64,000 nucleotides of DNA from a virus (taxonomy: Duplodnaviria; Caudoviricetes), in IMG/VR virus record IMGVR_UViG_3300035501_000350, positions 1 through 64,000 of that record; one strand, 5' to 3'. Shown here piece after piece: positions 1 through 64,000 of the stretch (positions within the stretch are counted from its first letter, which is position 1; the number at the start of each line of letters is the position of its first letter). Both the position numbers and the translations under genes were made by a program. Below the pieces are notes generated by a model. The model was not told where the DNA came from. It was given only the letters and a program-made list of their open reading frames with translations, and searched no databases.

Positions 1-345
1 CCACGGATGAAACTTTCGCCAATCATTTAACCACATCCTTTCTAATTATTTTGATGTAAAACTCTTTATATTTGTCTAGTTTTGAACGTAAACATTACTA
101 TAATGAATAATCCCTGATACCTGTAAGGTGGGTTATTTATTTAGAGCATGGTGATAAGTTCTTTCTTGGGTTGGCTTGAATGTGTAGAGGTTGTAGGTTT
201 GCTATAGTGTATTTCCTTTCAATTCATATGTAAATTTCTCCTTGTATATAACATCCTGGAGCTGCAGGTGGCTCCAGGATTTATACCGCAGTAAATTTAA
301 TACCAAAAAACAGATAAGTAAAATTTTAAGGAGGGATCTTATTCT

Positions 346-1278
346 ATGGCAACATCTAATGTTGGTTTTAATATTAACTCATTTGTTAAGGGTTCTCCTG
401 AAGAGAAGAGCCATACTGTTACTCAAGTGGTAGATGCTGAGGTTGTAGAACCCACAAAGAGAGGTCGTCGTAAAAAGAAGGATGATACTGCTATTGCAGT
501 AGCATCTCCTAATAGCATTGTTCCTGAGAGTAGTATGTCTTATGTACAGCAGAATATTCCATATGCTGTGGCATATCAGGATACTAATAAACAGCTTGAT
601 GATGTAATCAATGATCTTAATATGCTTGGATCTGAAGTCATTGATGAACTTCATACTATTAGAGCTTCTAAGACTCTAAAGAACAAGTATACTTATATCA
701 ATGATATGACAGCAACAGCATCTTCTATCATTAGTGCTAAACTAGCAGCTATCAAAGAGAAGAATACTGTTATCAATAACGTAAATAGAATGGAGCTTGA
801 TAGACTCAAGCAGCTTAAGGTTCAGGCTTCTGAAGAAGATGAGAATACTCGTATCGCTAACCTGTATGATGCATTTGTTAATACTCCTGTTGGTGTAGGA
901 GTTGCTGGTCTTGGACCTTCTATGCAAGATATGATTATCTCTGGTTCTGGTCAGGATATTGATAGAACTAGCATTGGTCTTGCAGATAATCAAGCAAATT
1001 GGGAACAGTCATTAGATCCAGCAAATAACCGGATGCTTCTTGAGGCTAGAGGAAATATAGAGACAGTAGTAATGTATGATGAGTCTACTGGCAATCGTTG
1101 GTTTGATGTAGTGGATAAACAGACAAGACAATCTGTTCCTAACGTAGAAAGACCTGACAATACGTACATCTATGATTTGGATATCAATATCCATGGAGGA
1201 TACGCAAAGGATAGTAATCTCAGCAAAGTATATCCTCTTGTTGTTGTTAATGCCGATAGTGGTATGAGCGAGTATTAA
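346..1278 (+). CDS. hypothetical protein with coiled-coil centre, probably late/virion
   Basis: 310-aa ORF; AAGGAGG RBS; AACA-N6-TA late-type motif just upstream (~309-320). Confidence 0.75.
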   Translation: MATSNVGFNINSFVKGSPEEKSHTVTQVVDAEVVEPTKRGRRKKKDDTAIAVASPNSIVPESSMSYVQQNIPYAVAYQDTNKQLDDVINDLNMLGSEVIDELHTIRASKTLKNKYTYINDMTATASSIISAKLAAIKEKNTVINNVNRMELDRLKQLKVQASEEDENTRIANLYDAFVNTPVGVGVAGLGPSMQDMIISGSGQDIDRTSIGLADNQANWEQSLDPANNRMLLEARGNIETVVMYDESTGNRWFDVVDKQTRQSVPNVERPDNTYIYDLDINIHGGYAKDSNLSKVYPLVVVNADSGMSEY

Positions 1279-1283
1279 AATTA

Positions 1284-1312
1284 ATATAGAGGGGAGAAAT
1301 CCCCTCTATATT
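1284..1312. terminator. bidirectional intrinsic terminator
   Basis: atatagagggga-gaaa-tcccctctatat hairpin between convergent genes. Confidence 0.75.
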
Positions 1313-1316
1313 TCTC

Positions 1317-4019
1317 TTAGTATTGCCAAATGATATTTCCTTGGTAGATCTCGCTACCAGTATTCTTTAGAACAATGACATCACAAGATGCCGTATTAAG
1401 CTCATTATTATGAGAGATGATAAAACATTGCTCACAGTTCATCATACCCATAATTCTATCCAGCAATTCAATAAAGAACCCTCTGTTGTTTGTATCTAAT
1501 CCTCCATCCATCTCATCTATGCTAATGATATTATACTTAGTTGAAGATTGATGAAGAATAGAGAAACTCAGTATCATAGAGATCATACACTTTTGTGCCG
1601 TACTCATAGAGCTTATATCATCATGCATTAATCCAGAACCAAGACATGGTATTCTAAACTCATTCTCATTTATAATAAATGGTTGAAGAACAAATTCGCC
1701 TTCAAATAACAGAGCCAATAGACTGTTAGCAGTATTGATGATCTTATTCATATAGAGTTGCATGAATAGAGTTTGTATTCCCGTAGATGGAGATGAATAA
1801 TATCTTATCTTCTCTATCTTGTTATATCTATCGGAATACTCTTTCATCTCTTCTTTGTATTGAGCAAGCATAGACAGAGCCTGTTGAGTAGCATTTCTAT
1901 CATCTGTAAGAATATTAATATCATTCATTACAGAACCATGATTAGAACTTAGAGTATGAAGCTGATCTTGCAATTCATTTATTTCAGTAGAATTTACATC
2001 TAAAGATTGCTTAATTTTCAACAATTCACTCTCTCTGCCCTCGGAAGGCTCAAGATCGTCTTTAACAGTTCTCGCTAGCTCGTCAACTTTAGTTTTAGCA
2101 GACTTGAGATCATCTAATTTATTTCTATCTTGAGATAATAGATTGTTTAACTCTTCTACTTGACTTGCTAAAGAGTCTGTTTTTGTGGTTAGATCTTCTA
2201 TATCAGCAATGATAGATTCAATGATATCATTTTTTGCTTCATATACTCTATATTCTGTTTCGTAAGCCTTAAGCTGTTCTAATGCCACTTTATATTCTTC
2301 TATCATATTCCCACAATCAACGTACTTATATAGATCATCTATATCTCTAAATGAATCCATACTAAGCATCCTATCATAGAAAGTATTAAAGAAGTCTTTA
2401 GACACTGGAAGCTTCTGTATAAACTTCATGCTAGACTTAATCTCTTTGTCTATGGTGTTTAGTACAAACAGAATATCACTATGCATTGAGTATAACTCAA
2501 TAGTACTTTCAAGATTATCTATTTCTGCACTTATATCCATAGAGGCTTTACACAGCCTCTGGTATTCTAACTCTGGATATTGTATGGATGCTTCTACAGC
2601 AGACTTAATATATGGGCAATCATCTATAGTACATCCATTTGGTCTATTATTCAGTTCAGCAATTAGTTCTCTCTTAGATTCAAATACAGCTATAGACTTC
2701 TCTACTTCAGATAGATTACTTCTAGCAAGATCCAAATCTTTTTGTAGTAATGGAATTCTAAGTCCTGCATCTGATACTTCATTTCTATGCTCTAGTACAT
2801 ATCTTATATCAGATATTTGAAATGCTGCTGTAATAGACATGGCTTTAGATTTTAAATCATATAGAGCTTCCATAGCAGAATCAAATTCTGATTTAGTAAT
2901 TAGATTGATATTCATCAATCCCATTTTATCAAATACAGATTCATATTGCCCTACAAGATCTCTTGCTGTTTCTACAGCAGATTTAATATCCATATAGCTA
3001 TGCTCGCTCTGTAAAGAGTTTAATTTAGTTCTCTTGCTCTCAAGCTGTTTATACTCATTCTCTCTTTGTACTAGAAGAGAATTAATCTGAGTCTTTATAG
3101 ACTCTATATTTGCTTCTGTTAAAGCGATCTGAGTCTCTAGATAATTACAGAATGCTTCTATACCAGATATATCAGAAATGCCTAAATCAGATATCTTCTT
3201 TAGTATTTTAGATCTAGTAATCTTATTATGAGAAGAAACTTCCTTTAGCTCACTAACAACAGCATCATAGTTGTTATCTCTTAATATTGCCATTAGATCT
3301 GATATTCTTAGCTTTGCTACACCAATGGCTTCTATGGTTTTATCTCTCTCATCTTCTAGAGTTTTTAATCTAGAATTGATATTCTGCAGTTTAGCGTTTA
3401 GTTGAGTTTCATTACCAAGACGATCAATCTTGTAAGTAATACTATTGATCATCTGCTTTAGCGCACTAGATGATTTACCCAACTTTTTATAGATTCCATT
3501 ATAAACATCAAGAGTGCTAATAATAGAATTTATAAGCTTCTTTCTCTCTGCTGGTTTATTATCTACTAAGCCTCTATTCTCGGAAGATAAACTAGAAAGA
3601 GAGATATAACTACTATCCATCTTAAGTTCTTCATAAATAAGATCCTTACAAGAAGATATATTCCCATTAGGATTAAGCTCAACCATTTGACCATTAATAC
3701 TCTTAGATATATAACCCTTGGTTGTTCCTCTACCAGTATTCGTCACAGGATGAATATATCTAATGACGTATTCTGTAACACCATCTACAAGACAGATATT
3801 CTTTCTAGCCTCAATCCCAGGAATAAATGAATCATTAGATTCAGGGTTAGGATTTATAGCACTCATTATGGTAGATTTACCAGAACCATTACTTCCTCTA
3901 ATGACTATCTTATTGGTTTTACATTTATCAAAATCTATCTTAATTTGAGTTAATCCCATACCATTATAGATTCCTGCATAGCCCTGTAACTCTATCCATC
4001 TATATCTCATAGTCATCAC
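1317..4019 (-). CDS. sbcC: SbcC/Rad50-like SMC-family ATPase
   Basis: Walker A GSNGSGKS, long coiled coil with central CTIDDCP hook, signature MSTAQK, Walker B ISIDEMDGGLD, ISH motif. Confidence 0.92.
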   Translation of the reverse strand: MMTMRYRWIELQGYAGIYNGMGLTQIKIDFDKCKTNKIVIRGSNGSGKSTIMSAINPNPESNDSFIPGIEARKNICLVDGVTEYVIRYIHPVTNTGRGTTKGYISKSINGQMVELNPNGNISSCKDLIYEELKMDSSYISLSSLSSENRGLVDNKPAERKKLINSIISTLDVYNGIYKKLGKSSSALKQMINSITYKIDRLGNETQLNAKLQNINSRLKTLEDERDKTIEAIGVAKLRISDLMAILRDNNYDAVVSELKEVSSHNKITRSKILKKISDLGISDISGIEAFCNYLETQIALTEANIESIKTQINSLLVQRENEYKQLESKRTKLNSLQSEHSYMDIKSAVETARDLVGQYESVFDKMGLMNINLITKSEFDSAMEALYDLKSKAMSITAAFQISDIRYVLEHRNEVSDAGLRIPLLQKDLDLARSNLSEVEKSIAVFESKRELIAELNNRPNGCTIDDCPYIKSAVEASIQYPELEYQRLCKASMDISAEIDNLESTIELYSMHSDILFVLNTIDKEIKSSMKFIQKLPVSKDFFNTFYDRMLSMDSFRDIDDLYKYVDCGNMIEEYKVALEQLKAYETEYRVYEAKNDIIESIIADIEDLTTKTDSLASQVEELNNLLSQDRNKLDDLKSAKTKVDELARTVKDDLEPSEGRESELLKIKQSLDVNSTEINELQDQLHTLSSNHGSVMNDINILTDDRNATQQALSMLAQYKEEMKEYSDRYNKIEKIRYYSSPSTGIQTLFMQLYMNKIINTANSLLALLFEGEFVLQPFIINENEFRIPCLGSGLMHDDISSMSTAQKCMISMILSFSILHQSSTKYNIISIDEMDGGLDTNNRGFFIELLDRIMGMMNCEQCFIISHNNELNTASCDVIVLKNTGSEIYQGNIIWQY

Positions 4020-4111
4020 CTCCGTAAGTTATATTAATGTAAAACTCGTTATACTTCTTTACACTAATTCTATAATATATCGTTATCGGACAAATTGAGG
4101 TATGACTTTCG

Positions 4112-4390
4112 TCATACCCCAAAGTCTTTTAGTACAGTTGTGTCTATAAGTTGTTCTGGAAATCCATGTCTCCAGTCTATTACGAACTCTTTATTACAGT
4201 TCATGCACTTTATAGAAGTAATACCTCTATAGTTTAAGCGCTCTTTTAAGTTATATAATGTATTCCCATTCCTCATAATATCAGCATAAGAAATAAGCAT
4301 CCTATTTTTAGTTACGAAGAATAGAGAATTACCGCACACCTTGCAATTGTATACTTTGCGTAGTGTGCACATTTCTTTTAAATTATTCAT
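4112..4390 (-). CDS. small Zn-ribbon protein
   Basis: CKVC...CMNC pairs. Confidence 0.65.
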   Translation of the reverse strand: MNNLKEMCTLRKVYNCKVCGNSLFFVTKNRMLISYADIMRNGNTLYNLKERLNYRGITSIKCMNCNKEFVIDWRHGFPEQLIDTTVLKDFGV

Positions 4391-4396
4391 TAATCA

Positions 4397-5071
4397 TTAT
4401 TCCTTAACACGAATTCCGTACAGAGAAAGATTATAGTTTTTAATCAGATCATTAAGATAATCTAACTCAATACCATATACATCATTCTCTGTAAGCTCAT
4501 GATATTGGCTAACAATGCTACCGGCAATAATAAGTGGAGCATATCTGTAGTTGTTTGCTGCTGCTGTAGCAGCCATACCATTCTGTAGAAGACTATTATT
4601 GCTAGTAAGAGCAATGAACTTATTTACTAAAGTACAGATATAATCGAAATACTGTGAATACTGCATGAACTCATCGGCGATTCTAGAAATTTCATCTGTT
4701 GCTTCACTGGTCTTACCCATGTCTTTAAAGTTATCCATAAAGCATACAAGATAATTCAATCCATTGAATTCAATTACATCATAGATTGTATTAGCAGCAT
4801 TGCCCTGAGCACCATAGATGCACAATACAGCAACAGAATCGTTATCTGTGTTATAAATCTTCTGATATGATTTGTCTGCAAAAGCACATCCATTATTAAG
4901 AAGAATCAATTTAGTAATTGCATCTACTTCAGTGCAATTATCATTATCATAATTTTCATGAATGGCTGTTTCTATAGCATATCTAAGTATTCTACCGAAC
5001 TGCTGTAAATGATTAGTATTATATTTACCTACCATCTGGGTTAGCCTCCATAGGATTTGGTAATCCATCAT
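4397..5071 (-). CDS. hypothetical protein
   Basis: 224-aa ORF within a minus-strand operon. Confidence 0.7.
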   Translation of the reverse strand: MMDYQILWRLTQMVGKYNTNHLQQFGRILRYAIETAIHENYDNDNCTEVDAITKLILLNNGCAFADKSYQKIYNTDNDSVAVLCIYGAQGNAANTIYDVIEFNGLNYLVCFMDNFKDMGKTSEATDEISRIADEFMQYSQYFDYICTLVNKFIALTSNNSLLQNGMAATAAANNYRYAPLIIAGSIVSQYHELTENDVYGIELDYLNDLIKNYNLSLYGIRVKE

Positions 5072-5351
5072 AGTTAATCATATCATCTAATGGAAGATGA
5101 ACAGAGTATTCAAAAAGAAGTTTTCTTAATTTAGTAGCTGGAATGAATCCTGTGCTTGTAGGAATCATATCATATACCTTACCGCACCTACAGCATTTAC
5201 CTTTAGCGCTATATCCTAACTCTTTATCAGATACTACTTCTCCATCTAGTCCAGTAAGATAAGCATTAATTTCGGACTCTACAACAACAAATTGTTTATG
5301 CCCACATGTAGGGCAAGCTCCTCTAGGGATAATATGACACATTTCTTTCAT
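5025..5351 (-). CDS. Zn-ribbon protein (start refined to MKEMCH)
   Basis: CPTC and CCRC pairs; GAAGGAG RBS before ATG 5351. Confidence 0.65.
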   Translation of the reverse strand: MKEMCHIIPRGACPTCGHKQFVVVESEINAYLTGLDGEVVSDKELGYSAKGKCCRCGKVYDMIPTSTGFIPATKLRKLLFEYSVHLPLDDMINYDGLPNPMEANPDGR

Positions 5352-5400
5352 ACATAATCTCTCCTTCCAAAAAATAATGATGGGGAGGTTATCCCCATCA

Positions 5401-5655
5401 TTATGTCCTCTTAGATGTGGAAGGAGGTGTGTACTTGATCTTGCGTATATCCCCCTTAATAACAACAAGAGCATCGGCTCTAGTCTTAGAGAGATCTGTT
5501 ACAATAGAAGTGTATCTCTTAGGAACACCTCTAACTATAACAGTGCCAAAGCTAGCATCAGCACCATGAATTTTGGTCTTCAATGCTTCCTCTTCAGCAG
5601 AATATACGAAATACCTCAGGTACATAGACTGTTGTGTTGAATTTGTAGCAGCCAT
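5401..5655 (-). CDS. hypothetical protein
   Basis: 84-aa ORF with AGGAGG RBS. Confidence 0.65.
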   Translation of the reverse strand: MAATNSTQQSMYLRYFVYSAEEEALKTKIHGADASFGTVIVRGVPKRYTSIVTDLSKTRADALVVIKGDIRKIKYTPPSTSKRT

Positions 5656-5673
5656 ACCTATACCTCCTAAAAT

Positions 5674-7494
5674 TTATTCCTCTAAGAAATAGAAATACCC
5701 ATCTCCAAAGAGATCCACCCCATTGAAATACTCAGCACGATTCTTTACACCAACCATGTATCCAGTAAGATCACGGCCAATAGAGATACACTCTCTTACT
5801 ACAGTATCATCAGACTTTTCTGACAACCCATGATCCTTAATAATCCTACACATTACACGTTTAGACTCCATAGACTTATACATGTCTATAGCTCTAGCCA
5901 ATTCAGCTTCCCATGTGCTAGGTTCTTCATACTCATCAAAATGCCCATCATGCAATTGAACAAGAGGACAGATCGTTCCAGAGATTCCAGGATCAGAGTT
6001 AGATGAACTATCAATATCTACTCTACCAAGATGAGATGGATGAATTGCTCTGTAAGCAGAACTAATAGCATTAGATTTCTCTCCAATGCCAGATACGCCT
6101 TTGTAGGTATACTTAAGAGCAATGATGGAGTCCATATCATTAATGCAACTCTTATAGTTTACAAGCTGGCATTTAGATATAGCATTGATCAGATACATAG
6201 GGGGAATCTGTATAGCTTTACGAATAGTAGTGATATCAGCAGTATCACCCTTATCGGATATTCTATAGATTCCGTATACTAATCTAGATGCATACAGAGA
6301 GGCAATATACTCTGCCCATCTAACTTTCTTAGTTGAGATATCAAGATTATCCTTCTTACGGAGAGAGTTAAACTCATACATCATCCATCTAAGAATTCTA
6401 TATATATCTGCTTTATCTTCCATGCTAAGCTTAAGATCCCTCATGGTAGATTTATCATAGATAAACTCAAGAGAGCCAAGAATAGAATTACCCTTATCAT
6501 AGATGGTATCAAGATCTTTGGTGGTAAACTCCATACCAAGAAACTTAATCCACGGATCTCTACCTTTGAAATCATCTGGAGATTCATCTTTACTGCAGTT
6601 GATTACTGAAGATACAGTGTATACAAAGGATTGGTAAATCTGTACTGAGTTATACAGTACTTTTGGAACCACTATATAGTGTTCATCTTTGATTTGGAAT
6701 ACGTAGAACTTATTACGATCTACTGTAGTTACATCTGCTACGATATCAGTATCTATAATTTTAAGAAACTCCATAGCTCCGTAGAAGCCCATCTTAGCAA
6801 GAATATACTTCATAATGAAGAATGATTTCTTAAATATATTAGATACAAAATACGTGCAAGGAATAGACTCTCCATCAATATCAGTAAGTGTTCCAGTATA
6901 GCGGTACAATCTAACCGGCATAGCAACAGTCTTAAATGTAATAGACTGTTTCTTTGCAGACTTAGAAGCACTATTATTGTAGGTTGATGCATCTACAATC
7001 TGATACATTGCTGAATAGAGATTTCCATTGATTCTAAAATAGAAGTTATCAACAATTCTAGGAATAGCAATATATACAGTTACAGTATCATTTACTAATC
7101 CATTCTTCTTCTCATTAATCTGAATGAAGTAAATAACCTTAATGAGTTTAAGATCAGAATCTTTCAGATTGATATAAGCGAATTGATTATCTTTTCTAGA
7201 ACCTCCAGAGGAAGATCTCTTACTAGAGCTCTCACTAGACTTCTTACCTTTATTGATGATATAGTCCTCATATTCCCACAAAATGTGGTTAATGTCGTCA
7301 TACCCATCAATTACTTCAAAGCTCATTACTTTGATAGTGAACGTAGAATCTCGCTCACAGCTGTAGATAATATCTCTAATTGCTTCTACCAATTCATCAT
7401 CAGTACGAACAAATAGATCTTTATTAAAGTGTGGACGATGCTCTTCATTATATTGATGGATAAAAGCTCTCTGAGCTTTTGGGTTGTTACTCAT
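5674..7494 (-). CDS. rpoB: multisubunit RNA polymerase beta subunit, N-terminal half (probably non-virion RNAP)
   Basis: YFRINGN and RAIHPSHLGRVDIDSSSNSDPGISG resemble RpoB motifs ([23 protein letters not shown]); split beta is typical of phiKZ/AR9-like phages. Confidence 0.85.
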   Translation of the reverse strand: MSNNPKAQRAFIHQYNEEHRPHFNKDLFVRTDDELVEAIRDIIYSCERDSTFTIKVMSFEVIDGYDDINHILWEYEDYIINKGKKSSESSSKRSSSGGSRKDNQFAYINLKDSDLKLIKVIYFIQINEKKNGLVNDTVTVYIAIPRIVDNFYFRINGNLYSAMYQIVDASTYNNSASKSAKKQSITFKTVAMPVRLYRYTGTLTDIDGESIPCTYFVSNIFKKSFFIMKYILAKMGFYGAMEFLKIIDTDIVADVTTVDRNKFYVFQIKDEHYIVVPKVLYNSVQIYQSFVYTVSSVINCSKDESPDDFKGRDPWIKFLGMEFTTKDLDTIYDKGNSILGSLEFIYDKSTMRDLKLSMEDKADIYRILRWMMYEFNSLRKKDNLDISTKKVRWAEYIASLYASRLVYGIYRISDKGDTADITTIRKAIQIPPMYLINAISKCQLVNYKSCINDMDSIIALKYTYKGVSGIGEKSNAISSAYRAIHPSHLGRVDIDSSSNSDPGISGTICPLVQLHDGHFDEYEEPSTWEAELARAIDMYKSMESKRVMCRIIKDHGLSEKSDDTVVRECISIGRDLTGYMVGVKNRAEYFNGVDLFGDGYFYFLEE

Positions 7495-8108
7495 TTAGCA
7501 CTTCTCCCTTCAGTAAGATCTACAGTAATTTCTGTATTCATTGGGTTTGGTGCATCCTCCTTATCCCTAAGAGTCAGCTCGGCAGAGATATCAAAAGCTC
7601 CACAGATAGATATAAGCTTAGCTAGAGTTATAGAACTTCCCTTAAGCAATCTCATATCATTCTGGAATTGATCGAAACGGTCTTCATACTGTTTCTTATC
7701 AACTTGCTTGGTGTTGATCGCTGTCTTTAGGGCTTTCATCTCAGGGGTGTCTTCATCTCCAATCTTAAGATAGAAGATGTTATCACTTGTAGTCATAATT
7801 TCAGACTGAATATCCTTTATGAGCTCATTGTTATAAAGAATATCAGCAATACTCTTAGGATTAGTGTAGTCTATGATTTTGTCAGCAGAATACTCTTCTA
7901 GATTCTCTGGTTTAACTACTCTACAGCACATCGATCCTTGCTGATAGTAATACCCAGGGCCATCATCTAGAGTCCTGCTACGAATTGGCATAACTGTGCC
8001 ATGTGCTTCAATCGCCGTAAACTTTGGGCTGAACAGATCTGGATTCTTAGTATACTCGTCCATTGTTGCTACGGAATATAACCTATTCTCCAACTGTACT
8101 TTTTTCAT
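7491..8108 (-). CDS. hypothetical protein, possible C-terminal HTH
   Basis: 205-aa ORF overlapping the RNAP gene start by 4 nt. Confidence 0.7.
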   Translation of the reverse strand: MKKVQLENRLYSVATMDEYTKNPDLFSPKFTAIEAHGTVMPIRSRTLDDGPGYYYQQGSMCCRVVKPENLEEYSADKIIDYTNPKSIADILYNNELIKDIQSEIMTTSDNIFYLKIGDEDTPEMKALKTAINTKQVDKKQYEDRFDQFQNDMRLLKGSSITLAKLISICGAFDISAELTLRDKEDAPNPMNTEITVDLTEGRSAK

Positions 8109-8194
8109 TAATACCCACCTTCTAAAAAATAAAACCTACAGGGGATATGATTTTACTCATATCCCCCATAGTAATCTGCCATTGTATGTTTTAA

Positions 8195-8908
8195 TTACTT
8201 CTCAAGAGCTGCGTCGTCCTTGATGATAGCCTTAAGATGGCCATCGGGAGTTACAGCAAACACTTTCTCACCGAACTCCACAGATACAGATGCAGTGAAG
8301 TACCCAGGAACCTCAATATCAACAACCTCATTGGGGTTCTGGTCTGCCTCTCTCTCAAGAATCTGGACCAGAGTATCGACAATCAGCAAGCATGCATCAT
8401 ACATGTAAGACGAATGCTCAAACGCAATTCCGATGATGTCATAAGAAACCTTATCAAAGACAGACTTGAAGCCCTCGTTGCTATACAGGAGTTTCTTTAC
8501 AGTCTTCTTAGCTTCCAACTCAGTAACGTCAGACTCATTAAAGGTCATGACGAAGCTCCAGTTACCGGGCTCATCAGGATTATCGTTATTCTCATGATAC
8601 TCAACAATGGCGGCAAACTTAAAGTTGCCAGCGGTATCAGTCAGTACCATAGCAACAGCTTCATCAACCTTGGAAATCTTCACACGGGAGAGATAAGCTG
8701 CAGTGGATGCAAAGAATGACTGCAGAAGCAGCTCAGGACGATTATCATCTCCAAAGGCGTATCCTGCAACATCAGCATTCACGATGAATGCCTGATGATA
8801 TTCAGTTTCCTCAATAGTCTTATTAGCCTGTGCAGAAATCATACCACGTCTAATAGCATTAGCGATAAACAGTTTGCTAAACTCAGTGGTGTCAATTGTT
8901 TTGGTCAT
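8195..8908 (-). CDS. hypothetical acidic protein
   Basis: GGAGG RBS; TATAATATA early-type motif at ~8965. Confidence 0.75.
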   Translation of the reverse strand: MTKTIDTTEFSKLFIANAIRRGMISAQANKTIEETEYHQAFIVNADVAGYAFGDDNRPELLLQSFFASTAAYLSRVKISKVDEAVAMVLTDTAGNFKFAAIVEYHENNDNPDEPGNWSFVMTFNESDVTELEAKKTVKKLLYSNEGFKSVFDKVSYDIIGIAFEHSSYMYDACLLIVDTLVQILEREADQNPNEVVDIEVPGYFTASVSVEFGEKVFAVTPDGHLKAIIKDDAALEK

Positions 8909-8992
8909 TTGTAATACCTCCATTTGATAATAAATATTAGTTGTATAACCCTTTATACGAATTTATATTATACAATTATCTTTAAGTTTAAC

Positions 8993-11296
8993 TTATTGTA
9001 TAACTATATTATTCCTCTTGAGGAACTCCTCTCTCGTGTAAATAGGAATACCATACTTACGCGCTGTTGTAATCTTGCCAGAATTTTCATTAGGATCTAA
9101 TGCTATCAATGCAAAAGTATTCTTAGTAACAGTATACTTATCGTTAGCATCATATCCATTAGCGTTCAACAGTGCTGTGAATTCAGCATCTCTGAATCCA
9201 GTGAATGCCACTTTAGGTTTAGCCACTTGATTTTTGAAATCAGTAATAGTCATATACCGTAGAGCGGCATCTATTTCATCCCTATAACATCTAATTCCAG
9301 CTATGATAGATTCTATAGCTCCCTTACCGATTCCGGATATATTGATAGCTGCTACTTTAATAGCGCTATCATCCATGGCAGTCAACTGTCTTAGAGGAAT
9401 TACGCTAAATACAGACTTCCATTTCTCTTCTGCCATTCCATCAAAGCTTAGAGCGCTCATAAGCTTATAGTCTTCAATCGGCGCATTACGAAGATTAAGA
9501 CAATAGCTCATGAATTTATTACGCTCTACATCACCTAAAGGAGATAGATCAATAGAATACGGATCCAGAAGTTGAGTTAAGGATGTTAGCTTAAGATCTC
9601 TAACAGTCTGTTCTCCAACATCTCTAAACCCAAGCCTATCAACCATGTCTACCATTCGCATAGTCATACGTTCTGGACAACGTAGGTTAACGCATCTAGC
9701 GGATTTACCAGATGGAGAAATAGCAATCTTAGTCCCACAGAAAGGACAAATCTCAATAAATTTCTCTGGAGTTCCATTGAAGTTTCTATTAAACTCCGTA
9801 TCTGGTTTGGTTACATAGCTGATAACATCATTTACATACTTCACGTCGATCTGTTCTCCAATTGCTAGGTTTAGTTCTTTGAATCTCTCATAGGAATGAA
9901 TGGTTTGTTTAGTGTGGATTCCTCCAATGAATTCACATGGCTTAAAGTGAACCATAGGAATTACTTCTCCAGATTTGCCAATGGAATAAGTGTATCCAAC
10001 AAATGTGGTTCTAGCAACTCTAGGATTAAACTTAATAGCCATAGAATACTTATTGACAGAGTTCTCTCTACCAAGAGCACTAATCTTATTAGGATCGGTG
10101 AAAGATATGACAACTCCATCAATCATATAGGGAAGAATCTTTCTAATGGTTTCTGCTGCTTCTGTAAACTCTCTAACCTGGAAGATGATTTCCTGATAAT
10201 TACCCTGGAAGAATACATGACGATTTACTTCACCAGAGTTATAATAGGCATTCAGGAACTTCAACTCATCAGCTCTAGGCAATTCAAGAGAACAAGACAG
10301 AGGAATTAGAGTTATAAAATCAACGTATCTATACGCATCACTAGCACTAAATAGACCAATGATGCCATTTCTAGCATTCTTATAACTCTTTCCTCTAAGC
10401 TCTCCAAGAAGCTCAAGATTACGCTTAGTAATAACAGCTTCAAATTTGATACCAAACTTAAAGTCGTTAGGAACAGAACCAGCATTAGGGAATTTATATC
10501 CTCCAAGTATTGGAGTTAGATCAGTGGCAATATTCTCAGCAGTATCTCCTCTGCTAAGAGCTGCAATGATTGTATCTCCCTGTACTTCTGCTTCTACAGA
10601 TACGCCATCATACTTAAGCTCTCCGACCATTTCAAATCTCTCGTTAGGATGAATAACACCCTTATCAAGACACTTATGAATAAAGTCTCTTTCAAAGATC
10701 TTAATAGATGGCTTGTCTGCTACTCCTTCCTGTGCGGCATCGCTGATAGTTACAAATTTACACTTATCAAGAGTACCAACCAGTTCAGGATATTTATGAG
10801 TTGTATTGATTAACCTCTTAGTTATAGGAGGTTTATCATCAGCATAAACAACTCTAGGTCTTGCTGCTGCTATAGGGGTATGTTGTCCCCAAATATCTCT
10901 TACAAACAGATGAGAATCCATTTCGTTATTAGAGACATAATTACACATAACCTTGCTATCAATTATCTCATTCTGCGCTTGCTCCACCATAGGAGTAACC
11001 TCAGCACCAACTTGATAGTTCGGGTTGTATTTCTGATAAAGAACCAACAGCTGATCGTAAATCCCATCGTCTAAGAACAACACATCTGCTGAAGTATTAT
11101 TATAGGCAATATTACTTACTCTAAGAATAATATCAGCAATCTCTATCTGTTCTTGATTCCATACAGGATTATTGATTAGCTCTGCTGCGATATTGCTTAC
11201 ATAGACACCTAAAGATACGTCACGAAGGATCTGAAGATTGCCCTCTCGCAAGCTCTTTAAAATATCTTCCAAGCTCTGTAAGGTTGTCTTCTCCAT
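8993..11296 (-). CDS. ligA: NAD-dependent DNA ligase
   Basis: ELKYDGVS adenylation motif, SRGD, IDGVVI, AIKF, Zn finger CPFC...C..C, C-terminal BRCT (VAFTGFRD). Confidence 0.95.
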   Translation of the reverse strand: MEKTTLQSLEDILKSLREGNLQILRDVSLGVYVSNIAAELINNPVWNQEQIEIADIILRVSNIAYNNTSADVLFLDDGIYDQLLVLYQKYNPNYQVGAEVTPMVEQAQNEIIDSKVMCNYVSNNEMDSHLFVRDIWGQHTPIAAARPRVVYADDKPPITKRLINTTHKYPELVGTLDKCKFVTISDAAQEGVADKPSIKIFERDFIHKCLDKGVIHPNERFEMVGELKYDGVSVEAEVQGDTIIAALSRGDTAENIATDLTPILGGYKFPNAGSVPNDFKFGIKFEAVITKRNLELLGELRGKSYKNARNGIIGLFSASDAYRYVDFITLIPLSCSLELPRADELKFLNAYYNSGEVNRHVFFQGNYQEIIFQVREFTEAAETIRKILPYMIDGVVISFTDPNKISALGRENSVNKYSMAIKFNPRVARTTFVGYTYSIGKSGEVIPMVHFKPCEFIGGIHTKQTIHSYERFKELNLAIGEQIDVKYVNDVISYVTKPDTEFNRNFNGTPEKFIEICPFCGTKIAISPSGKSARCVNLRCPERMTMRMVDMVDRLGFRDVGEQTVRDLKLTSLTQLLDPYSIDLSPLGDVERNKFMSYCLNLRNAPIEDYKLMSALSFDGMAEEKWKSVFSVIPLRQLTAMDDSAIKVAAINISGIGKGAIESIIAGIRCYRDEIDAALRYMTITDFKNQVAKPKVAFTGFRDAEFTALLNANGYDANDKYTVTKNTFALIALDPNENSGKITTARKYGIPIYTREEFLKRNNIVIQ

Positions 11297-13508
11297 CCTT
11301 GTTCACCGCCTTTACCATTACTCTACCCACCATAGTCTTATTATTCTTAGCATTTCTAAGAGCAATATTATAGTGAGTTTCTAATTCTCCGTCATGACCT
11401 ACATAGTCCCTAATATTGGTCTTATACTTATATCCCTTATTAGGAACATCTCGTATCATAACTTTCTTTACCAATTGTTTCTTCTTCTTAGGAATTTTAC
11501 GGAATACTAATTTAAGCCCCATTGTCTTCAACAGAGCATTTATAATCTCAGCATTCCTATTCTTAGAATTAGTATCCAGTTTGATATCTATATCATATGG
11601 ATCTCCAATCAGAAGCTGTTCAAACAATCTTCTTGCCTGTGGAGATGATGAATACAACATAAGATTCATTACTACATACTGCATTCCAAGATGAGCTAGA
11701 TCTCCAGACTCCATAGGGCCAAACATGATAGGAGTCTTAGTGTACTTAGTCTCATAGATCTTATTAGCCTTAGATCTAGTATTAAGACCTTTGAGGTTCG
11801 TAGCGCTCAGCGAAGTAACAGAGAATTTCTCCTCTGCATACTGTTTCAGTCTATAGTTGTAGATCTTTCCAACTACCAGATTTCTTCTAGCAGGAACACG
11901 ACGAATATTACCATTAGAATCTTCTATCGGCATATAGACTGTATACGGAGTCAAGTCTATGATATCCTTAAACTCCTCATACATCTGAGCTATAGTGTCA
12001 AGTCTAATTGGTGTAGTGAATGCCGGAGTGCTAACAATGATAGCATCGTCTTCTTCTAGAATGGAATCTATAAATAGCTTACAGGCCCATTCATCTTCAA
12101 AGTTATCTACCCATTGGCGCATTGAATCTGCTTGAGATTGGTCTATCATAGAGATATACTTATGAACTATCCTAGCCTTTTCAGAATAACTCCATTGATT
12201 AGTACCAAATCTGAAAGCATCAATGATTCTCATGCCAATGAATGTTATACTCTGCTCATGAAGCTGACCAAGATTCTCTCTATTGATACAGGTAGATTGG
12301 TTCTTAATAACTTCAACTACATCTCCATTATCAAGCACAGGCATCAACTCATCAGGAAGAATCTTAGATACAACACCCTTACCACCATATCTATCGCACA
12401 TCTTATCCCCAGCTTGCATAGGCAGATCTTCTACAATAGTAATAGTCATAATTACATTGGAGAACTGCTTATCCTTGAAGAACTGCTTGCCACCAATACT
12501 ATCACGGCATATAGCATAGAGTTTCTGAAGATTATAAGACATCCTACTACTCATAGCAATAGGGCCAACTAGATCAACCACTTTACGACAAAAAGCATTA
12601 TACTGATTGTAATAATAATACAGCTGCTGGTTGTAGTAAGAGTCAGCAAGCACGTTAGGATTATTACAATACACATCAATATCTGCTACAGTGCCGTTCA
12701 TAATGATATTGCGATCACTAATCATATGCTCTCTAAGTTTAGCCTGAGATAGCGAATAGAGGATATTCTCATTTTCTAGTCTTCTAATAGAACAGAACAT
12801 CCCATTCTTAATCTTTTCTCCTACATCAGGAAATGCTTTATAGTTCTTATCGTCTCCATACATGTTTAGAAGAACATCGTTATCGTTGATTGTAATATCT
12901 GTAGTCTTAATCAGTGCAGAACAAAGTTTAGTTGCTGCACTCTCAGATATAACAATAGAATCTTCCATGTTTTGTTCACAGCTAAGATAAAGAGTTCTTA
13001 GATTAACCCCATTCATCTTATTGCCGTATTCATCAAAACCTACAGAAGTTTTAATGATATCTCCAGTAGAGATTGTATCTCCCTCATGAAGTCTATCTAG
13101 AGCATTGCTATCCCACAGATACCCATAAGACTCAGTATTATGATTGTAAGTCAATCTTTCAATTACATCATAAGTTCCATCATCCTCATTACGAACGATA
13201 AGATAATAATGATTATTCTTAAAATCAAACTTATTGATTTTATAGATAACTGTGTATTTATGCTCTGCTTCTAGATACGATGAGGACATCTTACCGAAGT
13301 CTGTTTCCCATCCAGTCTGTACTATAGGGACTTCATTCTTGGTCAGCACCATGAGCTGTTCAGTATGATTGCTAAACATGATTTCTCTTGAACCAGAGTT
13401 AGCTGGCTTGAATGGCTGCATCAAAGTACGACCAAGTACATAGTTATTGTCTGGTAATGCTTTTGTTGAATTTTGTATCTGCTTTTCAATATTAATTACA
13501 TTAGCCAT
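11220..13508 (-). CDS. rpoB: multisubunit RNA polymerase beta subunit, C-terminal half (probably non-virion RNAP)
   Basis: NMEDSIVISES, GDKMCDRYGGKGVVSKILPDELMP, RENLGQLHE, RLKQ, FGPME match the RpoB hybrid-binding region. Confidence 0.92.
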   Translation of the reverse strand: MANVINIEKQIQNSTKALPDNNYVLGRTLMQPFKPANSGSREIMFSNHTEQLMVLTKNEVPIVQTGWETDFGKMSSSYLEAEHKYTVIYKINKFDFKNNHYYLIVRNEDDGTYDVIERLTYNHNTESYGYLWDSNALDRLHEGDTISTGDIIKTSVGFDEYGNKMNGVNLRTLYLSCEQNMEDSIVISESAATKLCSALIKTTDITINDNDVLLNMYGDDKNYKAFPDVGEKIKNGMFCSIRRLENENILYSLSQAKLREHMISDRNIIMNGTVADIDVYCNNPNVLADSYYNQQLYYYYNQYNAFCRKVVDLVGPIAMSSRMSYNLQKLYAICRDSIGGKQFFKDKQFSNVIMTITIVEDLPMQAGDKMCDRYGGKGVVSKILPDELMPVLDNGDVVEVIKNQSTCINRENLGQLHEQSITFIGMRIIDAFRFGTNQWSYSEKARIVHKYISMIDQSQADSMRQWVDNFEDEWACKLFIDSILEEDDAIIVSTPAFTTPIRLDTIAQMYEEFKDIIDLTPYTVYMPIEDSNGNIRRVPARRNLVVGKIYNYRLKQYAEEKFSVTSLSATNLKGLNTRSKANKIYETKYTKTPIMFGPMESGDLAHLGMQYVVMNLMLYSSSPQARRLFEQLLIGDPYDIDIKLDTNSKNRNAEIINALLKTMGLKLVFRKIPKKKKQLVKKVMIRDVPNKGYKYKTNIRDYVGHDGELETHYNIALRNAKNNKTMVGRVMVKAVNKDGEDNLTELGRYFKELARGQSSDPS

Positions 13509-13599
13509 ATACCGTCACCCTTCATATAGATTTAGGATGGAAGATACATCTCCCATCCTATCATATCTATAACATATCACCATCATTTAATTTGCTAGA

Positions 13600-13818
13600 T
13601 TAATTAACAATCCTACACATGGTTTTCTTACCGTGTGCTTCACATTTACGTTTAATATAGTCCTGGACACTATCTACTGGTATCTTCCAACAGCTTCCGA
13701 CTTTAAAACAATCAAGTTCTCCATTGTTCAAAAGCTCATATGCAGTATTCTTACCAATAGATAGAGCTATACACAACCCTTCAATCTCCAGAACCATAGG
13801 TTCAATTCTAGGTTTCAT
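13600..13818 (-). CDS. excisionase/Xis-like (HTH_17-type) DNA-binding protein
   Basis: LSIGKNTAYELLNNGELDCFKVGSCWKIP is the typical excisionase-family winged-HTH pattern. Confidence 0.8.
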   Translation of the reverse strand: MKPRIEPMVLEIEGLCIALSIGKNTAYELLNNGELDCFKVGSCWKIPVDSVQDYIKRKCEAHGKKTMCRIVN

Positions 13819-13839
13819 ATATGCATCTCCTATAAAAAA

Positions 13840-15069
13840 TTATTCATTAAGCTGAAGCAAAATTTGCTCATAGGGAAGAGCTGCTTGCATTCTAATTTCC
13901 TGCTCACGCTTAATTCTATTATATTCTTCCATCATGCATCCCTTAAGATATTCAATGCATATGGTAATGAATGCTGAATAGAAATCCTTATCCGAATAGA
14001 GCAGTTCTTTGAACTGTCTCTGGGAGAACTTCTTATCATAATTGGGTAATTTAAGATATGCTCCAGAGCCTTCAAGAATCTTATTCTCTTTAAGTAATAA
14101 AAGAAGACTTAATTCATTATCATATCCAGTCTCTTGGTTAAATACCAAGAAACATGATTTTCTATCTGATTTACTGGATCTAGATTTAACTATATCCACA
14201 TAAACTACAGAACCAGAAATACCAAAACCTTCTTCAGGTTTAAGCTTAGTTTTAACTGTAAGCTTAAAGATATTATTCTGGATATAAGTAAGAGATTTAC
14301 CTCCACTAATATGCTCTCCCTGATTAAGATACGCAAGCTCAGATGGTTTAGGTAAAAATCCAGTATTGATATCAGTAGTAATATGGTTAATCAAAAGCAT
14401 AATGATATTAGCTTCACGGCATAGAGGAACCATCTTAGTAAAATATTCAGAGTTAGCTTTAGCATTTGTTGCTGCAGCCATATTATTACTTTCGTCTGCC
14501 TCAGCGTTCTTTCTAGAAAGAACCATCTTAATAGAATCAATGATAAATACAGTAGGTTCAAACTTATAGATGCGATTATCTCGCATATCAATCATACCGG
14601 TATCATATAAATAATCAGATTGATTATTTACTTTGATATCATGAACCATCTTTACACGCTCATAAATAGACTCTATAGTAATTCCAGCATCTCTAACAAT
14701 AAATCTATCACTAAAATCTTGATCTGTTACAAACCCAGACAGTTGTTTAATTCTCTGAATATTAGTACCTATCTCAGCTTGCTCATAAAATACAGTAGAC
14801 GTATTAAAACGTCTAATTATATTAGAGGCTATCTGTGTGCATATAGTGGTCTTACCAACACCACTATTAGAGATAACCATATTAATACTGCCATCAGAGA
14901 TTCCTGCTTCATATCTAAGCTTACCATTAACTTCCTGAATATATCCATTGGCAAAATCAAGATTAAGCAATCCAGTAGAGTATGACACACTATATGTCAT
15001 CTCATTTCTTTGGGAAATATCCTTTACTTGCGCTACTTGATTTCTAAAAGCACGAGAAAGTAGAGTCAT
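13840..15069 (-). CDS. recA: RecA/UvsX-like recombinase
   Basis: STGLLNLDFA, Walker A SNSGVGKTT, Walker B FIIDS, LINHI, SGGKSL. Confidence 0.88.
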   Translation of the reverse strand: MTLLSRAFRNQVAQVKDISQRNEMTYSVSYSTGLLNLDFANGYIQEVNGKLRYEAGISDGSINMVISNSGVGKTTICTQIASNIIRRFNTSTVFYEQAEIGTNIQRIKQLSGFVTDQDFSDRFIVRDAGITIESIYERVKMVHDIKVNNQSDYLYDTGMIDMRDNRIYKFEPTVFIIDSIKMVLSRKNAEADESNNMAAATNAKANSEYFTKMVPLCREANIIMLLINHITTDINTGFLPKPSELAYLNQGEHISGGKSLTYIQNNIFKLTVKTKLKPEEGFGISGSVVYVDIVKSRSSKSDRKSCFLVFNQETGYDNELSLLLLLKENKILEGSGAYLKLPNYDKKFSQRQFKELLYSDKDFYSAFITICIEYLKGCMMEEYNRIKREQEIRMQAALPYEQILLQLNE

Positions 15070-15172
15070 ATAAATTTCCTCCAATTTAATTCATTACAAT
15101 AGTGTACAAGGAGTTATAAATTTATACAAAAAATAAAAATGGGAGGGTATTAGCCCTCCCATTAATATCCTT

Positions 15173-16099
15173 CTACGGAGCTATAATGCTTTCTTGGTAC
15201 ATAAGATGGTATACAACAGTATTGATCCTGTCATAATCATCAGATAGAGTCTGTAAGCTGAATCTATATGGTTTACCCTTGTTGAGGATATTATAAGCTT
15301 CAGCATAATTGATTATAGCTGCACGTATTGTAGCAGTGGTTTCTGTGTTTAAGATATCTAATACTGCTAGATTAATAATAGAGTTGATTTCCTCAATCTC
15401 TTCAGTAACCCAGCTGTTAGGTTCATTCTCATTATATTCAGGAATTACGTCTAACATGAAGTATTGGAATACTCTAGCCCAGATACCAATATCAGAATAG
15501 ATGATACGGAAAATCTCTGTAATCATTTCCTGAGTCATCAGTACTTTAGGTTGAGTAATAATGATGAAGTTTACTCTTCTAACGCAGATATCAAGATTGA
15601 AACTTGAATGCCTAGCAATAAGAAGAATACAAGCAAGATTATTACTTAATCCTAAACCTAGCATTCTAGGGAGTAAAGTTCTATTGATAATAGTACCAAT
15701 GCGTAGCATTCTATCAACTACAGCAGGATTCTTATTAGCAGGATCATTCAAGCTAATATAATCATAGCAGATATTGTTGATCTTTACTACAACATCATTA
15801 TCATAGAACTTAACAGTTTGAAGCACATCAATAAATGCATCAAGGAAACGTACATCAGTAAAGCATTTTACATGCTCATTGATATTACTACCAGAGAATA
15901 CGCTATTGAGAATGCTTAGAAAATGATGGTCAATGAAGTTTCTTAATTGAGCATCTGTCATATTGGGGATATCAGAAATATTCTGCAACAATACTGACTT
16001 ATTTAGGGTAGGACTGTTTGCTGTTACTATTCTAACCATATTCACTTTATGATTGGAATCATAGGCTTGCTTTTCTTCCCAGTACTTTTCTAAAGCCAC
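15173..16099 (-). CDS. hypothetical alpha-helical protein
   Basis: 308-aa ORF, GTG start with GAGGTG RBS, downstream of the tubulin gene. Confidence 0.75.
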   Translation of the reverse strand: MALEKYWEEKQAYDSNHKVNMVRIVTANSPTLNKSVLLQNISDIPNMTDAQLRNFIDHHFLSILNSVFSGSNINEHVKCFTDVRFLDAFIDVLQTVKFYDNDVVVKINNICYDYISLNDPANKNPAVVDRMLRIGTIINRTLLPRMLGLGLSNNLACILLIARHSSFNLDICVRRVNFIIITQPKVLMTQEMITEIFRIIYSDIGIWARVFQYFMLDVIPEYNENEPNSWVTEEIEEINSIINLAVLDILNTETTATIRAAIINYAEAYNILNKGKPYRFSLQTLSDDYDRINTVVYHLMYQESIIAP

Positions 16100-16117
16100 T
16101 ATCTATCACCTCTGATA

Positions 16118-17305
16118 TCAATATTCATCATCAAATTCAGTATCTGTAGGAACTACGACGTTATTGATTGCAGTCTGCTTAGGCTCTTCTTTAGTAACCA
16201 TATTACCAAAGATACTTGCGACATCAGTAGGATTATTCACACGACGAACATCCATATCGAATTCATCATCTGAATCATCTACATTGATATCAGCAAAGAT
16301 ATCGGAGAAAGAACGAGTACCGGTATTGAGCTTATCTTTGATACTGTTGTATCTAGTGCTCATTTCGATCATGCTCTTCTCCGGATATGCCAAACCAGAG
16401 ATAATAACGTCCATATAGTCTTCATTTCCAGTTTCCTGAATATGACGATAAGTCTCAAATGGTTCGCCAGAATATCTCTTGATAACCTCGAAATGTTCAT
16501 CAATAGCATTCTGTACAGATTCAGATGCATTGATAATAATAGCAAGTCTCTTGCACCCATGGGTGTAATCAAGACCACAACCATTATCAAATGCTTCTGC
16601 AATAGCAGAGTCTGTTCCCGTTACATTCTTACAGCCTGTAAGATCAATATGCTTGATGTCCATATATCCAGGAGTAGTACTGATCTTATAATGATCAGTA
16701 TCATCAATATTCTGGTTGCTGGGAACCATCTTACAACCTAACAGAATCTCAACTTGTTTTGCAAACTCTAGATTTGCTGCATCTTCTGCTTTACTATAAC
16801 TACCAGTATAATCCTTAAAGTGATCATTCTTGATAGTATGCAGAATTACATTACTACTAAGCTCTTTAAAGAACTTCAGTGTATTGCTGATTCCTCTAGC
16901 CTCATCTTGGAAACCAATGAATGCAAAGATATGGGTAGGCATATTCATTGCATCAAAGTATTTGGCAATCATAGGAACAGCACCACATCCAGTACCACCT
17001 TCAGTGGATGTTACAAGGATTACTTGTTTTGTTTCAGGTTCAATGTATGAGCCAAAGTCAATGTCTCCATTGACGATGGCATTATACATAGCCTTGCTAC
17101 CCTTAGAGGGTTCTTTACCACAACCACCAAGACCAGAATTGAATGTGACAATCATGTCAGAATTCTTATACTTGTCTGGAATATCTTTGGTTGTTGTATT
17201 GAGTAATTTGATTCTCTCCTGGGGCATAATCTTCTGCTCCAGAACAGTAATTGCTGCTTTATTTCCAGCAGCTCCAACACCGAATAAAATAGTATCCATT
17301 GACAT
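16118..17305 (-). CDS. tubulin/FtsZ-family GTPase (PhuZ/TubZ-like)
   Basis: FGVGAAGNKA, GGCGKEP, tubulin signature EGGTGCG, NIDDTD T7-like loop, acidic C-terminal tail. Confidence 0.9.
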   Translation of the reverse strand: MSMDTILFGVGAAGNKAAITVLEQKIMPQERIKLLNTTTKDIPDKYKNSDMIVTFNSGLGGCGKEPSKGSKAMYNAIVNGDIDFGSYIEPETKQVILVTSTEGGTGCGAVPMIAKYFDAMNMPTHIFAFIGFQDEARGISNTLKFFKELSSNVILHTIKNDHFKDYTGSYSKAEDAANLEFAKQVEILLGCKMVPSNQNIDDTDHYKISTTPGYMDIKHIDLTGCKNVTGTDSAIAEAFDNGCGLDYTHGCKRLAIIINASESVQNAIDEHFEVIKRYSGEPFETYRHIQETGNEDYMDVIISGLAYPEKSMIEMSTRYNSIKDKLNTGTRSFSDIFADINVDDSDDEFDMDVRRVNNPTDVASIFGNMVTKEEPKQTAINNVVVPTDTEFDDEY

Positions 17306-17311
17306 ACTGAC

Positions 17312-18106
17312 TTACCTCCAACTTTCTTCTTCAAGATATGTATAACAAGTATTCATAATACTCGTTAACTTAGAAGCCCATTCTTCATCAGAAGAATATT
17401 CGCCTTCATATTCCATATCATGTATATTTGTGTTTCCTACATCATACCAGTTTTCTCTGATATAGATAGCACCATTAATGATTCCTTCCTCATAGGTTTT
17501 ACCAAGAACAAGTCCTTCATTAGGATCAGAATCATACATTCCAATGCTATAGAAGTTACACTTCTCTCTATGTAGGTCAGTTACAGTCCAACTAGACTCT
17601 AATCCAGATAATGCTACTAAGAATATAGGATCTAATCCAGATTGTCTAGATGCTTCAATGTATGCTGCTGCAATTCCATCACTATTCAAGACAGAATCTA
17701 GATTATTGCCGAATGATGTCATGTATCTAATACATCTTGCTATATCATTTTCTGAAATATCCATTCTGTTCAGTAAGTCAGTATACTCAGTAATGGATCC
17801 ATCATATGCTTCAGAATCTTCTACTGCATATGTAATATTGAGTGTTGTTTCATCTACTTCTTCGACAGGTTTAATAGTACTTGGTGCTTCTGGTAATGAA
17901 GCAGCCATTGTATCATTTCCTATCTTATTGGCTTCCCATTCAGGAATACTTATTGTTGTATTACCAACATATGTAGCGCAAACATAAATTGAATGTACTA
18001 CTGATGATACTGCTATCATAATCAGGAACATAGTCCCTAATATGATTGTTACTCTAACCATAGCTCTACCCATAGCAGCCATGATTACATTTGTTTGATC
18101 TCTCAT
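17312..18106 (-). CDS. membrane-anchored glucosaminidase (GH73-like) peptidoglycan hydrolase
   Basis: N-terminal hydrophobic helix; DPIFLVALSGLESSW, NFYSIGMYD, YSSDEEWASK motifs. Confidence 0.8.
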   Translation of the reverse strand: MRDQTNVIMAAMGRAMVRVTIILGTMFLIMIAVSSVVHSIYVCATYVGNTTISIPEWEANKIGNDTMAASLPEAPSTIKPVEEVDETTLNITYAVEDSEAYDGSITEYTDLLNRMDISENDIARCIRYMTSFGNNLDSVLNSDGIAAAYIEASRQSGLDPIFLVALSGLESSWTVTDLHREKCNFYSIGMYDSDPNEGLVLGKTYEEGIINGAIYIRENWYDVGNTNIHDMEYEGEYSSDEEWASKLTSIMNTCYTYLEEESWR

Positions 18107-18166
18107 TTTACCGTTACCTCACTTTTTTAATCTTGTTTTAAGAAGAGCTGCCACATCTTCTTAATT

Positions 18167-18301
18167 TTACTGATTGTCATCAGTATTGCTGCTAGAATCA
18201 TCTCTAGCATTTACAGTCTCATTATCCTTCTCATTGAGCTGTACGGGGTCCATAAACTCACCCTGCTCACGGATAATACTGTATTGCTTGTTATCTGACA
18301 T
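18167..18301 (-). CDS. small acidic protein (44 aa, MSDNKQYSY...)
   Basis: AAGGAGGTG RBS and AACT-N6-TA motif upstream; below the ORF-track length cutoff. Confidence 0.5.
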   Translation of the reverse strand: MSDNKQYSIIREQGEFMDPVQLNEKDNETVNARDDSSSNTDDNQ

Positions 18302-18520
18302 ACTACTTCACCTCCTTAATTTATAGTTATTTATAAGTTCCCTTTGCTCTAATATTATAATATATCATCCAATTTTATATTTACCATTATTAATATTATT
18401 AGTCAATCTTTGCCCCTCAGTAGATTTCTCTACTGAGGAACATCGATTTTAGCTAACGGTATTAATGAAAGGTAATATATTGGCAGATATATTACTTTTA
18501 TTGTTACATGTAGTATATAA

Positions 18521-19489
18521 TTATATAATTTGTAATTCTGGTAAAAGATCTATAACCTTATTTAGATCTATTTCCTTTTTCTTATCTATAACCATACACA
18601 TACATTTCTTTCCGTCTTTACGATGTATACCATTATGTGGTACTGGTGTTAATGGTGGACGATCTAGATATTTAATTCCTAGAAATACTCTAACTTTATT
18701 ATGCCCTAGATCATCAATACTTGGAATTGGTAGTTTCGGTGGATTTTTAATTACTGCTTCATATGCTTCCATAGGCCAACTACCATCTGGATTCTGTTTA
18801 AAATCATAAGAACTTTTAGGTTCTTCTCTTCTACCATAAGTACTTGCATTCTGTTGTCTTTTAATATATTCATCTGAATATATTGATTGATTCTGATTTT
18901 TAGGAACTTCTCCTCTATTGTATCTACATTCTGCTGAATACAAATCAGTTCTATAGTATTCTTTAATCTCTATTTTACCAGCTTGGTATTTTCTTTTCTC
19001 TATTGGAATTCTATCTTGCTTAGAGATAATATCAATATTATATCTTGCATTTCTAGCACTATGCATTTTCTCATAGTTAGGTAATTGTACTAGATCATAT
19101 AGGAATAATTCAAAACATAACCATCTATCATCTATTGTAATTCCTTGACCTCCATAGTATGGATATAATTTATTTACTGGGCGATAACATCTATAAATCA
19201 TATTCTTCCATACATCATATTCATTCTGATACTGTTTATAATCTACTCTTCCTCTATATCCCATACCATTAATTACTTTATCTATTACTGTAGGGTCTTT
19301 AGACATAATAGCTCTATCTGTAAGATAATATACTTCTCCTCTATATAGAGTTTTATATGTCTGTATCTGTACTATATTTGTTCTATACATAGTCTCTACT
19401 TCTTTATCTAGTTTTAATATTACTAGAGTACTATCTCCAAAGTTTACTTTATCTCCCTGATTAAAGTTTCTTACTTTTTCTACATTCAT
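18521..19489 (-). CDS. protein with an HNH/AP2-endonuclease-associated domain
   Basis: YDVWKNMIYRCY...YPYYGGQGITIDDRWLCFELF motif typical of phage HNH-associated proteins; no clear HNH catalytic motif follows. Confidence 0.6.
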   Translation of the reverse strand: MNVEKVRNFNQGDKVNFGDSTLVILKLDKEVETMYRTNIVQIQTYKTLYRGEVYYLTDRAIMSKDPTVIDKVINGMGYRGRVDYKQYQNEYDVWKNMIYRCYRPVNKLYPYYGGQGITIDDRWLCFELFLYDLVQLPNYEKMHSARNARYNIDIISKQDRIPIEKRKYQAGKIEIKEYYRTDLYSAECRYNRGEVPKNQNQSIYSDEYIKRQQNASTYGRREEPKSSYDFKQNPDGSWPMEAYEAVIKNPPKLPIPSIDDLGHNKVRVFLGIKYLDRPPLTPVPHNGIHRKDGKKCMCMVIDKKKEIDLNKVIDLLPELQII

Positions 19490-19710
19490 TTTGTTTACTT
19501 CTCCTTTAAAAAATATTACTTGATTATATCATACAATTACTTGTATTTTTACTATTGGATTTTTAAGTTTTGGGAATTTTCGGGTTTGGCGCGTACCCTG
19601 TCTAGCCTCCTCCGTTCCCAGAATTAGAGCTTATTTCCCTTCTCCAACTCGGTTGTGCGTTTGTCACGCTAACTATGTGCTCGCGTCTTCCTATTTAGCG
19701 TTTTTGTAAC

Positions 19711-19943
19711 TTCCTCCGCCCAAAGGCTCCGGAAGTAGTTTTCTATCATTCGGTAATTACTATTCTAGTAATTTCTACGCAGGGTAGGACCATCGCCCTA
19801 GGTTTCCGGCCTTCGCTGGGGCTACGGCCGGATAGGACTATTCCCCCGCTGAGAGGGTATGATAATAAATGGCAATCTTCTGTTGCCATTCTACTAATTG
19901 AGAGTGATTTCCTCCGCCCAAAGGCTCCGGAAATAGTTTTCTA
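19711..19943 (+). repeat. 35-bp direct repeat pair in a GC-rich non-coding island
   Basis: ttcctccgcccaaaggctccggaaRtagttttcta at 19711-19745 and 19909-19943 (1 mismatch). Confidence 0.9.
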
Positions 19944-20199
19944 CTAAATTTTCTGTTTTACTATTTAGTATTCGGTAAATCTAGTGGTAGAGGGGAACGT
20001 TCTGGCTTCACTCCCGTGCGCTATCTATTTTATCGGGGCTACCCCCCCCCCTATTATCCTTTCCCCCGATCTCTCGGCTTCCGCTTACTAAAAATGTATA
20101 TAAATAAATATTTTTTTACAAAACGGATATAGAAAAAAGAAATATGATGTAAAATAGATAAATTATAGTCTGAGAAATTAATCTCAGACTATAATTACA

Positions 20200-20928
20200 T
20201 TAATCTACTCTATCTACTTTCTTTTGTTTATTTCTATATGTATATGGTAATAGATAATCTTGGTTTACAAGATTAGTCATTAATTGTGCTCCAATCATGT
20301 AAGTGGATAACATATTCTTAGATAGAGAATCATCAATATCTTCAGGTAAATCTTTTAATGAAGTTTGCCCTAGAATTTTAATATCAGCATTCATAGCAGA
20401 CTTATCATTCATAGAGTCAGCTCTAGATCTACTAAACTCAGTAACAGTACTAGTTAATCCAGAGATTACTAGAGATTCAAACTCTCTATCAGATTCTTTA
20501 CCATTTTTATCATATCCGGTTAATAATCCGGTACGCATATCTCTATTTTTAGTATCAATAGACATACCATTCTTCTTTGTTAATATCTGTTTCATTCTCT
20601 TCATATGAATATAAACTACTAAACATGGTTTGGTCTTCATAGGACGACCTTCAGAATCTTTATACTTATATGGTAAATAAACAGATTCCAATAATGGTAC
20701 ATTTAAAATATCTAATGCTTTAGATATTTGATCCATAGATGGTTCATTAAAAGCTCCAGTTTGGAAATAAAATGGGAATGACCCAGATATATACTTCTCA
20801 AATTGTGTATCACTCATTTTAGCAAATTCTGCTTTCCAGAAATCTGTATTCTTGCCACTTGGATCTAATTGATCAAATACTTTATATATAAGCCTTTCAG
20901 AGTCTAATCGTTTCTGGTTCATAGACAA
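20200..20928 (-). CDS. RNA polymerase beta C-terminal fragment (probably a virion RNAP subunit)
   Basis: KRMKQILTKKN...RDMRTGLLTG..KNGKESDREFESL resembles the RpoB C-terminal motifs; late-type GACA-N6-TA motif upstream. Confidence 0.55.
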   Translation of the reverse strand: MSMNQKRLDSERLIYKVFDQLDPSGKNTDFWKAEFAKMSDTQFEKYISGSFPFYFQTGAFNEPSMDQISKALDILNVPLLESVYLPYKYKDSEGRPMKTKPCLVVYIHMKRMKQILTKKNGMSIDTKNRDMRTGLLTGYDKNGKESDREFESLVISGLTSTVTEFSRSRADSMNDKSAMNADIKILGQTSLKDLPEDIDDSLSKNMLSTYMIGAQLMTNLVNQDYLLPYTYRNKQKKVDRVD

Positions 20929-21023
20929 ACACTCCTTAGATATATTAATGAAATGTCAAAAAAGAATAAAGAATTACAAAAAAATATATGGGGATTTGTT
21001 AGATCCCCATATATTAAAATTCC

Positions 21024-21230
21024 TCATCTCGGCAGATCATTGAACTTGAAAAACAGCCCTGCCATAGATGCCATACTGAATACCATGATTGCTTTGATTG
21101 CGAACGTGTTGACCCCGGCAGCATACACCAGCCCGCAGATGGTAAATGCAAATCCCAGCATTGCGCAGATAACGGTGAGAATAGCATTCTCCAGCCAGTA
21201 TCCAGTTCTCTTGTAATTCTTTTTTAACAT
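21024..21230 (-). CDS. small two-helix membrane protein
   Basis: two hydrophobic segments; AAAGGA RBS; early-type TATAATATA at ~21290. Confidence 0.55.
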   Translation of the reverse strand: MLKKNYKRTGYWLENAILTVICAMLGFAFTICGLVYAAGVNTFAIKAIMVFSMASMAGLFFKFNDLPR

Positions 21231-21380
21231 TGCTCATTATCCTTTCTGTTATACATCTTTTGATATATTTTTTACTTCCTAGACATGATTATATTATACA
21301 ACTAATATAATTAAATTTATCAAATGTATAAAATACCCCTCTAGGATAATCCTAGAGGGATAAATATATAACAGAATTAA

Positions 21381-22133
21381 TTAACCTAATAAGAAGCGTG
21401 GACGAACGCCATAGGAATTGTTATATCCATTGTTATCGCTAGCACTTCCATTAGTATATACACAGCAGAAGTTAGTTGTACCACAGCAATCTCTTTCCCA
21501 ATATTGTTTAGCATTTCCATTATAATACCCAATCTTTAAATCAGAATTTTGTTTAAACCCAGGTAATTGATAGTTAAGCAAACCACTTATATTTTTAGAA
21601 TAAGTTTTCTTACCGAATACTTCCATTTCATTCATTAATATGGATCTTACGGATACGGTAGTAGTGCTAGTACTATTATCTGTGGATACTATCTCATTAT
21701 AAGACAATAGATGATCTCCAAATATTGCATATAAATTAGAATCTATTGTTGGTATTACTGTAGAATACATATAAGATCCTTTATATCCTGAAGTATTGGA
21801 ATTAGATTTAGTCATCTTATTTAACTTAAATATCTGATCTGGTACTATTAATACATGGTGCCTACTGGATATGCCGCTTTCAGATATACCATAATATGGA
21901 TTTATATCCATAACTCTAAAAGTAATAATAGTACTATTATATGTAGCAGTAAAGTAATCTCCTACGTATAAATCCGTAAATTTACCTGATGATATTCCAT
22001 GAGATTTGATGAATGAATCTATATTATCAACAGATACTGTACCTAAGTCGTTACCTCTATATATTTTATACACTGCTATATTAATAGTTTCTTCTGTTTT
22101 TATAGATTTTCTATATTCATGTATAACTCCCAT
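21381..22133 (-). CDS. adhesin family A (CLec-fold/DUF6273-like putative receptor-binding protein); second gene of its cassette
   Basis: YRGNDLG, DLYVGDYF, HHVLIVPD, C-terminal GVRPRFLLG shared with 6 paralogues. Confidence 0.75.
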   Translation of the reverse strand: MGVIHEYRKSIKTEETINIAVYKIYRGNDLGTVSVDNIDSFIKSHGISSGKFTDLYVGDYFTATYNSTIITFRVMDINPYYGISESGISSRHHVLIVPDQIFKLNKMTKSNSNTSGYKGSYMYSTVIPTIDSNLYAIFGDHLLSYNEIVSTDNSTSTTTVSVRSILMNEMEVFGKKTYSKNISGLLNYQLPGFKQNSDLKIGYYNGNAKQYWERDCCGTTNFCCVYTNGSASDNNGYNNSYGVRPRFLLG

Positions 22134-22153
22134 ATTTATCTCCCCTAATATGA

Positions 22154-22711
22154 CTAACTTGCTTTTTCATAATAATAATCAGCGCCATCTATAGTTATAA
22201 TACAATAGTCTCCATACGCTGAACCTTCTATTAAAGTTCCATTTTCTGGTAGACTACCAGTAGAAGATGTTATAGACCCATAACTGGTAGAACCTTTAGA
22301 GTACGTTGTTTTGCTAATTTTACTGGATGCTAATTCTAACAGTTGATATGTTATATAATCATAACCTGTACTGCTATTTTTACCAGTATCAGTAATCTCT
22401 CCATATTGGTATACCATTGTTTCCCACATACCACCATCATAGTACCCTTCAAGCTCTTCTACACTTTTTGTTGTTTCTCCTGTTAGAGTAAGCCCTTCTG
22501 TCGATGTATAATTATACCCGGTATAAACAGTAGTTGTCTTTCCCCAATTTTTAACATAATTAAAGGTTGATTCAGATGTATGATTGGTACGTTCTGGATA
22601 TTCATATGTATATGTAGTGTTAGAGTCGCAATTATACTTATTCCATGTTACTATATCAACGGTATTAATAGTATATGATGTAGGGAAGTACCTTTCATAA
22701 ACTACACCCAT
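22154..22711 (-). CDS. adhesin family B (WNKY...YSKGST...LPE.GTLIEGS putative tail-tip protein)
   Basis: Tyr/Thr/Ser-rich with conserved termini shared by 6 paralogues; starts after site 22727-22748. Confidence 0.7.
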   Translation of the reverse strand: MGVVYERYFPTSYTINTVDIVTWNKYNCDSNTTYTYEYPERTNHTSESTFNYVKNWGKTTTVYTGYNYTSTEGLTLTGETTKSVEELEGYYDGGMWETMVYQYGEITDTGKNSSTGYDYITYQLLELASSKISKTTYSKGSTSYGSITSSTGSLPENGTLIEGSAYGDYCIITIDGADYYYEKAS

Positions 22712-22726
22712 ATAATAGCTCCTTAC

Positions 22727-22813
22727 AAATAGTTAGAAAGTCTATTAAAAAATTAATTCAGATGCCGTACTAGGGCATCTGGAGAACTTTTCTAATTAAC
22801 TATATAACTATTT
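22727..22813 (+). repeat. 87-bp spacer S1 (two outward-facing 22-bp sites around a hairpin)
   Basis: aaatagttagaaagtc...cagatgcc-gtactag-ggcatctg...tatataactattt; identical to 29265-29351. Confidence 0.95.
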
Positions 22814-22826
22814 GGAGGTACCTACT

Positions 22827-23633
22827 ATGGGAACAGTGTATGAATATAGAAATTGGAATACTGGAGATTCTGGCTCTGATTCTTCTAATAGTTATGACAC
22901 ATCTATTGCCGTTCAGCATAAAGTATATAGAGGTAATGATTTAGGCACTGTATCTGCTGATAATATAGATAGTTTTATAGAAGAGCATGGAATAACCACA
23001 GGTAAATTTACAGATTTATATGTAGGAGATTATTTTACTGCTAAATATCCTGTGTATAATGGGACATATTTATATACTGTTAACTTTATAATTATGGATA
23101 TAGACCCGTATTGGGGCATACATGAAAGTGGTATTGGCGATAAACATCATATATTAATTACTTCAAATCTTGGCTTAGATAGTTCTAAAATGACTACAAA
23201 TCCTAGTACTAGTACTAATAAAGAAGGTTATTTAACTACATATGCATTTTCAACAGTAATACCAACCATAGATACCAATTTATCTGCAATATTTGGAGAT
23301 CACCTACTATCTTATAATGAGATTGTATCTTATAATAATACAACAGGCATTTGCATGGTTTCTGTAAAATCTATATTAATGAATGAGATAGAAGTATATG
23401 GGAAAACATATTATTCTGATAATCCTAGCGGTTTACTTAATTACCAATTACCTGGGTTTGCTCAGAATTCTGATTTAATACCTTTATTTGATGATGAAGG
23501 CGCATATCCATCATGGTACTTAAGGGATAATTCAGGTTACTCTTTTTGCTATGTACTGTACGATGGTTCTGCACAAGTTAAGAATTATACAAAAAATAGT
23601 GAGCATATGCGCCCACGTTTCTTATTAGGTTAA
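22827..23633 (+). CDS. adhesin family A paralogue (start MGTVYEYRNW)
   Basis: family A motifs, ends MRPRFLLG; GGAGG RBS directly after the site. Confidence 0.75.
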   Translation: MGTVYEYRNWNTGDSGSDSSNSYDTSIAVQHKVYRGNDLGTVSADNIDSFIEEHGITTGKFTDLYVGDYFTAKYPVYNGTYLYTVNFIIMDIDPYWGIHESGIGDKHHILITSNLGLDSSKMTTNPSTSTNKEGYLTTYAFSTVIPTIDTNLSAIFGDHLLSYNEIVSYNNTTGICMVSVKSILMNEIEVYGKTYYSDNPSGLLNYQLPGFAQNSDLIPLFDDEGAYPSWYLRDNSGYSFCYVLYDGSAQVKNYTKNSEHMRPRFLLG

Positions 23634-23678
23634 ACTTACATTCATCCTCTTAGACATTTATATAATTATCTAGGGGAG

Positions 23679-24107
23679 ATGAAATGTATGTTTAAAAAGA
23701 TCGGTAAAGGTCTTATATTATTCTCTATTGGTGGGTTTCTATACATGCTTATAGAGATTATTTATAGAGGATATACTCATTGGACTATGGGCATTCTAGG
23801 TGGATTAATGTTTGTTTTAGTGGGTTGTATTAATGAGTATTTACCATGGGATATGTCTATAATACTTCAATCTATTATAGGTTCTATTATGATTACTACA
23901 GCAGAGTTTATTGCTGGTTGTATATTGAACATATGGTTAGGATTGCACATATGGGATTACTCTAATCTTCCTGGAAATATCTTAGGACAAATTTGCCCTC
24001 AATTTAGTATTGCTTGGTTAGGAATATCTGTAGTATGCATTGTATTAGATGACTATTTACGGTATTTTTTATTCGGCGAAGAAAAACCCCATTATAAATT
24101 AATATAA
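23679..24107 (+). CDS. putative ABC-transporter type IV (CmpB-like) membrane protein
   Basis: 4 TM segments; YRGYTHWTM and WDYS.LPGNILGQIC motifs, often seen near Firmicute phage tail genes; own GACA-N6-TA motif. Confidence 0.75.
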   Translation: MKCMFKKIGKGLILFSIGGFLYMLIEIIYRGYTHWTMGILGGLMFVLVGCINEYLPWDMSIILQSIIGSIMITTAEFIAGCILNIWLGLHIWDYSNLPGNILGQICPQFSIAWLGISVVCIVLDDYLRYFLFGEEKPHYKLI

Positions 24108-24148
24108 GATCCCCCAGATGGTATTGGCCATCTGGGGTCAATTAATGA

Positions 24149-24910
24149 TTATCCTAATAAGAAACGCGGGCGAACGCTAACTGAAGCATCGTCATCATCA
24201 CAGTTACTTAATCCTTCACCATCGCTATCTATAATAAAAAAAACATTGCCAAAAGAATCTCTTATGTAATAGAAATCGTCGTCAAGTTCTATTAAATTAG
24301 GATTATATTTAAATCCTAGTAACTGATGGGTAATCATACCATGCGACTCAAACCCGAAATTTTTTCCGTATAGTTCTATAATGCTCATTAATATAGATTT
24401 AACCAGTACCGTAGTAGTGTTAGCTTTATCAGGGACTTCATAAGAAGCATAATTTTTACTGTTACTAGTAGTTATTATTTCTTTATGAGATAGCAAATAA
24501 TCACCAAATATATTTTTTAGGGCGGCATCTATTTTAGGCGTAGTGGTTTTATACATATAAGTACCTGCATATCCATTACTGCTATATCCTATACGCGATG
24601 TAGTAATAGGTTTGTCTGGTACTATTAATATATGGTGCTTACCTGCAATCCCGCTGTCAGATATATCATAATATGGATCTATATCCATTATTCTAAAATT
24701 AATATTTGAACCATCATATTTAGCGGTAAAATAATCACCTACATATAAATCTGTAAAATACCCTTTAGATATACCATGCTGCTTCATGAAATCCCCTATT
24801 GTACTAGAAGTTACAGTTCCTAAATTGTTACCTCTATAGGTCATGCAGTCAGTATTAAGCAGATTATTATCTTTATTTATCTTTTGATTCTCATAGAATA
24901 TAGCTCCCAT
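24149..24910 (-). CDS. adhesin family A paralogue (start MGAIFYENQK)
   Basis: family A motifs, ends SVRPRFLLG. Confidence 0.75.
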   Translation of the reverse strand: MGAIFYENQKINKDNNLLNTDCMTYRGNNLGTVTSSTIGDFMKQHGISKGYFTDLYVGDYFTAKYDGSNINFRIMDIDPYYDISDSGIAGKHHILIVPDKPITTSRIGYSSNGYAGTYMYKTTTPKIDAALKNIFGDYLLSHKEIITTSNSKNYASYEVPDKANTTTVLVKSILMSIIELYGKNFGFESHGMITHQLLGFKYNPNLIELDDDFYYIRDSFGNVFFIIDSDGEGLSNCDDDDASVSVRPRFLLG

Positions 24911-24931
24911 ATAACTAATTATCCTATTCAC

Positions 24932-25019
24932 AAATAGTTATATAGTTAATTAGAAAAGTTCTCCAGATGCCCTAGTACGGCATCTGAATTAATTTTTTAA
25001 TAGACTTTTTAACTAATTT
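24932..25019 (-). repeat. spacer S2 (reverse orientation, 88 bp)
   Basis: reverse complement of S1 with 1 substitution and 1 insertion, both in the right-hand site. Confidence 0.95.
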
Positions 25020-25035
25020 GTAATGAGGTTTATAT

Positions 25036-25806
25036 ATGGGTGTAGTTTATGAAAGTGGCCATTTTATGGCTGGTAATAGTGCAGCATCTGGTGGCGGCAA
25101 TGCATCTACTGCTATAAATACAGAACGTATGATATATAGAGGAAATAATCTAGGCGAAGTATCTATTAGTAATATAGATACATTTATGATAAATCATGGG
25201 ATATCGGAAGGATATTTTACAGATCTATGTATAGGAGATTATTTTACTGCATCTTATAGTGGAACCACTACTACATTTAGAGTAATGGATATAGATCCAT
25301 ACTATAATATATCTGAAAGTGGTATTGCTGGCAAACACCATATACTTATTGTGCCAGATCAAATATTAACTACATCATATATGAATTCTACCAAGACCAG
25401 CAGTACAGGTTATAAAGGTTCTTATATGTTTACTACAACTATACCTTCAGTAAATAGTAATCTTAAAAGCATATTTGGTATCTACTTATTGTCCCATAAT
25501 GAAATTGTATCTACAAATGATAGTACTGGTACAGATACTGTATCTGTCACATCAATATTAATGAATGAGATTGAAGTATCTGGAGAAACAAAGTATTCTG
25601 TAGCATCTTCTGGTACTATTTCTCAATTATCTGGATTTAAACAGAATTCAAGCCTAAAAGCATGTGGGGACCGATATTGGGAGAGAGACGTTGGTAGTGG
25701 GCAATATTATTTCTGCTATATAAATGAAAATGGCTATCTCGATGGTGGTAGCACTGCCCCCGCATCCGCCTCCTATGGTGTCCGTCCACGTTTTTTGTTA
25801 GGGTAA
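25036..25806 (+). CDS. adhesin family A paralogue (start MGVVYESGHFMAGN)
   Basis: family A motifs, ends GVRPRFLLG. Confidence 0.75.
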   Translation: MGVVYESGHFMAGNSAASGGGNASTAINTERMIYRGNNLGEVSISNIDTFMINHGISEGYFTDLCIGDYFTASYSGTTTTFRVMDIDPYYNISESGIAGKHHILIVPDQILTTSYMNSTKTSSTGYKGSYMFTTTIPSVNSNLKSIFGIYLLSHNEIVSTNDSTGTDTVSVTSILMNEIEVSGETKYSVASSGTISQLSGFKQNSSLKACGDRYWERDVGSGQYYFCYINENGYLDGGSTAPASASYGVRPRFLLG

Positions 25807-25929
25807 TCTGGCCAATATTACCTATTTGGATAACTTATGGGTGGCAAGCATGGGCGCATGATAAATATATTACAACAAGACAAAAAAATAAAGGTGGGAG
25901 TGATCCCACCTTTATTTTATGCATATGCA

Positions 25930-26454
25930 TTACTTCTTTTTGCTACCAGCGATAGATAGAAGTTCTCTTGCCAGAATGTCGATAACCTCTTGAGCATCAG
26001 TCTTATCAATAGACTGGAAACTTGCGAGGATGATGCCGACCTGGTAGTCGCTAAGATGCCGCCCGTCTTTGAGCTTGAGGTTTTCCAGACGGTTCTTAGT
26101 GGATAGTCTACCCTGCTCAATGCTGCCAGGCCGCAGCAGGTTGCTGTACATATCGCTATCAGCGATGATCATCCAGGTGTTAGATCCACCGGAATAGATG
26201 AGGACAACGCTGTTATCCTCTGCGATGTATTTGCCATATTTCTGTGCTTTGAACATGATGTTGTAAACTGCATCATTATCGAAGTATTCGATCAACCGCT
26301 TATACACCTCGATAGTGATAAGACCGCTAACAGAATGCATGGACCTGCGCTCTCCGGTAATCGGGTCGGTAACGATATCGATCAATCTTGTTTTGCCAGC
26401 GACAATATCGCCAATCAATTCATCATTTGTGAATACTACACCGTATTCGTCCAT
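25930..26454 (-). CDS. hypothetical early-type protein embedded in the cassette array
   Basis: AGGAGG RBS, TATAATATA motif at ~26500, visibly more GC-rich codons than its neighbours. Confidence 0.7.
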   Translation of the reverse strand: MDEYGVVFTNDELIGDIVAGKTRLIDIVTDPITGERRSMHSVSGLITIEVYKRLIEYFDNDAVYNIMFKAQKYGKYIAEDNSVVLIYSGGSNTWMIIADSDMYSNLLRPGSIEQGRLSTKNRLENLKLKDGRHLSDYQVGIILASFQSIDKTDAQEVIDILARELLSIAGSKKK

Positions 26455-26607
26455 TATTTTATACCTCCTAAGATTTATGGTTGATTTGTTTACACTTATA
26501 TATTATATCATCTTATTGATTAGATTTTACATATCGCGGTACAACTCCCAGATGGAATTAACCATCTGGGAATCATACTCGAAGGTTTTTTGGACGATAG
26601 AAGCGTG

Positions 26608-26685
26608 TGGTGGACCCTCAGGGGCTTGAACCCTGGACCTCGCAAATTATGAGTTTGGTGCTCTAACCAACTGAGCTAAGGGTCC
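26608..26685 (-). tRNA. tRNA with CAT anticodon, most likely tRNA-Ile2 (lysidine-modified, reads AUA)
   Basis: GGACCCT acceptor stem, TAGCTCAGTTGGTTAGAGC D-arm, CTCATAA loop, GGTTCAAG T-loop, encoded CCA; resembles Bacillus-type Ile2 more than Met tRNAs. Confidence 0.88.
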
Positions 26686-26741
26686 TAATATCATCTACTA
26701 CATTTATGTATGACAGATGATATTTTTTTAAATAATTGTGA

Positions 26742-27254
26742 TTACTGTTTGGTGTAGTAATAATAAGTACTTTTGATTTTTATAACGCAATAGCTACCAT
26801 TTGCCGATCCTTCTATTAACGTACCTTGTTCTGGTAATTCTCCTGGTTTAGCTGTTACTGTTCCAATAGTAGAACCTTTAGAATATTTAGTTTCACTATA
26901 TACATCGCATACAAAATAATAACCAGTGTAGCAATAGTAACCATTATCTATATTATTTAATGCCCCATATAATTCTACATTTTCTCCATAATGGCCCTGA
27001 TCATAATACCCTAAAGCATCACTTCCTCTTACAGAAGTTTGCTCAGTTAAAACAAATCCATTAGTTGAATCAAATGTATACGAAGCATAAACTGTACATA
27101 CGCTATTTCCCCATAAAGTAGTATTTCCTTTACTTGACTCGTCATACCTTGGATTGTAATAAGTTTTTGTAGTGCTGGTTTTACATTTATACTTATTCCA
27201 TGTAACTAGTTTAGTTTTAATTAGTTTTTGATTCTCATAGAATATAGCCCCCAT
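26742..27254 (-). CDS. adhesin family B paralogue (start MGAIFYENQKLIKTKLVTWNKY)
   Basis: family B motifs. Confidence 0.72.
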   Translation of the reverse strand: MGAIFYENQKLIKTKLVTWNKYKCKTSTTKTYYNPRYDESSKGNTTLWGNSVCTVYASYTFDSTNGFVLTEQTSVRGSDALGYYDQGHYGENVELYGALNNIDNGYYCYTGYYFVCDVYSETKYSKGSTIGTVTAKPGELPEQGTLIEGSANGSYCVIKIKSTYYYYTKQ

Positions 27255-27277
27255 TTATAATCACTAATCCTATTCAC

Positions 27278-27364
27278 AAATAGTTATATAGTTAATTAGG
27301 AAAGTTCTCCAGATACCGTATTACGGTATCTGAATTAATTTTTTAATAGACTTTCTAACTATTT
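27278..27364 (-). repeat. 87-bp spacer S3 (reverse orientation)
   Basis: 5 differences from S1, 4 of them in the hairpin, which still pairs (cagataccgt-att-acggtatctg). Confidence 0.95.
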
Positions 27365-27380
27365 TGTAAGGAGCTATTAT

Positions 27381-27923
27381 ATGGGTGTAGTTTATGAAAA
27401 ATACTTTAACCCTACCTCATACGCTAATAATACTGCCGATGTAGTATTATGGAATAAGTATGGCTGTAATTCATCATATACTATCACTAGGTATTACGAC
27501 CCATGTACAATGCAAGGGGTATACGTTAAAAGTAGCAATTGGTTTAATGTTAGTGTAGGCACTGGGTACGGATTTTCAGAGTCTAGTGGGTATTATTTAA
27601 CAGGATCATCAAATATGAACTCTAGAACTAATGATGCAACAGGGTATTATTCAACTGATGACGAGAACGTGTATGTATTATCAATATCAGATACATCAGT
27701 TTTTAATGGCAGCACAGTATACAACTATAATATGACAGCAGTAGCTAGTTGCTCTACTGAAGGATATTACACATATTCTAAAGGTTCTACTAGTTATGGA
27801 TCCATAGCATCTTCTAGCGGTAAATTACCTGAAGATGGTACTTTAATAGAAGGCTCAGCAGATGGAGATTATTGTATTATAAATGTAAATGGAAATTATT
27901 ACTATTACGAAAAACAGAGTTAG
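27381..27923 (+). CDS. adhesin family B paralogue (start MGVVYEKYF)
   Basis: family B motifs. Confidence 0.72.
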   Translation: MGVVYEKYFNPTSYANNTADVVLWNKYGCNSSYTITRYYDPCTMQGVYVKSSNWFNVSVGTGYGFSESSGYYLTGSSNMNSRTNDATGYYSTDDENVYVLSISDTSVFNGSTVYNYNMTAVASCSTEGYYTYSKGSTSYGSIASSSGKLPEDGTLIEGSADGDYCIINVNGNYYYYEKQS

Positions 27924-27941
27924 GTATTAAGGGTGTTATAT

Positions 27942-28460
27942 ATGGGAGCTATACATGAGTACAGAAAATCTATAAAAGTTAATAAATGGGAGAAATTTAA
28001 TGTTTCTACATCAACCGCTACAAGATATAGAGAAGTTAGTAAATCTAGTGCGTACAGCACTACAACTACAGGGTCTGTTACTTATTATGATGATTATTAT
28101 GTAGACCCGATACTTGGTTTAAAGTCTGATGCAAAGCATAACGCACATGCAGGATGGATACTGGGTACTGCTAGTTCCACTATGTATTATTTTTATAAAT
28201 ACAATGGTACTAATATAATATGTACAATAAACATGGTAAGTGGAAGTAGTAATAATTATACTATTTGGCTTACTGCTATATCGTATGTTGAATCATACTC
28301 TATTACAATATATTCTAAAGGCACTACACCATACGGTAATATAATAACTAAAGTTAATAAATTGCCTGAAGAGGGTACTTTAATAGAAGGCTCAGAAGAA
28401 GATGGGTATTATGTAATAGAAATAGATGGCATATCATATTATTATGAATTAATTAAATAG
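27942..28460 (+). CDS. adhesin family B paralogue, second gene of its cassette (start MGAIHEYRKSIK)
   Basis: family B motifs; N-terminus shared with family A gene 21381-22133. Confidence 0.72.
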   Translation: MGAIHEYRKSIKVNKWEKFNVSTSTATRYREVSKSSAYSTTTTGSVTYYDDYYVDPILGLKSDAKHNAHAGWILGTASSTMYYFYKYNGTNIICTINMVSGSSNNYTIWLTAISYVESYSITIYSKGTTPYGNIITKVNKLPEEGTLIEGSEEDGYYVIEIDGISYYYELIK

Positions 28461-28510
28461 TATGAACCCAGGTGAATTAATTCACCTGGGTTGCTAATAT
28501 ATTTTAGATA

Positions 28511-29251
28511 TTATCCTAATAAAAAACGTGGGCGTACGCCCTCAGAATAGCTTGAGGTAATACTGCTGGCATCACCTGACGATTCGACCGTACAGAACAA
28601 TCCCGAGCTGCTGCAATCTCTTGTCCAATACGTTTCTCTGCATTTAATTAAACCAAAGTTCTTAAATCCAGGTAATTGATAATTTAATAAGCCACTAGTA
28701 TAATTAGCATATTTTTTCGATCCAAATATCTCTATATTGTTTAGTAATATGGATGTAACTGACACTGTATTTGTTGCTGCACCATTGCTTGTAGATACAA
28801 TTTCATTATGAGATAATAGATGATTTCCAAATATATCTTTTAAATTACTATTCACTTTACTTATAGTGCTTGTATACATATTAGAGCCTTTATAGCCAGT
28901 ACTATTAGTAGCTGAATAATTCATATATGATGAAGTAAGAATAGAATCTGGCACTATTAATATATGGTGTTTACCAGCAATACCGCTTTCAGACATGTTA
29001 TAATATGGGCTTATATCTATTACTCTAAATGTAGTAGAGTTTCCGCTATAAGATGCAGTAAAGTAATCTCCTACATATAAATCTGTAAATTTACCTGTAG
29101 CTATTTCATGTTCTTCTATAAAACTATCTATATTATCAGCAGATACAGTGCCTAAATCATTACCTCCATACGCCTTATGAATAAGAATAGCTGTATCATA
29201 ATCATTAGTTCCGCCGGTATTCCAATTTCTATATTCATACACTGTTCCCAT
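28511..29251 (-). CDS. adhesin family A paralogue (start MGTVYEYRNW)
   Basis: family A motifs, ends GVRPRFLLG. Confidence 0.75.
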   Translation of the reverse strand: MGTVYEYRNWNTGGTNDYDTAILIHKAYGGNDLGTVSADNIDSFIEEHEIATGKFTDLYVGDYFTASYSGNSTTFRVIDISPYYNMSESGIAGKHHILIVPDSILTSSYMNYSATNSTGYKGSNMYTSTISKVNSNLKDIFGNHLLSHNEIVSTSNGAATNTVSVTSILLNNIEIFGSKKYANYTSGLLNYQLPGFKNFGLIKCRETYWTRDCSSSGLFCTVESSGDASSITSSYSEGVRPRFLLG

Positions 29252-29264
29252 AGTGGGTACCTCC

Positions 29265-29351
29265 AAATAGTTAGAAAGTCTATTAAAAAATTAATTCAGA
29301 TGCCGTACTAGGGCATCTGGAGAACTTTTCTAATTAACTATATAACTATTT
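29265..29351 (+). repeat. 87-bp spacer S4
   Basis: 87/87 identical to S1. Confidence 0.95.
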
Positions 29352-29373
29352 GTGAATAGGATTAGTGATATAA

Positions 29374-29997
29374 ATGGGGGCTATATTCTATGAGAATCAA
29401 AAACTAATTAAAACCAAACTAGTAACATGGAATAAGTATAGTATAAAATCTACATATAAATGGGATAAATATAGCTGTAATTCATCATACCATATCACTA
29501 GGTATTACAATCCAATCACTAAATCAAGCACTAGTACATTTGGTACTTTCGCAAGTACAGGCACTGCATATTCGGATTATGGGTTTTCTGAATCTAAAGG
29601 ATTTTATGGAACTGGTAGCACAATAAACTCAGCATATAATGATGCAACTGGGTATTATTATTTCTATGATAGTAATGATTATGTATATACAATGGTGGTA
29701 CAAGGTTCAGCTCTTTTGGCCAATGGGATGACGTATTACCAATATTCACTGGCTACAGTAGCCGCATGCTCTACTGAAGGAACTTATACATATTCTAAGG
29801 GATCTACAAGTTATGGTACTGTTACATCTACTAGTAGAAATACTTATCCCGATAATGATAAATCTGGAGATTATTGGTACATTTATAAATCTGAAACTAA
29901 ATCTAAAGGAACTCTTATAGAAACAGTAAAGGCAAAAGAAGGAACTTACCCTAGCAATGGTATTCAGGGTGATTATTATTACGTTCTAGTTTCTTAA
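29374..29997 (+). CDS. adhesin family B paralogue with nested duplicated motifs
   Basis: WNKY..WDKY at the N-terminus and two SKG...YP.N...GDY.Y units at the C-terminus. Confidence 0.72.
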   Translation: MGAIFYENQKLIKTKLVTWNKYSIKSTYKWDKYSCNSSYHITRYYNPITKSSTSTFGTFASTGTAYSDYGFSESKGFYGTGSTINSAYNDATGYYYFYDSNDYVYTMVVQGSALLANGMTYYQYSLATVAACSTEGTYTYSKGSTSYGTVTSTSRNTYPDNDKSGDYWYIYKSETKSKGTLIETVKAKEGTYPSNGIQGDYYYVLVS

Positions 29998-30051
29998 TAA
30001 CCATAAATAAATACCCTCAGGGAGTAATCCCTGAGGGTATAATTATTGTTT

Positions 30052-33000
30052 TTAAGAAACAACTTCCCAAGTAAACTCAACTGCTACAGTTGGAGCTTCT
30101 TTAGCATAGAACTTAATACCGCCAGCAACAGTCTCAGAGAAGTAATGGGTATCCCATGCTTCCTGCTGAGCATCACCAGTATCGGTATCAGTAGTACTAA
30201 TTACAGGGGATATATGAGCTCTAAGATCAGCAGTAAAAGTACTTATAGATACAGTGCATGTATACAACCCACTAGTACTATCGGCAGTCCAAGAATCACT
30301 TGCGGGTATAGTAGCAGTACCACTTGTTACAGCAGCTTTGCCATTTGCTAAATCATAAGCAGTCTTAACAGCAGAAGGAGTAGCCGCCAATGCAGTAGAT
30401 GTAGAAGAAGTAGAAGAACTAAGCTTTACGGCGCCATAGTATGTTGTAGTAGCCTTACCAATAAGCATCTGCCAAGCAGAACCATCGTACTCAAAATCTA
30501 CAACCTGGTTAGTAATCCATGCTCTTGCAGGAACAGCAGTGGTACCATACCAATAAGCAGTAATATCTCCAGTATTATTTACGTTAAGAGTAATTCCTGA
30601 TGTTGTACTATAATTAGTAAACTTAACAGAAATTCTAGCGTTAGTAGATAAAGTAAATCCTTCGCACTCTACAACCTTGGCTGCAGTTGCTGCTGCAGTA
30701 GAACAAGTGCCGTACCACATATGCATAGCAGAGTTGCCGGTATGATCGGTAAGATCACTTGCAGCGGCTCTAGAAGTATCAGTGGGGTGAACGTGATCAG
30801 ATCTAGCGACAGTACTAGCAGATCCTACAGCTGCGGTACCATCCATAGAAGGATTGCTAGTAGAGTAAGATACATGAGTGCCGTGGCTAGAAGCAGCAGC
30901 TCCTACATCAGATGCACTAAGGGTAATATCTGCACTTAATGCTTTACCATTAACTGTTCTAGATGTCGGTACTGCACCAATATCAGACAATACTTGAGCA
31001 GGAGTCTTCTCTGTCACAGCACTAGTACCATTACCAACAATATAAGAACCAGAGGTAATACTAGATTTACCAGTACCGCCACTGCTTACAGCAAGGGTGC
31101 CTTCCATTGAACCAAGAGAAGTGGTATTATCATTCACCCACGGTACGTTTACTGCTAGATAACCAGACTTATCTACAGATACAGGATAAGTTCTAGAAGC
31201 AGTATTAGTCTGAGCAGCAGCATCAGCAGTTAAAGCAGTCTCACTCTTAAGCTTAGCCTTAATAGTACCAGTGGTAGAGATATCTCCTCCAGTAAGGCCA
31301 ACTCCAGTAGAAACCTTAGTAACAGTACCAGTATTTGCTGTAGCGCCTTCTGCAATCTTAGAGAGCTTAGAATAATCAGAAGCACTCATAAGACCTCTAG
31401 TAGAATCAGAAGCATTAGAGTAAGTGGTATCCTTAGCAGCAATAGTGATATTACCGCTAGTATCAGTACTAATAGTAACATTATCTCCAGGAGCAATATT
31501 CACTGCAGCACTATCAGAACCATCATATTTTACTAATTGAGCATCATTTACTTTAATAGTAATGGGATTGGGGTTCTTAAGGCTGGTGTACGTAGTATTG
31601 CTAGAAGCAATTTTAAGATTACCATTTGCATCTGTAGTTACAGAAGTAGCTCCAGAACCTGTTACTTTATGTGAGCTGCGGACTGTGCCATTCTCGATAT
31701 GGTTAATATAAACACCATCATTACTAAGAGCAGTAGATGTATCAGTAGTAGCCGTATCACTACCAGCAACAACAGTAGAGCTAGTATGATGGGTATCAGT
31801 TACAGTCTCTTTACCAGTTCCAATAGCAGTTACATGGCCAAAGTCATCAAGAGTAACACTATTAACATAGGTTCTGCTAGCAGCAGTGATATTACCCTGA
31901 GAGGAAGTATCTGCATGAGAGATAGTTCTAGTACCAGAAGTGGTAATAGCAGCAGTGCTATCAATATTCAAGCCATTTCCGACCTTAAGAGTAATGCTAG
32001 TTACAGTTCCATCAGGTTCATCACCAGAAGGAATTAGAGTCCACTGGTAAGTTCCATCTCCAGACTGTCCACAGATAAACACATCACCAATCTTAGCAGA
32101 CTGACCACCATAAGTGCCAGCAGTAATAACCTTATAGGTATAGCCAAGCTGGTCTTTAGATGCAGCGGTAAGAGAACTAACAGTACCGTCAGTACCAAGA
32201 GTACCCTTAAAGACCATAGAAGTAGATACAGTTGCTGCAAGATCATCTAATTCAGCCTTAGTAGCAAAAGTAGTTCCCTTAGTAAGAGTAACAGTATGGT
32301 TAGACAGGCTAATATCTGTTACTGCATTACCACTACCTGTAGTTGTACCCTTAGAAAGAGTAGTCTCTGCAGGCAAAGTAATAGTCTTATCTGCCGCTGC
32401 AGTAACTCTACCCTTTTCATCTACAGTAAGGTTAGGAATTACAACAGTACCACCATGAGTAGCAGTCTTGGTTTCTGTCTGGCCATAAGTACCAGCTGTA
32501 ACACCAGACTTAGACAGTGTTACAGGAACACTCCAACCCTTCTTAGAGGAATCAGAAGTACCAGTAGCATCACCAGTAAGAACTACAGTGGTACTACTAC
32601 TAAACTCTGTAGCAGATACGGCATTAGCATCAGATGCCAAAGCTCCTACATCGCTAGGAGTAAGAGTGATATCAGCGCTTAATGCTTTACCATTGACTGT
32701 TCTCGCTGTTGGTACAGCACCAGCTTGAGCCGCTGTTACTTTATGGGGATTGCTAGTATTACCGATATGAGAAATCTCATCAGCAATAGCCTTCTGAATC
32801 TTACCCATAGAAGTGGATAAAGTCTCACCACTAGTCAATGTAGCAAGAGTGCTAGCGGCAGTATATGTAGGAGTTTGGTTATTTGTAGTTACATTGGGTA
32901 CATTACCTAAACCTACCTGAGATGCTGTAACCTTATGGGGATTAGAAGTATCACCAGTATGAGTATTAAGATTAGTCTGTACTGCTTGAGTATCTGCGCT

Positions 33001-34038
33001 TGCAGTAGAAGCTGCAGATTCAATAGCGTCAGAAAGAGCCTCATAATCAGTATCAATTCTAGCCTTAAGAGAATCCTTAGTGGTGCTATCAGACTTTGCT
33101 ACTCTAGCGCCCTCAACTTCAGTAGCCTCAGCAGCACCAATCTGAGTTGTAGTAACGCTATGAGGATTGTTAGTATCTCCAGTATGAGTATTAAGATTAG
33201 TCTGCACAGTCTGGGATTCATTATGAGCTGTAGTGGCATTACCACTAATAGTGTTAGCAAGTGCGTCATAGTCGGCATCAATTCTGTCTTTAAGAGAATC
33301 CTTAACCACACTATCAGACTTAGCAGTTCTTGCAGCTACCATCTCAGATGCTTCAGCAGCACCAATCTGAGTAGTTGTAACTCCATGAGGGTTAGATTTA
33401 TTAGAAGTATGAGAATCTAAGTTCTTCTGTACAGCCTCAGAACCAGCACTAGCTGCAGAGCTAGCGTTATTGATTTTGTTCTCAAGGGCAATATAATCTG
33501 CGCTGAGACGGTCAGAAAGAGTTGACTTAGTAATATCATCAGACTTTGCTACTCTAGCGCCCTCAACCTCCGATGCTTCAGCAGCACCAATTTGAGTAGT
33601 TGTAACTCCATGAGGGTTATTAGTATTATTGGTATGAGTATTAAGATTAGTCTGTACTGCTTGAGACTCATTATGAGCTGTAGTAGCATTACCACTAATG
33701 GTATTGGTAAGAGCGCTATAATCAGCATTGATTCTATCATTAAGAGAACTCTTAGTTTCTCCATCCGATTTAGCTGTTCTAGCCCCTTCTACTTCAGCAG
33801 CCTCAGCAGCGCCAATCTGGGTTGTAGTAACCTTATGAGGGTTATTAGTATCTTTAGTATGAGTTCCTATAGTACCCTCAACATTACTGATACCGCCAGA
33901 TATATCTTCATCAATTTGCTGTAATTTCTTTTCTACGGTGCTACCATCATAGGACACCATATCAGAAGATGTTTTTGGGTATATAAAATGCATAATACCA
34001 TCTATATTTTTAGATAGCGTGGCTTTCTCAATAGCCAT
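30052..34038 (-). CDS. long tail fibre protein
   Basis: 1328 aa, Thr/Ser/Ala/Gly-rich; HT...NPHxVT repeats, VGLGNV, two RTVNGKALSADITL motifs, ARSDHVHP, AATPSAVKTAYD fibre motifs. Confidence 0.88.
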   Translation of the reverse strand: MAIEKATLSKNIDGIMHFIYPKTSSDMVSYDGSTVEKKLQQIDEDISGGISNVEGTIGTHTKDTNNPHKVTTTQIGAAEAAEVEGARTAKSDGETKSSLNDRINADYSALTNTISGNATTAHNESQAVQTNLNTHTNNTNNPHGVTTTQIGAAEASEVEGARVAKSDDITKSTLSDRLSADYIALENKINNASSAASAGSEAVQKNLDSHTSNKSNPHGVTTTQIGAAEASEMVAARTAKSDSVVKDSLKDRIDADYDALANTISGNATTAHNESQTVQTNLNTHTGDTNNPHSVTTTQIGAAEATEVEGARVAKSDSTTKDSLKARIDTDYEALSDAIESAASTASADTQAVQTNLNTHTGDTSNPHKVTASQVGLGNVPNVTTNNQTPTYTAASTLATLTSGETLSTSMGKIQKAIADEISHIGNTSNPHKVTAAQAGAVPTARTVNGKALSADITLTPSDVGALASDANAVSATEFSSSTTVVLTGDATGTSDSSKKGWSVPVTLSKSGVTAGTYGQTETKTATHGGTVVIPNLTVDEKGRVTAAADKTITLPAETTLSKGTTTGSGNAVTDISLSNHTVTLTKGTTFATKAELDDLAATVSTSMVFKGTLGTDGTVSSLTAASKDQLGYTYKVITAGTYGGQSAKIGDVFICGQSGDGTYQWTLIPSGDEPDGTVTSITLKVGNGLNIDSTAAITTSGTRTISHADTSSQGNITAASRTYVNSVTLDDFGHVTAIGTGKETVTDTHHTSSTVVAGSDTATTDTSTALSNDGVYINHIENGTVRSSHKVTGSGATSVTTDANGNLKIASSNTTYTSLKNPNPITIKVNDAQLVKYDGSDSAAVNIAPGDNVTISTDTSGNITIAAKDTTYSNASDSTRGLMSASDYSKLSKIAEGATANTGTVTKVSTGVGLTGGDISTTGTIKAKLKSETALTADAAAQTNTASRTYPVSVDKSGYLAVNVPWVNDNTTSLGSMEGTLAVSSGGTGKSSITSGSYIVGNGTSAVTEKTPAQVLSDIGAVPTSRTVNGKALSADITLSASDVGAAASSHGTHVSYSTSNPSMDGTAAVGSASTVARSDHVHPTDTSRAAASDLTDHTGNSAMHMWYGTCSTAAATAAKVVECEGFTLSTNARISVKFTNYSTTSGITLNVNNTGDITAYWYGTTAVPARAWITNQVVDFEYDGSAWQMLIGKATTTYYGAVKLSSSTSSTSTALAATPSAVKTAYDLANGKAAVTSGTATIPASDSWTADSTSGLYTCTVSISTFTADLRAHISPVISTTDTDTGDAQQEAWDTHYFSETVAGGIKFYAKEAPTVAVEFTWEVVS
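32935..33860 (-). repeat. 225-bp (75-aa) tandem repeat in the tail fibre, 4 full units
   Basis: NPH codons at 33843, 33618, 33393, 33168 and 32943, exactly 225 bp apart; ABAB similarity pattern. Confidence 0.9.
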
Positions 34039-34078
34039 TTATAACACACCTCCTGTGCGGTTTAAAACCTATATATTT

Positions 34079-34876
34079 TTACTTAATAACTTCCCATGTA
34101 AATTCAACAGCGACAGTAGGTTTCTCTTCGGCATAGAACTTAATACCGCCATTTACTGTCTCTGAATAGTAATGAGTGTCCCATGCTTCCTGCTGAGCTT
34201 TGCCTGTATCTACATCTGTTGTACTAATAACAGGAGTAATATGTGCTCTTGTATTAGAATCAAAAGTATCAATAGATACAGTGCAAGTATACAACCCATT
34301 GGTAGTATTGCTACTCCAGCTGTCAGAAGACGGGACTGTTGCTTTATTTGAGGTTACTGTAGCCGCACCAATGAGAGTAGGGCTAATCTCATGCGGATTA
34401 GGGTTATTCTTTGTATCCATATGATTATTAAGAGCATCATTGGTATCGCTTACAGCTTCAATGATGGTCTTATGTTCATCATACATGATGGTTGTACCAG
34501 AATTTATATTAGTAATATCTGTATTTATGCCTTCGATTAATTCATCAATTTCTTTGATTTTTTCATTGATAGTAGTTTCGCCCTCGTAGACAATCTTATC
34601 GCCACTAGATGCAGCAACTGTATCCTGGATGACTGTAAGATCTGTAGAAACCTGAGCAAGATCAGCAAGTAATCTTTCATTAAGACTAGATCTTTCTTTG
34701 CCATCACATTTTGCTACTCTAGCTTCAGCTATTTCATCATTCGCTGAATTGATCTTATCTTCTACAGTATTGTCGGTATCAAATTCTACCATATCAGCTG
34801 TAGTTTTTGGGTAGATATACTCTACAACACCATCGACTTCTTTAGCCAATGTAGCCTTGTTAATAGCCAAAATCAT
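34079..34876 (-). CDS. short tail-fibre paralogue
   Basis: shares the N-terminal KATL.K..DG....IYPKT..DMV motif and a near-identical C-terminal domain (AQQEAWDTHY...PTVAVEFTWEV) with 30052-34038. Confidence 0.8.
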   Translation of the reverse strand: MILAINKATLAKEVDGVVEYIYPKTTADMVEFDTDNTVEDKINSANDEIAEARVAKCDGKERSSLNERLLADLAQVSTDLTVIQDTVAASSGDKIVYEGETTINEKIKEIDELIEGINTDITNINSGTTIMYDEHKTIIEAVSDTNDALNNHMDTKNNPNPHEISPTLIGAATVTSNKATVPSSDSWSSNTTNGLYTCTVSIDTFDSNTRAHITPVISTTDVDTGKAQQEAWDTHYYSETVNGGIKFYAEEKPTVAVEFTWEVIK

Positions 34877-34891
34877 TGCCCTCCTTTATAT

Positions 34892-34912
34892 AGTAATTTA
34901 CTATATTGTTCG
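34892..34912 (-). promoter_or_regulatory. late-type promoter (AACA-N6-TA) for the tail-fibre operon
   Basis: cgAACAatatagTAaattact on the minus strand just upstream of the AAAGGAGG RBS; matches a motif recurring before other late-type genes. Confidence 0.7.
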
Positions 34913-35024
34913 ATCTAAGAGGGTAGCCCTGTCCATGTAAAAAATGGTTAAATTGTCTTATTCCGTTGATTTAGTAAGGGTCTGAACATTAAAGTATAAA
35001 TACCCTTATAAGGAGTGATAGAAA

Positions 35025-35840
35025 TTGCGTTTACACATTGGTGAAGAATCCTATGCAGCAAAGAACATTTCCCAGTCTAAACCTGCCGGTACATGGGTTA
35101 AGCTTACCGTTATTGATTACGCTTCTATAGAGAATTTCCCTGAAGAGATTACTGGTGTTCTCTCTGTGCGGTCCGATAATGGATTTGAGCTTTGCACTAT
35201 TGATACTTCTAAATATGCTAGACATACCTTTGTTGGTGGCGTTCTTACATTTACTAACGAGCCTGAGCCTGTTGTTGTAGAGCCTGTGGTATATACGCCT
35301 ACTGTTGAAGAGGTTAGAGCTAATAAGATTAGCGAGATGTCTAGCGCATGTAATAGTACTATTGTTGCTGGTATTGATGTTAATGGTGAACACTTTGCTC
35401 TTACCGTAGAGGACCAGATTAATTTACTTACATTGCTTTATATGGCCGATAGTGGTCTTGAGACTATTCCTTATCATCGTGATGATGGTAGCTGTGAGTA
35501 TTACACAGCTGAGCAGTTTAAGACTATTGCTGAGGCTGCTACTAACTATAAGCTCTATCATGAGTCCTATTTCAACTCTCTTAAGGATTATATTAAGTCT
35601 CTTGAAGATATTGAAACAATTCAGTCTATCTATTATGGTATTGAGATTCCTGAGGAATACCAGTCTGTTGTTCTCAAGGATCTTATTGCAGCAATGCCTG
35701 TTACTGAAGAGCCTGAAACTGTTGATAGTTCCGAAGAAGAAACAGATATAGAAGATGCTGGTGAGGAAGAAACTGATGGTTCTGATGAAGATGCCACCGA
35801 AGAAACCGAAGAGCCTGCCGAGGATAATGCCGAAGAGTAA
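35025..35840 (+). CDS. DUF4376-like tail-fibre-associated protein with acidic tail
   Basis: KISEMSSACNSTIVAGIDV..EHFALTVEDQINL...PYHRDDG.C motif; own AACA-N6-TA motif at ~34985. Confidence 0.7.
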   Translation: MRLHIGEESYAAKNISQSKPAGTWVKLTVIDYASIENFPEEITGVLSVRSDNGFELCTIDTSKYARHTFVGGVLTFTNEPEPVVVEPVVYTPTVEEVRANKISEMSSACNSTIVAGIDVNGEHFALTVEDQINLLTLLYMADSGLETIPYHRDDGSCEYYTAEQFKTIAEAATNYKLYHESYFNSLKDYIKSLEDIETIQSIYYGIEIPEEYQSVVLKDLIAAMPVTEEPETVDSSEEETDIEDAGEEETDGSDEDATEETEEPAEDNAEE

Positions 35841-35879
35841 TTTATATAACCCACAGGGAGTAATCCCTGTGGGTATTAT

Positions 35880-36401
35880 CTATTCAATTAATACGTAATA
35901 GTAGTATGCGCTGTCAATTTGCAATACATAATACCCGTCTTCTTCCGATCCCTCTATCAATGTTCCATTTTCCGGCAATCCTCCAGATTTAAATTTAAAA
36001 TTACCATATCTTGTATTGCTTCTATAGTATATTTTACCTGAATTAGCTGTAATATAAGCTATACAGTCCATATAGTATGAAGTCATTTTATTATATGTAA
36101 CAGTTTTATTTACAATTCCGACATATGTTTTATTAGTACTATCTGTATATATCATATACACAGTGTTACTTTGTATATATGTGCTAGATGGTGCTCTAAT
36201 TGTTGAATCCGTACAGTATCCTTTGTATTTATCAAAATAATAACTTTCACAGAATGTAGCACTTTGTGCTCCTGAGCTTACGGTTTTAGCGTATTCTGTT
36301 TGTTTATACACGGTTCCAGTTGTAACAATACAACTATATTTTGCCCATACTAAACCACTAGTACTGGTAATGCTATTTCCATAAGTGTATACTGTTCCCA
36401 T
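35880..36401 (-). CDS. adhesin family B paralogue, second gene of its cassette (start MGTVYTY)
   Basis: WAKY...LPENGTLIEGSEEDGYYVLQID. Confidence 0.7.
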   Translation of the reverse strand: MGTVYTYGNSITSTSGLVWAKYSCIVTTGTVYKQTEYAKTVSSGAQSATFCESYYFDKYKGYCTDSTIRAPSSTYIQSNTVYMIYTDSTNKTYVGIVNKTVTYNKMTSYYMDCIAYITANSGKIYYRSNTRYGNFKFKSGGLPENGTLIEGSEEDGYYVLQIDSAYYYYVLIE

Positions 36402-36414
36402 ATCAAACACCAAC

Positions 36415-37035
36415 TTAAACTTGTTTTGTGTAACGATAATAAGCATTGTCTATCTGTAATACTAAATAATCTCCATCTAAAGAGCCATCAACTAAAGTTC
36501 CTTCTTCAGGGTAGCATCCTTCATCTGCGTATACATATTCAACGCCGCCATAGCTAAATGGTTCTGGATATGTAATAGTTGTAACTCCTGCCTCAGCTAC
36601 AGCTAACATAGTTGAAGTGTTAAGATATATAGAACCATAACTTACAAAATACCAGTCAAGTGTAGATTGTATTTGATATAGTAATTGGGTTTTACCATCA
36701 TCTACATAATACTTACCTAAAATATTTTGAATTGTATCACTATAAACTGGATTTGTAACGGTAAACCCATTATCAGAATCGAATGTATATGAATCCCCGG
36801 TAGTGATATAAGATTTTGCCGCTTGTATATCTTCCAACTCTGCATCATTCGCAAGATTGCCCTGGCAGCAAACAACCGACATATTTGATTTAGGTGTAGA
36901 ATCAGTTATTACATATGATGAATATTGTGTTTCCTTTGTTGCTGTGTGCTTTCTATACAATACAGTACTAGGATAATTATTACTTTTTGGCGGCGCAGCC
37001 ATACCACTAAATTGTTTTTTATACACTGTTCCCAT
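36415..37035 (-). CDS. adhesin family B paralogue currently next to the promoter segment (start MGTVYKK)
   Basis: YPEEGTLVDGSLDGDYLVLQIDNAYYRY; GGAGG RBS directly after site 37049-37070. Confidence 0.7.
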   Translation of the reverse strand: MGTVYKKQFSGMAAPPKSNNYPSTVLYRKHTATKETQYSSYVITDSTPKSNMSVVCCQGNLANDAELEDIQAAKSYITTGDSYTFDSDNGFTVTNPVYSDTIQNILGKYYVDDGKTQLLYQIQSTLDWYFVSYGSIYLNTSTMLAVAEAGVTTITYPEPFSYGGVEYVYADEGCYPEEGTLVDGSLDGDYLVLQIDNAYYRYTKQV

Positions 37036-37298
37036 AGTGGGTACCTCCAAATAGTTAGAAAGTGAACTAGTTATTTGTTTGTATTTTGTTTTTCGGCAAC
37101 CTTAAGGGCTCATCTTTCAACTTTCTCTGCCGCCTCAGAAGGCCGGATTACCCCGTGTAATCCTTAAAAATTATAGTAAAAATGATTAATGTTTTCTGTG
37201 AAATTTAGCGGGACGATATCGTCATCATATCGTCAGCTCGCTTTTTACGTGAGTTCTAGAAAAGTTTCATTGTTCAAAGGCAACTACTCCTTTCAATA

Positions 37299-37319
37299 AG
37301 TAATTTACTATATTGTTCG
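37299..37319 (-). promoter_or_regulatory. late-type promoter inside the invertible segment
   Basis: 21/21 identical to the tail-fibre promoter at 34892-34912. Confidence 0.7.
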
Positions 37320-37361
37320 GTGTATCACAGAGTACATGAAGAATTAAAGCAAAAAATATCA

Positions 37362-37390
37362 CTCTGTGGAGCAATCCACAGAGATTTTTC
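37362..37390. terminator. terminator hairpin behind the promoter
   Basis: ctctgtgga-gcaa-tccacagag with T-rich tracts following on both strands. Confidence 0.7.
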
Positions 37391-37436
37391 AAAATTCATC
37401 TAGTTCACTTTCTAACTATTTATAACGAGGTTTATA

Positions 37437-38231
37437 ATGGGAGAAATCTATGAAAGTGGCCATTTTATGGCCGGAAACCCTAATGCATCATCAAGTGGTA
37501 GTGCAAATTCTATACAATCTCTTAAATCTACTTTTTATAGAGGTGCTAATTTAGGCACTATCGCTTCCTCTACAATTGATTCATTTATTACTGAACATGG
37601 TATAGCAGCTGGAACATTTGATAATTTATTTATAGGAGATTTCTTTACTGCTACGTATAGTAATAACACTACTATTTTTAGAGTGATGGATATAGATCCA
37701 TATTATGATATATCCGATAGCGGCATTGCTGGAACTCATCATATATTAATAGTACCAGATACAGAGCTAACAACCGTAAGCAATACCAATAATAAGAGTA
37801 GTGATGGGTATACTAATTCTTATGTGCATAAAACAGCAATACCAACTATAAATACTAAGTTAAAAGCTATATTCGGATCTCATTATTTATCTTATAAAGA
37901 GAAACTATGTACAAGTTCTATGAATAGTACTTTTGCATTAGTATCTGTAAATAGTGTATCGATGGATGAGGTAGAGATATTTGGAAAAGCGGTTAATCAG
38001 AATACCGACTATGGATTATTACGGTACCAATTACCGGCATTTATGTACAACCGCGATCTAATAAAATCATATAGCTATACTACTCATAATGGAACTATGT
38101 ATTGGACAAGAGGCCGGTATTCTAGTAACTTTTGTGTTGTTTCAGCTGGTACAGCTGATAATGGATATAGTTATTATAGCACCACTTCAACTTATGATAT
38201 TGGCGTTCGTCCACGTTTCTTATTGGGTTAA
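37437..38231 (+). CDS. adhesin family A paralogue (start MGEIYESGHFMAGN)
   Basis: family A motifs, ends GVRPRFLLG. Confidence 0.75.
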   Translation: MGEIYESGHFMAGNPNASSSGSANSIQSLKSTFYRGANLGTIASSTIDSFITEHGIAAGTFDNLFIGDFFTATYSNNTTIFRVMDIDPYYDISDSGIAGTHHILIVPDTELTTVSNTNNKSSDGYTNSYVHKTAIPTINTKLKAIFGSHYLSYKEKLCTSSMNSTFALVSVNSVSMDEVEIFGKAVNQNTDYGLLRYQLPAFMYNRDLIKSYSYTTHNGTMYWTRGRYSSNFCVVSAGTADNGYSYYSTTSTYDIGVRPRFLLG

Positions 38232-38310
38232 TAAAGCAAAAAATAATGTAAATGTAAAAAATATACTGGACGGGAACCCGTCCAGTATATTCAAATGCAT
38301 TATGTGTTTA

Positions 38311-38739
38311 TTATTTCATTACTAGCACCGTAGTATCATAAACATTGCACTTACGTATTGGGGTAATTCCTAAAGACTCTGATATAGAAGTATCTTTATC
38401 ATAAGCATTAGCCCCATATTGGTACTTAAACTCTTTGTACCCTTCAACATGGCGAACAGTTAACGCATATAATTTATCAATAGTATTATTGAAATCAATA
38501 TTACTATTAATTGCTTCATGCGTTATCTTCCCATTGGCAGTAGCGATATCAATGCATGTACTATTACCAGCTTTGATGGTAAAGTGATACACGCTGTTAC
38601 CAGACTCAGAGATTCTTACATAAGCATACTCTATACCATGGTTACGTAGAAATCCGATAAGCCTCTGATGTTCGCTAGTTGGCTTATCGGATTTCTTATG
38701 CTTGTGATGATTAGTCTTCCTATCTTCCATCATCAGCAC
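38311..38739 (-). CDS. hypothetical early protein (tandem family member)
   Basis: IGFLRNHGIEYAYV resembles the N-termini of its upstream neighbours. Confidence 0.65.
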   Translation of the reverse strand: MLMMEDRKTNHHKHKKSDKPTSEHQRLIGFLRNHGIEYAYVRISESGNSVYHFTIKAGNSTCIDIATANGKITHEAINSNIDFNNTIDKLYALTVRHVEGYKEFKYQYGANAYDKDTSISESLGITPIRKCNVYDTTVLVMK

Positions 38740-39691
38740 TTCCTACCATTAATATAGTTCTAAGCCGATTAAGCTTATCCTTTCCCTTAATAAAACTGAG
38801 GTACAACCAATTAATGATATCGGTATTCACTCCAAATTCTTTAGAGAGTTTTTTAAATTCCTCATCCAATTGGCCTGGAGCATAATCTACATATTTTTCT
38901 TCAGACTCCGCTCCTGTATTGTTCTCCTCTTTAGAATTATCAAGCGTTTGTCTTGATACTTCTTCATTAAACTCAGTACTCTTATTAGAGGATTTGAAGC
39001 ATAAATCAGCCACGAATGAGGCAATATCGTTTGCCATACCGGTTTTCATCTTTTCAAGGTCGCTAATTTCAGCTTTAATCTTTGCAAGATCTCCATTAGT
39101 TTCAGTAAGCTCGTGTTCAAGATCATCTTCAGATCTGGAACTGCCGATGCTAGAAGTATCATTGGATCCATCTTGTTTGTCATACATTTGAGCTAAAGTG
39201 TGAAACAAGAAATCCCTTGCCAAGCTGGTCTTATTAGTTTTACGTTTGTCTATCTCTGCTTTGGACTTAGCAATTTTTTGCTTAATGGCATCTGCTGTGT
39301 CCTGAAGAGCTTCAACAGACGTACCGCCAGAGGAATTATCATATTCAGATTTCACAACCTCATGGGTTGATTCATCACACTTGTGGTCATCGGAGTATTT
39401 GGTGTATTTAAACCATCTTACTCTTACATATTTATCTGTCATGATCATCATATGCAGAAACTTCTCGATCGCAGAGTCTAGGGATTCATCCTTAATTACA
39501 TCAGCAAAGTAAAACTCATAATCATGAGTCTCACTAAAAGGATTCATTGCAAAATACATTACAATGTATCCGTATTTAGTAGCAACGCAGATGCTCTCCA
39601 TTGCTGGTTCGGATTCAGTTGCTGTATAATTAATGATGTAATGGTCAATCCTATTCTTCTTTAGAAAACCGAGTACATTTTTGTTTGTCAT
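38720..39691 (-). CDS. hypothetical early protein (tandem family; coiled-coil C-terminus)
   Basis: LGFLKKNRIDHY...VATKYGYI; GGAGG RBS. Confidence 0.75.
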   Translation of the reverse strand: MTNKNVLGFLKKNRIDHYIINYTATESEPAMESICVATKYGYIVMYFAMNPFSETHDYEFYFADVIKDESLDSAIEKFLHMMIMTDKYVRVRWFKYTKYSDDHKCDESTHEVVKSEYDNSSGGTSVEALQDTADAIKQKIAKSKAEIDKRKTNKTSLARDFLFHTLAQMYDKQDGSNDTSSIGSSRSEDDLEHELTETNGDLAKIKAEISDLEKMKTGMANDIASFVADLCFKSSNKSTEFNEEVSRQTLDNSKEENNTGAESEEKYVDYAPGQLDEEFKKLSKEFGVNTDIINWLYLSFIKGKDKLNRLRTILMVGSADDGR

Positions 39692-39751
39692 TTCTATTAC
39701 CTCCATCAATATATTATTAACCAGGGCTCCGAAAAGCCCTGGTTAATTTTA

Positions 39752-40441
39752 TCAAATTGTTAAGGCCGTTGATGCTGAGTAATCTTTCGTATCGGCCTTA
39801 TCTACGGATAAAATTTTTTGCGTACCATTTAATGTAGCGTGATCATCATAATTGTAGGTACGCCCATTACTATTTGGAGTTTCATTAGCCCCTCCAAATG
39901 CTTTATAAAATTGATCTTTAGATACAGAGCCAGCTTCAGCATCTTTATGCATACTGGATTCTGAATGCACATTTTTGTACTTTTCAGAACTATCTTTTAT
40001 CGCCTGTTCAGCGGCCGCCTTTAACGTATTAATCTGTTCATCACTAAGCTCCTTGATCGGCGTATTATTAATATCGACCTGTTTGGGATCATCTTCTTTA
40101 GCAGTATCAGTATCCTTGTGCTTTTTAGCGTTAGGCTTAGGAGGATCGGCGACATCATACTTGCCAACGTACAAGTACCAACTATTGTCTTTGCTAAACT
40201 TTCCATACTCTCCATCGTATAATAATGCTGCCGATATATGCTTTTTAATATAATCATCTAGAGTGCGCCCGCCATGTGCAACTGCATAATTTAAATACTT
40301 TTTGTAACCATCTGGTAGAAATCGTAACATAACAACTCCATATTTGGTTTGCACATACATATTGTCAACGCCATTTTCAGATGTTGTAAAGTAATTTAAT
40401 TCATTTTCCTTAATAATTTCAAGTACGCCATCATAATTCAT
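39752..40441 (-). CDS. hypothetical early protein (tandem family)
   Basis: VQTKYGVVMLRF motif. Confidence 0.75.
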   Translation of the reverse strand: MNYDGVLEIIKENELNYFTTSENGVDNMYVQTKYGVVMLRFLPDGYKKYLNYAVAHGGRTLDDYIKKHISAALLYDGEYGKFSKDNSWYLYVGKYDVADPPKPNAKKHKDTDTAKEDDPKQVDINNTPIKELSDEQINTLKAAAEQAIKDSSEKYKNVHSESSMHKDAEAGSVSKDQFYKAFGGANETPNSNGRTYNYDDHATLNGTQKILSVDKADTKDYSASTALTI

Positions 40442-40522
40442 TTTTATTTCCTCCATTAATATATTATTAACCAGGGCTCCGAAAAGCCCTGGTTAATTTG
40501 TCTAAGCGACTAGAATAAGTTA

Positions 40523-41221
40523 TTATTCGTCAATCTCGTGCCCAAATAAAATAGCTTCCATATTCTTTAATGGATTTTCCATTTTATTGGTAATGGGATT
40601 AAACCTAGCAAATTTATGGCAATTCTTTATATACCATTCTTGTGCATATTTTTTAGCCAATTCACGATCTTCAGCAGTGCCATATTCTGGAGTCTTATTA
40701 TCAACAGTATCTTCTGGATTAGCATCGTGATCTTCGATGGAATGTTCATCGGTGCTATCCTTAGAATGATCATTAGATCCATTGGTATCTAAGGCACTAA
40801 CGTACTCTTCTTTATAATTGTCACTATTAATAGGATGGGTTTGATTGTGACAATATCCAAGAGGATCGAACGGATTTCTAGTTCCAATTGGATTGTGCTC
40901 ATACTTTGGGGTATCGTTATACTTAACGATCTTCATATCATACAGATCATTGGATCCAAGCTTGGTTTTTACCAGGTGATATACAAAGTTATTGATAAAT
41001 GTGTCAAAGCGAACATCATCAAATGGCCTTACATTGTACAACTCAAGCGTTTCATGATCTGTACCTTCATCGGCGCTTTTAAAGTACAGCCTAATATGGC
41101 CATATTTAGTAGCTACAATCACATGCTGCTTTACCTGATCACGCTTATTGAATGTCATCACGGCATGGTCAATTTTCTCCCTTTCCAAATACGCAATCAT
41201 CTCAATGTTAGTCAGTCTCAT
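40523..41221 (-). CDS. hypothetical early protein (tandem family)
   Basis: YLEREKIDH...VATKYGHIRLYF. Confidence 0.75.
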   Translation of the reverse strand: MRLTNIEMIAYLEREKIDHAVMTFNKRDQVKQHVIVATKYGHIRLYFKSADEGTDHETLELYNVRPFDDVRFDTFINNFVYHLVKTKLGSNDLYDMKIVKYNDTPKYEHNPIGTRNPFDPLGYCHNQTHPINSDNYKEEYVSALDTNGSNDHSKDSTDEHSIEDHDANPEDTVDNKTPEYGTAEDRELAKKYAQEWYIKNCHKFARFNPITNKMENPLKNMEAILFGHEIDE

Positions 41222-41274
41222 TTTTTATTTACCTCCATTAATATATTATTAACAATAGCCTCGAAAGGCTATAG

Positions 41275-41730
41275 TTAATCCTTTTTGAAACCCTCAGGGT
41301 TATCCTTCATCGCCATCTTAATCTTATACCAGGCATCTTCAACCTGATCAAGATCAGGTTCCTTAGTTGGCGTATTGTTGATACTATCCTGATTTGTTTC
41401 ACAAATCACCTCTGTAGGCTTTTCTTCCTCTTCGCTATAGATAGCACGAGAAATGCTATAATAGTTAGGCGGATAGTTAAGAATAGTCATCTGCGATACC
41501 CTACCGTTAAGCTCGTCCATGTAGCTTAAATTTGAATGTATGGCATCTTTAAACTCTATGTCTCTAGGGTTGGTACTATCTTTAACCTTCTTATAGAAGA
41601 ACAATGTGGCTGAACCATCTTTGTTCCGCATATAAATCTCTGCATCTCCATTGTTACACATAACAGTGAAGTGCTCAATTTTGCGATTGTGCAGATACGC
41701 TACGGTATCATAGAAATTAAGTACGCTCAT
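41275..41730 (-). CDS. hypothetical early protein (tandem family)
   Basis: YLHNRKIEHFTV...IYMRNKDG. Confidence 0.7.
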   Translation of the reverse strand: MSVLNFYDTVAYLHNRKIEHFTVMCNNGDAEIYMRNKDGSATLFFYKKVKDSTNPRDIEFKDAIHSNLSYMDELNGRVSQMTILNYPPNYYSISRAIYSEEEEKPTEVICETNQDSINNTPTKEPDLDQVEDAWYKIKMAMKDNPEGFKKD

Positions 41731-42037
41731 TTTTAGTACCTCCAAATACTACTTGCTCTACGTTACAGATATACGGGGCGTCATCATTATAAACGGATGT
41801 TAGAATCTCATCAACCTTTTGTTTATACCCATGATCAGATATATACGTAACAGATAAAAACTCCAATCTGTTGTATGTGGTATTTGCATCAAATTTATAC
41901 TTGAAGTACAAATACCCACTATCGGTATTTTTTACATACACATCCTTACTTCCATCGGTGTAATTTACAGTAAAATTGTCGGTACAATTCAACTGTAATA
42001 GTTCTTTAATTCTGTAATAGTCAAACATCTCAATCAT
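41717..42037 (-). CDS. hypothetical early protein (tandem family)
   Basis: TDNFTVNY...VYVKNTDSGYLYF; GAGGAGG RBS. Confidence 0.7.
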   Translation of the reverse strand: MIEMFDYYRIKELLQLNCTDNFTVNYTDGSKDVYVKNTDSGYLYFKYKFDANTTYNRLEFLSVTYISDHGYKQKVDEILTSVYNDDAPYICNVEQVVFGGTKNERT

Positions 42038-42377
42038 CTTTAATTTCCTCCTCTGTAATTTTAGCATCTCTAGCACTAAATGCTGCAATACGCATGCTTA
42101 CAATTGATCTGTTATTGAAATCGGCTTCAAACATTCGATTCAATAGCTCATTAAGCATATCGTCGTAGTTGTATTCAGTGTCAAGTACATGCTCTACGCT
42201 ATCAAGTATTATTCTATAATAAATATCACCTACTTTGCTATAGCAAACTAGTAAGTACCCGCCATCATTTTTCTTTATGAATAATTCTACCGTATTTTTG
42301 TAATTAACCTCAAAATAATCTGTACGTGTTCTGTACAGTTCATCTTTAGTCGCATGATAATCTTGTAAATTAACCAT
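42030..42377 (-). CDS. hypothetical early protein (tandem family)
   Basis: TDYFEVNY...LFIKKNDGGYLL; early-type CATAATATA motif at ~42432-42440. Confidence 0.7.
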   Translation of the reverse strand: MVNLQDYHATKDELYRTRTDYFEVNYKNTVELFIKKNDGGYLLVCYSKVGDIYYRIILDSVEHVLDTEYNYDDMLNELLNRMFEADFNNRSIVSMRIAAFSARDAKITEEEIKDD

Positions 42378-42518
42378 TTTATTTACCTCCATTTGTTTTT
42401 AATCAAGTACATACTTTCTTGTACTCGTTATTATATTATGCAACTATTCCCAATTTTAATATATGCGTTTTTTGCTTAATCTGACATCAATATAATTAAA
42501 TAAATGGAGGATCAGCGT

Positions 42519-43685
42519 ATGAAAGATACTACCGCTATATTAGATACAGCTTACCCTGAAGTAGAGAAACAGATTAAAGCAAATCTATCTGGGTATAAGA
42601 AATACATTTCTAAATTTATCAATTCAAGATCAGCACTATTATACTCCAATATGCCGTCTAAGCAGATATATTTTACTAATGATGATGCAAAAGAATTCTT
42701 TGCTTCAATTAAATTAGATCAGAAGATTATTAAGACAGCCATACAGCATACTTATTACGCCGATGTAGCAAAGTTCAATCCAAGATATGCTAAAGATGAA
42801 TGTACAGTGGCAATGTTATGCATAGTGAGATACTTTAAGCTTCATAATATGTCTAAAGAGCTTGAGCTGGCATTAATCAATATGGCATTTAGTGGTAAGT
42901 ATTACCCGTCTATATGGTATGGTTCATTTAGATTTCCTGTAAATGAATATATAATGGAATATGTTGTAGAACATGTACTGTCTAATAAGTTTGATATTGT
43001 CCGTGAGGGTAATGTAATTGGAGCTGTTAAATCTATTGCTAAAACATGGAGTACAACGTACAATCAGAAATTCAAGGATTTCCATGATGATGATTGTGTT
43101 TATCTAATTCAGCAGCTTCATAATAGACTTAGATCATTTATGTCTAATATTGCTAATGTATATTTTGATTATAATGAAAGAAAAGACGCTTATCTAACAT
43201 ATGATTCTGATGATGTTGGGGATACTAATTATAGATTAGCAGATTCTGATTCATTTATGCTTAACCGTACTGTAGAGAATACTATGACTTACATTAACTC
43301 TCATGGCATAGATACTAGAATATGTAAGATGGCAACAAATGATCTAATTAAGATGGATGAGCTTAAGAGCATCATAGAGAATATCTTAATGAATTCCGAT
43401 AATCTGCCATTGATTAAAGAGTTTGTTACGTTAATGATTGTTACATACTATAATCAATCAAAAAAGAAAGATGTTAGAGACTTAGACTTTATATCTTTCT
43501 CTATTAAAGCAAAGCCTAATAATAAAGATAAATACATCACCAGACAGAAAGAGTTGTTAAACCAAATCCTTATTAATAATTCAGAGCAGTTCTCTAGAAG
43601 ACGTAATAGAGCTGCAACTGAATCTGCTTATTATAGATCTATTAATGCATACTTTGCGTTAATAATTCAGCAAGCAAATAAATAA
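42519..43685 (+). CDS. hypothetical late (probably virion) protein
   Basis: long ORF, GACA-N6-TA motif and GGAGG RBS. Confidence 0.78.
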   Translation: MKDTTAILDTAYPEVEKQIKANLSGYKKYISKFINSRSALLYSNMPSKQIYFTNDDAKEFFASIKLDQKIIKTAIQHTYYADVAKFNPRYAKDECTVAMLCIVRYFKLHNMSKELELALINMAFSGKYYPSIWYGSFRFPVNEYIMEYVVEHVLSNKFDIVREGNVIGAVKSIAKTWSTTYNQKFKDFHDDDCVYLIQQLHNRLRSFMSNIANVYFDYNERKDAYLTYDSDDVGDTNYRLADSDSFMLNRTVENTMTYINSHGIDTRICKMATNDLIKMDELKSIIENILMNSDNLPLIKEFVTLMIVTYYNQSKKKDVRDLDFISFSIKAKPNNKDKYITRQKELLNQILINNSEQFSRRRNRAATESAYYRSINAYFALIIQQANK

Positions 43686-43877
43686 AGCGGACGACTTATC
43701 CGTATGGGGAAACCCATACGGATAAATCTAATGTGTAAAACTGCAATCGGAAATGTATTGGAGGTCTTAATGTCACATAATCGACACCATACAAAAGCAA
43801 TCCAAGTTAGGTGGGGAGAGCAAGAATTAAACTCACTCGCTTGGATTTACATTTATGTTACATATATTGTAAAATAT

Positions 43878-44627
43878 TTAACCTATAATAAATCTAGGAC
43901 GAATACAGTATTTAGTATCTGCATGCTGTGCAATATTGCTTACGCCATAAAATACACAGAAGAATCTTGATGAGCCGCAACAATCACGTTCATACCATTC
44001 TTCAAGTTTTCCTCTATCATTATGTAATGTTTCTATACCATGAAGCATCCTAAATCCACTTATTCTGCGGGTTAATAATCCACTGATGTGGTCATGATCC
44101 TTAAAACCAAATATCTCTAGCTGGTTCATTAATATAGATTTAACAGATACTAATTCAGTACCATCTTTATTATCTGTAGATACTATCTCATTGTAAGATA
44201 ACAGATGTTTTCCAAATATAGCTTCTAGTTTCTTATCTATAGAAGGAATAACCTCATTAAACATATAAGAACCCTTATAACCTGTAAGGTTAATCGCTTC
44301 TGGATTCATCTTATCATATTCTAGTGGATTATCGGGTACTATTAACAAATGATGAGTATCAGCAATACCGCTTTCTTCTATACCCCAATATGGATCTACA
44401 TCCATAATTCTAAACTTGATGGTTGTATTACCGTAATCAGCAGTAAAAGTATCACCAACGTATAGATCATTAAATGCTCCATTAGATACATCGTGCAGCA
44501 GCATAAAGTTATCTATGTTTTTTATGCTTACAGAGCCTAGATCATTTTCTCTATAAGCACGTCTCTTAGCAGCAATATAGTCATCAACGTCTACTAGTAC
44601 TTTATTGCTCTTTCCTTTAGTTCCCAT
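43878..44627 (-). CDS. adhesin family A paralogue, orphan outside the array
   Basis: YRENDLG, DLYVGDTF, THHLLIVPD, ends CIRPRFIIG; no 22-bp site upstream. Confidence 0.75.
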   Translation of the reverse strand: MGTKGKSNKVLVDVDDYIAAKRRAYRENDLGSVSIKNIDNFMLLHDVSNGAFNDLYVGDTFTADYGNTTIKFRIMDVDPYWGIEESGIADTHHLLIVPDNPLEYDKMNPEAINLTGYKGSYMFNEVIPSIDKKLEAIFGKHLLSYNEIVSTDNKDGTELVSVKSILMNQLEIFGFKDHDHISGLLTRRISGFRMLHGIETLHNDRGKLEEWYERDCCGSSRFFCVFYGVSNIAQHADTKYCIRPRFIIG

Positions 44628-44652
44628 AGTGTATCAATTCCCTTACAAAAAA

Positions 44653-45861
44653 TTATGTGGTTTTTCTACTATCACTTGTAAGTGTTACTGTGCTAGTAGA
44701 GCTAGAAGTTTTACTACTGGTGGTTGTTGTAGATGAAGCTTTAACGATAGTTCCATCTGCAGCAGAAATATATGTAGAATCTACGAATCCGTAAGTAGTA
44801 CCATTGATACAGATATAATACCATACATGATTAGAACTATCATAAACAGCGTCACAAACCTGTACTGTAGTACCATTAGTAATTGCAGGGATAGAAATAA
44901 GACGGCTATATTTAGTTCCTGCCCATGTACGTACGTTCAAAGAGTCTGCAGTAACAACACCAATAAACTTAGATGTTTTATTAAGATTAGAACCATTACC
45001 AACAGTAATTGTTGCAGTAGTATTAGTAACACTACTAGCAGGAATAAATCCATAGATCTTACTATTGATCAATACATAATACCAGTTAGCACCAGAGCTA
45101 TCAGCAATAGTATCGCATACACCAACAGAAGTTCCCTTAGTAATCTTGCTAATAGACTTTAAAGTACTATTAGTGGCTCCAGCCCAGCTTCTGGGGATTA
45201 CATCCTGATTAACACTACCAGTCCACTGAACTGTCTTAGAAATGCCTGTAGACGTAGTAGTAGTGGTCTTAGATGTCGTAGTACTAGAGCTGGTGGTAGT
45301 TGTTGTAGTGGAAGTTGATCCACTAGGATTAGTATCACCATCAAATGCGGGATAGCCATAGCCATAGATAGTAGAATTAGTTCTACGGTAAGTGCATCTA
45401 GACACTTGATCATTACTATTACCCTCAATAGTATATACGTAAGTATTATCATATTTAACAACCATGCCTGTATGGTAAAGATTGCTAGGGGCCGAACCAA
45501 AGAAAATCTGAGCTCCAAGCTTAGGAGTCTCACCAACACGACCTTTAGCTTTATAATAGCTATAACTATAGATGCACCCGGCGCCAGCACTCTTTAACGG
45601 CTGGCACGTAAGCTCAAGAGTTTTATCTAATCCAAATGCAGTTAACATACACCAATCATAGAAAAGATCGCACCATGCGTATCCATTCTTATTACCATTG
45701 TAAAATGTAGGATACTTGGAATAGATATCTCTAGCATACTTGGTGTAGTTGTTAGAGCCAGAGTTAGCAGTATTACTATCTAAGTTAGCATTACTTGCCT
45801 TCTCATGATAACCAACTTGTGATTCAGCTGTAGCAATTAAATCACTAGCATATGCTTTCAT
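44653..45861 (-). CDS. CHAP-domain cell-wall hydrolase with two SH3b-like domains
   Basis: AWCDLF (catalytic Cys), HTGMV (His), TIEGNS; Thr/Ser linker; two LNVRTWAG-type repeats. Confidence 0.88.
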   Translation of the reverse strand: MKAYASDLIATAESQVGYHEKASNANLDSNTANSGSNNYTKYARDIYSKYPTFYNGNKNGYAWCDLFYDWCMLTAFGLDKTLELTCQPLKSAGAGCIYSYSYYKAKGRVGETPKLGAQIFFGSAPSNLYHTGMVVKYDNTYVYTIEGNSNDQVSRCTYRRTNSTIYGYGYPAFDGDTNPSGSTSTTTTTTSSSTTTSKTTTTTSTGISKTVQWTGSVNQDVIPRSWAGATNSTLKSISKITKGTSVGVCDTIADSSGANWYYVLINSKIYGFIPASSVTNTTATITVGNGSNLNKTSKFIGVVTADSLNVRTWAGTKYSRLISIPAITNGTTVQVCDAVYDSSNHVWYYICINGTTYGFVDSTYISAADGTIVKASSTTTTSSKTSSSTSTVTLTSDSRKTT

Positions 45862-45916
45862 AATAATCGCTCCTTTCTAATTATTACTAAGATGTAATAA
45901 AAAGAAAGAAAAACAC

Positions 45917-46192
45917 TTACTCATCTTTAATATATTTACGCTTTAATTTCTTACTTGGGTTTTGGCGTTTATTCTTTCCTACCGCTATTCCGCTTCTTCC
46001 AGATTGGTCTCTAGATGTATGAGATGCTAATACATCGTCATCCAATTCAAATGTAGGAATCTGTTGCATCATAGACCTTAATTTTGCAGGAGTCCACGCT
46101 ATTCGTTTTCCTGTATTTTGTGATTTAGCATCTGAATATCTCTCTAGATTGGTCAAGAATATTTCTAAATCACTTGCTCTAATTATCTTCAT
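45917..46192 (-). CDS. hypothetical basic protein
   Basis: 91-aa ORF with GAGGG RBS. Confidence 0.6.
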   Translation of the reverse strand: MKIIRASDLEIFLTNLERYSDAKSQNTGKRIAWTPAKLRSMMQQIPTFELDDDVLASHTSRDQSGRSGIAVGKNKRQNPSKKLKRKYIKDE

Positions 46193-46285
46193 TAGTTATG
46201 TCCCTCTCTATAAATGTACCAAAAAATATAGATACGGCGAATATAGTCGTAGATGGTTTTACCCACCTACGACTATATTATTGAT

Positions 46286-48646
46286 TTACTCTTTACGAAT
46301 TAGTTCTGCCTTGATAATTCCATCTTTACAAAGCTTTACTCCTGCACTAATAGATGAACCTACAGGGATATCGTTATCGTTAATCTCTATTACTTCATCT
46401 ACTCTTGTTACTTTGATAACAGAATTACCACTGCATGTGAATACATTCTTAATGTAATCTCCCTTTGTAAGTTTAATTACATTACTCCCCGATTTGTTTC
46501 TACCGCTAGATGGCAATACAGATGGAAGGATCTTATTGAATTTACCCTTAGCGGTTACAACAATAAGCTCTTTAGTATCTGTAGTGATAACAGAAATTCC
46601 ATCTATTGGATCTCTAGTCTTCATAGCCTGATTACCAAGAGTTGCTCTCTTAAGATAAGGAATCTCATTAATACTAAACCTAAGAGCTTTAGATTTGGTA
46701 TAAACTACAATATCAGATTTATGATTAGCAATAAGAATATCACAAATCTGATCTCCCTTATTGAGCTTAGAGTAAATGATACCGCTTGGAGTAGCATTGA
46801 TTACATCGTCTAGATCCATCTTCTTGATAAGACCATTCTTAGTCACTGTGACAATATAATACTTAGATTGCTTATTTGCCAGCATCTCAATTATAGGCAC
46901 ATACATTACCGATATGATATTGCTAGTGGCTTTCTTAATAAGCATTCTAATATCAATGCCAGGGCTATTCTTGTCCGTAAACGAAATCTTATTGACTGGT
47001 AGTCTAAATACTTTACCCTGCTGGTCAAACAGAAGAAGATCTTTAGCATTATCAGCAATAGTAATACATTTAGGTTGATCTCCACCTACGACTTTAATGG
47101 GATCGTTAATAGCCATCTTCTTAATGAAGTTCTGCTCTGTAAGAACAACCTTGAATTCACCCTCTGGAATATCAGAAGCTTCACTTTCAGAAATGATAAC
47201 ACTCTTTCTAGGTTTACCATATCTATCTTTGATATCAATAAGCTCAGCCTCAATCTCTTGGTCTATCATCTCTTCATGAGTGACCATGTTGATATATCCA
47301 GCAACCTCAGCGTTAAGTCTAGCCTGTTCTTCTTTATACTTATTGAGATGCCCCTTAGACAGACGACCAATCTCTGTATGAAGAACAAATTTAGCCTGTA
47401 AATCTGTAATCTTAAGCTTCTTCATCAACCATTCTATCAGATAATTCTCATCCATAGAATTCTGATTTCTAATCATATGGATAATATTCTCCACATCACC
47501 AGACTCCAGAATCTTAATATAAGTATCAATCTGATGCAATCTAGTTTCTGCTTTCTGAAGCTTAATGTTATAGAGTCTAAACTTACACTCTCTACGGAAC
47601 TCTAAGAAGTATGCGATATAAGCCTTATAACTCATACGTCTAATATTAGTTCCATCAATTACTTCCATATTGACTCTCTTTAAATCTTGCAAAGAAGTAT
47701 TCCTATACAAAGTTTGCTTTACATAGTTTGCATCAGAACCCTTCTTTAGGATCAAATGGATATCCAACTCGCTGTCAGTAGAATGATCTTGAATATCAGC
47801 AATCTGTACAAGCTTATTATTCTTGATAAGATTGTCAATACTCTCCATGATAGAGTTCGCTGTTACCATGTCAGGAACAGATCTAATTCTAAGAATCTGA
47901 GTTCCATTATTAAGAGTATCAGTCTCAATGATCCCTCTTTCTGTGAAATAACCAAATCCCATATTGGAAAGTTTTTTCCAATCTGCATTTACTATCTCAC
48001 ATTTCTGGCATGGGTCAGGAATCAATACTACTTTAGCATTGGGATTATGAAGTACTGCTATAGTGGCATCAATAACATCATTAAGACTATGCGGAGGAAC
48101 CTCAATTCTTCTACCAATAGCAATACCAAATACGCCATTAACCAACAGCAGAGGAACTTTAACAGGTAAACACTCTGGCTCTACTGTATGGTTATCAAAT
48201 GTCTTCTGCCAGTCTACAACATTCTTAGACACAGCCATATCTCCAAATAAACAATCAACAGAGAATTTACTAAGATAGGATTCTGTATATCGCATTGCTG
48301 CCTGAGGGCCACCCTGAATAGACCCAGAGTTTGAATCATAATTAATCAATGGTACTTTGATTTCCCATTCATTAGTCATGGGTTTCATTGATTCATAGAC
48401 AGATGCATCACCATGTCCATGATAGCTTGCGATTACTGCACCTACAGTATTAGCACTCTTACGTTTAGTTGCCGAGGAAACACATCCAATGTCATTCCAC
48501 ATTGCATACAGAACTCTTCTTTGTACTGGCTTTAAACCATCCCGAATATCAGGAACAAATCTATTATATAATACATAGATACTATATCTTGCCATATTAC
48601 TCATGTATTGATCATGAGCGTCTACTTTGACTATATTGTCTTTCAT
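46286..48646 (-). CDS. gyrA: type IIA topoisomerase subunit A (GyrA/ParC-like)
   Basis: PDIRDGLKPVQRR, HGHGDASVY, catalytic AAMRYTE, C-terminal pinwheel-like repeats. Confidence 0.95.
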   Translation of the reverse strand: MKDNIVKVDAHDQYMSNMARYSIYVLYNRFVPDIRDGLKPVQRRVLYAMWNDIGCVSSATKRKSANTVGAVIASYHGHGDASVYESMKPMTNEWEIKVPLINYDSNSGSIQGGPQAAMRYTESYLSKFSVDCLFGDMAVSKNVVDWQKTFDNHTVEPECLPVKVPLLLVNGVFGIAIGRRIEVPPHSLNDVIDATIAVLHNPNAKVVLIPDPCQKCEIVNADWKKLSNMGFGYFTERGIIETDTLNNGTQILRIRSVPDMVTANSIMESIDNLIKNNKLVQIADIQDHSTDSELDIHLILKKGSDANYVKQTLYRNTSLQDLKRVNMEVIDGTNIRRMSYKAYIAYFLEFRRECKFRLYNIKLQKAETRLHQIDTYIKILESGDVENIIHMIRNQNSMDENYLIEWLMKKLKITDLQAKFVLHTEIGRLSKGHLNKYKEEQARLNAEVAGYINMVTHEEMIDQEIEAELIDIKDRYGKPRKSVIISESEASDIPEGEFKVVLTEQNFIKKMAINDPIKVVGGDQPKCITIADNAKDLLLFDQQGKVFRLPVNKISFTDKNSPGIDIRMLIKKATSNIISVMYVPIIEMLANKQSKYYIVTVTKNGLIKKMDLDDVINATPSGIIYSKLNKGDQICDILIANHKSDIVVYTKSKALRFSINEIPYLKRATLGNQAMKTRDPIDGISVITTDTKELIVVTAKGKFNKILPSVLPSSGRNKSGSNVIKLTKGDYIKNVFTCSGNSVIKVTRVDEVIEINDNDIPVGSSISAGVKLCKDGIIKAELIRKE

Positions 48647-48785
48647 ATATTATAATACCTCCTTTGACTTCATTATTATAATATACATTCAAAATTAAAA
48701 TTGCACAAGAACAACTCGGTAGATCACTCTACCGAGCTATTCTTATGTTAATCGAAGGAGACTAACAGTTAGCTAGCATAATTAA

Positions 48786-49196
48786 TTACTCAGGCTGATC
48801 CTCAGCGGTGGTAAGAGCGTTCTCAATAACCATCTTAGTGATAGCACCAAACTTGCCATTATGCTCAGTATTGTAAGTAACAATAGTGGGCTGCTTGAAA
48901 GATGCTTTGACGGTATCGCAGAGCTTAGCGAAGAGGACTACAGTAAATACATTAGTCTCGTCGTTATAGTTTCTAATGTAACCAACAGTCACAAGGCGTG
49001 TGTCATCGCTAGCGACATTAGGATCAATAGAATGCCTATAAACGCTAATGGGGAAACTAATCTTATTAAAGGGAGTACTCTTCAGGACATCGAGAATCGC
49101 ATCTTGAATTTCCTCTTCCATCTCATCGTTGATAAAAAGAGGTACCTCAAGAACATTGGGTTTGCTTCTTCTCTTGTTGTCATAATTGTTCTTCAT
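48786..49196 (-). CDS. hypothetical protein
   Basis: GGAGG RBS; TACA-N6-TA motif at ~49232-49243. Confidence 0.7.
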   Translation of the reverse strand: MKNNYDNKRRSKPNVLEVPLFINDEMEEEIQDAILDVLKSTPFNKISFPISVYRHSIDPNVASDDTRLVTVGYIRNYNDETNVFTVVLFAKLCDTVKASFKQPTIVTYNTEHNGKFGAITKMVIENALTTAEDQPE

Positions 49197-49326
49197 TTCA
49201 CAGACCTCCATGGAGTGTAGATTTTATTTAGTACTTTAATGTACCATCTAATTAAATTATATGTATGACATTGTGTAAAATTTGACATTATAATAAATAA
49301 ATTTATCAATGCTAGGAGGTTACACA

Positions 49327-49836
49327 ATGGAACAATATAAGAGTAAATATAATAGAATATTGACAGACGAAGATCAAAACTCTGTTAACCGTAATATGGA
49401 ATATCATTTAACAGTAGAGCAGTATTACGATCTTCTTCATCACTCTCATAATGCATCTGATATTGTTGGCTCATCAACAAGCGGCGGTTCATCTGATGGA
49501 AGCAGCGCAGATGTTACTGAATTAACAGAATCTGTATCTCAGCTTAAGGATTCTGTAGCAGAGCTTAAAGCTTTAATAGAGCAGAACTATGCTAATGATA
49601 GTGAACATGCTGCTGCTTCTAATACATCTAATGATGAGATTAAGCAGAATATTGTTGAACTCACAGCGGCAGTAGCTGCAAATACAGAGAGTATTAATAA
49701 TATAGTTGCTGCTGTAAATAATAACACTACAGCTGTTACTGCTCAAGGACAGGCTATTGATGAACTTAAGGTTCAGGTTGATGCTTTGAATGTCTATGTA
49801 GATCAGGATATTCAGTACGGAGAAAAAGCAGAATAA
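49327..49836 (+). CDS. coiled-coil late protein (fibre-like)
   Basis: N-terminus SKYNRILTD...TVEQYYDLLHHSH.ASDI shared with the next gene; heptad repeats. Confidence 0.72.
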   Translation: MEQYKSKYNRILTDEDQNSVNRNMEYHLTVEQYYDLLHHSHNASDIVGSSTSGGSSDGSSADVTELTESVSQLKDSVAELKALIEQNYANDSEHAAASNTSNDEIKQNIVELTAAVAANTESINNIVAAVNNNTTAVTAQGQAIDELKVQVDALNVYVDQDIQYGEKAE

Positions 49837-49922
49837 TAAAATACAATGCAAGCAGGTAACTCCTGCTTGCATTATTTATTTACATTCATATAAATAAATC
49901 CATAAGGGAGGAAGAATTTTTT

Positions 49923-51647
49923 ATGTCATCTTATTTTAGTAAGTATAAGCGTATCATTACTGATACCGATACTCAGACTGTAAATCCTACAATGAAGTTC
50001 AATATGACTGTAGAGCAGTATCAGGATCTCATGCACCATACGCATAGAGCTTCTGATATTCTTGCTGACGATGGAACTTCTGTTGGTGCTAGTATTCAAG
50101 AGATTACTAATTCTGTAGAGGATCTTAAGACTGCTATTGATGCTAATACAGAAGCAGATGAAACTAATGTAGATGCCATCAATGAGGCTCTTGATAATCT
50201 TAAGAATACTCTTAGCGAGCATAGCACTGAGTCCGATGAGCGTATTACTGCTGCATCTGATGCTATTGATGAGCTTAAGAAGCTCATTAGCTATAATTCC
50301 TCTGCGGATGAAACTAATGCTGCTGCTATGGAGGAAGCTCTGGCTGCCATTAAGGATCTGATCCAGGCTAATACTGATAATGATGCAGCTAATCTTGAAG
50401 CTACTACTAATTCCATTGCTACTCTTACAGCTCTTATTACTGAGAATAGTAATGCTGATGAGGAACAGGCTACATCTGTTGCTGCATCTCTGACAGAGCT
50501 TAATGGCCTTATTCAGGCTAATGCAAATAAGGCTACAGAGATCAATGGAGCTATTGAAGTTCTTGGCGTTAAGGTTCAGAAGAATGCTGATGATATTGCT
50601 GATACCGAAAAGGTAATTGTTGATATTACCGAGGAGAATGCTGTTCTTAAGTCAACCATCGCTAAGATTAAGGCTCAGCTTAGACAGATTATGGATAACA
50701 TTACAGAACCTAAGACTACTCTTCCTGCAGCAGATGCAAATGGAGTTATTACTCTTGATTGGGATTATGCTGCTCCTCTCACTGTTGCTGAGGGAGAGAC
50801 TGTTACTCTGGATCTGAATGGTTATAATCTTGATTGTGATACAGGATGTACTGTTATTAATAAGGGTAATCTTACCATTGTTGGTGAAGGTATTGTTTCT
50901 TGTGGAGCTAGTAACAGTGCTGCTATTGCTAATTTCCCTGGAGCTACATGTACTCTTGAGGGCGGCACCTTCCAGTCTTCTGCTTGGTATACCATTAAGA
51001 ACTGTGGTATTATGGTTATTGACGGTGATGTTACTATTACTACTAATAGTGATTCTAATGTCTCTAGCCTGATTGATAATGGTTGGTACGGTAGCACCGA
51101 TAAGGTTGCTGGTGAGTCTCTTCCTGCTCAGGCTAATGCTGCTTATCTTACCATTGAGAGTGGAGCATTTAACTGCACTGGTGGTCCTAAGAGTTGCTCT
51201 GTTGTTAAGAATGATGACTATGGCACTCTTGTTATTAATGGTGGTACATTTGATAGTACTGCTAATACTGGTACATCCGCTGCAGCAACCATTATGAACT
51301 GGAATATCTGTACTATTAACGACGGTACATTCATTGGTCAGTATCCTATCTCTAATGGTTACTGTGATGCCAATGCTGATATTGGTGAGTGCACTATCAA
51401 TGGCGGTACATTCATTGGTACCATGTCTACGTTTGGTCAGAATAGTGGTTCTACCGATGGATATGGTACTCTTACTATCAATGGTGGTACATTCGATGCT
51501 CCTATCGTTGGTAATAAGGCTCCTTATGCCATCGTTATCTGTGGTGGCACGTTCCCTGCTGATGTTGCAAGCATTGTTGATACTGAGAAGTATGATGTTA
51601 CTGCTAACTCCGACGGAACGTACACTGTTACCGCTAAGGTTGCTTAA
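49923..51647 (+). CDS. coiled-coil fibre with C-terminal beta-helix/adhesin-like domain
   Basis: shared N-terminal motif, ~200-aa coiled coil, then TLDLNG and repeated INGGTF beta-helix motifs. Confidence 0.75.
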   Translation: MSSYFSKYKRIITDTDTQTVNPTMKFNMTVEQYQDLMHHTHRASDILADDGTSVGASIQEITNSVEDLKTAIDANTEADETNVDAINEALDNLKNTLSEHSTESDERITAASDAIDELKKLISYNSSADETNAAAMEEALAAIKDLIQANTDNDAANLEATTNSIATLTALITENSNADEEQATSVAASLTELNGLIQANANKATEINGAIEVLGVKVQKNADDIADTEKVIVDITEENAVLKSTIAKIKAQLRQIMDNITEPKTTLPAADANGVITLDWDYAAPLTVAEGETVTLDLNGYNLDCDTGCTVINKGNLTIVGEGIVSCGASNSAAIANFPGATCTLEGGTFQSSAWYTIKNCGIMVIDGDVTITTNSDSNVSSLIDNGWYGSTDKVAGESLPAQANAAYLTIESGAFNCTGGPKSCSVVKNDDYGTLVINGGTFDSTANTGTSAAATIMNWNICTINDGTFIGQYPISNGYCDANADIGECTINGGTFIGTMSTFGQNSGSTDGYGTLTINGGTFDAPIVGNKAPYAIVICGGTFPADVASIVDTEKYDVTANSDGTYTVTAKVA

Positions 51648-51698
51648 TTCAGTCAAAAAAATATACCCAGGGGAGCAATCCCCTGGGTATATCATTCC

Positions 51699-54002
51699 TT
51701 AGATGATATCTTCTTTCTTAACTGTGATGCCCTTGGTGAAAGCAGATTTATCATTCTGGAGTTCAGTGATGAGTTTAAGCTCCTTCTTAACATCTTGGAT
51801 TGTATACTGTTTAAGAGTTCTTCCTGTGTTAGGAATAACAGTACTTTCTCCAAGCATCTTAGGAGGCATCTCACCAAGTCCCTTATAACGAGTAAGATTC
51901 TTAGGCTCAAACGAATTAAACATGCCCATCAAACCATAAATGGTATACTTAACACCATTGATCATATAGTAGTCATCAGATCTATTAATCATATTGATAA
52001 TCTCAGCACAATCATTGAGCAATCTATTGTTTAAGAATATCGTCTGATAGTTAGATCCAACAAGACCACGAATGAGGATAGTATCCTTGGTTTGCTCTAC
52101 AGATAAGAACTTGTATTCTTTCTGTACGACTTGCTTTAACTTGCTAAAGCTAAGATTTCTGTTATAGAGAATGAACTCTAATAGATACGGATCAATAGCA
52201 TAGATGCCAGCAATATGGTTAACCATGCTTACATAATCCATATTATTATGAATGATTCTAATGATCTCCTTCTTAGGATATTCTTTACCCTTGAGATTAC
52301 AGATTTTATTATCCTTGCAGAGGATAGATTGCACATACTCTACATACTCCACATTATCTGCAAAGAACTTCATCTTATTCTTACCAAGACTAATTCCATA
52401 CAGAGGTGGATTAGCAACATAGAGCATACCATCTGTAATAACCCATGGTAGATATCTCAAGAACATACCAAACAGCAAGCACTCGATATGCTTTCCATCT
52501 GCATCAGCATCTGTAGCAATAACAATCTTGCTAGGTTTAAATTTAGCAGGATCGAATGTTTTAGAATATCCTTGATAGCCCATGATCTTGAATATTCCAG
52601 CAACCTCAGCATTCTCAAAATACTTCTTTGTAGGAGTAGTGAATGCATTAGAAATCTTACCCTTGATAGGCATTATTCCTTGAGTTTGCTTGTCTCTATT
52701 GTTCTCCATACCGGATGCAGCAGAGTCACCCTCGCAAATCCAAAGCTCAAATCCTTTACCTACATTGGACTTCTTATACTTAGCAGGATATCCAGTAATA
52801 ACAGATGCAGTATATTTATCTGTCATTTTTATTTTCTCATTATCTGACTTAGTACGAATTTCACATACAGACTTCAAATATTTAGAAACCTTCTGGAGAT
52901 CCCCAGGGTTGTTAGTCGCCCAATTCTGTAATGCTGCGATTGTTGCTTTAGACACGTAAGGTTTAATATCCTCTTTAGAGAAGATCTGCTTACTCTGTCC
53001 GGTAAACATAGCATGAAGATGGAATACAGATACAACAGCTCTTAGTCCTGTACGAATATCCTGAGCATTAACCTGAAGCTTCTTATTACCTGCTAGATAG
53101 ATCTTATTCATATAGTCTCTAAAGTACTTGACTAATCCATCTAAGAATCCATCTACATGAGTACCAGCTGTTGTAGGGCACATATTGGCGAAGCTAAGAA
53201 TATTAGGATCACCCATATCTGCTACATCATAGCTGAACAGAATCTCTACCTTCATGGTACCGTTATCTTCAGTGAAATAAATTGGATCGCAAACTCTAGA
53301 TTCGCAAATTGTATTGATAAGTTCTACAATACCATTTCTATTCTCTAAGACAACAGTTCTTTTCTGCCCCATGAGATTAATAGCATTGAAAGTAATCCTA
53401 GTGCCAATAGTGCATAAATGGCAGAGAAGCCATGTTAAATGCTCGATCTCCGTATCATCTACAGTAATCTCTCCCATCATTTCAGATGGAGCAAATGAAG
53501 TAATCAATCCATGTTTACCCTTAGGGCATTTAATAGATTGAGTTCCTTTCTTGGATAGACGGCCTTCATTGAACTCTACTTTAGCGGCTGTTCCATCCAT
53601 ACGATAAGACTCTACAACAAAGAACTTAGATAGAAAGTTTGTTATTGTAGCACCCATACCATTCTTACCAGAAGAATAATCTCCTGAGCCATCTTGTTTA
53701 TCATAGTTTGAAGATGAATGAAGCTCTGAGAATACTGGCGCAAGCATATCTAATTTAATGCCCTGGCCATTATCCTCGATAATGCATGTATGAGTTCTAG
53801 CATCGAAAGATACTATGATATTTTTGTCTAAAGTATTACCCTTGATAATTTCATCAAGGGAGTTCTGAAGAATCTCTCGATACATGTTTACAAATCCAGG
53901 ATTTCCTAAAGCTCCAATATATACATCTGGTAATTTCCTTACGGCTTCAACTTGATCTTTAATTAGTTTGATTTCTTTTTGCTGGTTAATTTCTGTCGCC
54001 AT
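51699..54002 (-). CDS. gyrB: type IIA topoisomerase subunit B (GyrB/ParE-like)
   Basis: EILQNSLDE, DNGQGI, SGKNGMG, EGDSA, PIKGKI, TDADADGKHI, YKGLGEM. Confidence 0.95.
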   Translation of the reverse strand: MATEINQQKEIKLIKDQVEAVRKLPDVYIGALGNPGFVNMYREILQNSLDEIIKGNTLDKNIIVSFDARTHTCIIEDNGQGIKLDMLAPVFSELHSSSNYDKQDGSGDYSSGKNGMGATITNFLSKFFVVESYRMDGTAAKVEFNEGRLSKKGTQSIKCPKGKHGLITSFAPSEMMGEITVDDTEIEHLTWLLCHLCTIGTRITFNAINLMGQKRTVVLENRNGIVELINTICESRVCDPIYFTEDNGTMKVEILFSYDVADMGDPNILSFANMCPTTAGTHVDGFLDGLVKYFRDYMNKIYLAGNKKLQVNAQDIRTGLRAVVSVFHLHAMFTGQSKQIFSKEDIKPYVSKATIAALQNWATNNPGDLQKVSKYLKSVCEIRTKSDNEKIKMTDKYTASVITGYPAKYKKSNVGKGFELWICEGDSAASGMENNRDKQTQGIMPIKGKISNAFTTPTKKYFENAEVAGIFKIMGYQGYSKTFDPAKFKPSKIVIATDADADGKHIECLLFGMFLRYLPWVITDGMLYVANPPLYGISLGKNKMKFFADNVEYVEYVQSILCKDNKICNLKGKEYPKKEIIRIIHNNMDYVSMVNHIAGIYAIDPYLLEFILYNRNLSFSKLKQVVQKEYKFLSVEQTKDTILIRGLVGSNYQTIFLNNRLLNDCAEIINMINRSDDYYMINGVKYTIYGLMGMFNSFEPKNLTRYKGLGEMPPKMLGESTVIPNTGRTLKQYTIQDVKKELKLITELQNDKSAFTKGITVKKEDII

Positions 54003-54138
54003 TGGTATCACCTCAAACTTAGTATTTACTTTTACGTTTGTGCGTGGTGTAAAAAACTATTTTAGATAGACAATAGATAGGGTTCGGGACGTTGCCCGAA
54101 CCCTATATTATTGTTATCTGAGATGAACTTAATTAGCC

Positions 54139-55164
54139 TTACAGATTAACCTTGTTCTCAGAGGTTGCAGTTCCATCGCCGTTGTTCTTCACTGCGGGAG
54201 GATCAATAGCGCTTGCTGCGGGCTGATAACCCTGAGGAGCTGCATTAACCGGAGCTGCAGGGGCATAAGTCGGCATTACAGTAGCCTGCTGTGCAGGTGC
54301 GGGCTGTGCTGCCTGAGTTGCCTGAGCCTGCTGCTGCTGATAAGCACCCTGAGGAGGTGCTACCATATTAGCTGTCTGCTGGACAAACTGCTGATTGGGG
54401 GCTGCATAGTTCACACCATAGGTAGCCTGCATGGGGTTGTTGTAAGGATTAGCCACGGGAGGCTGATAATATCCATTGTTCACAGCACCCTGCTGCTGGG
54501 GCTGGCCCTGATAATAATACCCGGCCTGTGTCTGCTGAGCTCCCTGGGGCTGATACTGATAAGTGGGATAAGCGGGCTGATAATACTTGTTTCCAAACAG
54601 GCTGTTATACTGTGCATAGATAGAAGCATCCTGAGCGTTAGCTACGTTATGCTGGTTGTAATACTTGTTAAAGTTATTCATCGCATACTCATAGATATCG
54701 GGATACTTCTCAAGCAGGGGAATCATGGTGAACAGCTCGCGAGTAAGCTCGACGGGCAAATCACCAAGCCACTTAGCATTCTGCATGCTGGAAACAAGAG
54801 CATTAACAAGCTCTGTTACCTGCTCCTTAGTAAAAGCTTCCTGGGACCAACGAGCACCACAAATCGGGCACCATACATCACCGGAGCCGTCGTTCAGAGG
54901 CTGAACGCGATCCTGACCATTCTGCTTATGTGTGCACATAGCACGAAGCACATCAGTCTGCTTAATGTTAAGGTCAATCTTGCTTGCGGGCTTATCGTTC
55001 ATCAGAGTACGAATCTCTTCATCGGTAAGAGCATTCATATTCTGAGGAACCTGGAAGTTTTGGGCGACTACAGGCTGATAGCCATACGGGGCATTGTAAT
55101 ACTGCTGTGTGTAGGGCTGCTGATAGCCTCCGTAGTAATACCCATTGTTCATCGTGTTATCCAT
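54139..55164 (-). CDS. Gln/Tyr/Pro/Asn-rich low-complexity protein with a central Zn-binding motif
   Basis: C.H...CPICG core flanked by YQQP/QQQ-rich tails; AAGGAGG RBS, TATAATATA motif at ~55240. Confidence 0.8.
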   Translation of the reverse strand: MDNTMNNGYYYGGYQQPYTQQYYNAPYGYQPVVAQNFQVPQNMNALTDEEIRTLMNDKPASKIDLNIKQTDVLRAMCTHKQNGQDRVQPLNDGSGDVWCPICGARWSQEAFTKEQVTELVNALVSSMQNAKWLGDLPVELTRELFTMIPLLEKYPDIYEYAMNNFNKYYNQHNVANAQDASIYAQYNSLFGNKYYQPAYPTYQYQPQGAQQTQAGYYYQGQPQQQGAVNNGYYQPPVANPYNNPMQATYGVNYAAPNQQFVQQTANMVAPPQGAYQQQQAQATQAAQPAPAQQATVMPTYAPAAPVNAAPQGYQPAASAIDPPAVKNNGDGTATSENKVNL

Positions 55165-55269
55165 TTGTAAATCCTCCTTAAATTATATTGGGTGCTATGG
55201 ATAATATAGAGCGTATAGGTTTACACCTATACACCTCTATATTATACGATTATTATTAAGTTTACTCTG

Positions 55270-55866
55270 TTATAAATTACTACTTTCGTCGGCAGAGTTT
55301 TCCGATTCAGTAGATGCAGCTGCTTTCTTCTTAGCTTCAGCTTCTAAGATCTTAGCATTTCTATCTGCATATCTTCTAGTCTCCATAAACGATTCAGCGT
55401 ACTTGTTGTTGTAGTAATCATCCTTACTATTAGCTGCCTCCTCGCCAAGAAGCTTCTGGATTTCTGTGGGTGTAAGCTCATATCTAGAAGGATCGATAAG
55501 CTTGGTATACGTATTCTTGATAAGAGCTTTGTAAGCTGCACTCATAGTGCACCCTGCAGATTCAAGACCATCAAACAGATCATCTAATTCATCTACAGGA
55601 AGAACAACAAGTTCAAGACCCTGAATAATCTCATACTGGAATACAATAACAGAGATAGAATTACCAATGTTACTTGGAGTACGGCTACTCTGAGGGTCGG
55701 TAAGTCTAAACGAATATAACAGTTCATTCTCGTCATCCCACTTGGTAAATTGGAATCTGTTAGATTCATCAACGACAACGAAACTATTATCAATGAAAAC
55801 TCTTAAGGGAGCATTAATGCCATGCTTAAGAGCAGTTCTGGTCTTAATGAGCGTTTCTTTATCCAT
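55270..55866 (-). CDS. hypothetical protein
   Basis: AAAGGAG RBS, AACA-N6-TA motif at ~55910-55921. Confidence 0.75.
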   Translation of the reverse strand: MDKETLIKTRTALKHGINAPLRVFIDNSFVVVDESNRFQFTKWDDENELLYSFRLTDPQSSRTPSNIGNSISVIVFQYEIIQGLELVVLPVDELDDLFDGLESAGCTMSAAYKALIKNTYTKLIDPSRYELTPTEIQKLLGEEAANSKDDYYNNKYAESFMETRRYADRNAKILEAEAKKKAAASTESENSADESSNL

Positions 55867-55946
55867 ATATCTATATCTCCTTTACGAATTAGTAAGTGAT
55901 TTAAGCTTTACTAAAATGTTTAAGGGGGAGTATCTAATGTGAACCA

Positions 55947-56408
55947 TCATAGATAGTTCACATTAAGATTCATGAGCTGGATGTTTTTCAATGTTGAAAT
56001 AACATCAGCGCCATTATAGATAGCATTAAACATCTGATACAACTGCAGCCAGTTATAACACCTGTCATTCTGCTTGGTTTGCTCGTTTGTTGCTAGTGCT
56101 CTCTCCTGGTTAATATCTGTTGTCCGGTACGGAACAAATCCAGATATCAAACCATCTTGGATATAGTAATTCAATGCGTTTACCAATACTGATGCAGTCT
56201 GGTATTGAACATAGCTTTCTGTTAAGCATGCAGACAGGACTTTCTCATTCGTAAAATACAAATAGTCTTGTTCGGCAATATTGTCAAACTTAATGTCTCT
56301 GATAATGCGCTTTACAGATTTTCTAATTTCATCAACAGACATGTTGTTGAAGAAGTTAGGATTGTTGTTAGCAGAGCGTTTCTCTGCAAAGAAACTTTGT
56401 CTTGCCAT
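55947..56408 (-). CDS. hypothetical protein
   Basis: AAGGAGG RBS before MARQS. Confidence 0.7.
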   Translation of the reverse strand: MARQSFFAEKRSANNNPNFFNNMSVDEIRKSVKRIIRDIKFDNIAEQDYLYFTNEKVLSACLTESYVQYQTASVLVNALNYYIQDGLISGFVPYRTTDINQERALATNEQTKQNDRCYNWLQLYQMFNAIYNGADVISTLKNIQLMNLNVNYL

Positions 56409-56440
56409 TTGCGTCGCCTCCTTGGGGTAGTACAAGTAAT

Positions 56441-56863
56441 TTACTCGTAATTAGGTGCCAGAATATCAGCACCACTAAGTCTCTCGCTTGAGGGTATATC
56501 AATAAGAGCATTGATCTCATTTACAGGGATAGAATCGTCCGTCTCTGTATTGGATGCGGAAATATGCTCATCGATATCAAAACTATCTTCCTGGTAGAAC
56601 TGTTTAGCATACTTCATGAAAGAATAAACAGACTTACGCTGAAGCAACGTACAAGATTCTACAAGAACGAATGACTCTTCAAGATCAATGTAATCTGCGA
56701 CTGTCTTGATAGTGTCATATACTTCACTTCTACCCTTGATGATTTCCCACCATGTATTATCGGAATCAGTTCCGACAAAACAGATGAGATATTCTTTATC
56801 CTCAGGGGTTTTTCTAGGAACAGAATTGTCCACAATTCTAACCATAGTTTTTTTCTCTGACAT
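56441..56863 (-). CDS. hypothetical acidic protein
   Basis: AAGGAGG RBS, TATACTATA early-type motif at ~56900. Confidence 0.7.
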   Translation of the reverse strand: MSEKKTMVRIVDNSVPRKTPEDKEYLICFVGTDSDNTWWEIIKGRSEVYDTIKTVADYIDLEESFVLVESCTLLQRKSVYSFMKYAKQFYQEDSFDIDEHISASNTETDDSIPVNEINALIDIPSSERLSGADILAPNYE

Positions 56864-56924
56864 TTTTATTACCTCCTTTTCTATATAGTCACTATTATAG
56901 TATATCACTGAATAGTGATTTACT

Positions 56925-58136
56925 CTAGCTTGATTTTACATAGACCAACTGTTGGTCTGCTCTAGATGCTCCAACTAGATTTATACATGGCTGCATTGCT
57001 GGATTCATATGCTCCTCTATATATACAACTTTATGGAACTGAGACCCCTGAGCAATATGAGCTGTAATGCAATAGGCAAATTCAAACTTATTACCTACCT
57101 CGTATTTATTAGCTCTTATTTTAACTCTGGTATCATTCTCTGAAACCATATGAGCGTAATTACATCTAGAGTTTTTGAATATGGCATTTGGAGCCAGATC
57201 AGGAGCAAAGTTCATAGAGAATAGTTTACCATCAAAGCTAGATACATCTGGATTACTAACAACTGTACCAATAAGACCATTACATAGATTGATTACATAT
57301 CCATTAGATGCAGATACTCCTTCAATCCAGTTATTACTACGACATACTACTTTCTCTCCATACTGAGGTAGATCACCTTTGAAACCTTTGAGAGCTCGTA
57401 CACGTTTATTGATAGCATCTCTAGTCTTATTTTTACCACATATGATAGCATCTGCCCATAGAAGCATACCATCAGTAAGATCTTCTTTATTGATAACTAG
57501 GCTGTTACCATAATAGCCATTAAGCAATGGTTGACCATTACCAACCATGGTAGCAATGAAGTTTATATCTTCTCTTCCGGCTTGGCGCATACATTGTATT
57601 AGATGGTAAATCTTATTATCCCCGGTTAGAAATGCTGGTTCTTCTTTAACCGGAGGAAGCTGATGCTGATCTCCACACGCTATGATCTTTAGACCAAATT
57701 TCTCTATCGTAGGTCTTAGACTCTTAGGCATAGAGTAAGCCTCATCTATAGCTATAAGTCTAATCCTATCATCGAGATGATCTACAGGGATAAACCTAGG
57801 AACTCTTATAGGGCAATTCATAAGTTCATCCATAACTACATTGCCCTCTTTGTCTCTAAGAGGTTCAGATCTTATATTGTATATCCAGCTATGAGCTGTC
57901 TTTGCACTAATAAGACCTTTCATTCGCATCACAAGGCTAGCAGAACCAATGAAACTCATTGGAGCTACCTCTGTTAATGGGTCTAATCCTATACGACGGA
58001 TAATCTCATTTAGAACAACAGACTTTCCTGTACCGGGAGGGCCATCAATTTCAAATACTTGTGTAGTTCCATTGTAGTACCAATCCACGGCTTGTTCTAT
58101 AACGTACTGCTGTTCTTCGTTAAACTTAAACATCAA
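56925..58136 (-). CDS. SF1 helicase (Dda/RecD-like)
   Basis: GPPGTGKS, TAHSWIY, IDEAYSM, GDQHQLPPV, MRQA, AYCITAHIAQGSQF. Confidence 0.9.
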   Translation of the reverse strand: MMFKFNEEQQYVIEQAVDWYYNGTTQVFEIDGPPGTGKSVVLNEIIRRIGLDPLTEVAPMSFIGSASLVMRMKGLISAKTAHSWIYNIRSEPLRDKEGNVVMDELMNCPIRVPRFIPVDHLDDRIRLIAIDEAYSMPKSLRPTIEKFGLKIIACGDQHQLPPVKEEPAFLTGDNKIYHLIQCMRQAGREDINFIATMVGNGQPLLNGYYGNSLVINKEDLTDGMLLWADAIICGKNKTRDAINKRVRALKGFKGDLPQYGEKVVCRSNNWIEGVSASNGYVINLCNGLIGTVVSNPDVSSFDGKLFSMNFAPDLAPNAIFKNSRCNYAHMVSENDTRVKIRANKYEVGNKFEFAYCITAHIAQGSQFHKVVYIEEHMNPAMQPCINLVGASRADQQLVYVKSS

Positions 58137-58139
58137 TCA

Positions 58140-58628
58140 TTACTTCTTTCTAGGAAGTGTAATATCAAAGATATCAAACTGATATAGATGGCTAGTCTTA
58201 TTCAGTTTGGTGATGAAGTTAAATACTCTAACAGACTCACTAATATATGGGTCTGATACCATACTCTTTGTTTCGCCATTGATATTGTAATACATCACAA
58301 ACATCCCCTTGTTAGCCCCAGGGATAGGAACCTGCGCAATGCTCTGGAATACAACTCCAATCCTATTGCAATAATTGCTAAGGAATGGGATTACTAGAGT
58401 TTCTGCTAGACGAGAGTTCTCTAAGAGATTCATCTCTATCTCGTCATGTTTCAAATACGGGTTATCAACCTCGCAATACTTAATATACTTTTCTTTGATT
58501 TGCAATACAGATTCGGTATTCATATCAAACAGGTATCCCTCATCTGTAAGATCAAATCCTAATTCACGCATCATTGCGTCATTAAATCTTAATCTAAGAT
58601 CTAGTGCTTGTGCTTTAGTTATCGCCAT
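58140..58628 (-). CDS. hypothetical protein
   Basis: GGAGG RBS before MAITK; TATATTATA motif upstream. Confidence 0.7.
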   Translation of the reverse strand: MAITKAQALDLRLRFNDAMMRELGFDLTDEGYLFDMNTESVLQIKEKYIKYCEVDNPYLKHDEIEMNLLENSRLAETLVIPFLSNYCNRIGVVFQSIAQVPIPGANKGMFVMYYNINGETKSMVSDPYISESVRVFNFITKLNKTSHLYQFDIFDITLPRKK

Positions 58629-58728
58629 GTTATTACCTCCAATAAATATATTTGGGTTCGACATAGTTATAATATACGTTTATATCATAATTTATACTGA
58701 TTACTACGAAGTTTGAGAGGGTTTAAAA

Positions 58729-59151
58729 ATGGACAATAATAACTACACTAGCTCTGAAGGATATACCCTTGAGTTTGCTATTCTTCAAGAGGATATTCCT
58801 GCAGATCAATCTACTACTGCTAATTTTAAGATCCCTACTTTAATCAATACAGGAACTGTAGCTAAAGTAAATACTAATACTTCAACTATAAGAAATAAAA
58901 CAACCACTAATCTTACTAGTGCTTCTATGAATATTAAAGATACAATCTCATTAAGAGTGCCAATGGAGTATACATATTACTGGGGTACTAGCAAAATAAT
59001 CCCTGCTGGAACTAGATTTATTGTAGCTTACATTGGTGGCAATGTTAATGAGATCGCTATTGTTGGACGATATGATCGTAGCGGTGCTGATGCTCCTGCA
59101 TGTGATAGATGTAGAGGCATCTGTGATCTTTGTCCTAGCTGCTGCGGATAA
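58729..59151 (+). CDS. hypothetical structural (possible baseplate) protein with Cys-rich C-terminus
   Basis: IPAGTRFIVAYIGGN OB-like motif; CDRCRGICDLCPSCC tail. Confidence 0.55.
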   Translation: MDNNNYTSSEGYTLEFAILQEDIPADQSTTANFKIPTLINTGTVAKVNTNTSTIRNKTTTNLTSASMNIKDTISLRVPMEYTYYWGTSKIIPAGTRFIVAYIGGNVNEIAIVGRYDRSGADAPACDRCRGICDLCPSCCG

Positions 59152-59165
59152 GGAGTGATTAATCT

Positions 59166-59615
59166 TTGAGCGTTTATAGTTATCAGCAACCTCAATATAC
59201 ATATACTCTAGAGCAATTTGCTGCATGTACATCTACTGACACTATGAGTTATCATAATCTGTCGTTTGTTGATACCCATGATGGTATTAAGTTTGATACT
59301 TATAATGTAACAACAGACTACATTGATGAGATAAGAGATGAATACTGTGTTACTGTAAGTCTAACTGATAAAGAATTAGATAAATATAAATATAGACCTA
59401 AACTGTTATGCTATAAGATATATGGTAACGGCGAGTTGGCGTTTCTTATTCTCTTGATAAATGATATGTGCAGTGTTAAAGAGTTTACTAAGAAGAAATT
59501 ACTAATGCCTAAAAAGCAGACAATGAAGAATCTAGTAAAGTATTTATATAATGCTAATAGAGCAGCAATTCAAACCTATAATAATAAAGTAACATCCACT
59601 ATAGATGACGACTAA
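59166..59615 (+). CDS. baseplate wedge (T4 gp53/LysM-like) protein
   Basis: YRPKLLCYKIYGNGELAFLILLIND resembles the RPD..S...YG....W.IL..N motif. Confidence 0.65.
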   Translation: MSVYSYQQPQYTYTLEQFAACTSTDTMSYHNLSFVDTHDGIKFDTYNVTTDYIDEIRDEYCVTVSLTDKELDKYKYRPKLLCYKIYGNGELAFLILLINDMCSVKEFTKKKLLMPKKQTMKNLVKYLYNANRAAIQTYNNKVTSTIDDD

Positions 59616-59635
59616 AGAATCCAGGTAGCAATATG

Positions 59636-61432
59636 CTACCTGGAAACTTTATGGCACATTTCTTTCAATATACGAGGTTCAGTCGTAATATGTATTAAAG
59701 TTTTAGGAGGTGACTGGCTACAATAGCCGAAAGAACTGTGCTCTATGTTAAACGTGGCGATGCCGCTCGCGTTAGCAAACATATTCGATACGTCATTAGT
59801 GGGAAGTCTCACATCATTGAACTGAGTGAAATCCCTAACCTCATTAACTATACCCTGGCCTGTATTAATTCCTGTATTGAGGGCTACTTCCTCACGCATA
59901 GTAGTCTTATGCACTGGCACCGGAGAATAGATATCCTCAACAAACTTTATAGTATTGTTGATGTAAGGAATGTATACAGTATAGATATCGCCAGGGATAT
60001 AATACCTAGATTTTACTCTCTGCATTCCTAGATACTTATTACTATCCTTATCAAACTCAGGAGCTATAAGAGCAATCCAATCACTATTCTCAATAATAAG
60101 ATTAGATTCACCTACATTGCTTCTACCTATCAATCTAACCAAATCAGCTTTATTCTTAATTCTAGCTTCATCAATAGATGCTGTTGCTGTTCTGTTAAGC
60201 TGAGATGCTGTGATAACAGGGATATTCTTCAATGTAGCAAATACTTTAAACTCATTAATTACAGCTCCAAGTTGAAGTCTAAGATCTCCATTGTATGAAC
60301 CATCAACAGACTTAATTCTTTTTATATAATCTTGAATCATACAGATTACTTCATAACCTTCATCTTCAAGATCTTCACACAGAGTATACAGATAAGATGT
60401 ATCCTCTGATAGATTAGGTCTGAATTTTACTATGAGGTCTATTGGATCCCCATCTGATACATGTAATCCTCCCTGAGTCTTAAGAACATCCATGAACTCA
60501 TCTTCGCTATAATTAGTCATGTCTGCTCCTACACACATGCTAAAGATTCTCTGTACTGTTTCTTTAATGGAGTTCTCCATTACTAATAGAACTACGCATG
60601 GTCTTTTTGTAGGGTCTGCACACACATAGTTCTTATTATATCTTTTTAGTTCTATAGCCATATCAATCAATGTAGAAGATTTACCCTCTCCAGGAAGACC
60701 AAGCAATGTATAAACTCTAGTTGCTTCTACTCCACCACCAGTAAGAATATTTAAAGCTTGTGTTCCAAATATTAATCTATTGGATGGAGACGTAAGCTGT
60801 CTATATGTAGCTTGCATTGACTGAATATAATTCTCTCCAGTAAGAGAGAATGTAAGATCTTCTGAGTTGTTAGCTCTAGACCTTCTAAATTTTACTTGAA
60901 GCCTTGTAACCCAATCTTCTATTTGACTTACAATGATTCCTCTGTTAGCATAATCTGTTGCCTTGAATTTTTGCAATAGAGCTAAACCTTCATCCACATC
61001 ATTATAGATAACAGAGTACTTTAGGATTTCACTTACAGATGTATTTACCCATTCCACTTCAGAGTTATTTAATTCACGAAATGAATTTTGATTTCCAGAA
61101 CCAAATCCTCCATAGATATGATTGAAAATCATATCAGTAGTTGTTAAATTATAATCTAATCTTGCCTCTATACCTTTCGTGATGAACTCAATTCTTCCAA
61201 GACGTTCTTGGTCATTTCCATAGTTGCTAATATCCATAATGAGAAATAGATTTCTAAGATTAATGATATTTCCTCTACGGATAGAACGGTTCTCTGAAAG
61301 TATATATGAACACATCAAATCTAATTCAGTTATATCAAATTTGACGTCAATTTTTAAATTCTTATTTTTAACTGGAGATGCAGCCACACCCCCACTATAC
61401 TTCTGCCTTCTGTTGGATTCCATTAGTCCCAT
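59636..61432 (-). CDS. dnaB: replicative DNA helicase DnaB
   Basis: Walker A GLPGEGKS, VMEN, IQDYI, PVITASQLNR, VGESNLIIENSD, VKSRY. Confidence 0.9.
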   Translation of the reverse strand: MGLMESNRRQKYSGGVAASPVKNKNLKIDVKFDITELDLMCSYILSENRSIRRGNIINLRNLFLIMDISNYGNDQERLGRIEFITKGIEARLDYNLTTTDMIFNHIYGGFGSGNQNSFRELNNSEVEWVNTSVSEILKYSVIYNDVDEGLALLQKFKATDYANRGIIVSQIEDWVTRLQVKFRRSRANNSEDLTFSLTGENYIQSMQATYRQLTSPSNRLIFGTQALNILTGGGVEATRVYTLLGLPGEGKSSTLIDMAIELKRYNKNYVCADPTKRPCVVLLVMENSIKETVQRIFSMCVGADMTNYSEDEFMDVLKTQGGLHVSDGDPIDLIVKFRPNLSEDTSYLYTLCEDLEDEGYEVICMIQDYIKRIKSVDGSYNGDLRLQLGAVINEFKVFATLKNIPVITASQLNRTATASIDEARIKNKADLVRLIGRSNVGESNLIIENSDWIALIAPEFDKDSNKYLGMQRVKSRYYIPGDIYTVYIPYINNTIKFVEDIYSPVPVHKTTMREEVALNTGINTGQGIVNEVRDFTQFNDVRLPTNDVSNMFANASGIATFNIEHSSFGYCSQSPPKTLIHITTEPRILKEMCHKVSR

Positions 61433-61489
61433 CAGCTCCAGTCTGGACGCATATAATACTATGATGTGGTTAGCATTATATTTTATATA

Positions 61490-61891
61490 TCACTTACCAG
61501 AAACACCAATCCCCATATAGTTTTTAGCCATTTTTTCATCTACCATCTTGCGTTCCCATTCTTCCATTCTATTGTATTCATCACAGTGTTCAAGAATCTT
61601 CCGTTGTAGTGTTTCTTTGAACCTATCAATCTGTGCAAAATAGCTAGCCCTAATATAACAAGAGCAAACAAGCTCAAATACTATGATTGCTGTAAGAATT
61701 AAGATGCTTCTAGGCGGTATGGTACGTAGTATTGATAGTACGATTACTACAATGTATGCGATAGTGTTAAGGACTACCATAAGATTGCATAAAGTGCTAT
61801 AAAGCATAAAAATGACGGACGACAGCACAGTTATAGTAATGGCTTGATTACCGCCAACCTCATAGCATTCATCTACAGTTCTAAATACCAT
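61490..61891 (-). CDS. membrane protein (3 predicted TM segments)
   Basis: hydrophobic N-terminal two-thirds, charged C-terminus. Confidence 0.65.
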   Translation of the reverse strand: MVFRTVDECYEVGGNQAITITVLSSVIFMLYSTLCNLMVVLNTIAYIVVIVLSILRTIPPRSILILTAIIVFELVCSCYIRASYFAQIDRFKETLQRKILEHCDEYNRMEEWERKMVDEKMAKNYMGIGVSGK

Positions 61892-61894
61892 GTA

Positions 61895-63019
61895 TTACTC
61901 TCCTTCCAATAACTTAATTAATTCATCTGAAGTTATAAACTCATAGCCCTCATTCTGATTAATATACATGATGAATTTATCATAGTCACTAATCTCTGGG
62001 TCTATGATATATGAATATTGCTTATTAGCTTCAAGAACTTCTTGATCTATCTGCTGCATCTGTTTCTCTTTAGCATCAATCTCTTGAAGTTTCACATCCT
62101 GGGAAGTTCTAAAATAGTTCCTTACTATATTCATATTCTCTCCAGGATTATTAAACTGAACTCTAATAAAATCAATACCCTGTTGCTGTTTAGTCTGTTT
62201 AATCCAGTCTATGATTGCTTTAGGATCTTCATTCAACAGATGGTCAATATTAATTGTAGCATATATATGAGACTTTATAGGAATCAATTCAGTATAATGC
62301 ATCCTAGTATTAGCATTGTACAGAGTAACAAGAAATCCCTTTTCTTCTTCCTCTCCAAACTTAAACCTAAATGCAGACCCATTATAGTAAGCATATTCAT
62401 CATATACGCTTGGGATATGATAATGCCCCATTATAATTGGCCCAGCGCAATTACAGAAATGCTTAATGCTAAATATTGGAGCATGGGCTGTATTTAGAGT
62501 AGATATTTCTGTTCCATGGAATGAGCCATTGTATGTACCATGTAATAAACACATATCATATCTACCAGATTCATATAAGACTTTAGTATATTCTTCTTCT
62601 GGAATACCATACAGTTCAGGAATACAAAGAATCCTTAGTCCTTTAACCATCTCAAACTGGATATTCTCTACGATCCTGAAGTCTAAACCTGGTTGATTCA
62701 TGTAATGGTAGAATAGAGATAATTGTCCTGCATCGTGGCTTTGAGTTCCGGCTATGATAATTAGAGTAGCATTCTTCATTCTGCATAGAGCGCTCAAGTC
62801 ATCAATGAATTGAATCGCATATGTAATAGCTTGATTACCACTAAACATTCTTGAATGAAAAATATCTCCAACTACAGCAACAGCATCAAAGTCTAAAACA
62901 CTAATCCTGGAAATGAATTGAATCTTTAATTGCTCATACATATACTTTGGATCTTCTGGGCAACCAAAGTGTATATCTGCTATAGTTACAAGTTTGAATA
63001 CGTTGTTTGTGTAAGACAT
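61895..63019 (-). CDS. sbcD: SbcD/Mre11-like metallophosphoesterase nuclease
   Basis: ADIHFG, GDIFH, GTQSHD, HG, GHYH, YNGS. Confidence 0.9.
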   Translation of the reverse strand: MSYTNNVFKLVTIADIHFGCPEDPKYMYEQLKIQFISRISVLDFDAVAVVGDIFHSRMFSGNQAITYAIQFIDDLSALCRMKNATLIIIAGTQSHDAGQLSLFYHYMNQPGLDFRIVENIQFEMVKGLRILCIPELYGIPEEEYTKVLYESGRYDMCLLHGTYNGSFHGTEISTLNTAHAPIFSIKHFCNCAGPIIMGHYHIPSVYDEYAYYNGSAFRFKFGEEEEKGFLVTLYNANTRMHYTELIPIKSHIYATINIDHLLNEDPKAIIDWIKQTKQQQGIDFIRVQFNNPGENMNIVRNYFRTSQDVKLQEIDAKEKQMQQIDQEVLEANKQYSYIIDPEISDYDKFIMYINQNEGYEFITSDELIKLLEGE

Positions 63020-63711
63020 TGGTCCACCGCCTCACTGGAGTCTATCTCTTTAATGTCGTTCTGACGGTAACTCTTGATATATTCATCTGTTATTGCTCTG
63101 CATTGATTATAAACTAAAACCATATCTTGTTCAGCATCAACTTCATAGCCATGTTTAGCCAGTCCAAGCTTCTTATACATGGTATGGCAATATCTATAAC
63201 CTTCATTGATATTAGTATGGTAAACTAAACCCTTACGATCAAGCAGGTTAGTTTCTCTATTATTTTCTTTGATTCTCTTTAACCCTGTTTCTGCACTGAT
63301 ATTTAAGGTTATCTGTATATGAGGCCATATTGCTACTAACCGCTGGATAGCCATTACATCATCAACAGATATATCACCATTACCAAGAACACTTTGATAG
63401 ACAATACTTGAAGTTACATATCTATCACAGATAACTATCTCTCCATTTTCAAGTTTAGGCATGATTATTTGTTTTGTATTTATATTTCTTGAAGCAGAGA
63501 ATAATAGTAATTGAGTTAAAGAATCTAGATCTTCGTTAGTTACTATATCTCTAATCATATTGCCTACTTTGCTGGCTCCTGGCTCTTTGGTATAAGAGCA
63601 CATATAGTCATGAGCTGTATAGTAATCTACTAAGCTCTTAGCTATAGTAGTCTTACCTGAACCTTCACCTCCTTCGAGAACTATAAATATTCCTCCATTG
63701 ATAGTTTTCAT
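62986..63711 (-). CDS. tmk: thymidylate (dTMP) kinase
   Basis: FIVLEGGEGSGKTT, TKEPG, ICDRYVTSSIVYQ. Confidence 0.93.
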   Translation of the reverse strand: MKTINGGIFIVLEGGEGSGKTTIAKSLVDYYTAHDYMCSYTKEPGASKVGNMIRDIVTNEDLDSLTQLLLFSASRNINTKQIIMPKLENGEIVICDRYVTSSIVYQSVLGNGDISVDDVMAIQRLVAIWPHIQITLNISAETGLKRIKENNRETNLLDRKGLVYHTNINEGYRYCHTMYKKLGLAKHGYEVDAEQDMVLVYNQCRAITDEYIKSYRQNDIKEIDSSEAVDQCLTQTTYSNL

Positions 63712-63723
63712 CTAATACACCTC

Positions 63724-63972
63724 TTATAGTTTCTTATTCTTGTAGTAGTGTATAATTAGTTCTTGTACTCCATGCATCAGACAAGATATGATAAATAGCA
63801 TCTTTTCTTGATCGTATTCATCTTTAAATTCGTATTCTCCATCATAGAATTGAATTCTCTCTACATCTTTTCTATTTTGAGCATTGCGAATGATTTCAAT
63901 ATTAATTTGCTTTCCTTCGCCGGTCTTCATAAGAACGTACGTGATGGAGAATCCATTCTCTCTATAGATCAT
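63724..63972 (-). CDS. hypothetical protein (may extend beyond the window edge)
   Basis: ORF upstream of tmk. Confidence 0.5.
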   Translation of the reverse strand: MIYRENGFSITYVLMKTGEGKQINIEIIRNAQNRKDVERIQFYDGEYEFKDEYDQEKMLFIISCLMHGVQELIIHYYKNKKL

Positions 63973-64000
63973 TGCTGCTGTTCTTCTTGGATCGCATCCC

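Follow-up and report, generated by a model that had tools for sequence, protein, structure and literature searches.

The array of adhesin-like genes at 21381-38231 of the window (the whole 64,000-nucleotide stretch of DNA analysed here) most likely expresses alternative receptor-binding proteins from a single expression site. It belongs to an AR9/S6-like gut jumbo phage with two clear promoter classes, whose contig of 119.9 kb (119,917 bp) represents an estimated 38% of the genome. Thirteen paralogous adhesin-like genes of two families occupy the array, as the first-pass annotation had claimed, six of family 1 (starts at 21381, 22827, 24149, 25036, 28511 and 37437) and seven of family 2 (22154, 26742, 27381, 27942, 29374, 35880 and 36415). 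That annotation had read the locus as a promoter shufflon, in which inversion between repeated 22-bp sites would bring one whole gene or another under a single promoter. Its observation of such sites beside paralogous genes was borne out by our pattern search and paralogue comparison, and every anatomical prediction of the shufflon holds, several of them sharpened, but its decisive prediction, alternative junctions, was absent where we looked. We regard an inversion switch as a tentative reading of the locus, with somewhat less than an even chance of being correct. The cassettes lie on both strands:

21381-22711, minus strand: cassette unit behind the site at 22727, a family-2 gene (22154-22711) then a family-1 gene (21381-22133), with a terminator at 21334-21362
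22827-23633, plus strand: family-1 cassette behind the site ending at 22813
24149-24910, minus strand: family-1 cassette behind the site at 24932
25036-25806, plus strand: family-1 cassette behind the site ending at 25018
26742-27254, minus strand: family-2 cassette behind the site at 27278
27381-28460, plus strand: cassette unit behind the site ending at 27364, two family-2 genes (27381-27923 and 27942-28460)
28511-29251, minus strand: family-1 cassette behind the site at 29265
29374-29997, plus strand: family-2 cassette behind the site ending at 29351
35880-37035, minus strand: promoter-adjacent cassette unit, two family-2 genes (36415-37035 and 35880-36401)
37437-38231, plus strand: family-1 cassette that follows the right type-C site, at the terminator end of a 373-bp segment

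Receptor binding is a plausible function for the products of these genes, each of which opens with a short N-terminal tag, MG-x-x-Y/F/H (13 of 13). Family 1 matches DUF6273 (PF19789, 25.9 bits against a cut-off of 23.5). The product of 28511-29251 was modelled with a pLDDT of 90 as a disordered N-terminal tag (residues 1-22) followed by a C-type-lectin-like domain, and the model resembles the N-terminal domain of the T. ramosa IgA peptidase (9qa6; Z 13.6, rmsd 2.4, 163 aligned), the C-terminal domain of Legionella Lcl (8q4e; Z 8.1) and TvpA, Mtd and many C-type lectins (Z 5-6). Family 2, of ~180 aa, is a type of distal tail-fibre protein, and its relatives occupy the tail-fibre slot of Firmicutes myophages, between the baseplate and lysis genes of ordinary myophage contigs.

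All ten 22-bp sites were recovered with the previously proposed pattern (yTArTwvACTwTmTAACTATTT), compared with 0.02 matches expected by chance from shuffles. Five sites face left (beginning at 22727, 24932, 27278, 29265 and 37049) and five face right (ending at 22813, 25018, 27364, 29351 and 37421), in strictly alternating orientation; nine positions are as first reported, while one right-facing copy, which has two mismatches, ends at 25018 and not at 25019. Each copy immediately precedes a ribosome-binding site, 13-23 nt from the start codon, so that 10 of the 13 paralogous genes are served in this way. The invariant core of the ten sites is 15 nt, with no extra copy in the 119,917-bp contig beyond the array, and a scan of public collections for the site returned single chance matches only. 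The sites fall into three subtypes (A, B and C) that have only a 9-15-nt core in common. Four of the site pairs span 87 bp including the sites themselves, and at their centre, exactly 43 nt from either outer end, is a 21-nt palindrome:

22727-22813: spacer 1, with a left-facing type-A site (22727-22748), an 11-nt linker, the palindrome (22760-22780, 21 nt), a second 11-nt linker and a right-facing type-B site (22792-22813)
24932-25018: spacer 2, flipped relative to spacer 1 and 98% complementary to it, with type B on the left, a type-A variant (2 mismatches) on the right and the same hairpin
27278-27364: spacer 3, oriented as spacer 2, its hairpin longer in the stem and with a compensatory replacement of G-C by A-T
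29265-29351: spacer 4, oriented as spacer 1

Terminator-like hairpins (-13 to -16 kcal/mol, z -3.8 to -5.9) lie 10-16 nt upstream of nine of the ten sites, and the sole site without one is the promoter-adjacent site at 37049.

The promoters of this phage are readily recognised by motif. The late motif, ACA-N6-TA, has 30 matches in the start-site window compared with 3.9 expected and agrees with the AR9 late consensus (PMC5312081), while 17 genes score at least 15 bits (15-24 bits) on a 22-nt AT-rich model of the early class. All five non-cassette transcription units within 20-36 kb have a late or early promoter at the usual distance. The non-cassette genes in and around the array include:

13840-15069: UvsX-like recombinase
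23688-24107, plus strand: gene for a membrane protein, preceded at 35 nt by a late promoter of its own
25930-26454, minus strand: early gene with an early-class promoter (18.7 bits)
26608-26685, minus strand: tRNA-Met
within 30052-35840, minus strand: tail fibre of 1328 aa and a short paralogue of 265 aa, with a canonical late promoter at 34899-34910
35025-35840, plus strand: DUF4376 tail-fibre-type protein with its own canonical late promoter

Among the cassette genes, recognisable promoters are confined to the 373-bp segment, where both point leftward into 36415-37035 and 35880-36401; by motif, the site at 37049 is the only one with canonical promoters. For the eight spacer cassettes, no late motif occurs within 100 nt and early-model scores do not exceed 0 bits, and the cassette at 37437, to the right of the 373-bp segment, has no canonical promoter by motif. 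The 22-bp sites themselves contain no ACA-N6-TA and do not match the AR9-type late consensus (AACA-N6-TA/G, start ~21-36 nt before the ATG). Thus the earlier suggestion that four site pairs enclose an 87-bp hairpin spacer with no clear promoter was correct, as neither promoter class of the phage matches there. The fifth pair had been credited with a single late-type promoter; a late promoter is indeed present, but as two leftward matches, P1 and P2:

37049-37421: 373-bp segment, a candidate expression site or invertible promoter, bounded by type-C sites at 37049-37070 and 37400-37421
37306-37317, minus strand: P1, a late-promoter match within 21 nt (37299-37319) that copy the tail-fibre promoter (34892-34912) exactly
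37068-37079, minus strand: P2, a NACA-N6-TA late-promoter match that abuts the left site
37362-37383: terminator-like hairpin, bidirectional, located 16 nt inward of the right type-C site

The two type-C sites are inverted repeats of each other without a mismatch (22/22), with 329 bp between them. The copy at P1 reaches into the leader and Shine-Dalgarno sequence, with no ORF downstream. P2 overlaps the left type-C site by that site's first 3 nt and otherwise lies in the inner segment, and its predicted start at 37068 lies 33 nt ahead of the ATG at 37035, the usual distance for late promoters here; judged from this position, the 22-bp site would become a 20-nt 5' leader. Contigs from RNA libraries cover the promoter-adjacent cassette at 36470-37020 (run X2) and 36477-36751 (run X5), and no joints were seen in RNA-library contigs.

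If the array is an inversion switch, the 22-bp element would be the crossover site of a site-specific recombinase, and recombination of the promoter-side site with any site in the opposite orientation would invert the DNA between them and bring a different cassette under the promoter, the site serving as its 5' leader. A flip of the 373-bp segment alone would choose between the family-2 cassettes on its left and the family-1 cassette on its right. The candidate enzyme is an Xer-like tyrosine recombinase at 74487-75503 of the contig, 37 kb off the locus; it is the only tyrosine recombinase in the contig, with none in or beside the locus, and no match to the serine invertase/resolvase family was found in these 119.9 kb. 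Several observations count against inversion, among them the distance of this enzyme and the lack of a serine invertase in the contig. The nearest phage relatives of the candidate enzyme are annotated small integrases of temperate Clostridia phages, the sites have no consistent dyad symmetry of the kind seen in an Xer-type core, and mosaic breakpoints also fall within the N-terminal coding region, distant from any site. To our knowledge, programmed whole-gene switching is undocumented for AR9/phiKZ-like phages.

In favour of inversion, an identical leader and gene start is found behind type-A, type-B and type-C sites, with homology stopping exactly past the 9-nt core. Site type is tied to leader type, type A occurring with one leader class (3/3) and type B with another (3/3), and tracts of high identity extend across the site ends; this linkage and these tracts argue against frequent exchange at the core. 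We also compared the window with every other assembly that contains a cassette protein, from five JGI samples and three SRA runs, four of the eight with private SNPs. All are 99.95-100% identical to the window and fully collinear over all five site pairs, including the 373-bp segment, which contigs of five other samples cross in the window's orientation. No alternative junction was found in the assemblies of these eight samples and runs, which cannot show minority forms. Contigs of the three SRA-run assemblies and one JGI contig end at repeat starts (spacers, or 34- and 42-nt repeats) and not at signs of heterogeneity. Switching would have to be rare or strongly biased, since one arrangement dominates every assembly.

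The first-pass annotation had presented the switching of whole genes as unknown. This claim is too strong, since the anatomy of the locus matches the vpma/vsp systems of Mycoplasma (M. agalactiae vpma, M. bovis vsp), in which inversion by an Xer-like tyrosine recombinase (Xer1 or Mbr) joins a silent gene to the promoter (PMC2268961). Both have complete surface-protein genes in mixed orientation, a conserved 5'UTR holding the recombination site (identical and ~21 bp in vpma/vsp), a coding region conserved at its N-terminal end and variable beyond it, terminator hairpins in the locus and an Xer-like tyrosine recombinase. A single promoter serves vpma/vsp, and here canonical promoters are predicted by motif at one site. 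They differ in that vpma/vsp belong to a bacterium and encode the recombinase in the locus, whereas here a jumbo phage carries genes of two unrelated folds with a recombinase 37 kb off, the sites form three subtypes and inversion was not seen in assemblies. A distant enzyme has a parallel in C. difficile, where the cwpV/flgB switches are inverted by the unlinked RecV, a distant tyrosine recombinase that serves several switches (PMC7446863).

The 373-bp segment, bordered by short inverted repeats that match perfectly and with outward promoters and a terminator at opposite ends, also resembles invertible promoters such as E. coli fimS, C. difficile cwpV/flgB and Bacteroides invertons. Unlike these, it is accompanied by eight further sites of the same family before other genes, which makes more than two states possible, and assemblies contain one orientation only. 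Shufflons (R64 Rci/sfx; Bifidobacterium prophage Rin, PMC6109161) and the Mu Gin, P1 Cin and p15B Min systems share the multiple short alternating sites and the adhesin or tail-fibre genes, and R64 sfx shares asymmetric sites with one conserved side. However, those systems exchange C-terminal segments in frame with a recombinase adjoining the segment, whereas here the sites lie upstream of whole genes.

The main alternative, only somewhat less probable than inversion, is that nothing is switched. The 22-bp element would instead be a promoter specific to the cassettes, or a promoter-proximal element, recognised by a phage RNA polymerase of yet-undescribed specificity. Each spacer would then consist of back-to-back units of stem-loop terminator and promoter, and all cassettes would be expressed, perhaps at a special time, so that one virion would bear many adhesins of different kinds. 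Phage promoters have this look, with a conserved motif close to the Shine-Dalgarno sequence at a fixed spacing, the intergenic order elsewhere in the genome is terminator hairpin, promoter, Shine-Dalgarno sequence (including another paralogue array at 38.7-41.3 kb), and 7 of 118 late start sites in AR9 lack the consensus (PMC5312081). Yet the element fits neither promoter class, its ACT-N7-TA is unenriched ahead of other genes (2 matches compared with 5.0 expected), no copy occurs elsewhere in 120 kb, and a start at the site end would leave 0-4 nt to the Shine-Dalgarno sequence, far less than in other leaders of this phage. Between two outward-firing promoters, a bidirectional terminator at the centre has no obvious use, and ordinary divergent promoter pairs in this genome have none between them; the presence of P1 and P2 at one site only is also left unexplained.

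Such an element might double as a hot spot of homologous recombination over evolutionary time, like the PeSL cassettes of T4-like phages, which have sigma-70-type early promoters, act by homologous recombination (PMC2839356, PMC4122927) and provide a documented case of modular shuffling mediated by promoter/terminator motifs. In both cases short conserved composites, stem-loop and promoter-like, flank variable genes and mark the joints of unrelated sequences, but the element here fits no promoter class of its phage and is arranged in head-to-head pairs. The single arrangement in all assemblies is consistent with this static reading, and duplication with gene conversion would account for the identity tracts and for the linkage of site to leader.

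Homologous recombination could also act within a single-expression-site system, in place of site-specific inversion. The spacer cassettes would be unexpressed donors, occasionally swapped into the promoter-adjacent position by the UvsX-like recombinase (13840-15069) through identical tracts of 15-42 nt in the site, leader and N-terminal tag, or blocks would be inverted between the inverted spacers. The spacers are inverted repeats of 88-98 nt with 94-98% identity, the copies at 29265 and 37049 have an exact 42-nt tract in common, and the breakpoints within the N-terminal coding region fit such exchange. We nevertheless consider this route improbable, as a rearranged form occurs in no assembly, double-crossover replacement would be inefficient given the low homology (63-72%) at the cassette 3' ends, and strict alternation of site orientation would be unneeded. 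About as improbable is an element that acts in RNA as the leader operator of a translational regulator, or is a relic of former shuffling or a functionless small palindromic repeat: it is predicted to be transcribed as a leader at the sole canonical-promoter site and each 87-bp spacer as a whole is an imperfect palindrome, but an operator requires transcripts and eight cassettes lack a recognisable promoter, the 13 ORFs are all intact and do not differ between samples, and the copies have no flanking target-site duplications and stand, every one, exactly before a ribosome-binding site.

Outside the array, the window holds a seventh family-1 paralogue with neither the 22-bp site nor the N-terminal tag, directly 3' of an endolysin gene that has a late promoter:

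43878-44627, minus strand: family-1 paralogue

All ten 22-bp sites reported in the first-pass annotation lie where it placed them, with 0.02 matches expected from shuffled sequence. The 13 paralogous adhesin-like genes that it described at 21381-38231 were also recovered, six belonging to a family of ~250 aa (family 1) and seven to one of ~180 aa (family 2). The 15-nt core of the site has no further copy anywhere in the 119,917-bp viral contig of which the window is the first 64 kb, and searches with the 22-mer pattern gave one match in public viral contigs and 40 single matches in metagenome contigs, all compatible with chance. The sites stand in pairs, as follows.

22727-22813, left- and right-facing sites: spacer 1, 87 bp
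24932-25018, left- and right-facing sites: spacer 2, 87 bp
27278-27364, left- and right-facing sites: spacer 3, 87 bp
29265-29351, left- and right-facing sites: spacer 4, 87 bp
37049-37421, left- and right-facing sites: 373-bp segment between type-C sites
37068-37079, minus strand: P2, late-promoter match
37306-37317, minus strand: P1, late-promoter match

All four spacers have the same order (site, 11-nt linker, 21-nt palindrome, 11-nt linker, site), with the centre of the palindrome 43 nt from either outer end. Three site subtypes can be told apart: A is always paired with B inside the spacers, and C forms a perfect pair at 37049 and 37421. An identical leader and gene start follow a type-A (29265), a type-B (22813) and a type-C site (37049), and this identity stops exactly past the 9-nt core. 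On either strand the spacer hairpins are predicted to be stable (z -4.7 to -5.9, -13 to -16 kcal/mol). Spacer 3 carries a compensatory stem change, so that selection appears to act on pairing and not on sequence. Strong G+C-rich terminator hairpins stand at every convergent gene junction within the array. No copy of the palindrome was found outside the four spacers, and an operator used elsewhere was dropped because of this confinement; a MITE-like insertion was dropped for want of target duplications. Spacers 1 and 4 share one orientation and spacers 2 and 3 the opposite one, which implies that the block 22814-29264 was inverted, or duplicated in inverted form, at least once in the past. That block is flanked by a large inverted repeat comprising spacer, common leader and the 5' portions of two family-1 genes (22725-22864 and 29214-29353; 140 nt at 84%, then 125 nt at 93%).

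In phage AR9, the late promoter consensus is AACA-N6-TA/G and the early consensus is a long AT-rich motif (PMC5312081). In our contig, ACA-N6-TA was found 30 times versus 3.9 expected within the interval that places the start 15-40 nt before the ATG, and none of its base or spacing variants is enriched. A second, early-type class precedes 17 genes at 15-24 bits on a 22-nt model; at one of these, the ends of RNA-library contigs from four runs differ by no more than 5 nt and lie just 3' of the motif. Between 20 and 36 kb, all five non-cassette units (20200, 23688, 25930, 34079 with 30052, and 35025) are preceded, at the usual distance, by a promoter of one of these classes. The eight cassettes on the spacers match neither the late nor the early class, in agreement with the earlier failure to see a promoter motif there. 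The variant late-promoter pattern ACT-N7-TA that the 22-bp site contains is not enriched, scores on the early-promoter model are at or below 0 bits, and a scan for sigma-70-type promoters yields no more matches than shuffles; all three candidates were dropped.

The 373-bp segment had been credited with a single late-type promoter. Late-promoter matches are indeed present, but there are two of them. P1 is part of a 21-nt exact copy of the tail-fibre promoter that includes the leader and Shine-Dalgarno sequence, but no ORF follows. P2 takes in the first three bases of the left type-C site, and its predicted start lies 33 nt before the ATG, which would make the type-C site a leader of ordinary length. 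A bidirectional terminator lies at the segment's right end, 16 nt from the right-hand site. Given the spacer hairpins, P2 and this terminator, a hairpin therefore precedes nine of the sites and a promoter precedes one. A riboswitch or other known RNA in the segment was dropped (no Rfam match; leader fold z -0.5), as were coding remnants and small ORFs, none of which is convincing.

The array also contains, at 25930-26685, an early-promoter gene (174 aa, function unassigned) and a tRNA-Met. Nowhere else in the region is coverage by four gut RNA libraries as good as at this gene (depth 20-40), and contigs of all four runs stop at 26479-26483, a short way past the early motif. In sample 3300043105 the gene is called as two ORFs (108 and 55 aa), which coincides with a C-to-A change at 26289.

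Family 1 matches DUF6273. Its structural model, built from a 44-sequence alignment (pLDDT 90; an earlier model from only 7 sequences was poor, pLDDT 55), has a disordered tag in the first 22 residues followed by a compact domain. In structural alignment this domain resembles the IgA peptidase of Thomasclavelia ramosa (N-terminal domain; Z 13.6 over 163 residues, rmsd 2.4 A, 23% identity) and the Legionella adhesin Lcl (C-terminal domain; Z 8.1). It also aligns with the Treponema variable protein TvpA (Z 6.3), and with the Bordetella phage tropism determinant Mtd together with dozens of C-type lectin domains (Z ~5). Foldseek alone gave nothing at E <= 0.001 (best 0.0011). Family 2 has no match in Pfam, PHROG or PDB. 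PDB sequence searches returned nothing usable, and neither did the ESM Atlas for family 2. Relatives of family 2 (35-60% identical) occur in ordinary contractile-tail phage contigs of Firmicutes: in the prophage contig L107, baseplate J and a Mu gp48-like protein are followed by a family-2 relative, a DUF6273 protein, holin and amidase, and in two others (L163 and L164) the relative lies ahead of XkdX-type and holin genes. From fold and gene context, it is plausible that both families are distal tail or receptor-binding proteins. The prophage relatives begin with repeats of a G-T-x-Y-x-V type strand, and all 13 cassette proteins open with one such unit, MG-x-x-Y/F/H; this common N-terminus probably serves as a docking strand. 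Both families share the same tag variants, and the site-less downstream genes 21381 and 27942 carry them too. Family-1 relatives in IMG/VR are located in small phages, none being more than 35% identical; the variability of the family-2 alignment precluded a locus scan, and the DUF4376 neighbour has no relative above 48% identity except in the same strain. A seventh DUF6273 member lies outside the array at 43878-44627. This paralogue (43878-45861 region) is directly downstream of an endolysin gene with a late promoter, and the DUF6273 gene of L107 likewise stands two genes ahead of holin and amidase.

The contig, estimated at 38% of the genome and derived from animal gut samples, encodes split multisubunit RNA polymerase subunits, anaerobic ribonucleotide reductase, topoisomerase II, a UvsX-like recombinase and a DnaB-like helicase. 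The beta'-like subunit is ~31% identical to those of the Staphylococcus jumbo phages S6, PALS_2 and MarsHill and 29% to that of phiR1-37, and the phage is therefore a distant AR9/S6-like jumbo phage. Its 1328-aa tail fibre (within 30052-34876) contains four 225-nt (75-aa) tandem repeats at 32842-33816, and the 265-aa protein encoded upstream, with the same N-terminus and last 95 residues (75% identity), resembles a short version of it. The contig holds no serine recombinase and one tyrosine recombinase (74487-75503), closest to XerA, XerC and XerD models and structures; the phage proteins nearest to it are small integrases from temperate phages of Clostridia. The recombinase is encoded 37 kb away from the cassettes, and its neighbours are a multi-HTH protein (weak Cbp1-like match) and an array of promoter-hairpin units. 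This second array (contig 72000-75503, L091:8000-11503, beyond the window) adjoins both proteins and comprises five tandem units, each a late-promoter match, a variable segment and an invariant TTAATT-loop hairpin. Similar stems are seen in the hairpins at 26546-26569 (same loop) and 24112-24137 (CCAATA loop instead).

For the tests of REARRANGEMENT, contigs of other samples and runs were compared with the window, and RNA-library contigs were checked for joints. Cassette proteins were found letter-for-letter on contigs of five other JGI samples (3300036769, 3300043105, 3300043101, 3300043080 and 3300043006) and three SRA runs (SRR11793810-12). Identity of these contigs to the window is 99.95-100%, and they are collinear with it through every site pair reached, the 373-bp segment being collinear in five samples; four of the contig sets have private SNPs, which show four separate populations. 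The short SRA-run contigs end where repeats exceed the 31-nt word (34-nt common leader, 42-nt core-plus-leader repeat, spacers); these ends are assembly effects and no evidence of heterogeneity. At assembly level one dominant arrangement exists, minority forms being below the reach of contigs. RNA-library contigs from four gut metatranscriptome runs showed no joints and bridged no site, and they lack cover at the 21.1-25.4 kb and 27.3-29.7 kb cassettes, gene 37437-38231 and the P1 leader (37049-37305); such contigs drop low-depth and rare forms, so we count none of these absences as evidence. A near-identity DNA search of phage records found no relative, and no more distant strain was present in the phage records, IMG/VR, and viral and metagenome contigs searched.

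We tentatively favor, at somewhat short of an even chance, the reading first proposed for this locus and restated here, a single-expression-site system like vpma/vsp of Mycoplasma. It is possible, and as a joint proposal slightly less secure, that this phage of gut Firmicutes expresses one of about ten silent receptor-binding cassettes of two unrelated folds at a time, that the silent cassettes would be kept behind hairpin insulators, and that DNA inversion between the 22-bp leader sites would join a single late-promoter cartridge to a different cassette. The unlinked Xer-like recombinase may run the inversion, in a phage counterpart of vpma antigenic variation. In support, the sites match no promoter class of the phage, canonical promoters occur at exactly one site with normal geometry, the other nine are preceded by hairpins, and ordinary divergent promoter pairs in the genome have no central hairpin. 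Against it count the uniform arrangement across assemblies, a recombinase that is distant and integrase-like, sites without dyad symmetry, leader types that go with particular site types, and mosaic joints located elsewhere than at the sites.

By analogy with PeSLs, the element might instead be a static, cassette-specific promoter and terminator module that is also a recombination hot spot. This reading also fits, and we rate it somewhat less probable than the first. It would need a third promoter specificity, of which 120 kb hold no other trace, and it leaves P1, P2 and the central hairpins unexplained. An explanation that we have not thought of is improbable, use of silent cassettes through homologous recombination slightly more so, and the other readings that we named are, taken together, slightly less probable still.

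The proposed inversion switch closely resembles vpma/vsp in its complete genes, conserved leader site, conserved N-terminal coding region, one promoter (as judged by motif), terminators and Xer-like recombinase. In Mycoplasma, whole genes are switched by promoter juxtaposition (PMC2268961). The principle is thus not new. A limited literature search found no whole-gene promoter switching in AR9/phiKZ-like phages, and we know of none; possibly, the locus is a new variant.

Phage host range is set by receptor-binding proteins and, to our knowledge, the programmed switches published for phages exchange the tips of a single fibre gene. A switch that carried one promoter from one complete gene to another, across different folds, would be a new form of bet-hedging across hosts by a large lytic-type phage, and vpma-type logic would have evolved outside bacteria too. 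Were the element a promoter, the 13-member adhesin repertoire would have a transcription class of its own, the third in an AR9-like phage, and one would have to ask which polymerase factor recognises it. Both outcomes have a bearing on host-range prediction from gut virome sequence.

The genome has a second paralogue array with portable regulatory heads, at 38311-42377 on the minus strand. It comprises six small paralogous genes in tandem, three of which have nearly the same unit upstream, made up of a G+C-rich hairpin, an AT-rich motif and a Shine-Dalgarno sequence (39688-39749, 40438-40499 and 41220-41281).

Follow-up and report, generated by a model that had tools for sequence, protein, structure and literature searches.

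The fimS element, which governs type 1 fimbriae in E. coli, is 314 bp long, is acted upon by the tyrosine recombinases FimB and FimE encoded by adjacent genes, and turns a single operon on or off; switches of this kind, the invertons of gut bacteria included, have been reviewed (PMC13501310). In the vpma locus of M. agalactiae and the vsp locus of M. bovis, complete genes carry a conserved site in the 5'-UTR and share one promoter, and the recombinase (Xer1/Mbr) is Xer-like (PMC2268961). The Mu G/Gin, P1 C/Cin, p15B Min, Rin (Bifidobacterium prophages, PMC6109161) and R64/Rci systems alter the receptor specificity of an adhesin through inversions that place one of several alternative 3' coding segments in frame behind a constant 5' part. 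In the literature we found no virus in which whole receptor-binding genes are switched by a movable promoter.

The locus described here lies in a 64,000-bp stretch of phage DNA (hereafter the window), which represents positions 1-64,000 of the 119,917-bp IMG/VR record IMGVR_UViG_3300035501_000350 (38% complete according to CheckV). By analogy, its closest known mechanism is the promoter-capture locus of the vpma/vsp type. As in vpma/vsp (PMC2268961), a site is located in the 5' untranslated region of several complete genes, conserved 5' regions and N-terminal peptides precede unrelated gene bodies, and terminators occur within the locus; the unique promoter to which inversions link a silent gene has its counterpart in a strong match found in one segment only (S5, 37049-37421), and the Xer-like enzyme has one in a gene that is a candidate only. 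Unlike vpma/vsp, the locus belongs to a virus, its promoter is of the phage-polymerase type and occupies a small separate segment between inverted repeats, the gene products would be receptor-binding-type virion proteins rather than lipoproteins, and the recombinase is encoded outside the locus. Furthermore, vpma/vsp are known to switch by inversion, whereas at the S5 locus we infer it. Our analysis gives about an even chance that S5 serves as the expression site in a multi-site DNA-inversion system by which the phage selects among receptor-binding-type cassettes.

The G+C content of the window is ~35%. Part of the beta subunit of a multisubunit RNA polymerase (RNA_pol_Rpb2_6, Pfam) is encoded in the record; the nearest cultured relatives of this fragment are AR9, PBS1 and Goe21 at 33% identity. 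The phage also possesses a tubulin gene. As far as its sequence indicates it is an AR9-like phage, apparently a jumbo phage with a lytic lifestyle. A DNA search of a phage collection with the region returned no match.

S5 is non-coding, measures 373 bp in total, is bounded by inverted repeats and sits between two divergent genes, each of which has its RBS and ATG immediately outside an arm. The features of the segment and its neighbours are as follows.

37049-37070, no strand: left arm of S5 (site L5), a 22-bp inverted repeat whose outer 15 nt equal an A-type site as in the 87-bp spacers described below
37400-37421, no strand: right arm of S5 (site R5), ending 15 nt ahead of the ATG of the right gene
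37299-37319, minus strand: promoter copy in S5, with AACA-N6-TA at 37317-37306 and a predicted start at ~37306, reading leftward
34892-34912, minus strand: original promoter copy, 23 nt ahead of the start of gene 34079-34876, which precedes the 1328-aa tail-fibre gene
37036-37306, minus strand: predicted leader of ~270 nt, which begins at the promoter, crosses site L5 and reaches the left gene's start
36415-37035, minus strand: left cassette gene, 206 aa, family II, starting MGTVY, now downstream of the promoter
35880-36401, minus strand: family II gene of 173 aa, placed second in the left unit, with a hairpin (35849-35874) behind it
37437-38231, plus strand: right cassette gene, 264 aa, family I, ending RPRFLLG, with no recognisable promoter in front

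A first-pass annotation had described S5 as an invertible one-way promoter within a perfect 22-bp inverted repeat, and its account of the parts was largely borne out. The arms are complementary at 22/22 positions with 329 nt between them, and their 22-mer has no third place in the window with up to 3 mismatches allowed (shuffled sequences lead one to expect 0), nor does it occur in the full 119.9-kb record outside the two S5 arms. The two plus-strand hairpins with T-runs that it proposed are both present and fold. The first (37207-37242, plus strand; -12.9 kcal/mol, z -2.0) is followed by UUUUU and is terminator-like rightward only, and the second (37362-37383; -15.4 kcal/mol, z -6.3), situated between the promoter and site R5 and followed by AUUUUU, is terminator-like on both strands and would stop plus-strand transcripts ahead of the right gene. 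No minus-strand terminator was found in the leader (37036-37306). The leader had also been called structured, which it does not appear to be, the whole of its ~270 nt folding no better than shuffled sequence (z -0.9), and the AAAGGAG with a 12-codon mini-ORF is there but was judged unimportant; this mini-ORF resembles the N-terminal part of gene 34079-34876 too slightly for a claim. An Rfam search over 36900-37600 gave sub-threshold chance matches only.

The size of S5 and its perfect 22-bp terminal inverted repeats would also suit a miniature non-autonomous transposon that landed between two genes. We consider this highly improbable, because the sequences flanking the arms differ (CCTCC on the left versus ATAAC on the right) so that there is no target-site duplication, a second copy is absent from the record, and the outer 15 nt of the arms also end four unrelated 87-bp spacers at a constant distance to the start codon. 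Taken by itself, S5 (373 bp) rather resembles fimS (314 bp), which is likewise short and non-coding with short inverted repeats and a one-way promoter, but the S5 arms belong to a family of ten sites and the recombinase is not adjacent. Since there is a gene on each side of S5, a flip would be either/or, unlike the on/off switch of fimS.

The promoter in S5 had been recognised as a copy of a tail-fibre promoter, and the match is exact over the first 21 nt and extends to 24/26 (34892-34917 versus 37299-37324). The AR9 late consensus is AACA-N6-TA/G, with transcription starting at the last base (PMC5312081), and the late-promoter motif of the present phage is, by sequence comparison, of the AR9 type. 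Its core, ACA-N6-TR, is enriched 20-34 nt ahead of start codons (29 occurrences in the record versus ~4 expected). Scored with a weight matrix that was trained on 26 sites outside the cassette region, the S5 promoter reaches 14.6 bits, equal to the tail-fibre original (start 34899), and only 20 positions in 240 kb (both strands) score at least 14 bits. A late-promoter match of at least 8 bits is found neither on the S5 plus strand nor in any spacer, exact AACA-N6-TR within S5 is confined to the minus strand, and no late-promoter core facing the right gene (37437-38231) was found by motif. The repeated 21-mer at 14.6 bits, together with the lack of anything on the plus strand, implies that S5 holds one strong late promoter directed leftward, which is a duplicate of the tail-fibre operon promoter. 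By motif match, S5 is the only place where a strong copy of the late promoter precedes a cassette. Since some AR9 late promoters are without consensus (PMC5312081), the term 'promoter-less' is unproven for the other cassettes. The S5 leader is atypical in its length of ~270 nt, as at other late genes the distance from start to ATG is 20-36 nt.

Two further matches were set aside: an AACA-N6-TA at 37079-37068, considered as a proximal promoter, scores -3.0 bits and its neighbour 7.3 bits (neither was counted), and a 13-bit plus-strand match at 21293 has no gene behind it and is overlapped by an early-type promoter of the opposite strand. A second promoter class, TG-N-TATAATATA...AGTG, is found in the whole record ahead of ~20 presumably early genes; it resembles an extended -10 box or the AR9 early motif and is absent from the cassette spacers.

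Taking S5 as a lone switch, as the first-pass annotation did, turned out to be too narrow, since its arms are two of the ten sites of a wider cassette system. The sequence ACT-W-T-M-TAACTATTT has exactly 10 copies in 119.9 kb, all of them directly 5' of the RBS and ATGGG of a complete cassette gene. The site ends 13-22 nt upstream of the start codon, and the cassettes carry their own RBS and ATG. Two of these copies are the outer 15 nt of the S5 arms and the other eight bound four 87-bp spacers between divergent genes, as listed here.

22727-22813, no strand: spacer S1, A end left and B end right, with a central hairpin and no strong promoter
24932-25019, no strand: spacer S2, an inverted copy of S1 with the B end left and a variant A end right
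27278-27364, no strand: spacer S3, also an inverted copy, in which the hairpin stem has a compensatory change
29265-29351, no strand: spacer S4, equal to S1 at 87/87, with other genes on both sides

The central hairpin of every spacer is terminator-like in both directions, and the best promoter match within the spacers is 7.2 bits. Four leader types (a to d) occur downstream of the sites, of which a, c and d are each seen beside both A and B ends in the window and its relatives. Comparison of S1-left with S4-left shows agreement at 45/45 positions of the interior, 15/15 of the site and 13/30 beyond it, while S4-left and S5-left agree at 18/45, 15/15 and 29/30, respectively; homology thus breaks off exactly where the site ends on its outer side. 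Those bases in which A and B differ invariably go with the spacer interior, and therefore any crossover would have to lie within the shared 9-mer TAACTATTT. In some cassettes 95% identity extends ~90 nt into the gene, which, together with the occurrence of identical spacers within a genome, shows that homologous exchange acts too. Several sites are also present in Min, Rin and R64, but the sites of the S5 locus are upstream of the RBS, and it is whole genes or two-gene units that would be exchanged under a movable promoter. The locus is not a shufflon of the R64/Min/Rin type, because its sites lie upstream of complete genes.

Where a GT-starting leader abuts the site, the reverse complement of the junction reads ACA-AATAGT-TA, a minimal late core directed into the spacer and toward the opposite cassette. 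Such junction cores (at 22725-22735, 24930-24940 and 27276-27286 on the plus strand and 29353-29343 on the minus strand; two leader types) score 0.6-5.6 bits and face the spacer hairpin. A single tRNA-Met (CAT) is encoded between cassette units at 26608-26685 (minus strand), and its counterpart on contig L219 is ~91% identical. Searches with the exact 22-mer, the B-end 22-mer and a spacer 24-mer found nothing in IMG/VR and JGI metagenome contigs (a set without near-identical records), and a looser site pattern gave 119 single matches, all of them attributable to chance.

The left and right cassette proteins are mutually unrelated and belong to two families that together comprise 14 paralogues, all intact. 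Family I (7 members including the right gene, ~250 aa) has a C-terminal RPRFLLG and the DUF6273 domain, and with a dN/dS of 0.3-0.5 is, on this estimate, under purifying selection. Family II (7 members including the left gene, 170-207 aa) has a tyrosine-rich end and gave no match to known families. DUF6273 is the C-type-lectin-like domain of Mtd-like receptor binders that are diversified by retroelements (PMC10743442; bioRxiv preprint), and Lactobacillus phage JCL1032 has a family I homologue with the annotation tail fibre. Judging from DUF6273 and these homologues, the cassettes look like genes of the receptor-binding type. They are found on both sides of the tail-fibre genes (30052-35840).

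No homologue of the left gene was found outside this phage, and protein patterns built from both genes flanking S5 and from the neighbour 38720-39691 had no relatives in IMG/VR. An alignment search with family I retrieved 80 distant loci at ~30% identity, at none of which the site motif was present. AlphaFold yielded only poor models (mean pLDDT 57.5 and 36.5), and a Foldseek search returned no match. Contigs from RNA libraries cover 36470-37020 of the left gene, which is no proof of transcription, and the fact that 37021-38281 is uncovered in the RNA-library contigs of runs X1 and X2 proves nothing.

Several other features were observed around the cassettes. A seventh family I (DUF6273-type) paralogue, without a site, is located at 43878-44627 (minus strand) as the second gene behind 44653-45861, which has a weak SH3_3 match and its own late promoter; this paralogue may be a constitutively made receptor binder. 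Searches gave no identity for the 388-aa protein encoded at 42519-43685. A family I homologue of 306 aa is also encoded by a distant jumbo-phage relative (contig L218, 248.9 kb, JGI 3300010163, positions 10001-13280), where a reverse transcriptase (RVT_1) lies two genes downstream of it; this relative probably diversifies the same kind of protein by retroelement instead of cassettes. At 38720-41221 there are three consecutive minus-strand genes (225-323 aa), each behind a terminator-like hairpin, the same AT-rich box and an RBS. The first and third of their proteins are weakly related, the upstream repeats 39688-39749 and 40438-40499 are 95% identical over 62 nt with a third, more diverged copy, and in contigs from RNA libraries variant joins (loose ends) are seen at 39688 and 38617. 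Within the 1328-aa tail-fibre gene there is a 225-nt tandem repeat (33088-33851; 3.4 copies, 67% matches), parts of which recur as further diverged copies in gene 34079-34876.

All 14 cassette proteins, including four whose genes have no site, start with MG-x-[VI]-[YFH], and leader peptides are common to both protein families. The shared start and leader peptides fit a docking peptide, and the sharing of leader peptides across families points to recombination inside coding DNA as well. Both observations would fit a static region. In it, the ten sites would be a shared cis element acting as operator, translational control or unrecognised promoter, and two divergent genes with one upstream element would account for the inverted repeat. 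The cassettes would all be made together and docked via their common N-terminal peptide, as is the case in phages that have many receptor-binding proteins, and the mosaic junctions would result from homologous recombination between co-infecting relatives. The concerted evolution of the spacers within a genome and the existence of non-consensus late promoters in AR9 (PMC5312081) agree with such a region, which we nevertheless consider unlikely. The element is found nowhere else in 119.9 kb, and an identity of 15 bp is short for repeated homologous exchange, yet homology on either side stops at its edge. A shared element would not need the further 7 bp by which the S5 arms reach 22/22, and the hairpin terminators between divergent genes would have no role. 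In addition, nine intact genes would be left without a recognisable promoter, whereas ordinary divergent late genes have one each, as in the intergenic region 34877-35024 with one promoter each way.

The reading of S5 as an expression site draws further on rearrangements between related phages. In a related phage known from two contigs (JGI 3300035502), the spacers are 93-94% identical to those of the window and the cassettes ~70% identical in DNA. On contig L136 the spacer is placed between a-type and c-type leaders in the orientation opposite to S4, and on contig L219 it is flipped relative to its right flank, which corresponds to window 25882-26737 at 91%. The two spacers of the relative are mutually identical and share a loop variant that is absent from the window, which indicates concerted evolution. 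A further contig, from run X4, has only 1 mismatch in 90 over the stretch made up of S5 interior (37064-37110), site, a-type leader and MGTVY, and after MGTVY continues into a different, family-I-like cassette; this join shows that the cassette at the expression site differs between close relatives. Breakpoints located in the sites are therefore seen between paralogous copies and between related phages, and none was seen within one population among the assemblies.

All fetched assemblies of the phage itself (from five JGI samples and three Logan runs) are collinear with the window, and the six that span S5 (window, L004, L005, L006, L007 and L220) come from at least five samples and have it in one orientation, these being consensus contigs in which a minority form is possible. 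Logan contig L007 is unbroken through the right arm, and so the flipped form should be rare or absent in that run. Of the invertible promoter proposed at first, then, the anatomy (arms, one-way motif and hairpins before the right gene) was found as described and the second orientation was not, all six assemblies agreeing in orientation. This single arrangement in all assemblies also agrees with the static region discussed above. Contig ends at 37034 and 37050, considered as signs of inversion, fit a 43-nt repeat common to S5-left and S4-left, those inside S2 fit the existence of four spacer copies, and one at 37409 is no evidence for inversion. A 38-nt stretch in a contig of X5 looks like the right arm, but it differs at 5 positions, is set in foreign sequence and probably has no relation to it.

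The finding of rearrangements between relatives and never within a population would also fit a frozen relic, in which ancestral site-specific inversions were followed by loss or retargeting of the enzyme and fixation of the arrangement. The left unit would then be expressed, and the others would decay or be expressed otherwise. This explanation, which has the absence of a recombinase in or beside the locus in its favour, appears to us improbable, because the 22/22 arms, the identity of S1 and S4 at 87/87, the intact reading frames and the purifying selection on family I speak for continued use. Moreover, S5 is ~99% identical in a relative with a different neighbouring cassette, so that the exchange must be recent.

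A continuing system would need an enzyme, and no recombinase is encoded in or beside the cassette locus. The record (38% complete) contains no serine recombinase in its 119.9 kb and a sole Xer-like tyrosine recombinase (74487-75503), which scores 202.6 bits against the XerA model, below the cut-off of 220 bits. This gene is 37 kb from S5, adjoins an unrelated repeat array and has candidate sites of its own nearby. Because all six S5-spanning assemblies have one orientation and the only recombinase is 37 kb away, we infer inversion at S5 rather than demonstrate it. At ~72000-72800 of the record (G000:C1; 8-9 kb past the end of the window) and 75504-75690 there are five tandem units, each with a TACAA-N7-ACA-N6-TG motif, a structured stretch that varies and a 26-nt hairpin (TTAATT loop) that does not. 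This same promoter variant (9.5 bits) precedes the recombinase gene, and on the strength of this shared motif the recombinase and the small-RNA-like units may be co-regulated.

Taken together, a possible pathway can be proposed. The late promoter in S5 would be read in one direction by the AR9-like RNA polymerase of the phage itself and, in the orientation assembled, would drive the left unit (36415-37035 and 35880-36401), while the right gene (37437-38231) would be shielded by two terminators and the remaining cassettes would presumably be silent. A tyrosine recombinase, for which the Xer-like protein of 74487-75503 is the candidate, would then cross over inside TAACTATTT. Recombination of arm with arm would turn the promoter toward 37437-38231, and recombination of an arm with an oppositely oriented site of S1 to S4 would place the promoter next to another cassette. 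Such an inverted block would include the tail-fibre genes, which carry promoters of their own. The hairpins of the promoter-less spacers would serve as insulators. If inversion is ongoing, this would amount to a working promoter shufflon in a lytic AR9-like jumbo phage, with a tyrosine recombinase moving S5 among ten cassettes of two families, a reading that we hold tentatively and to which we give slightly less than even credence.

Known phage switches (Mu, P1, p15B, Rin) swap the tip of one fibre gene, and the logic of a movable promoter is so far known only from bacterial surface antigens such as those controlled by vpma/vsp and fimS. If the proposed system is real, a movable promoter that chooses whole receptor-binding genes would represent a different viral host-range hedge, in which a promoter of the phage-polymerase type is used as a mobile part. 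Experiments on host range could be aimed at the ten cassettes and at the predicted 9-bp crossover region. In metagenomic data, a single jumbo-phage genome would then correspond to several phenotypes, and assemblies broken at the sites might hide variants. For the phage, a single genome would give rise to progeny with up to ten sets of host-recognition proteins, produced at the same time as the tail fibre.
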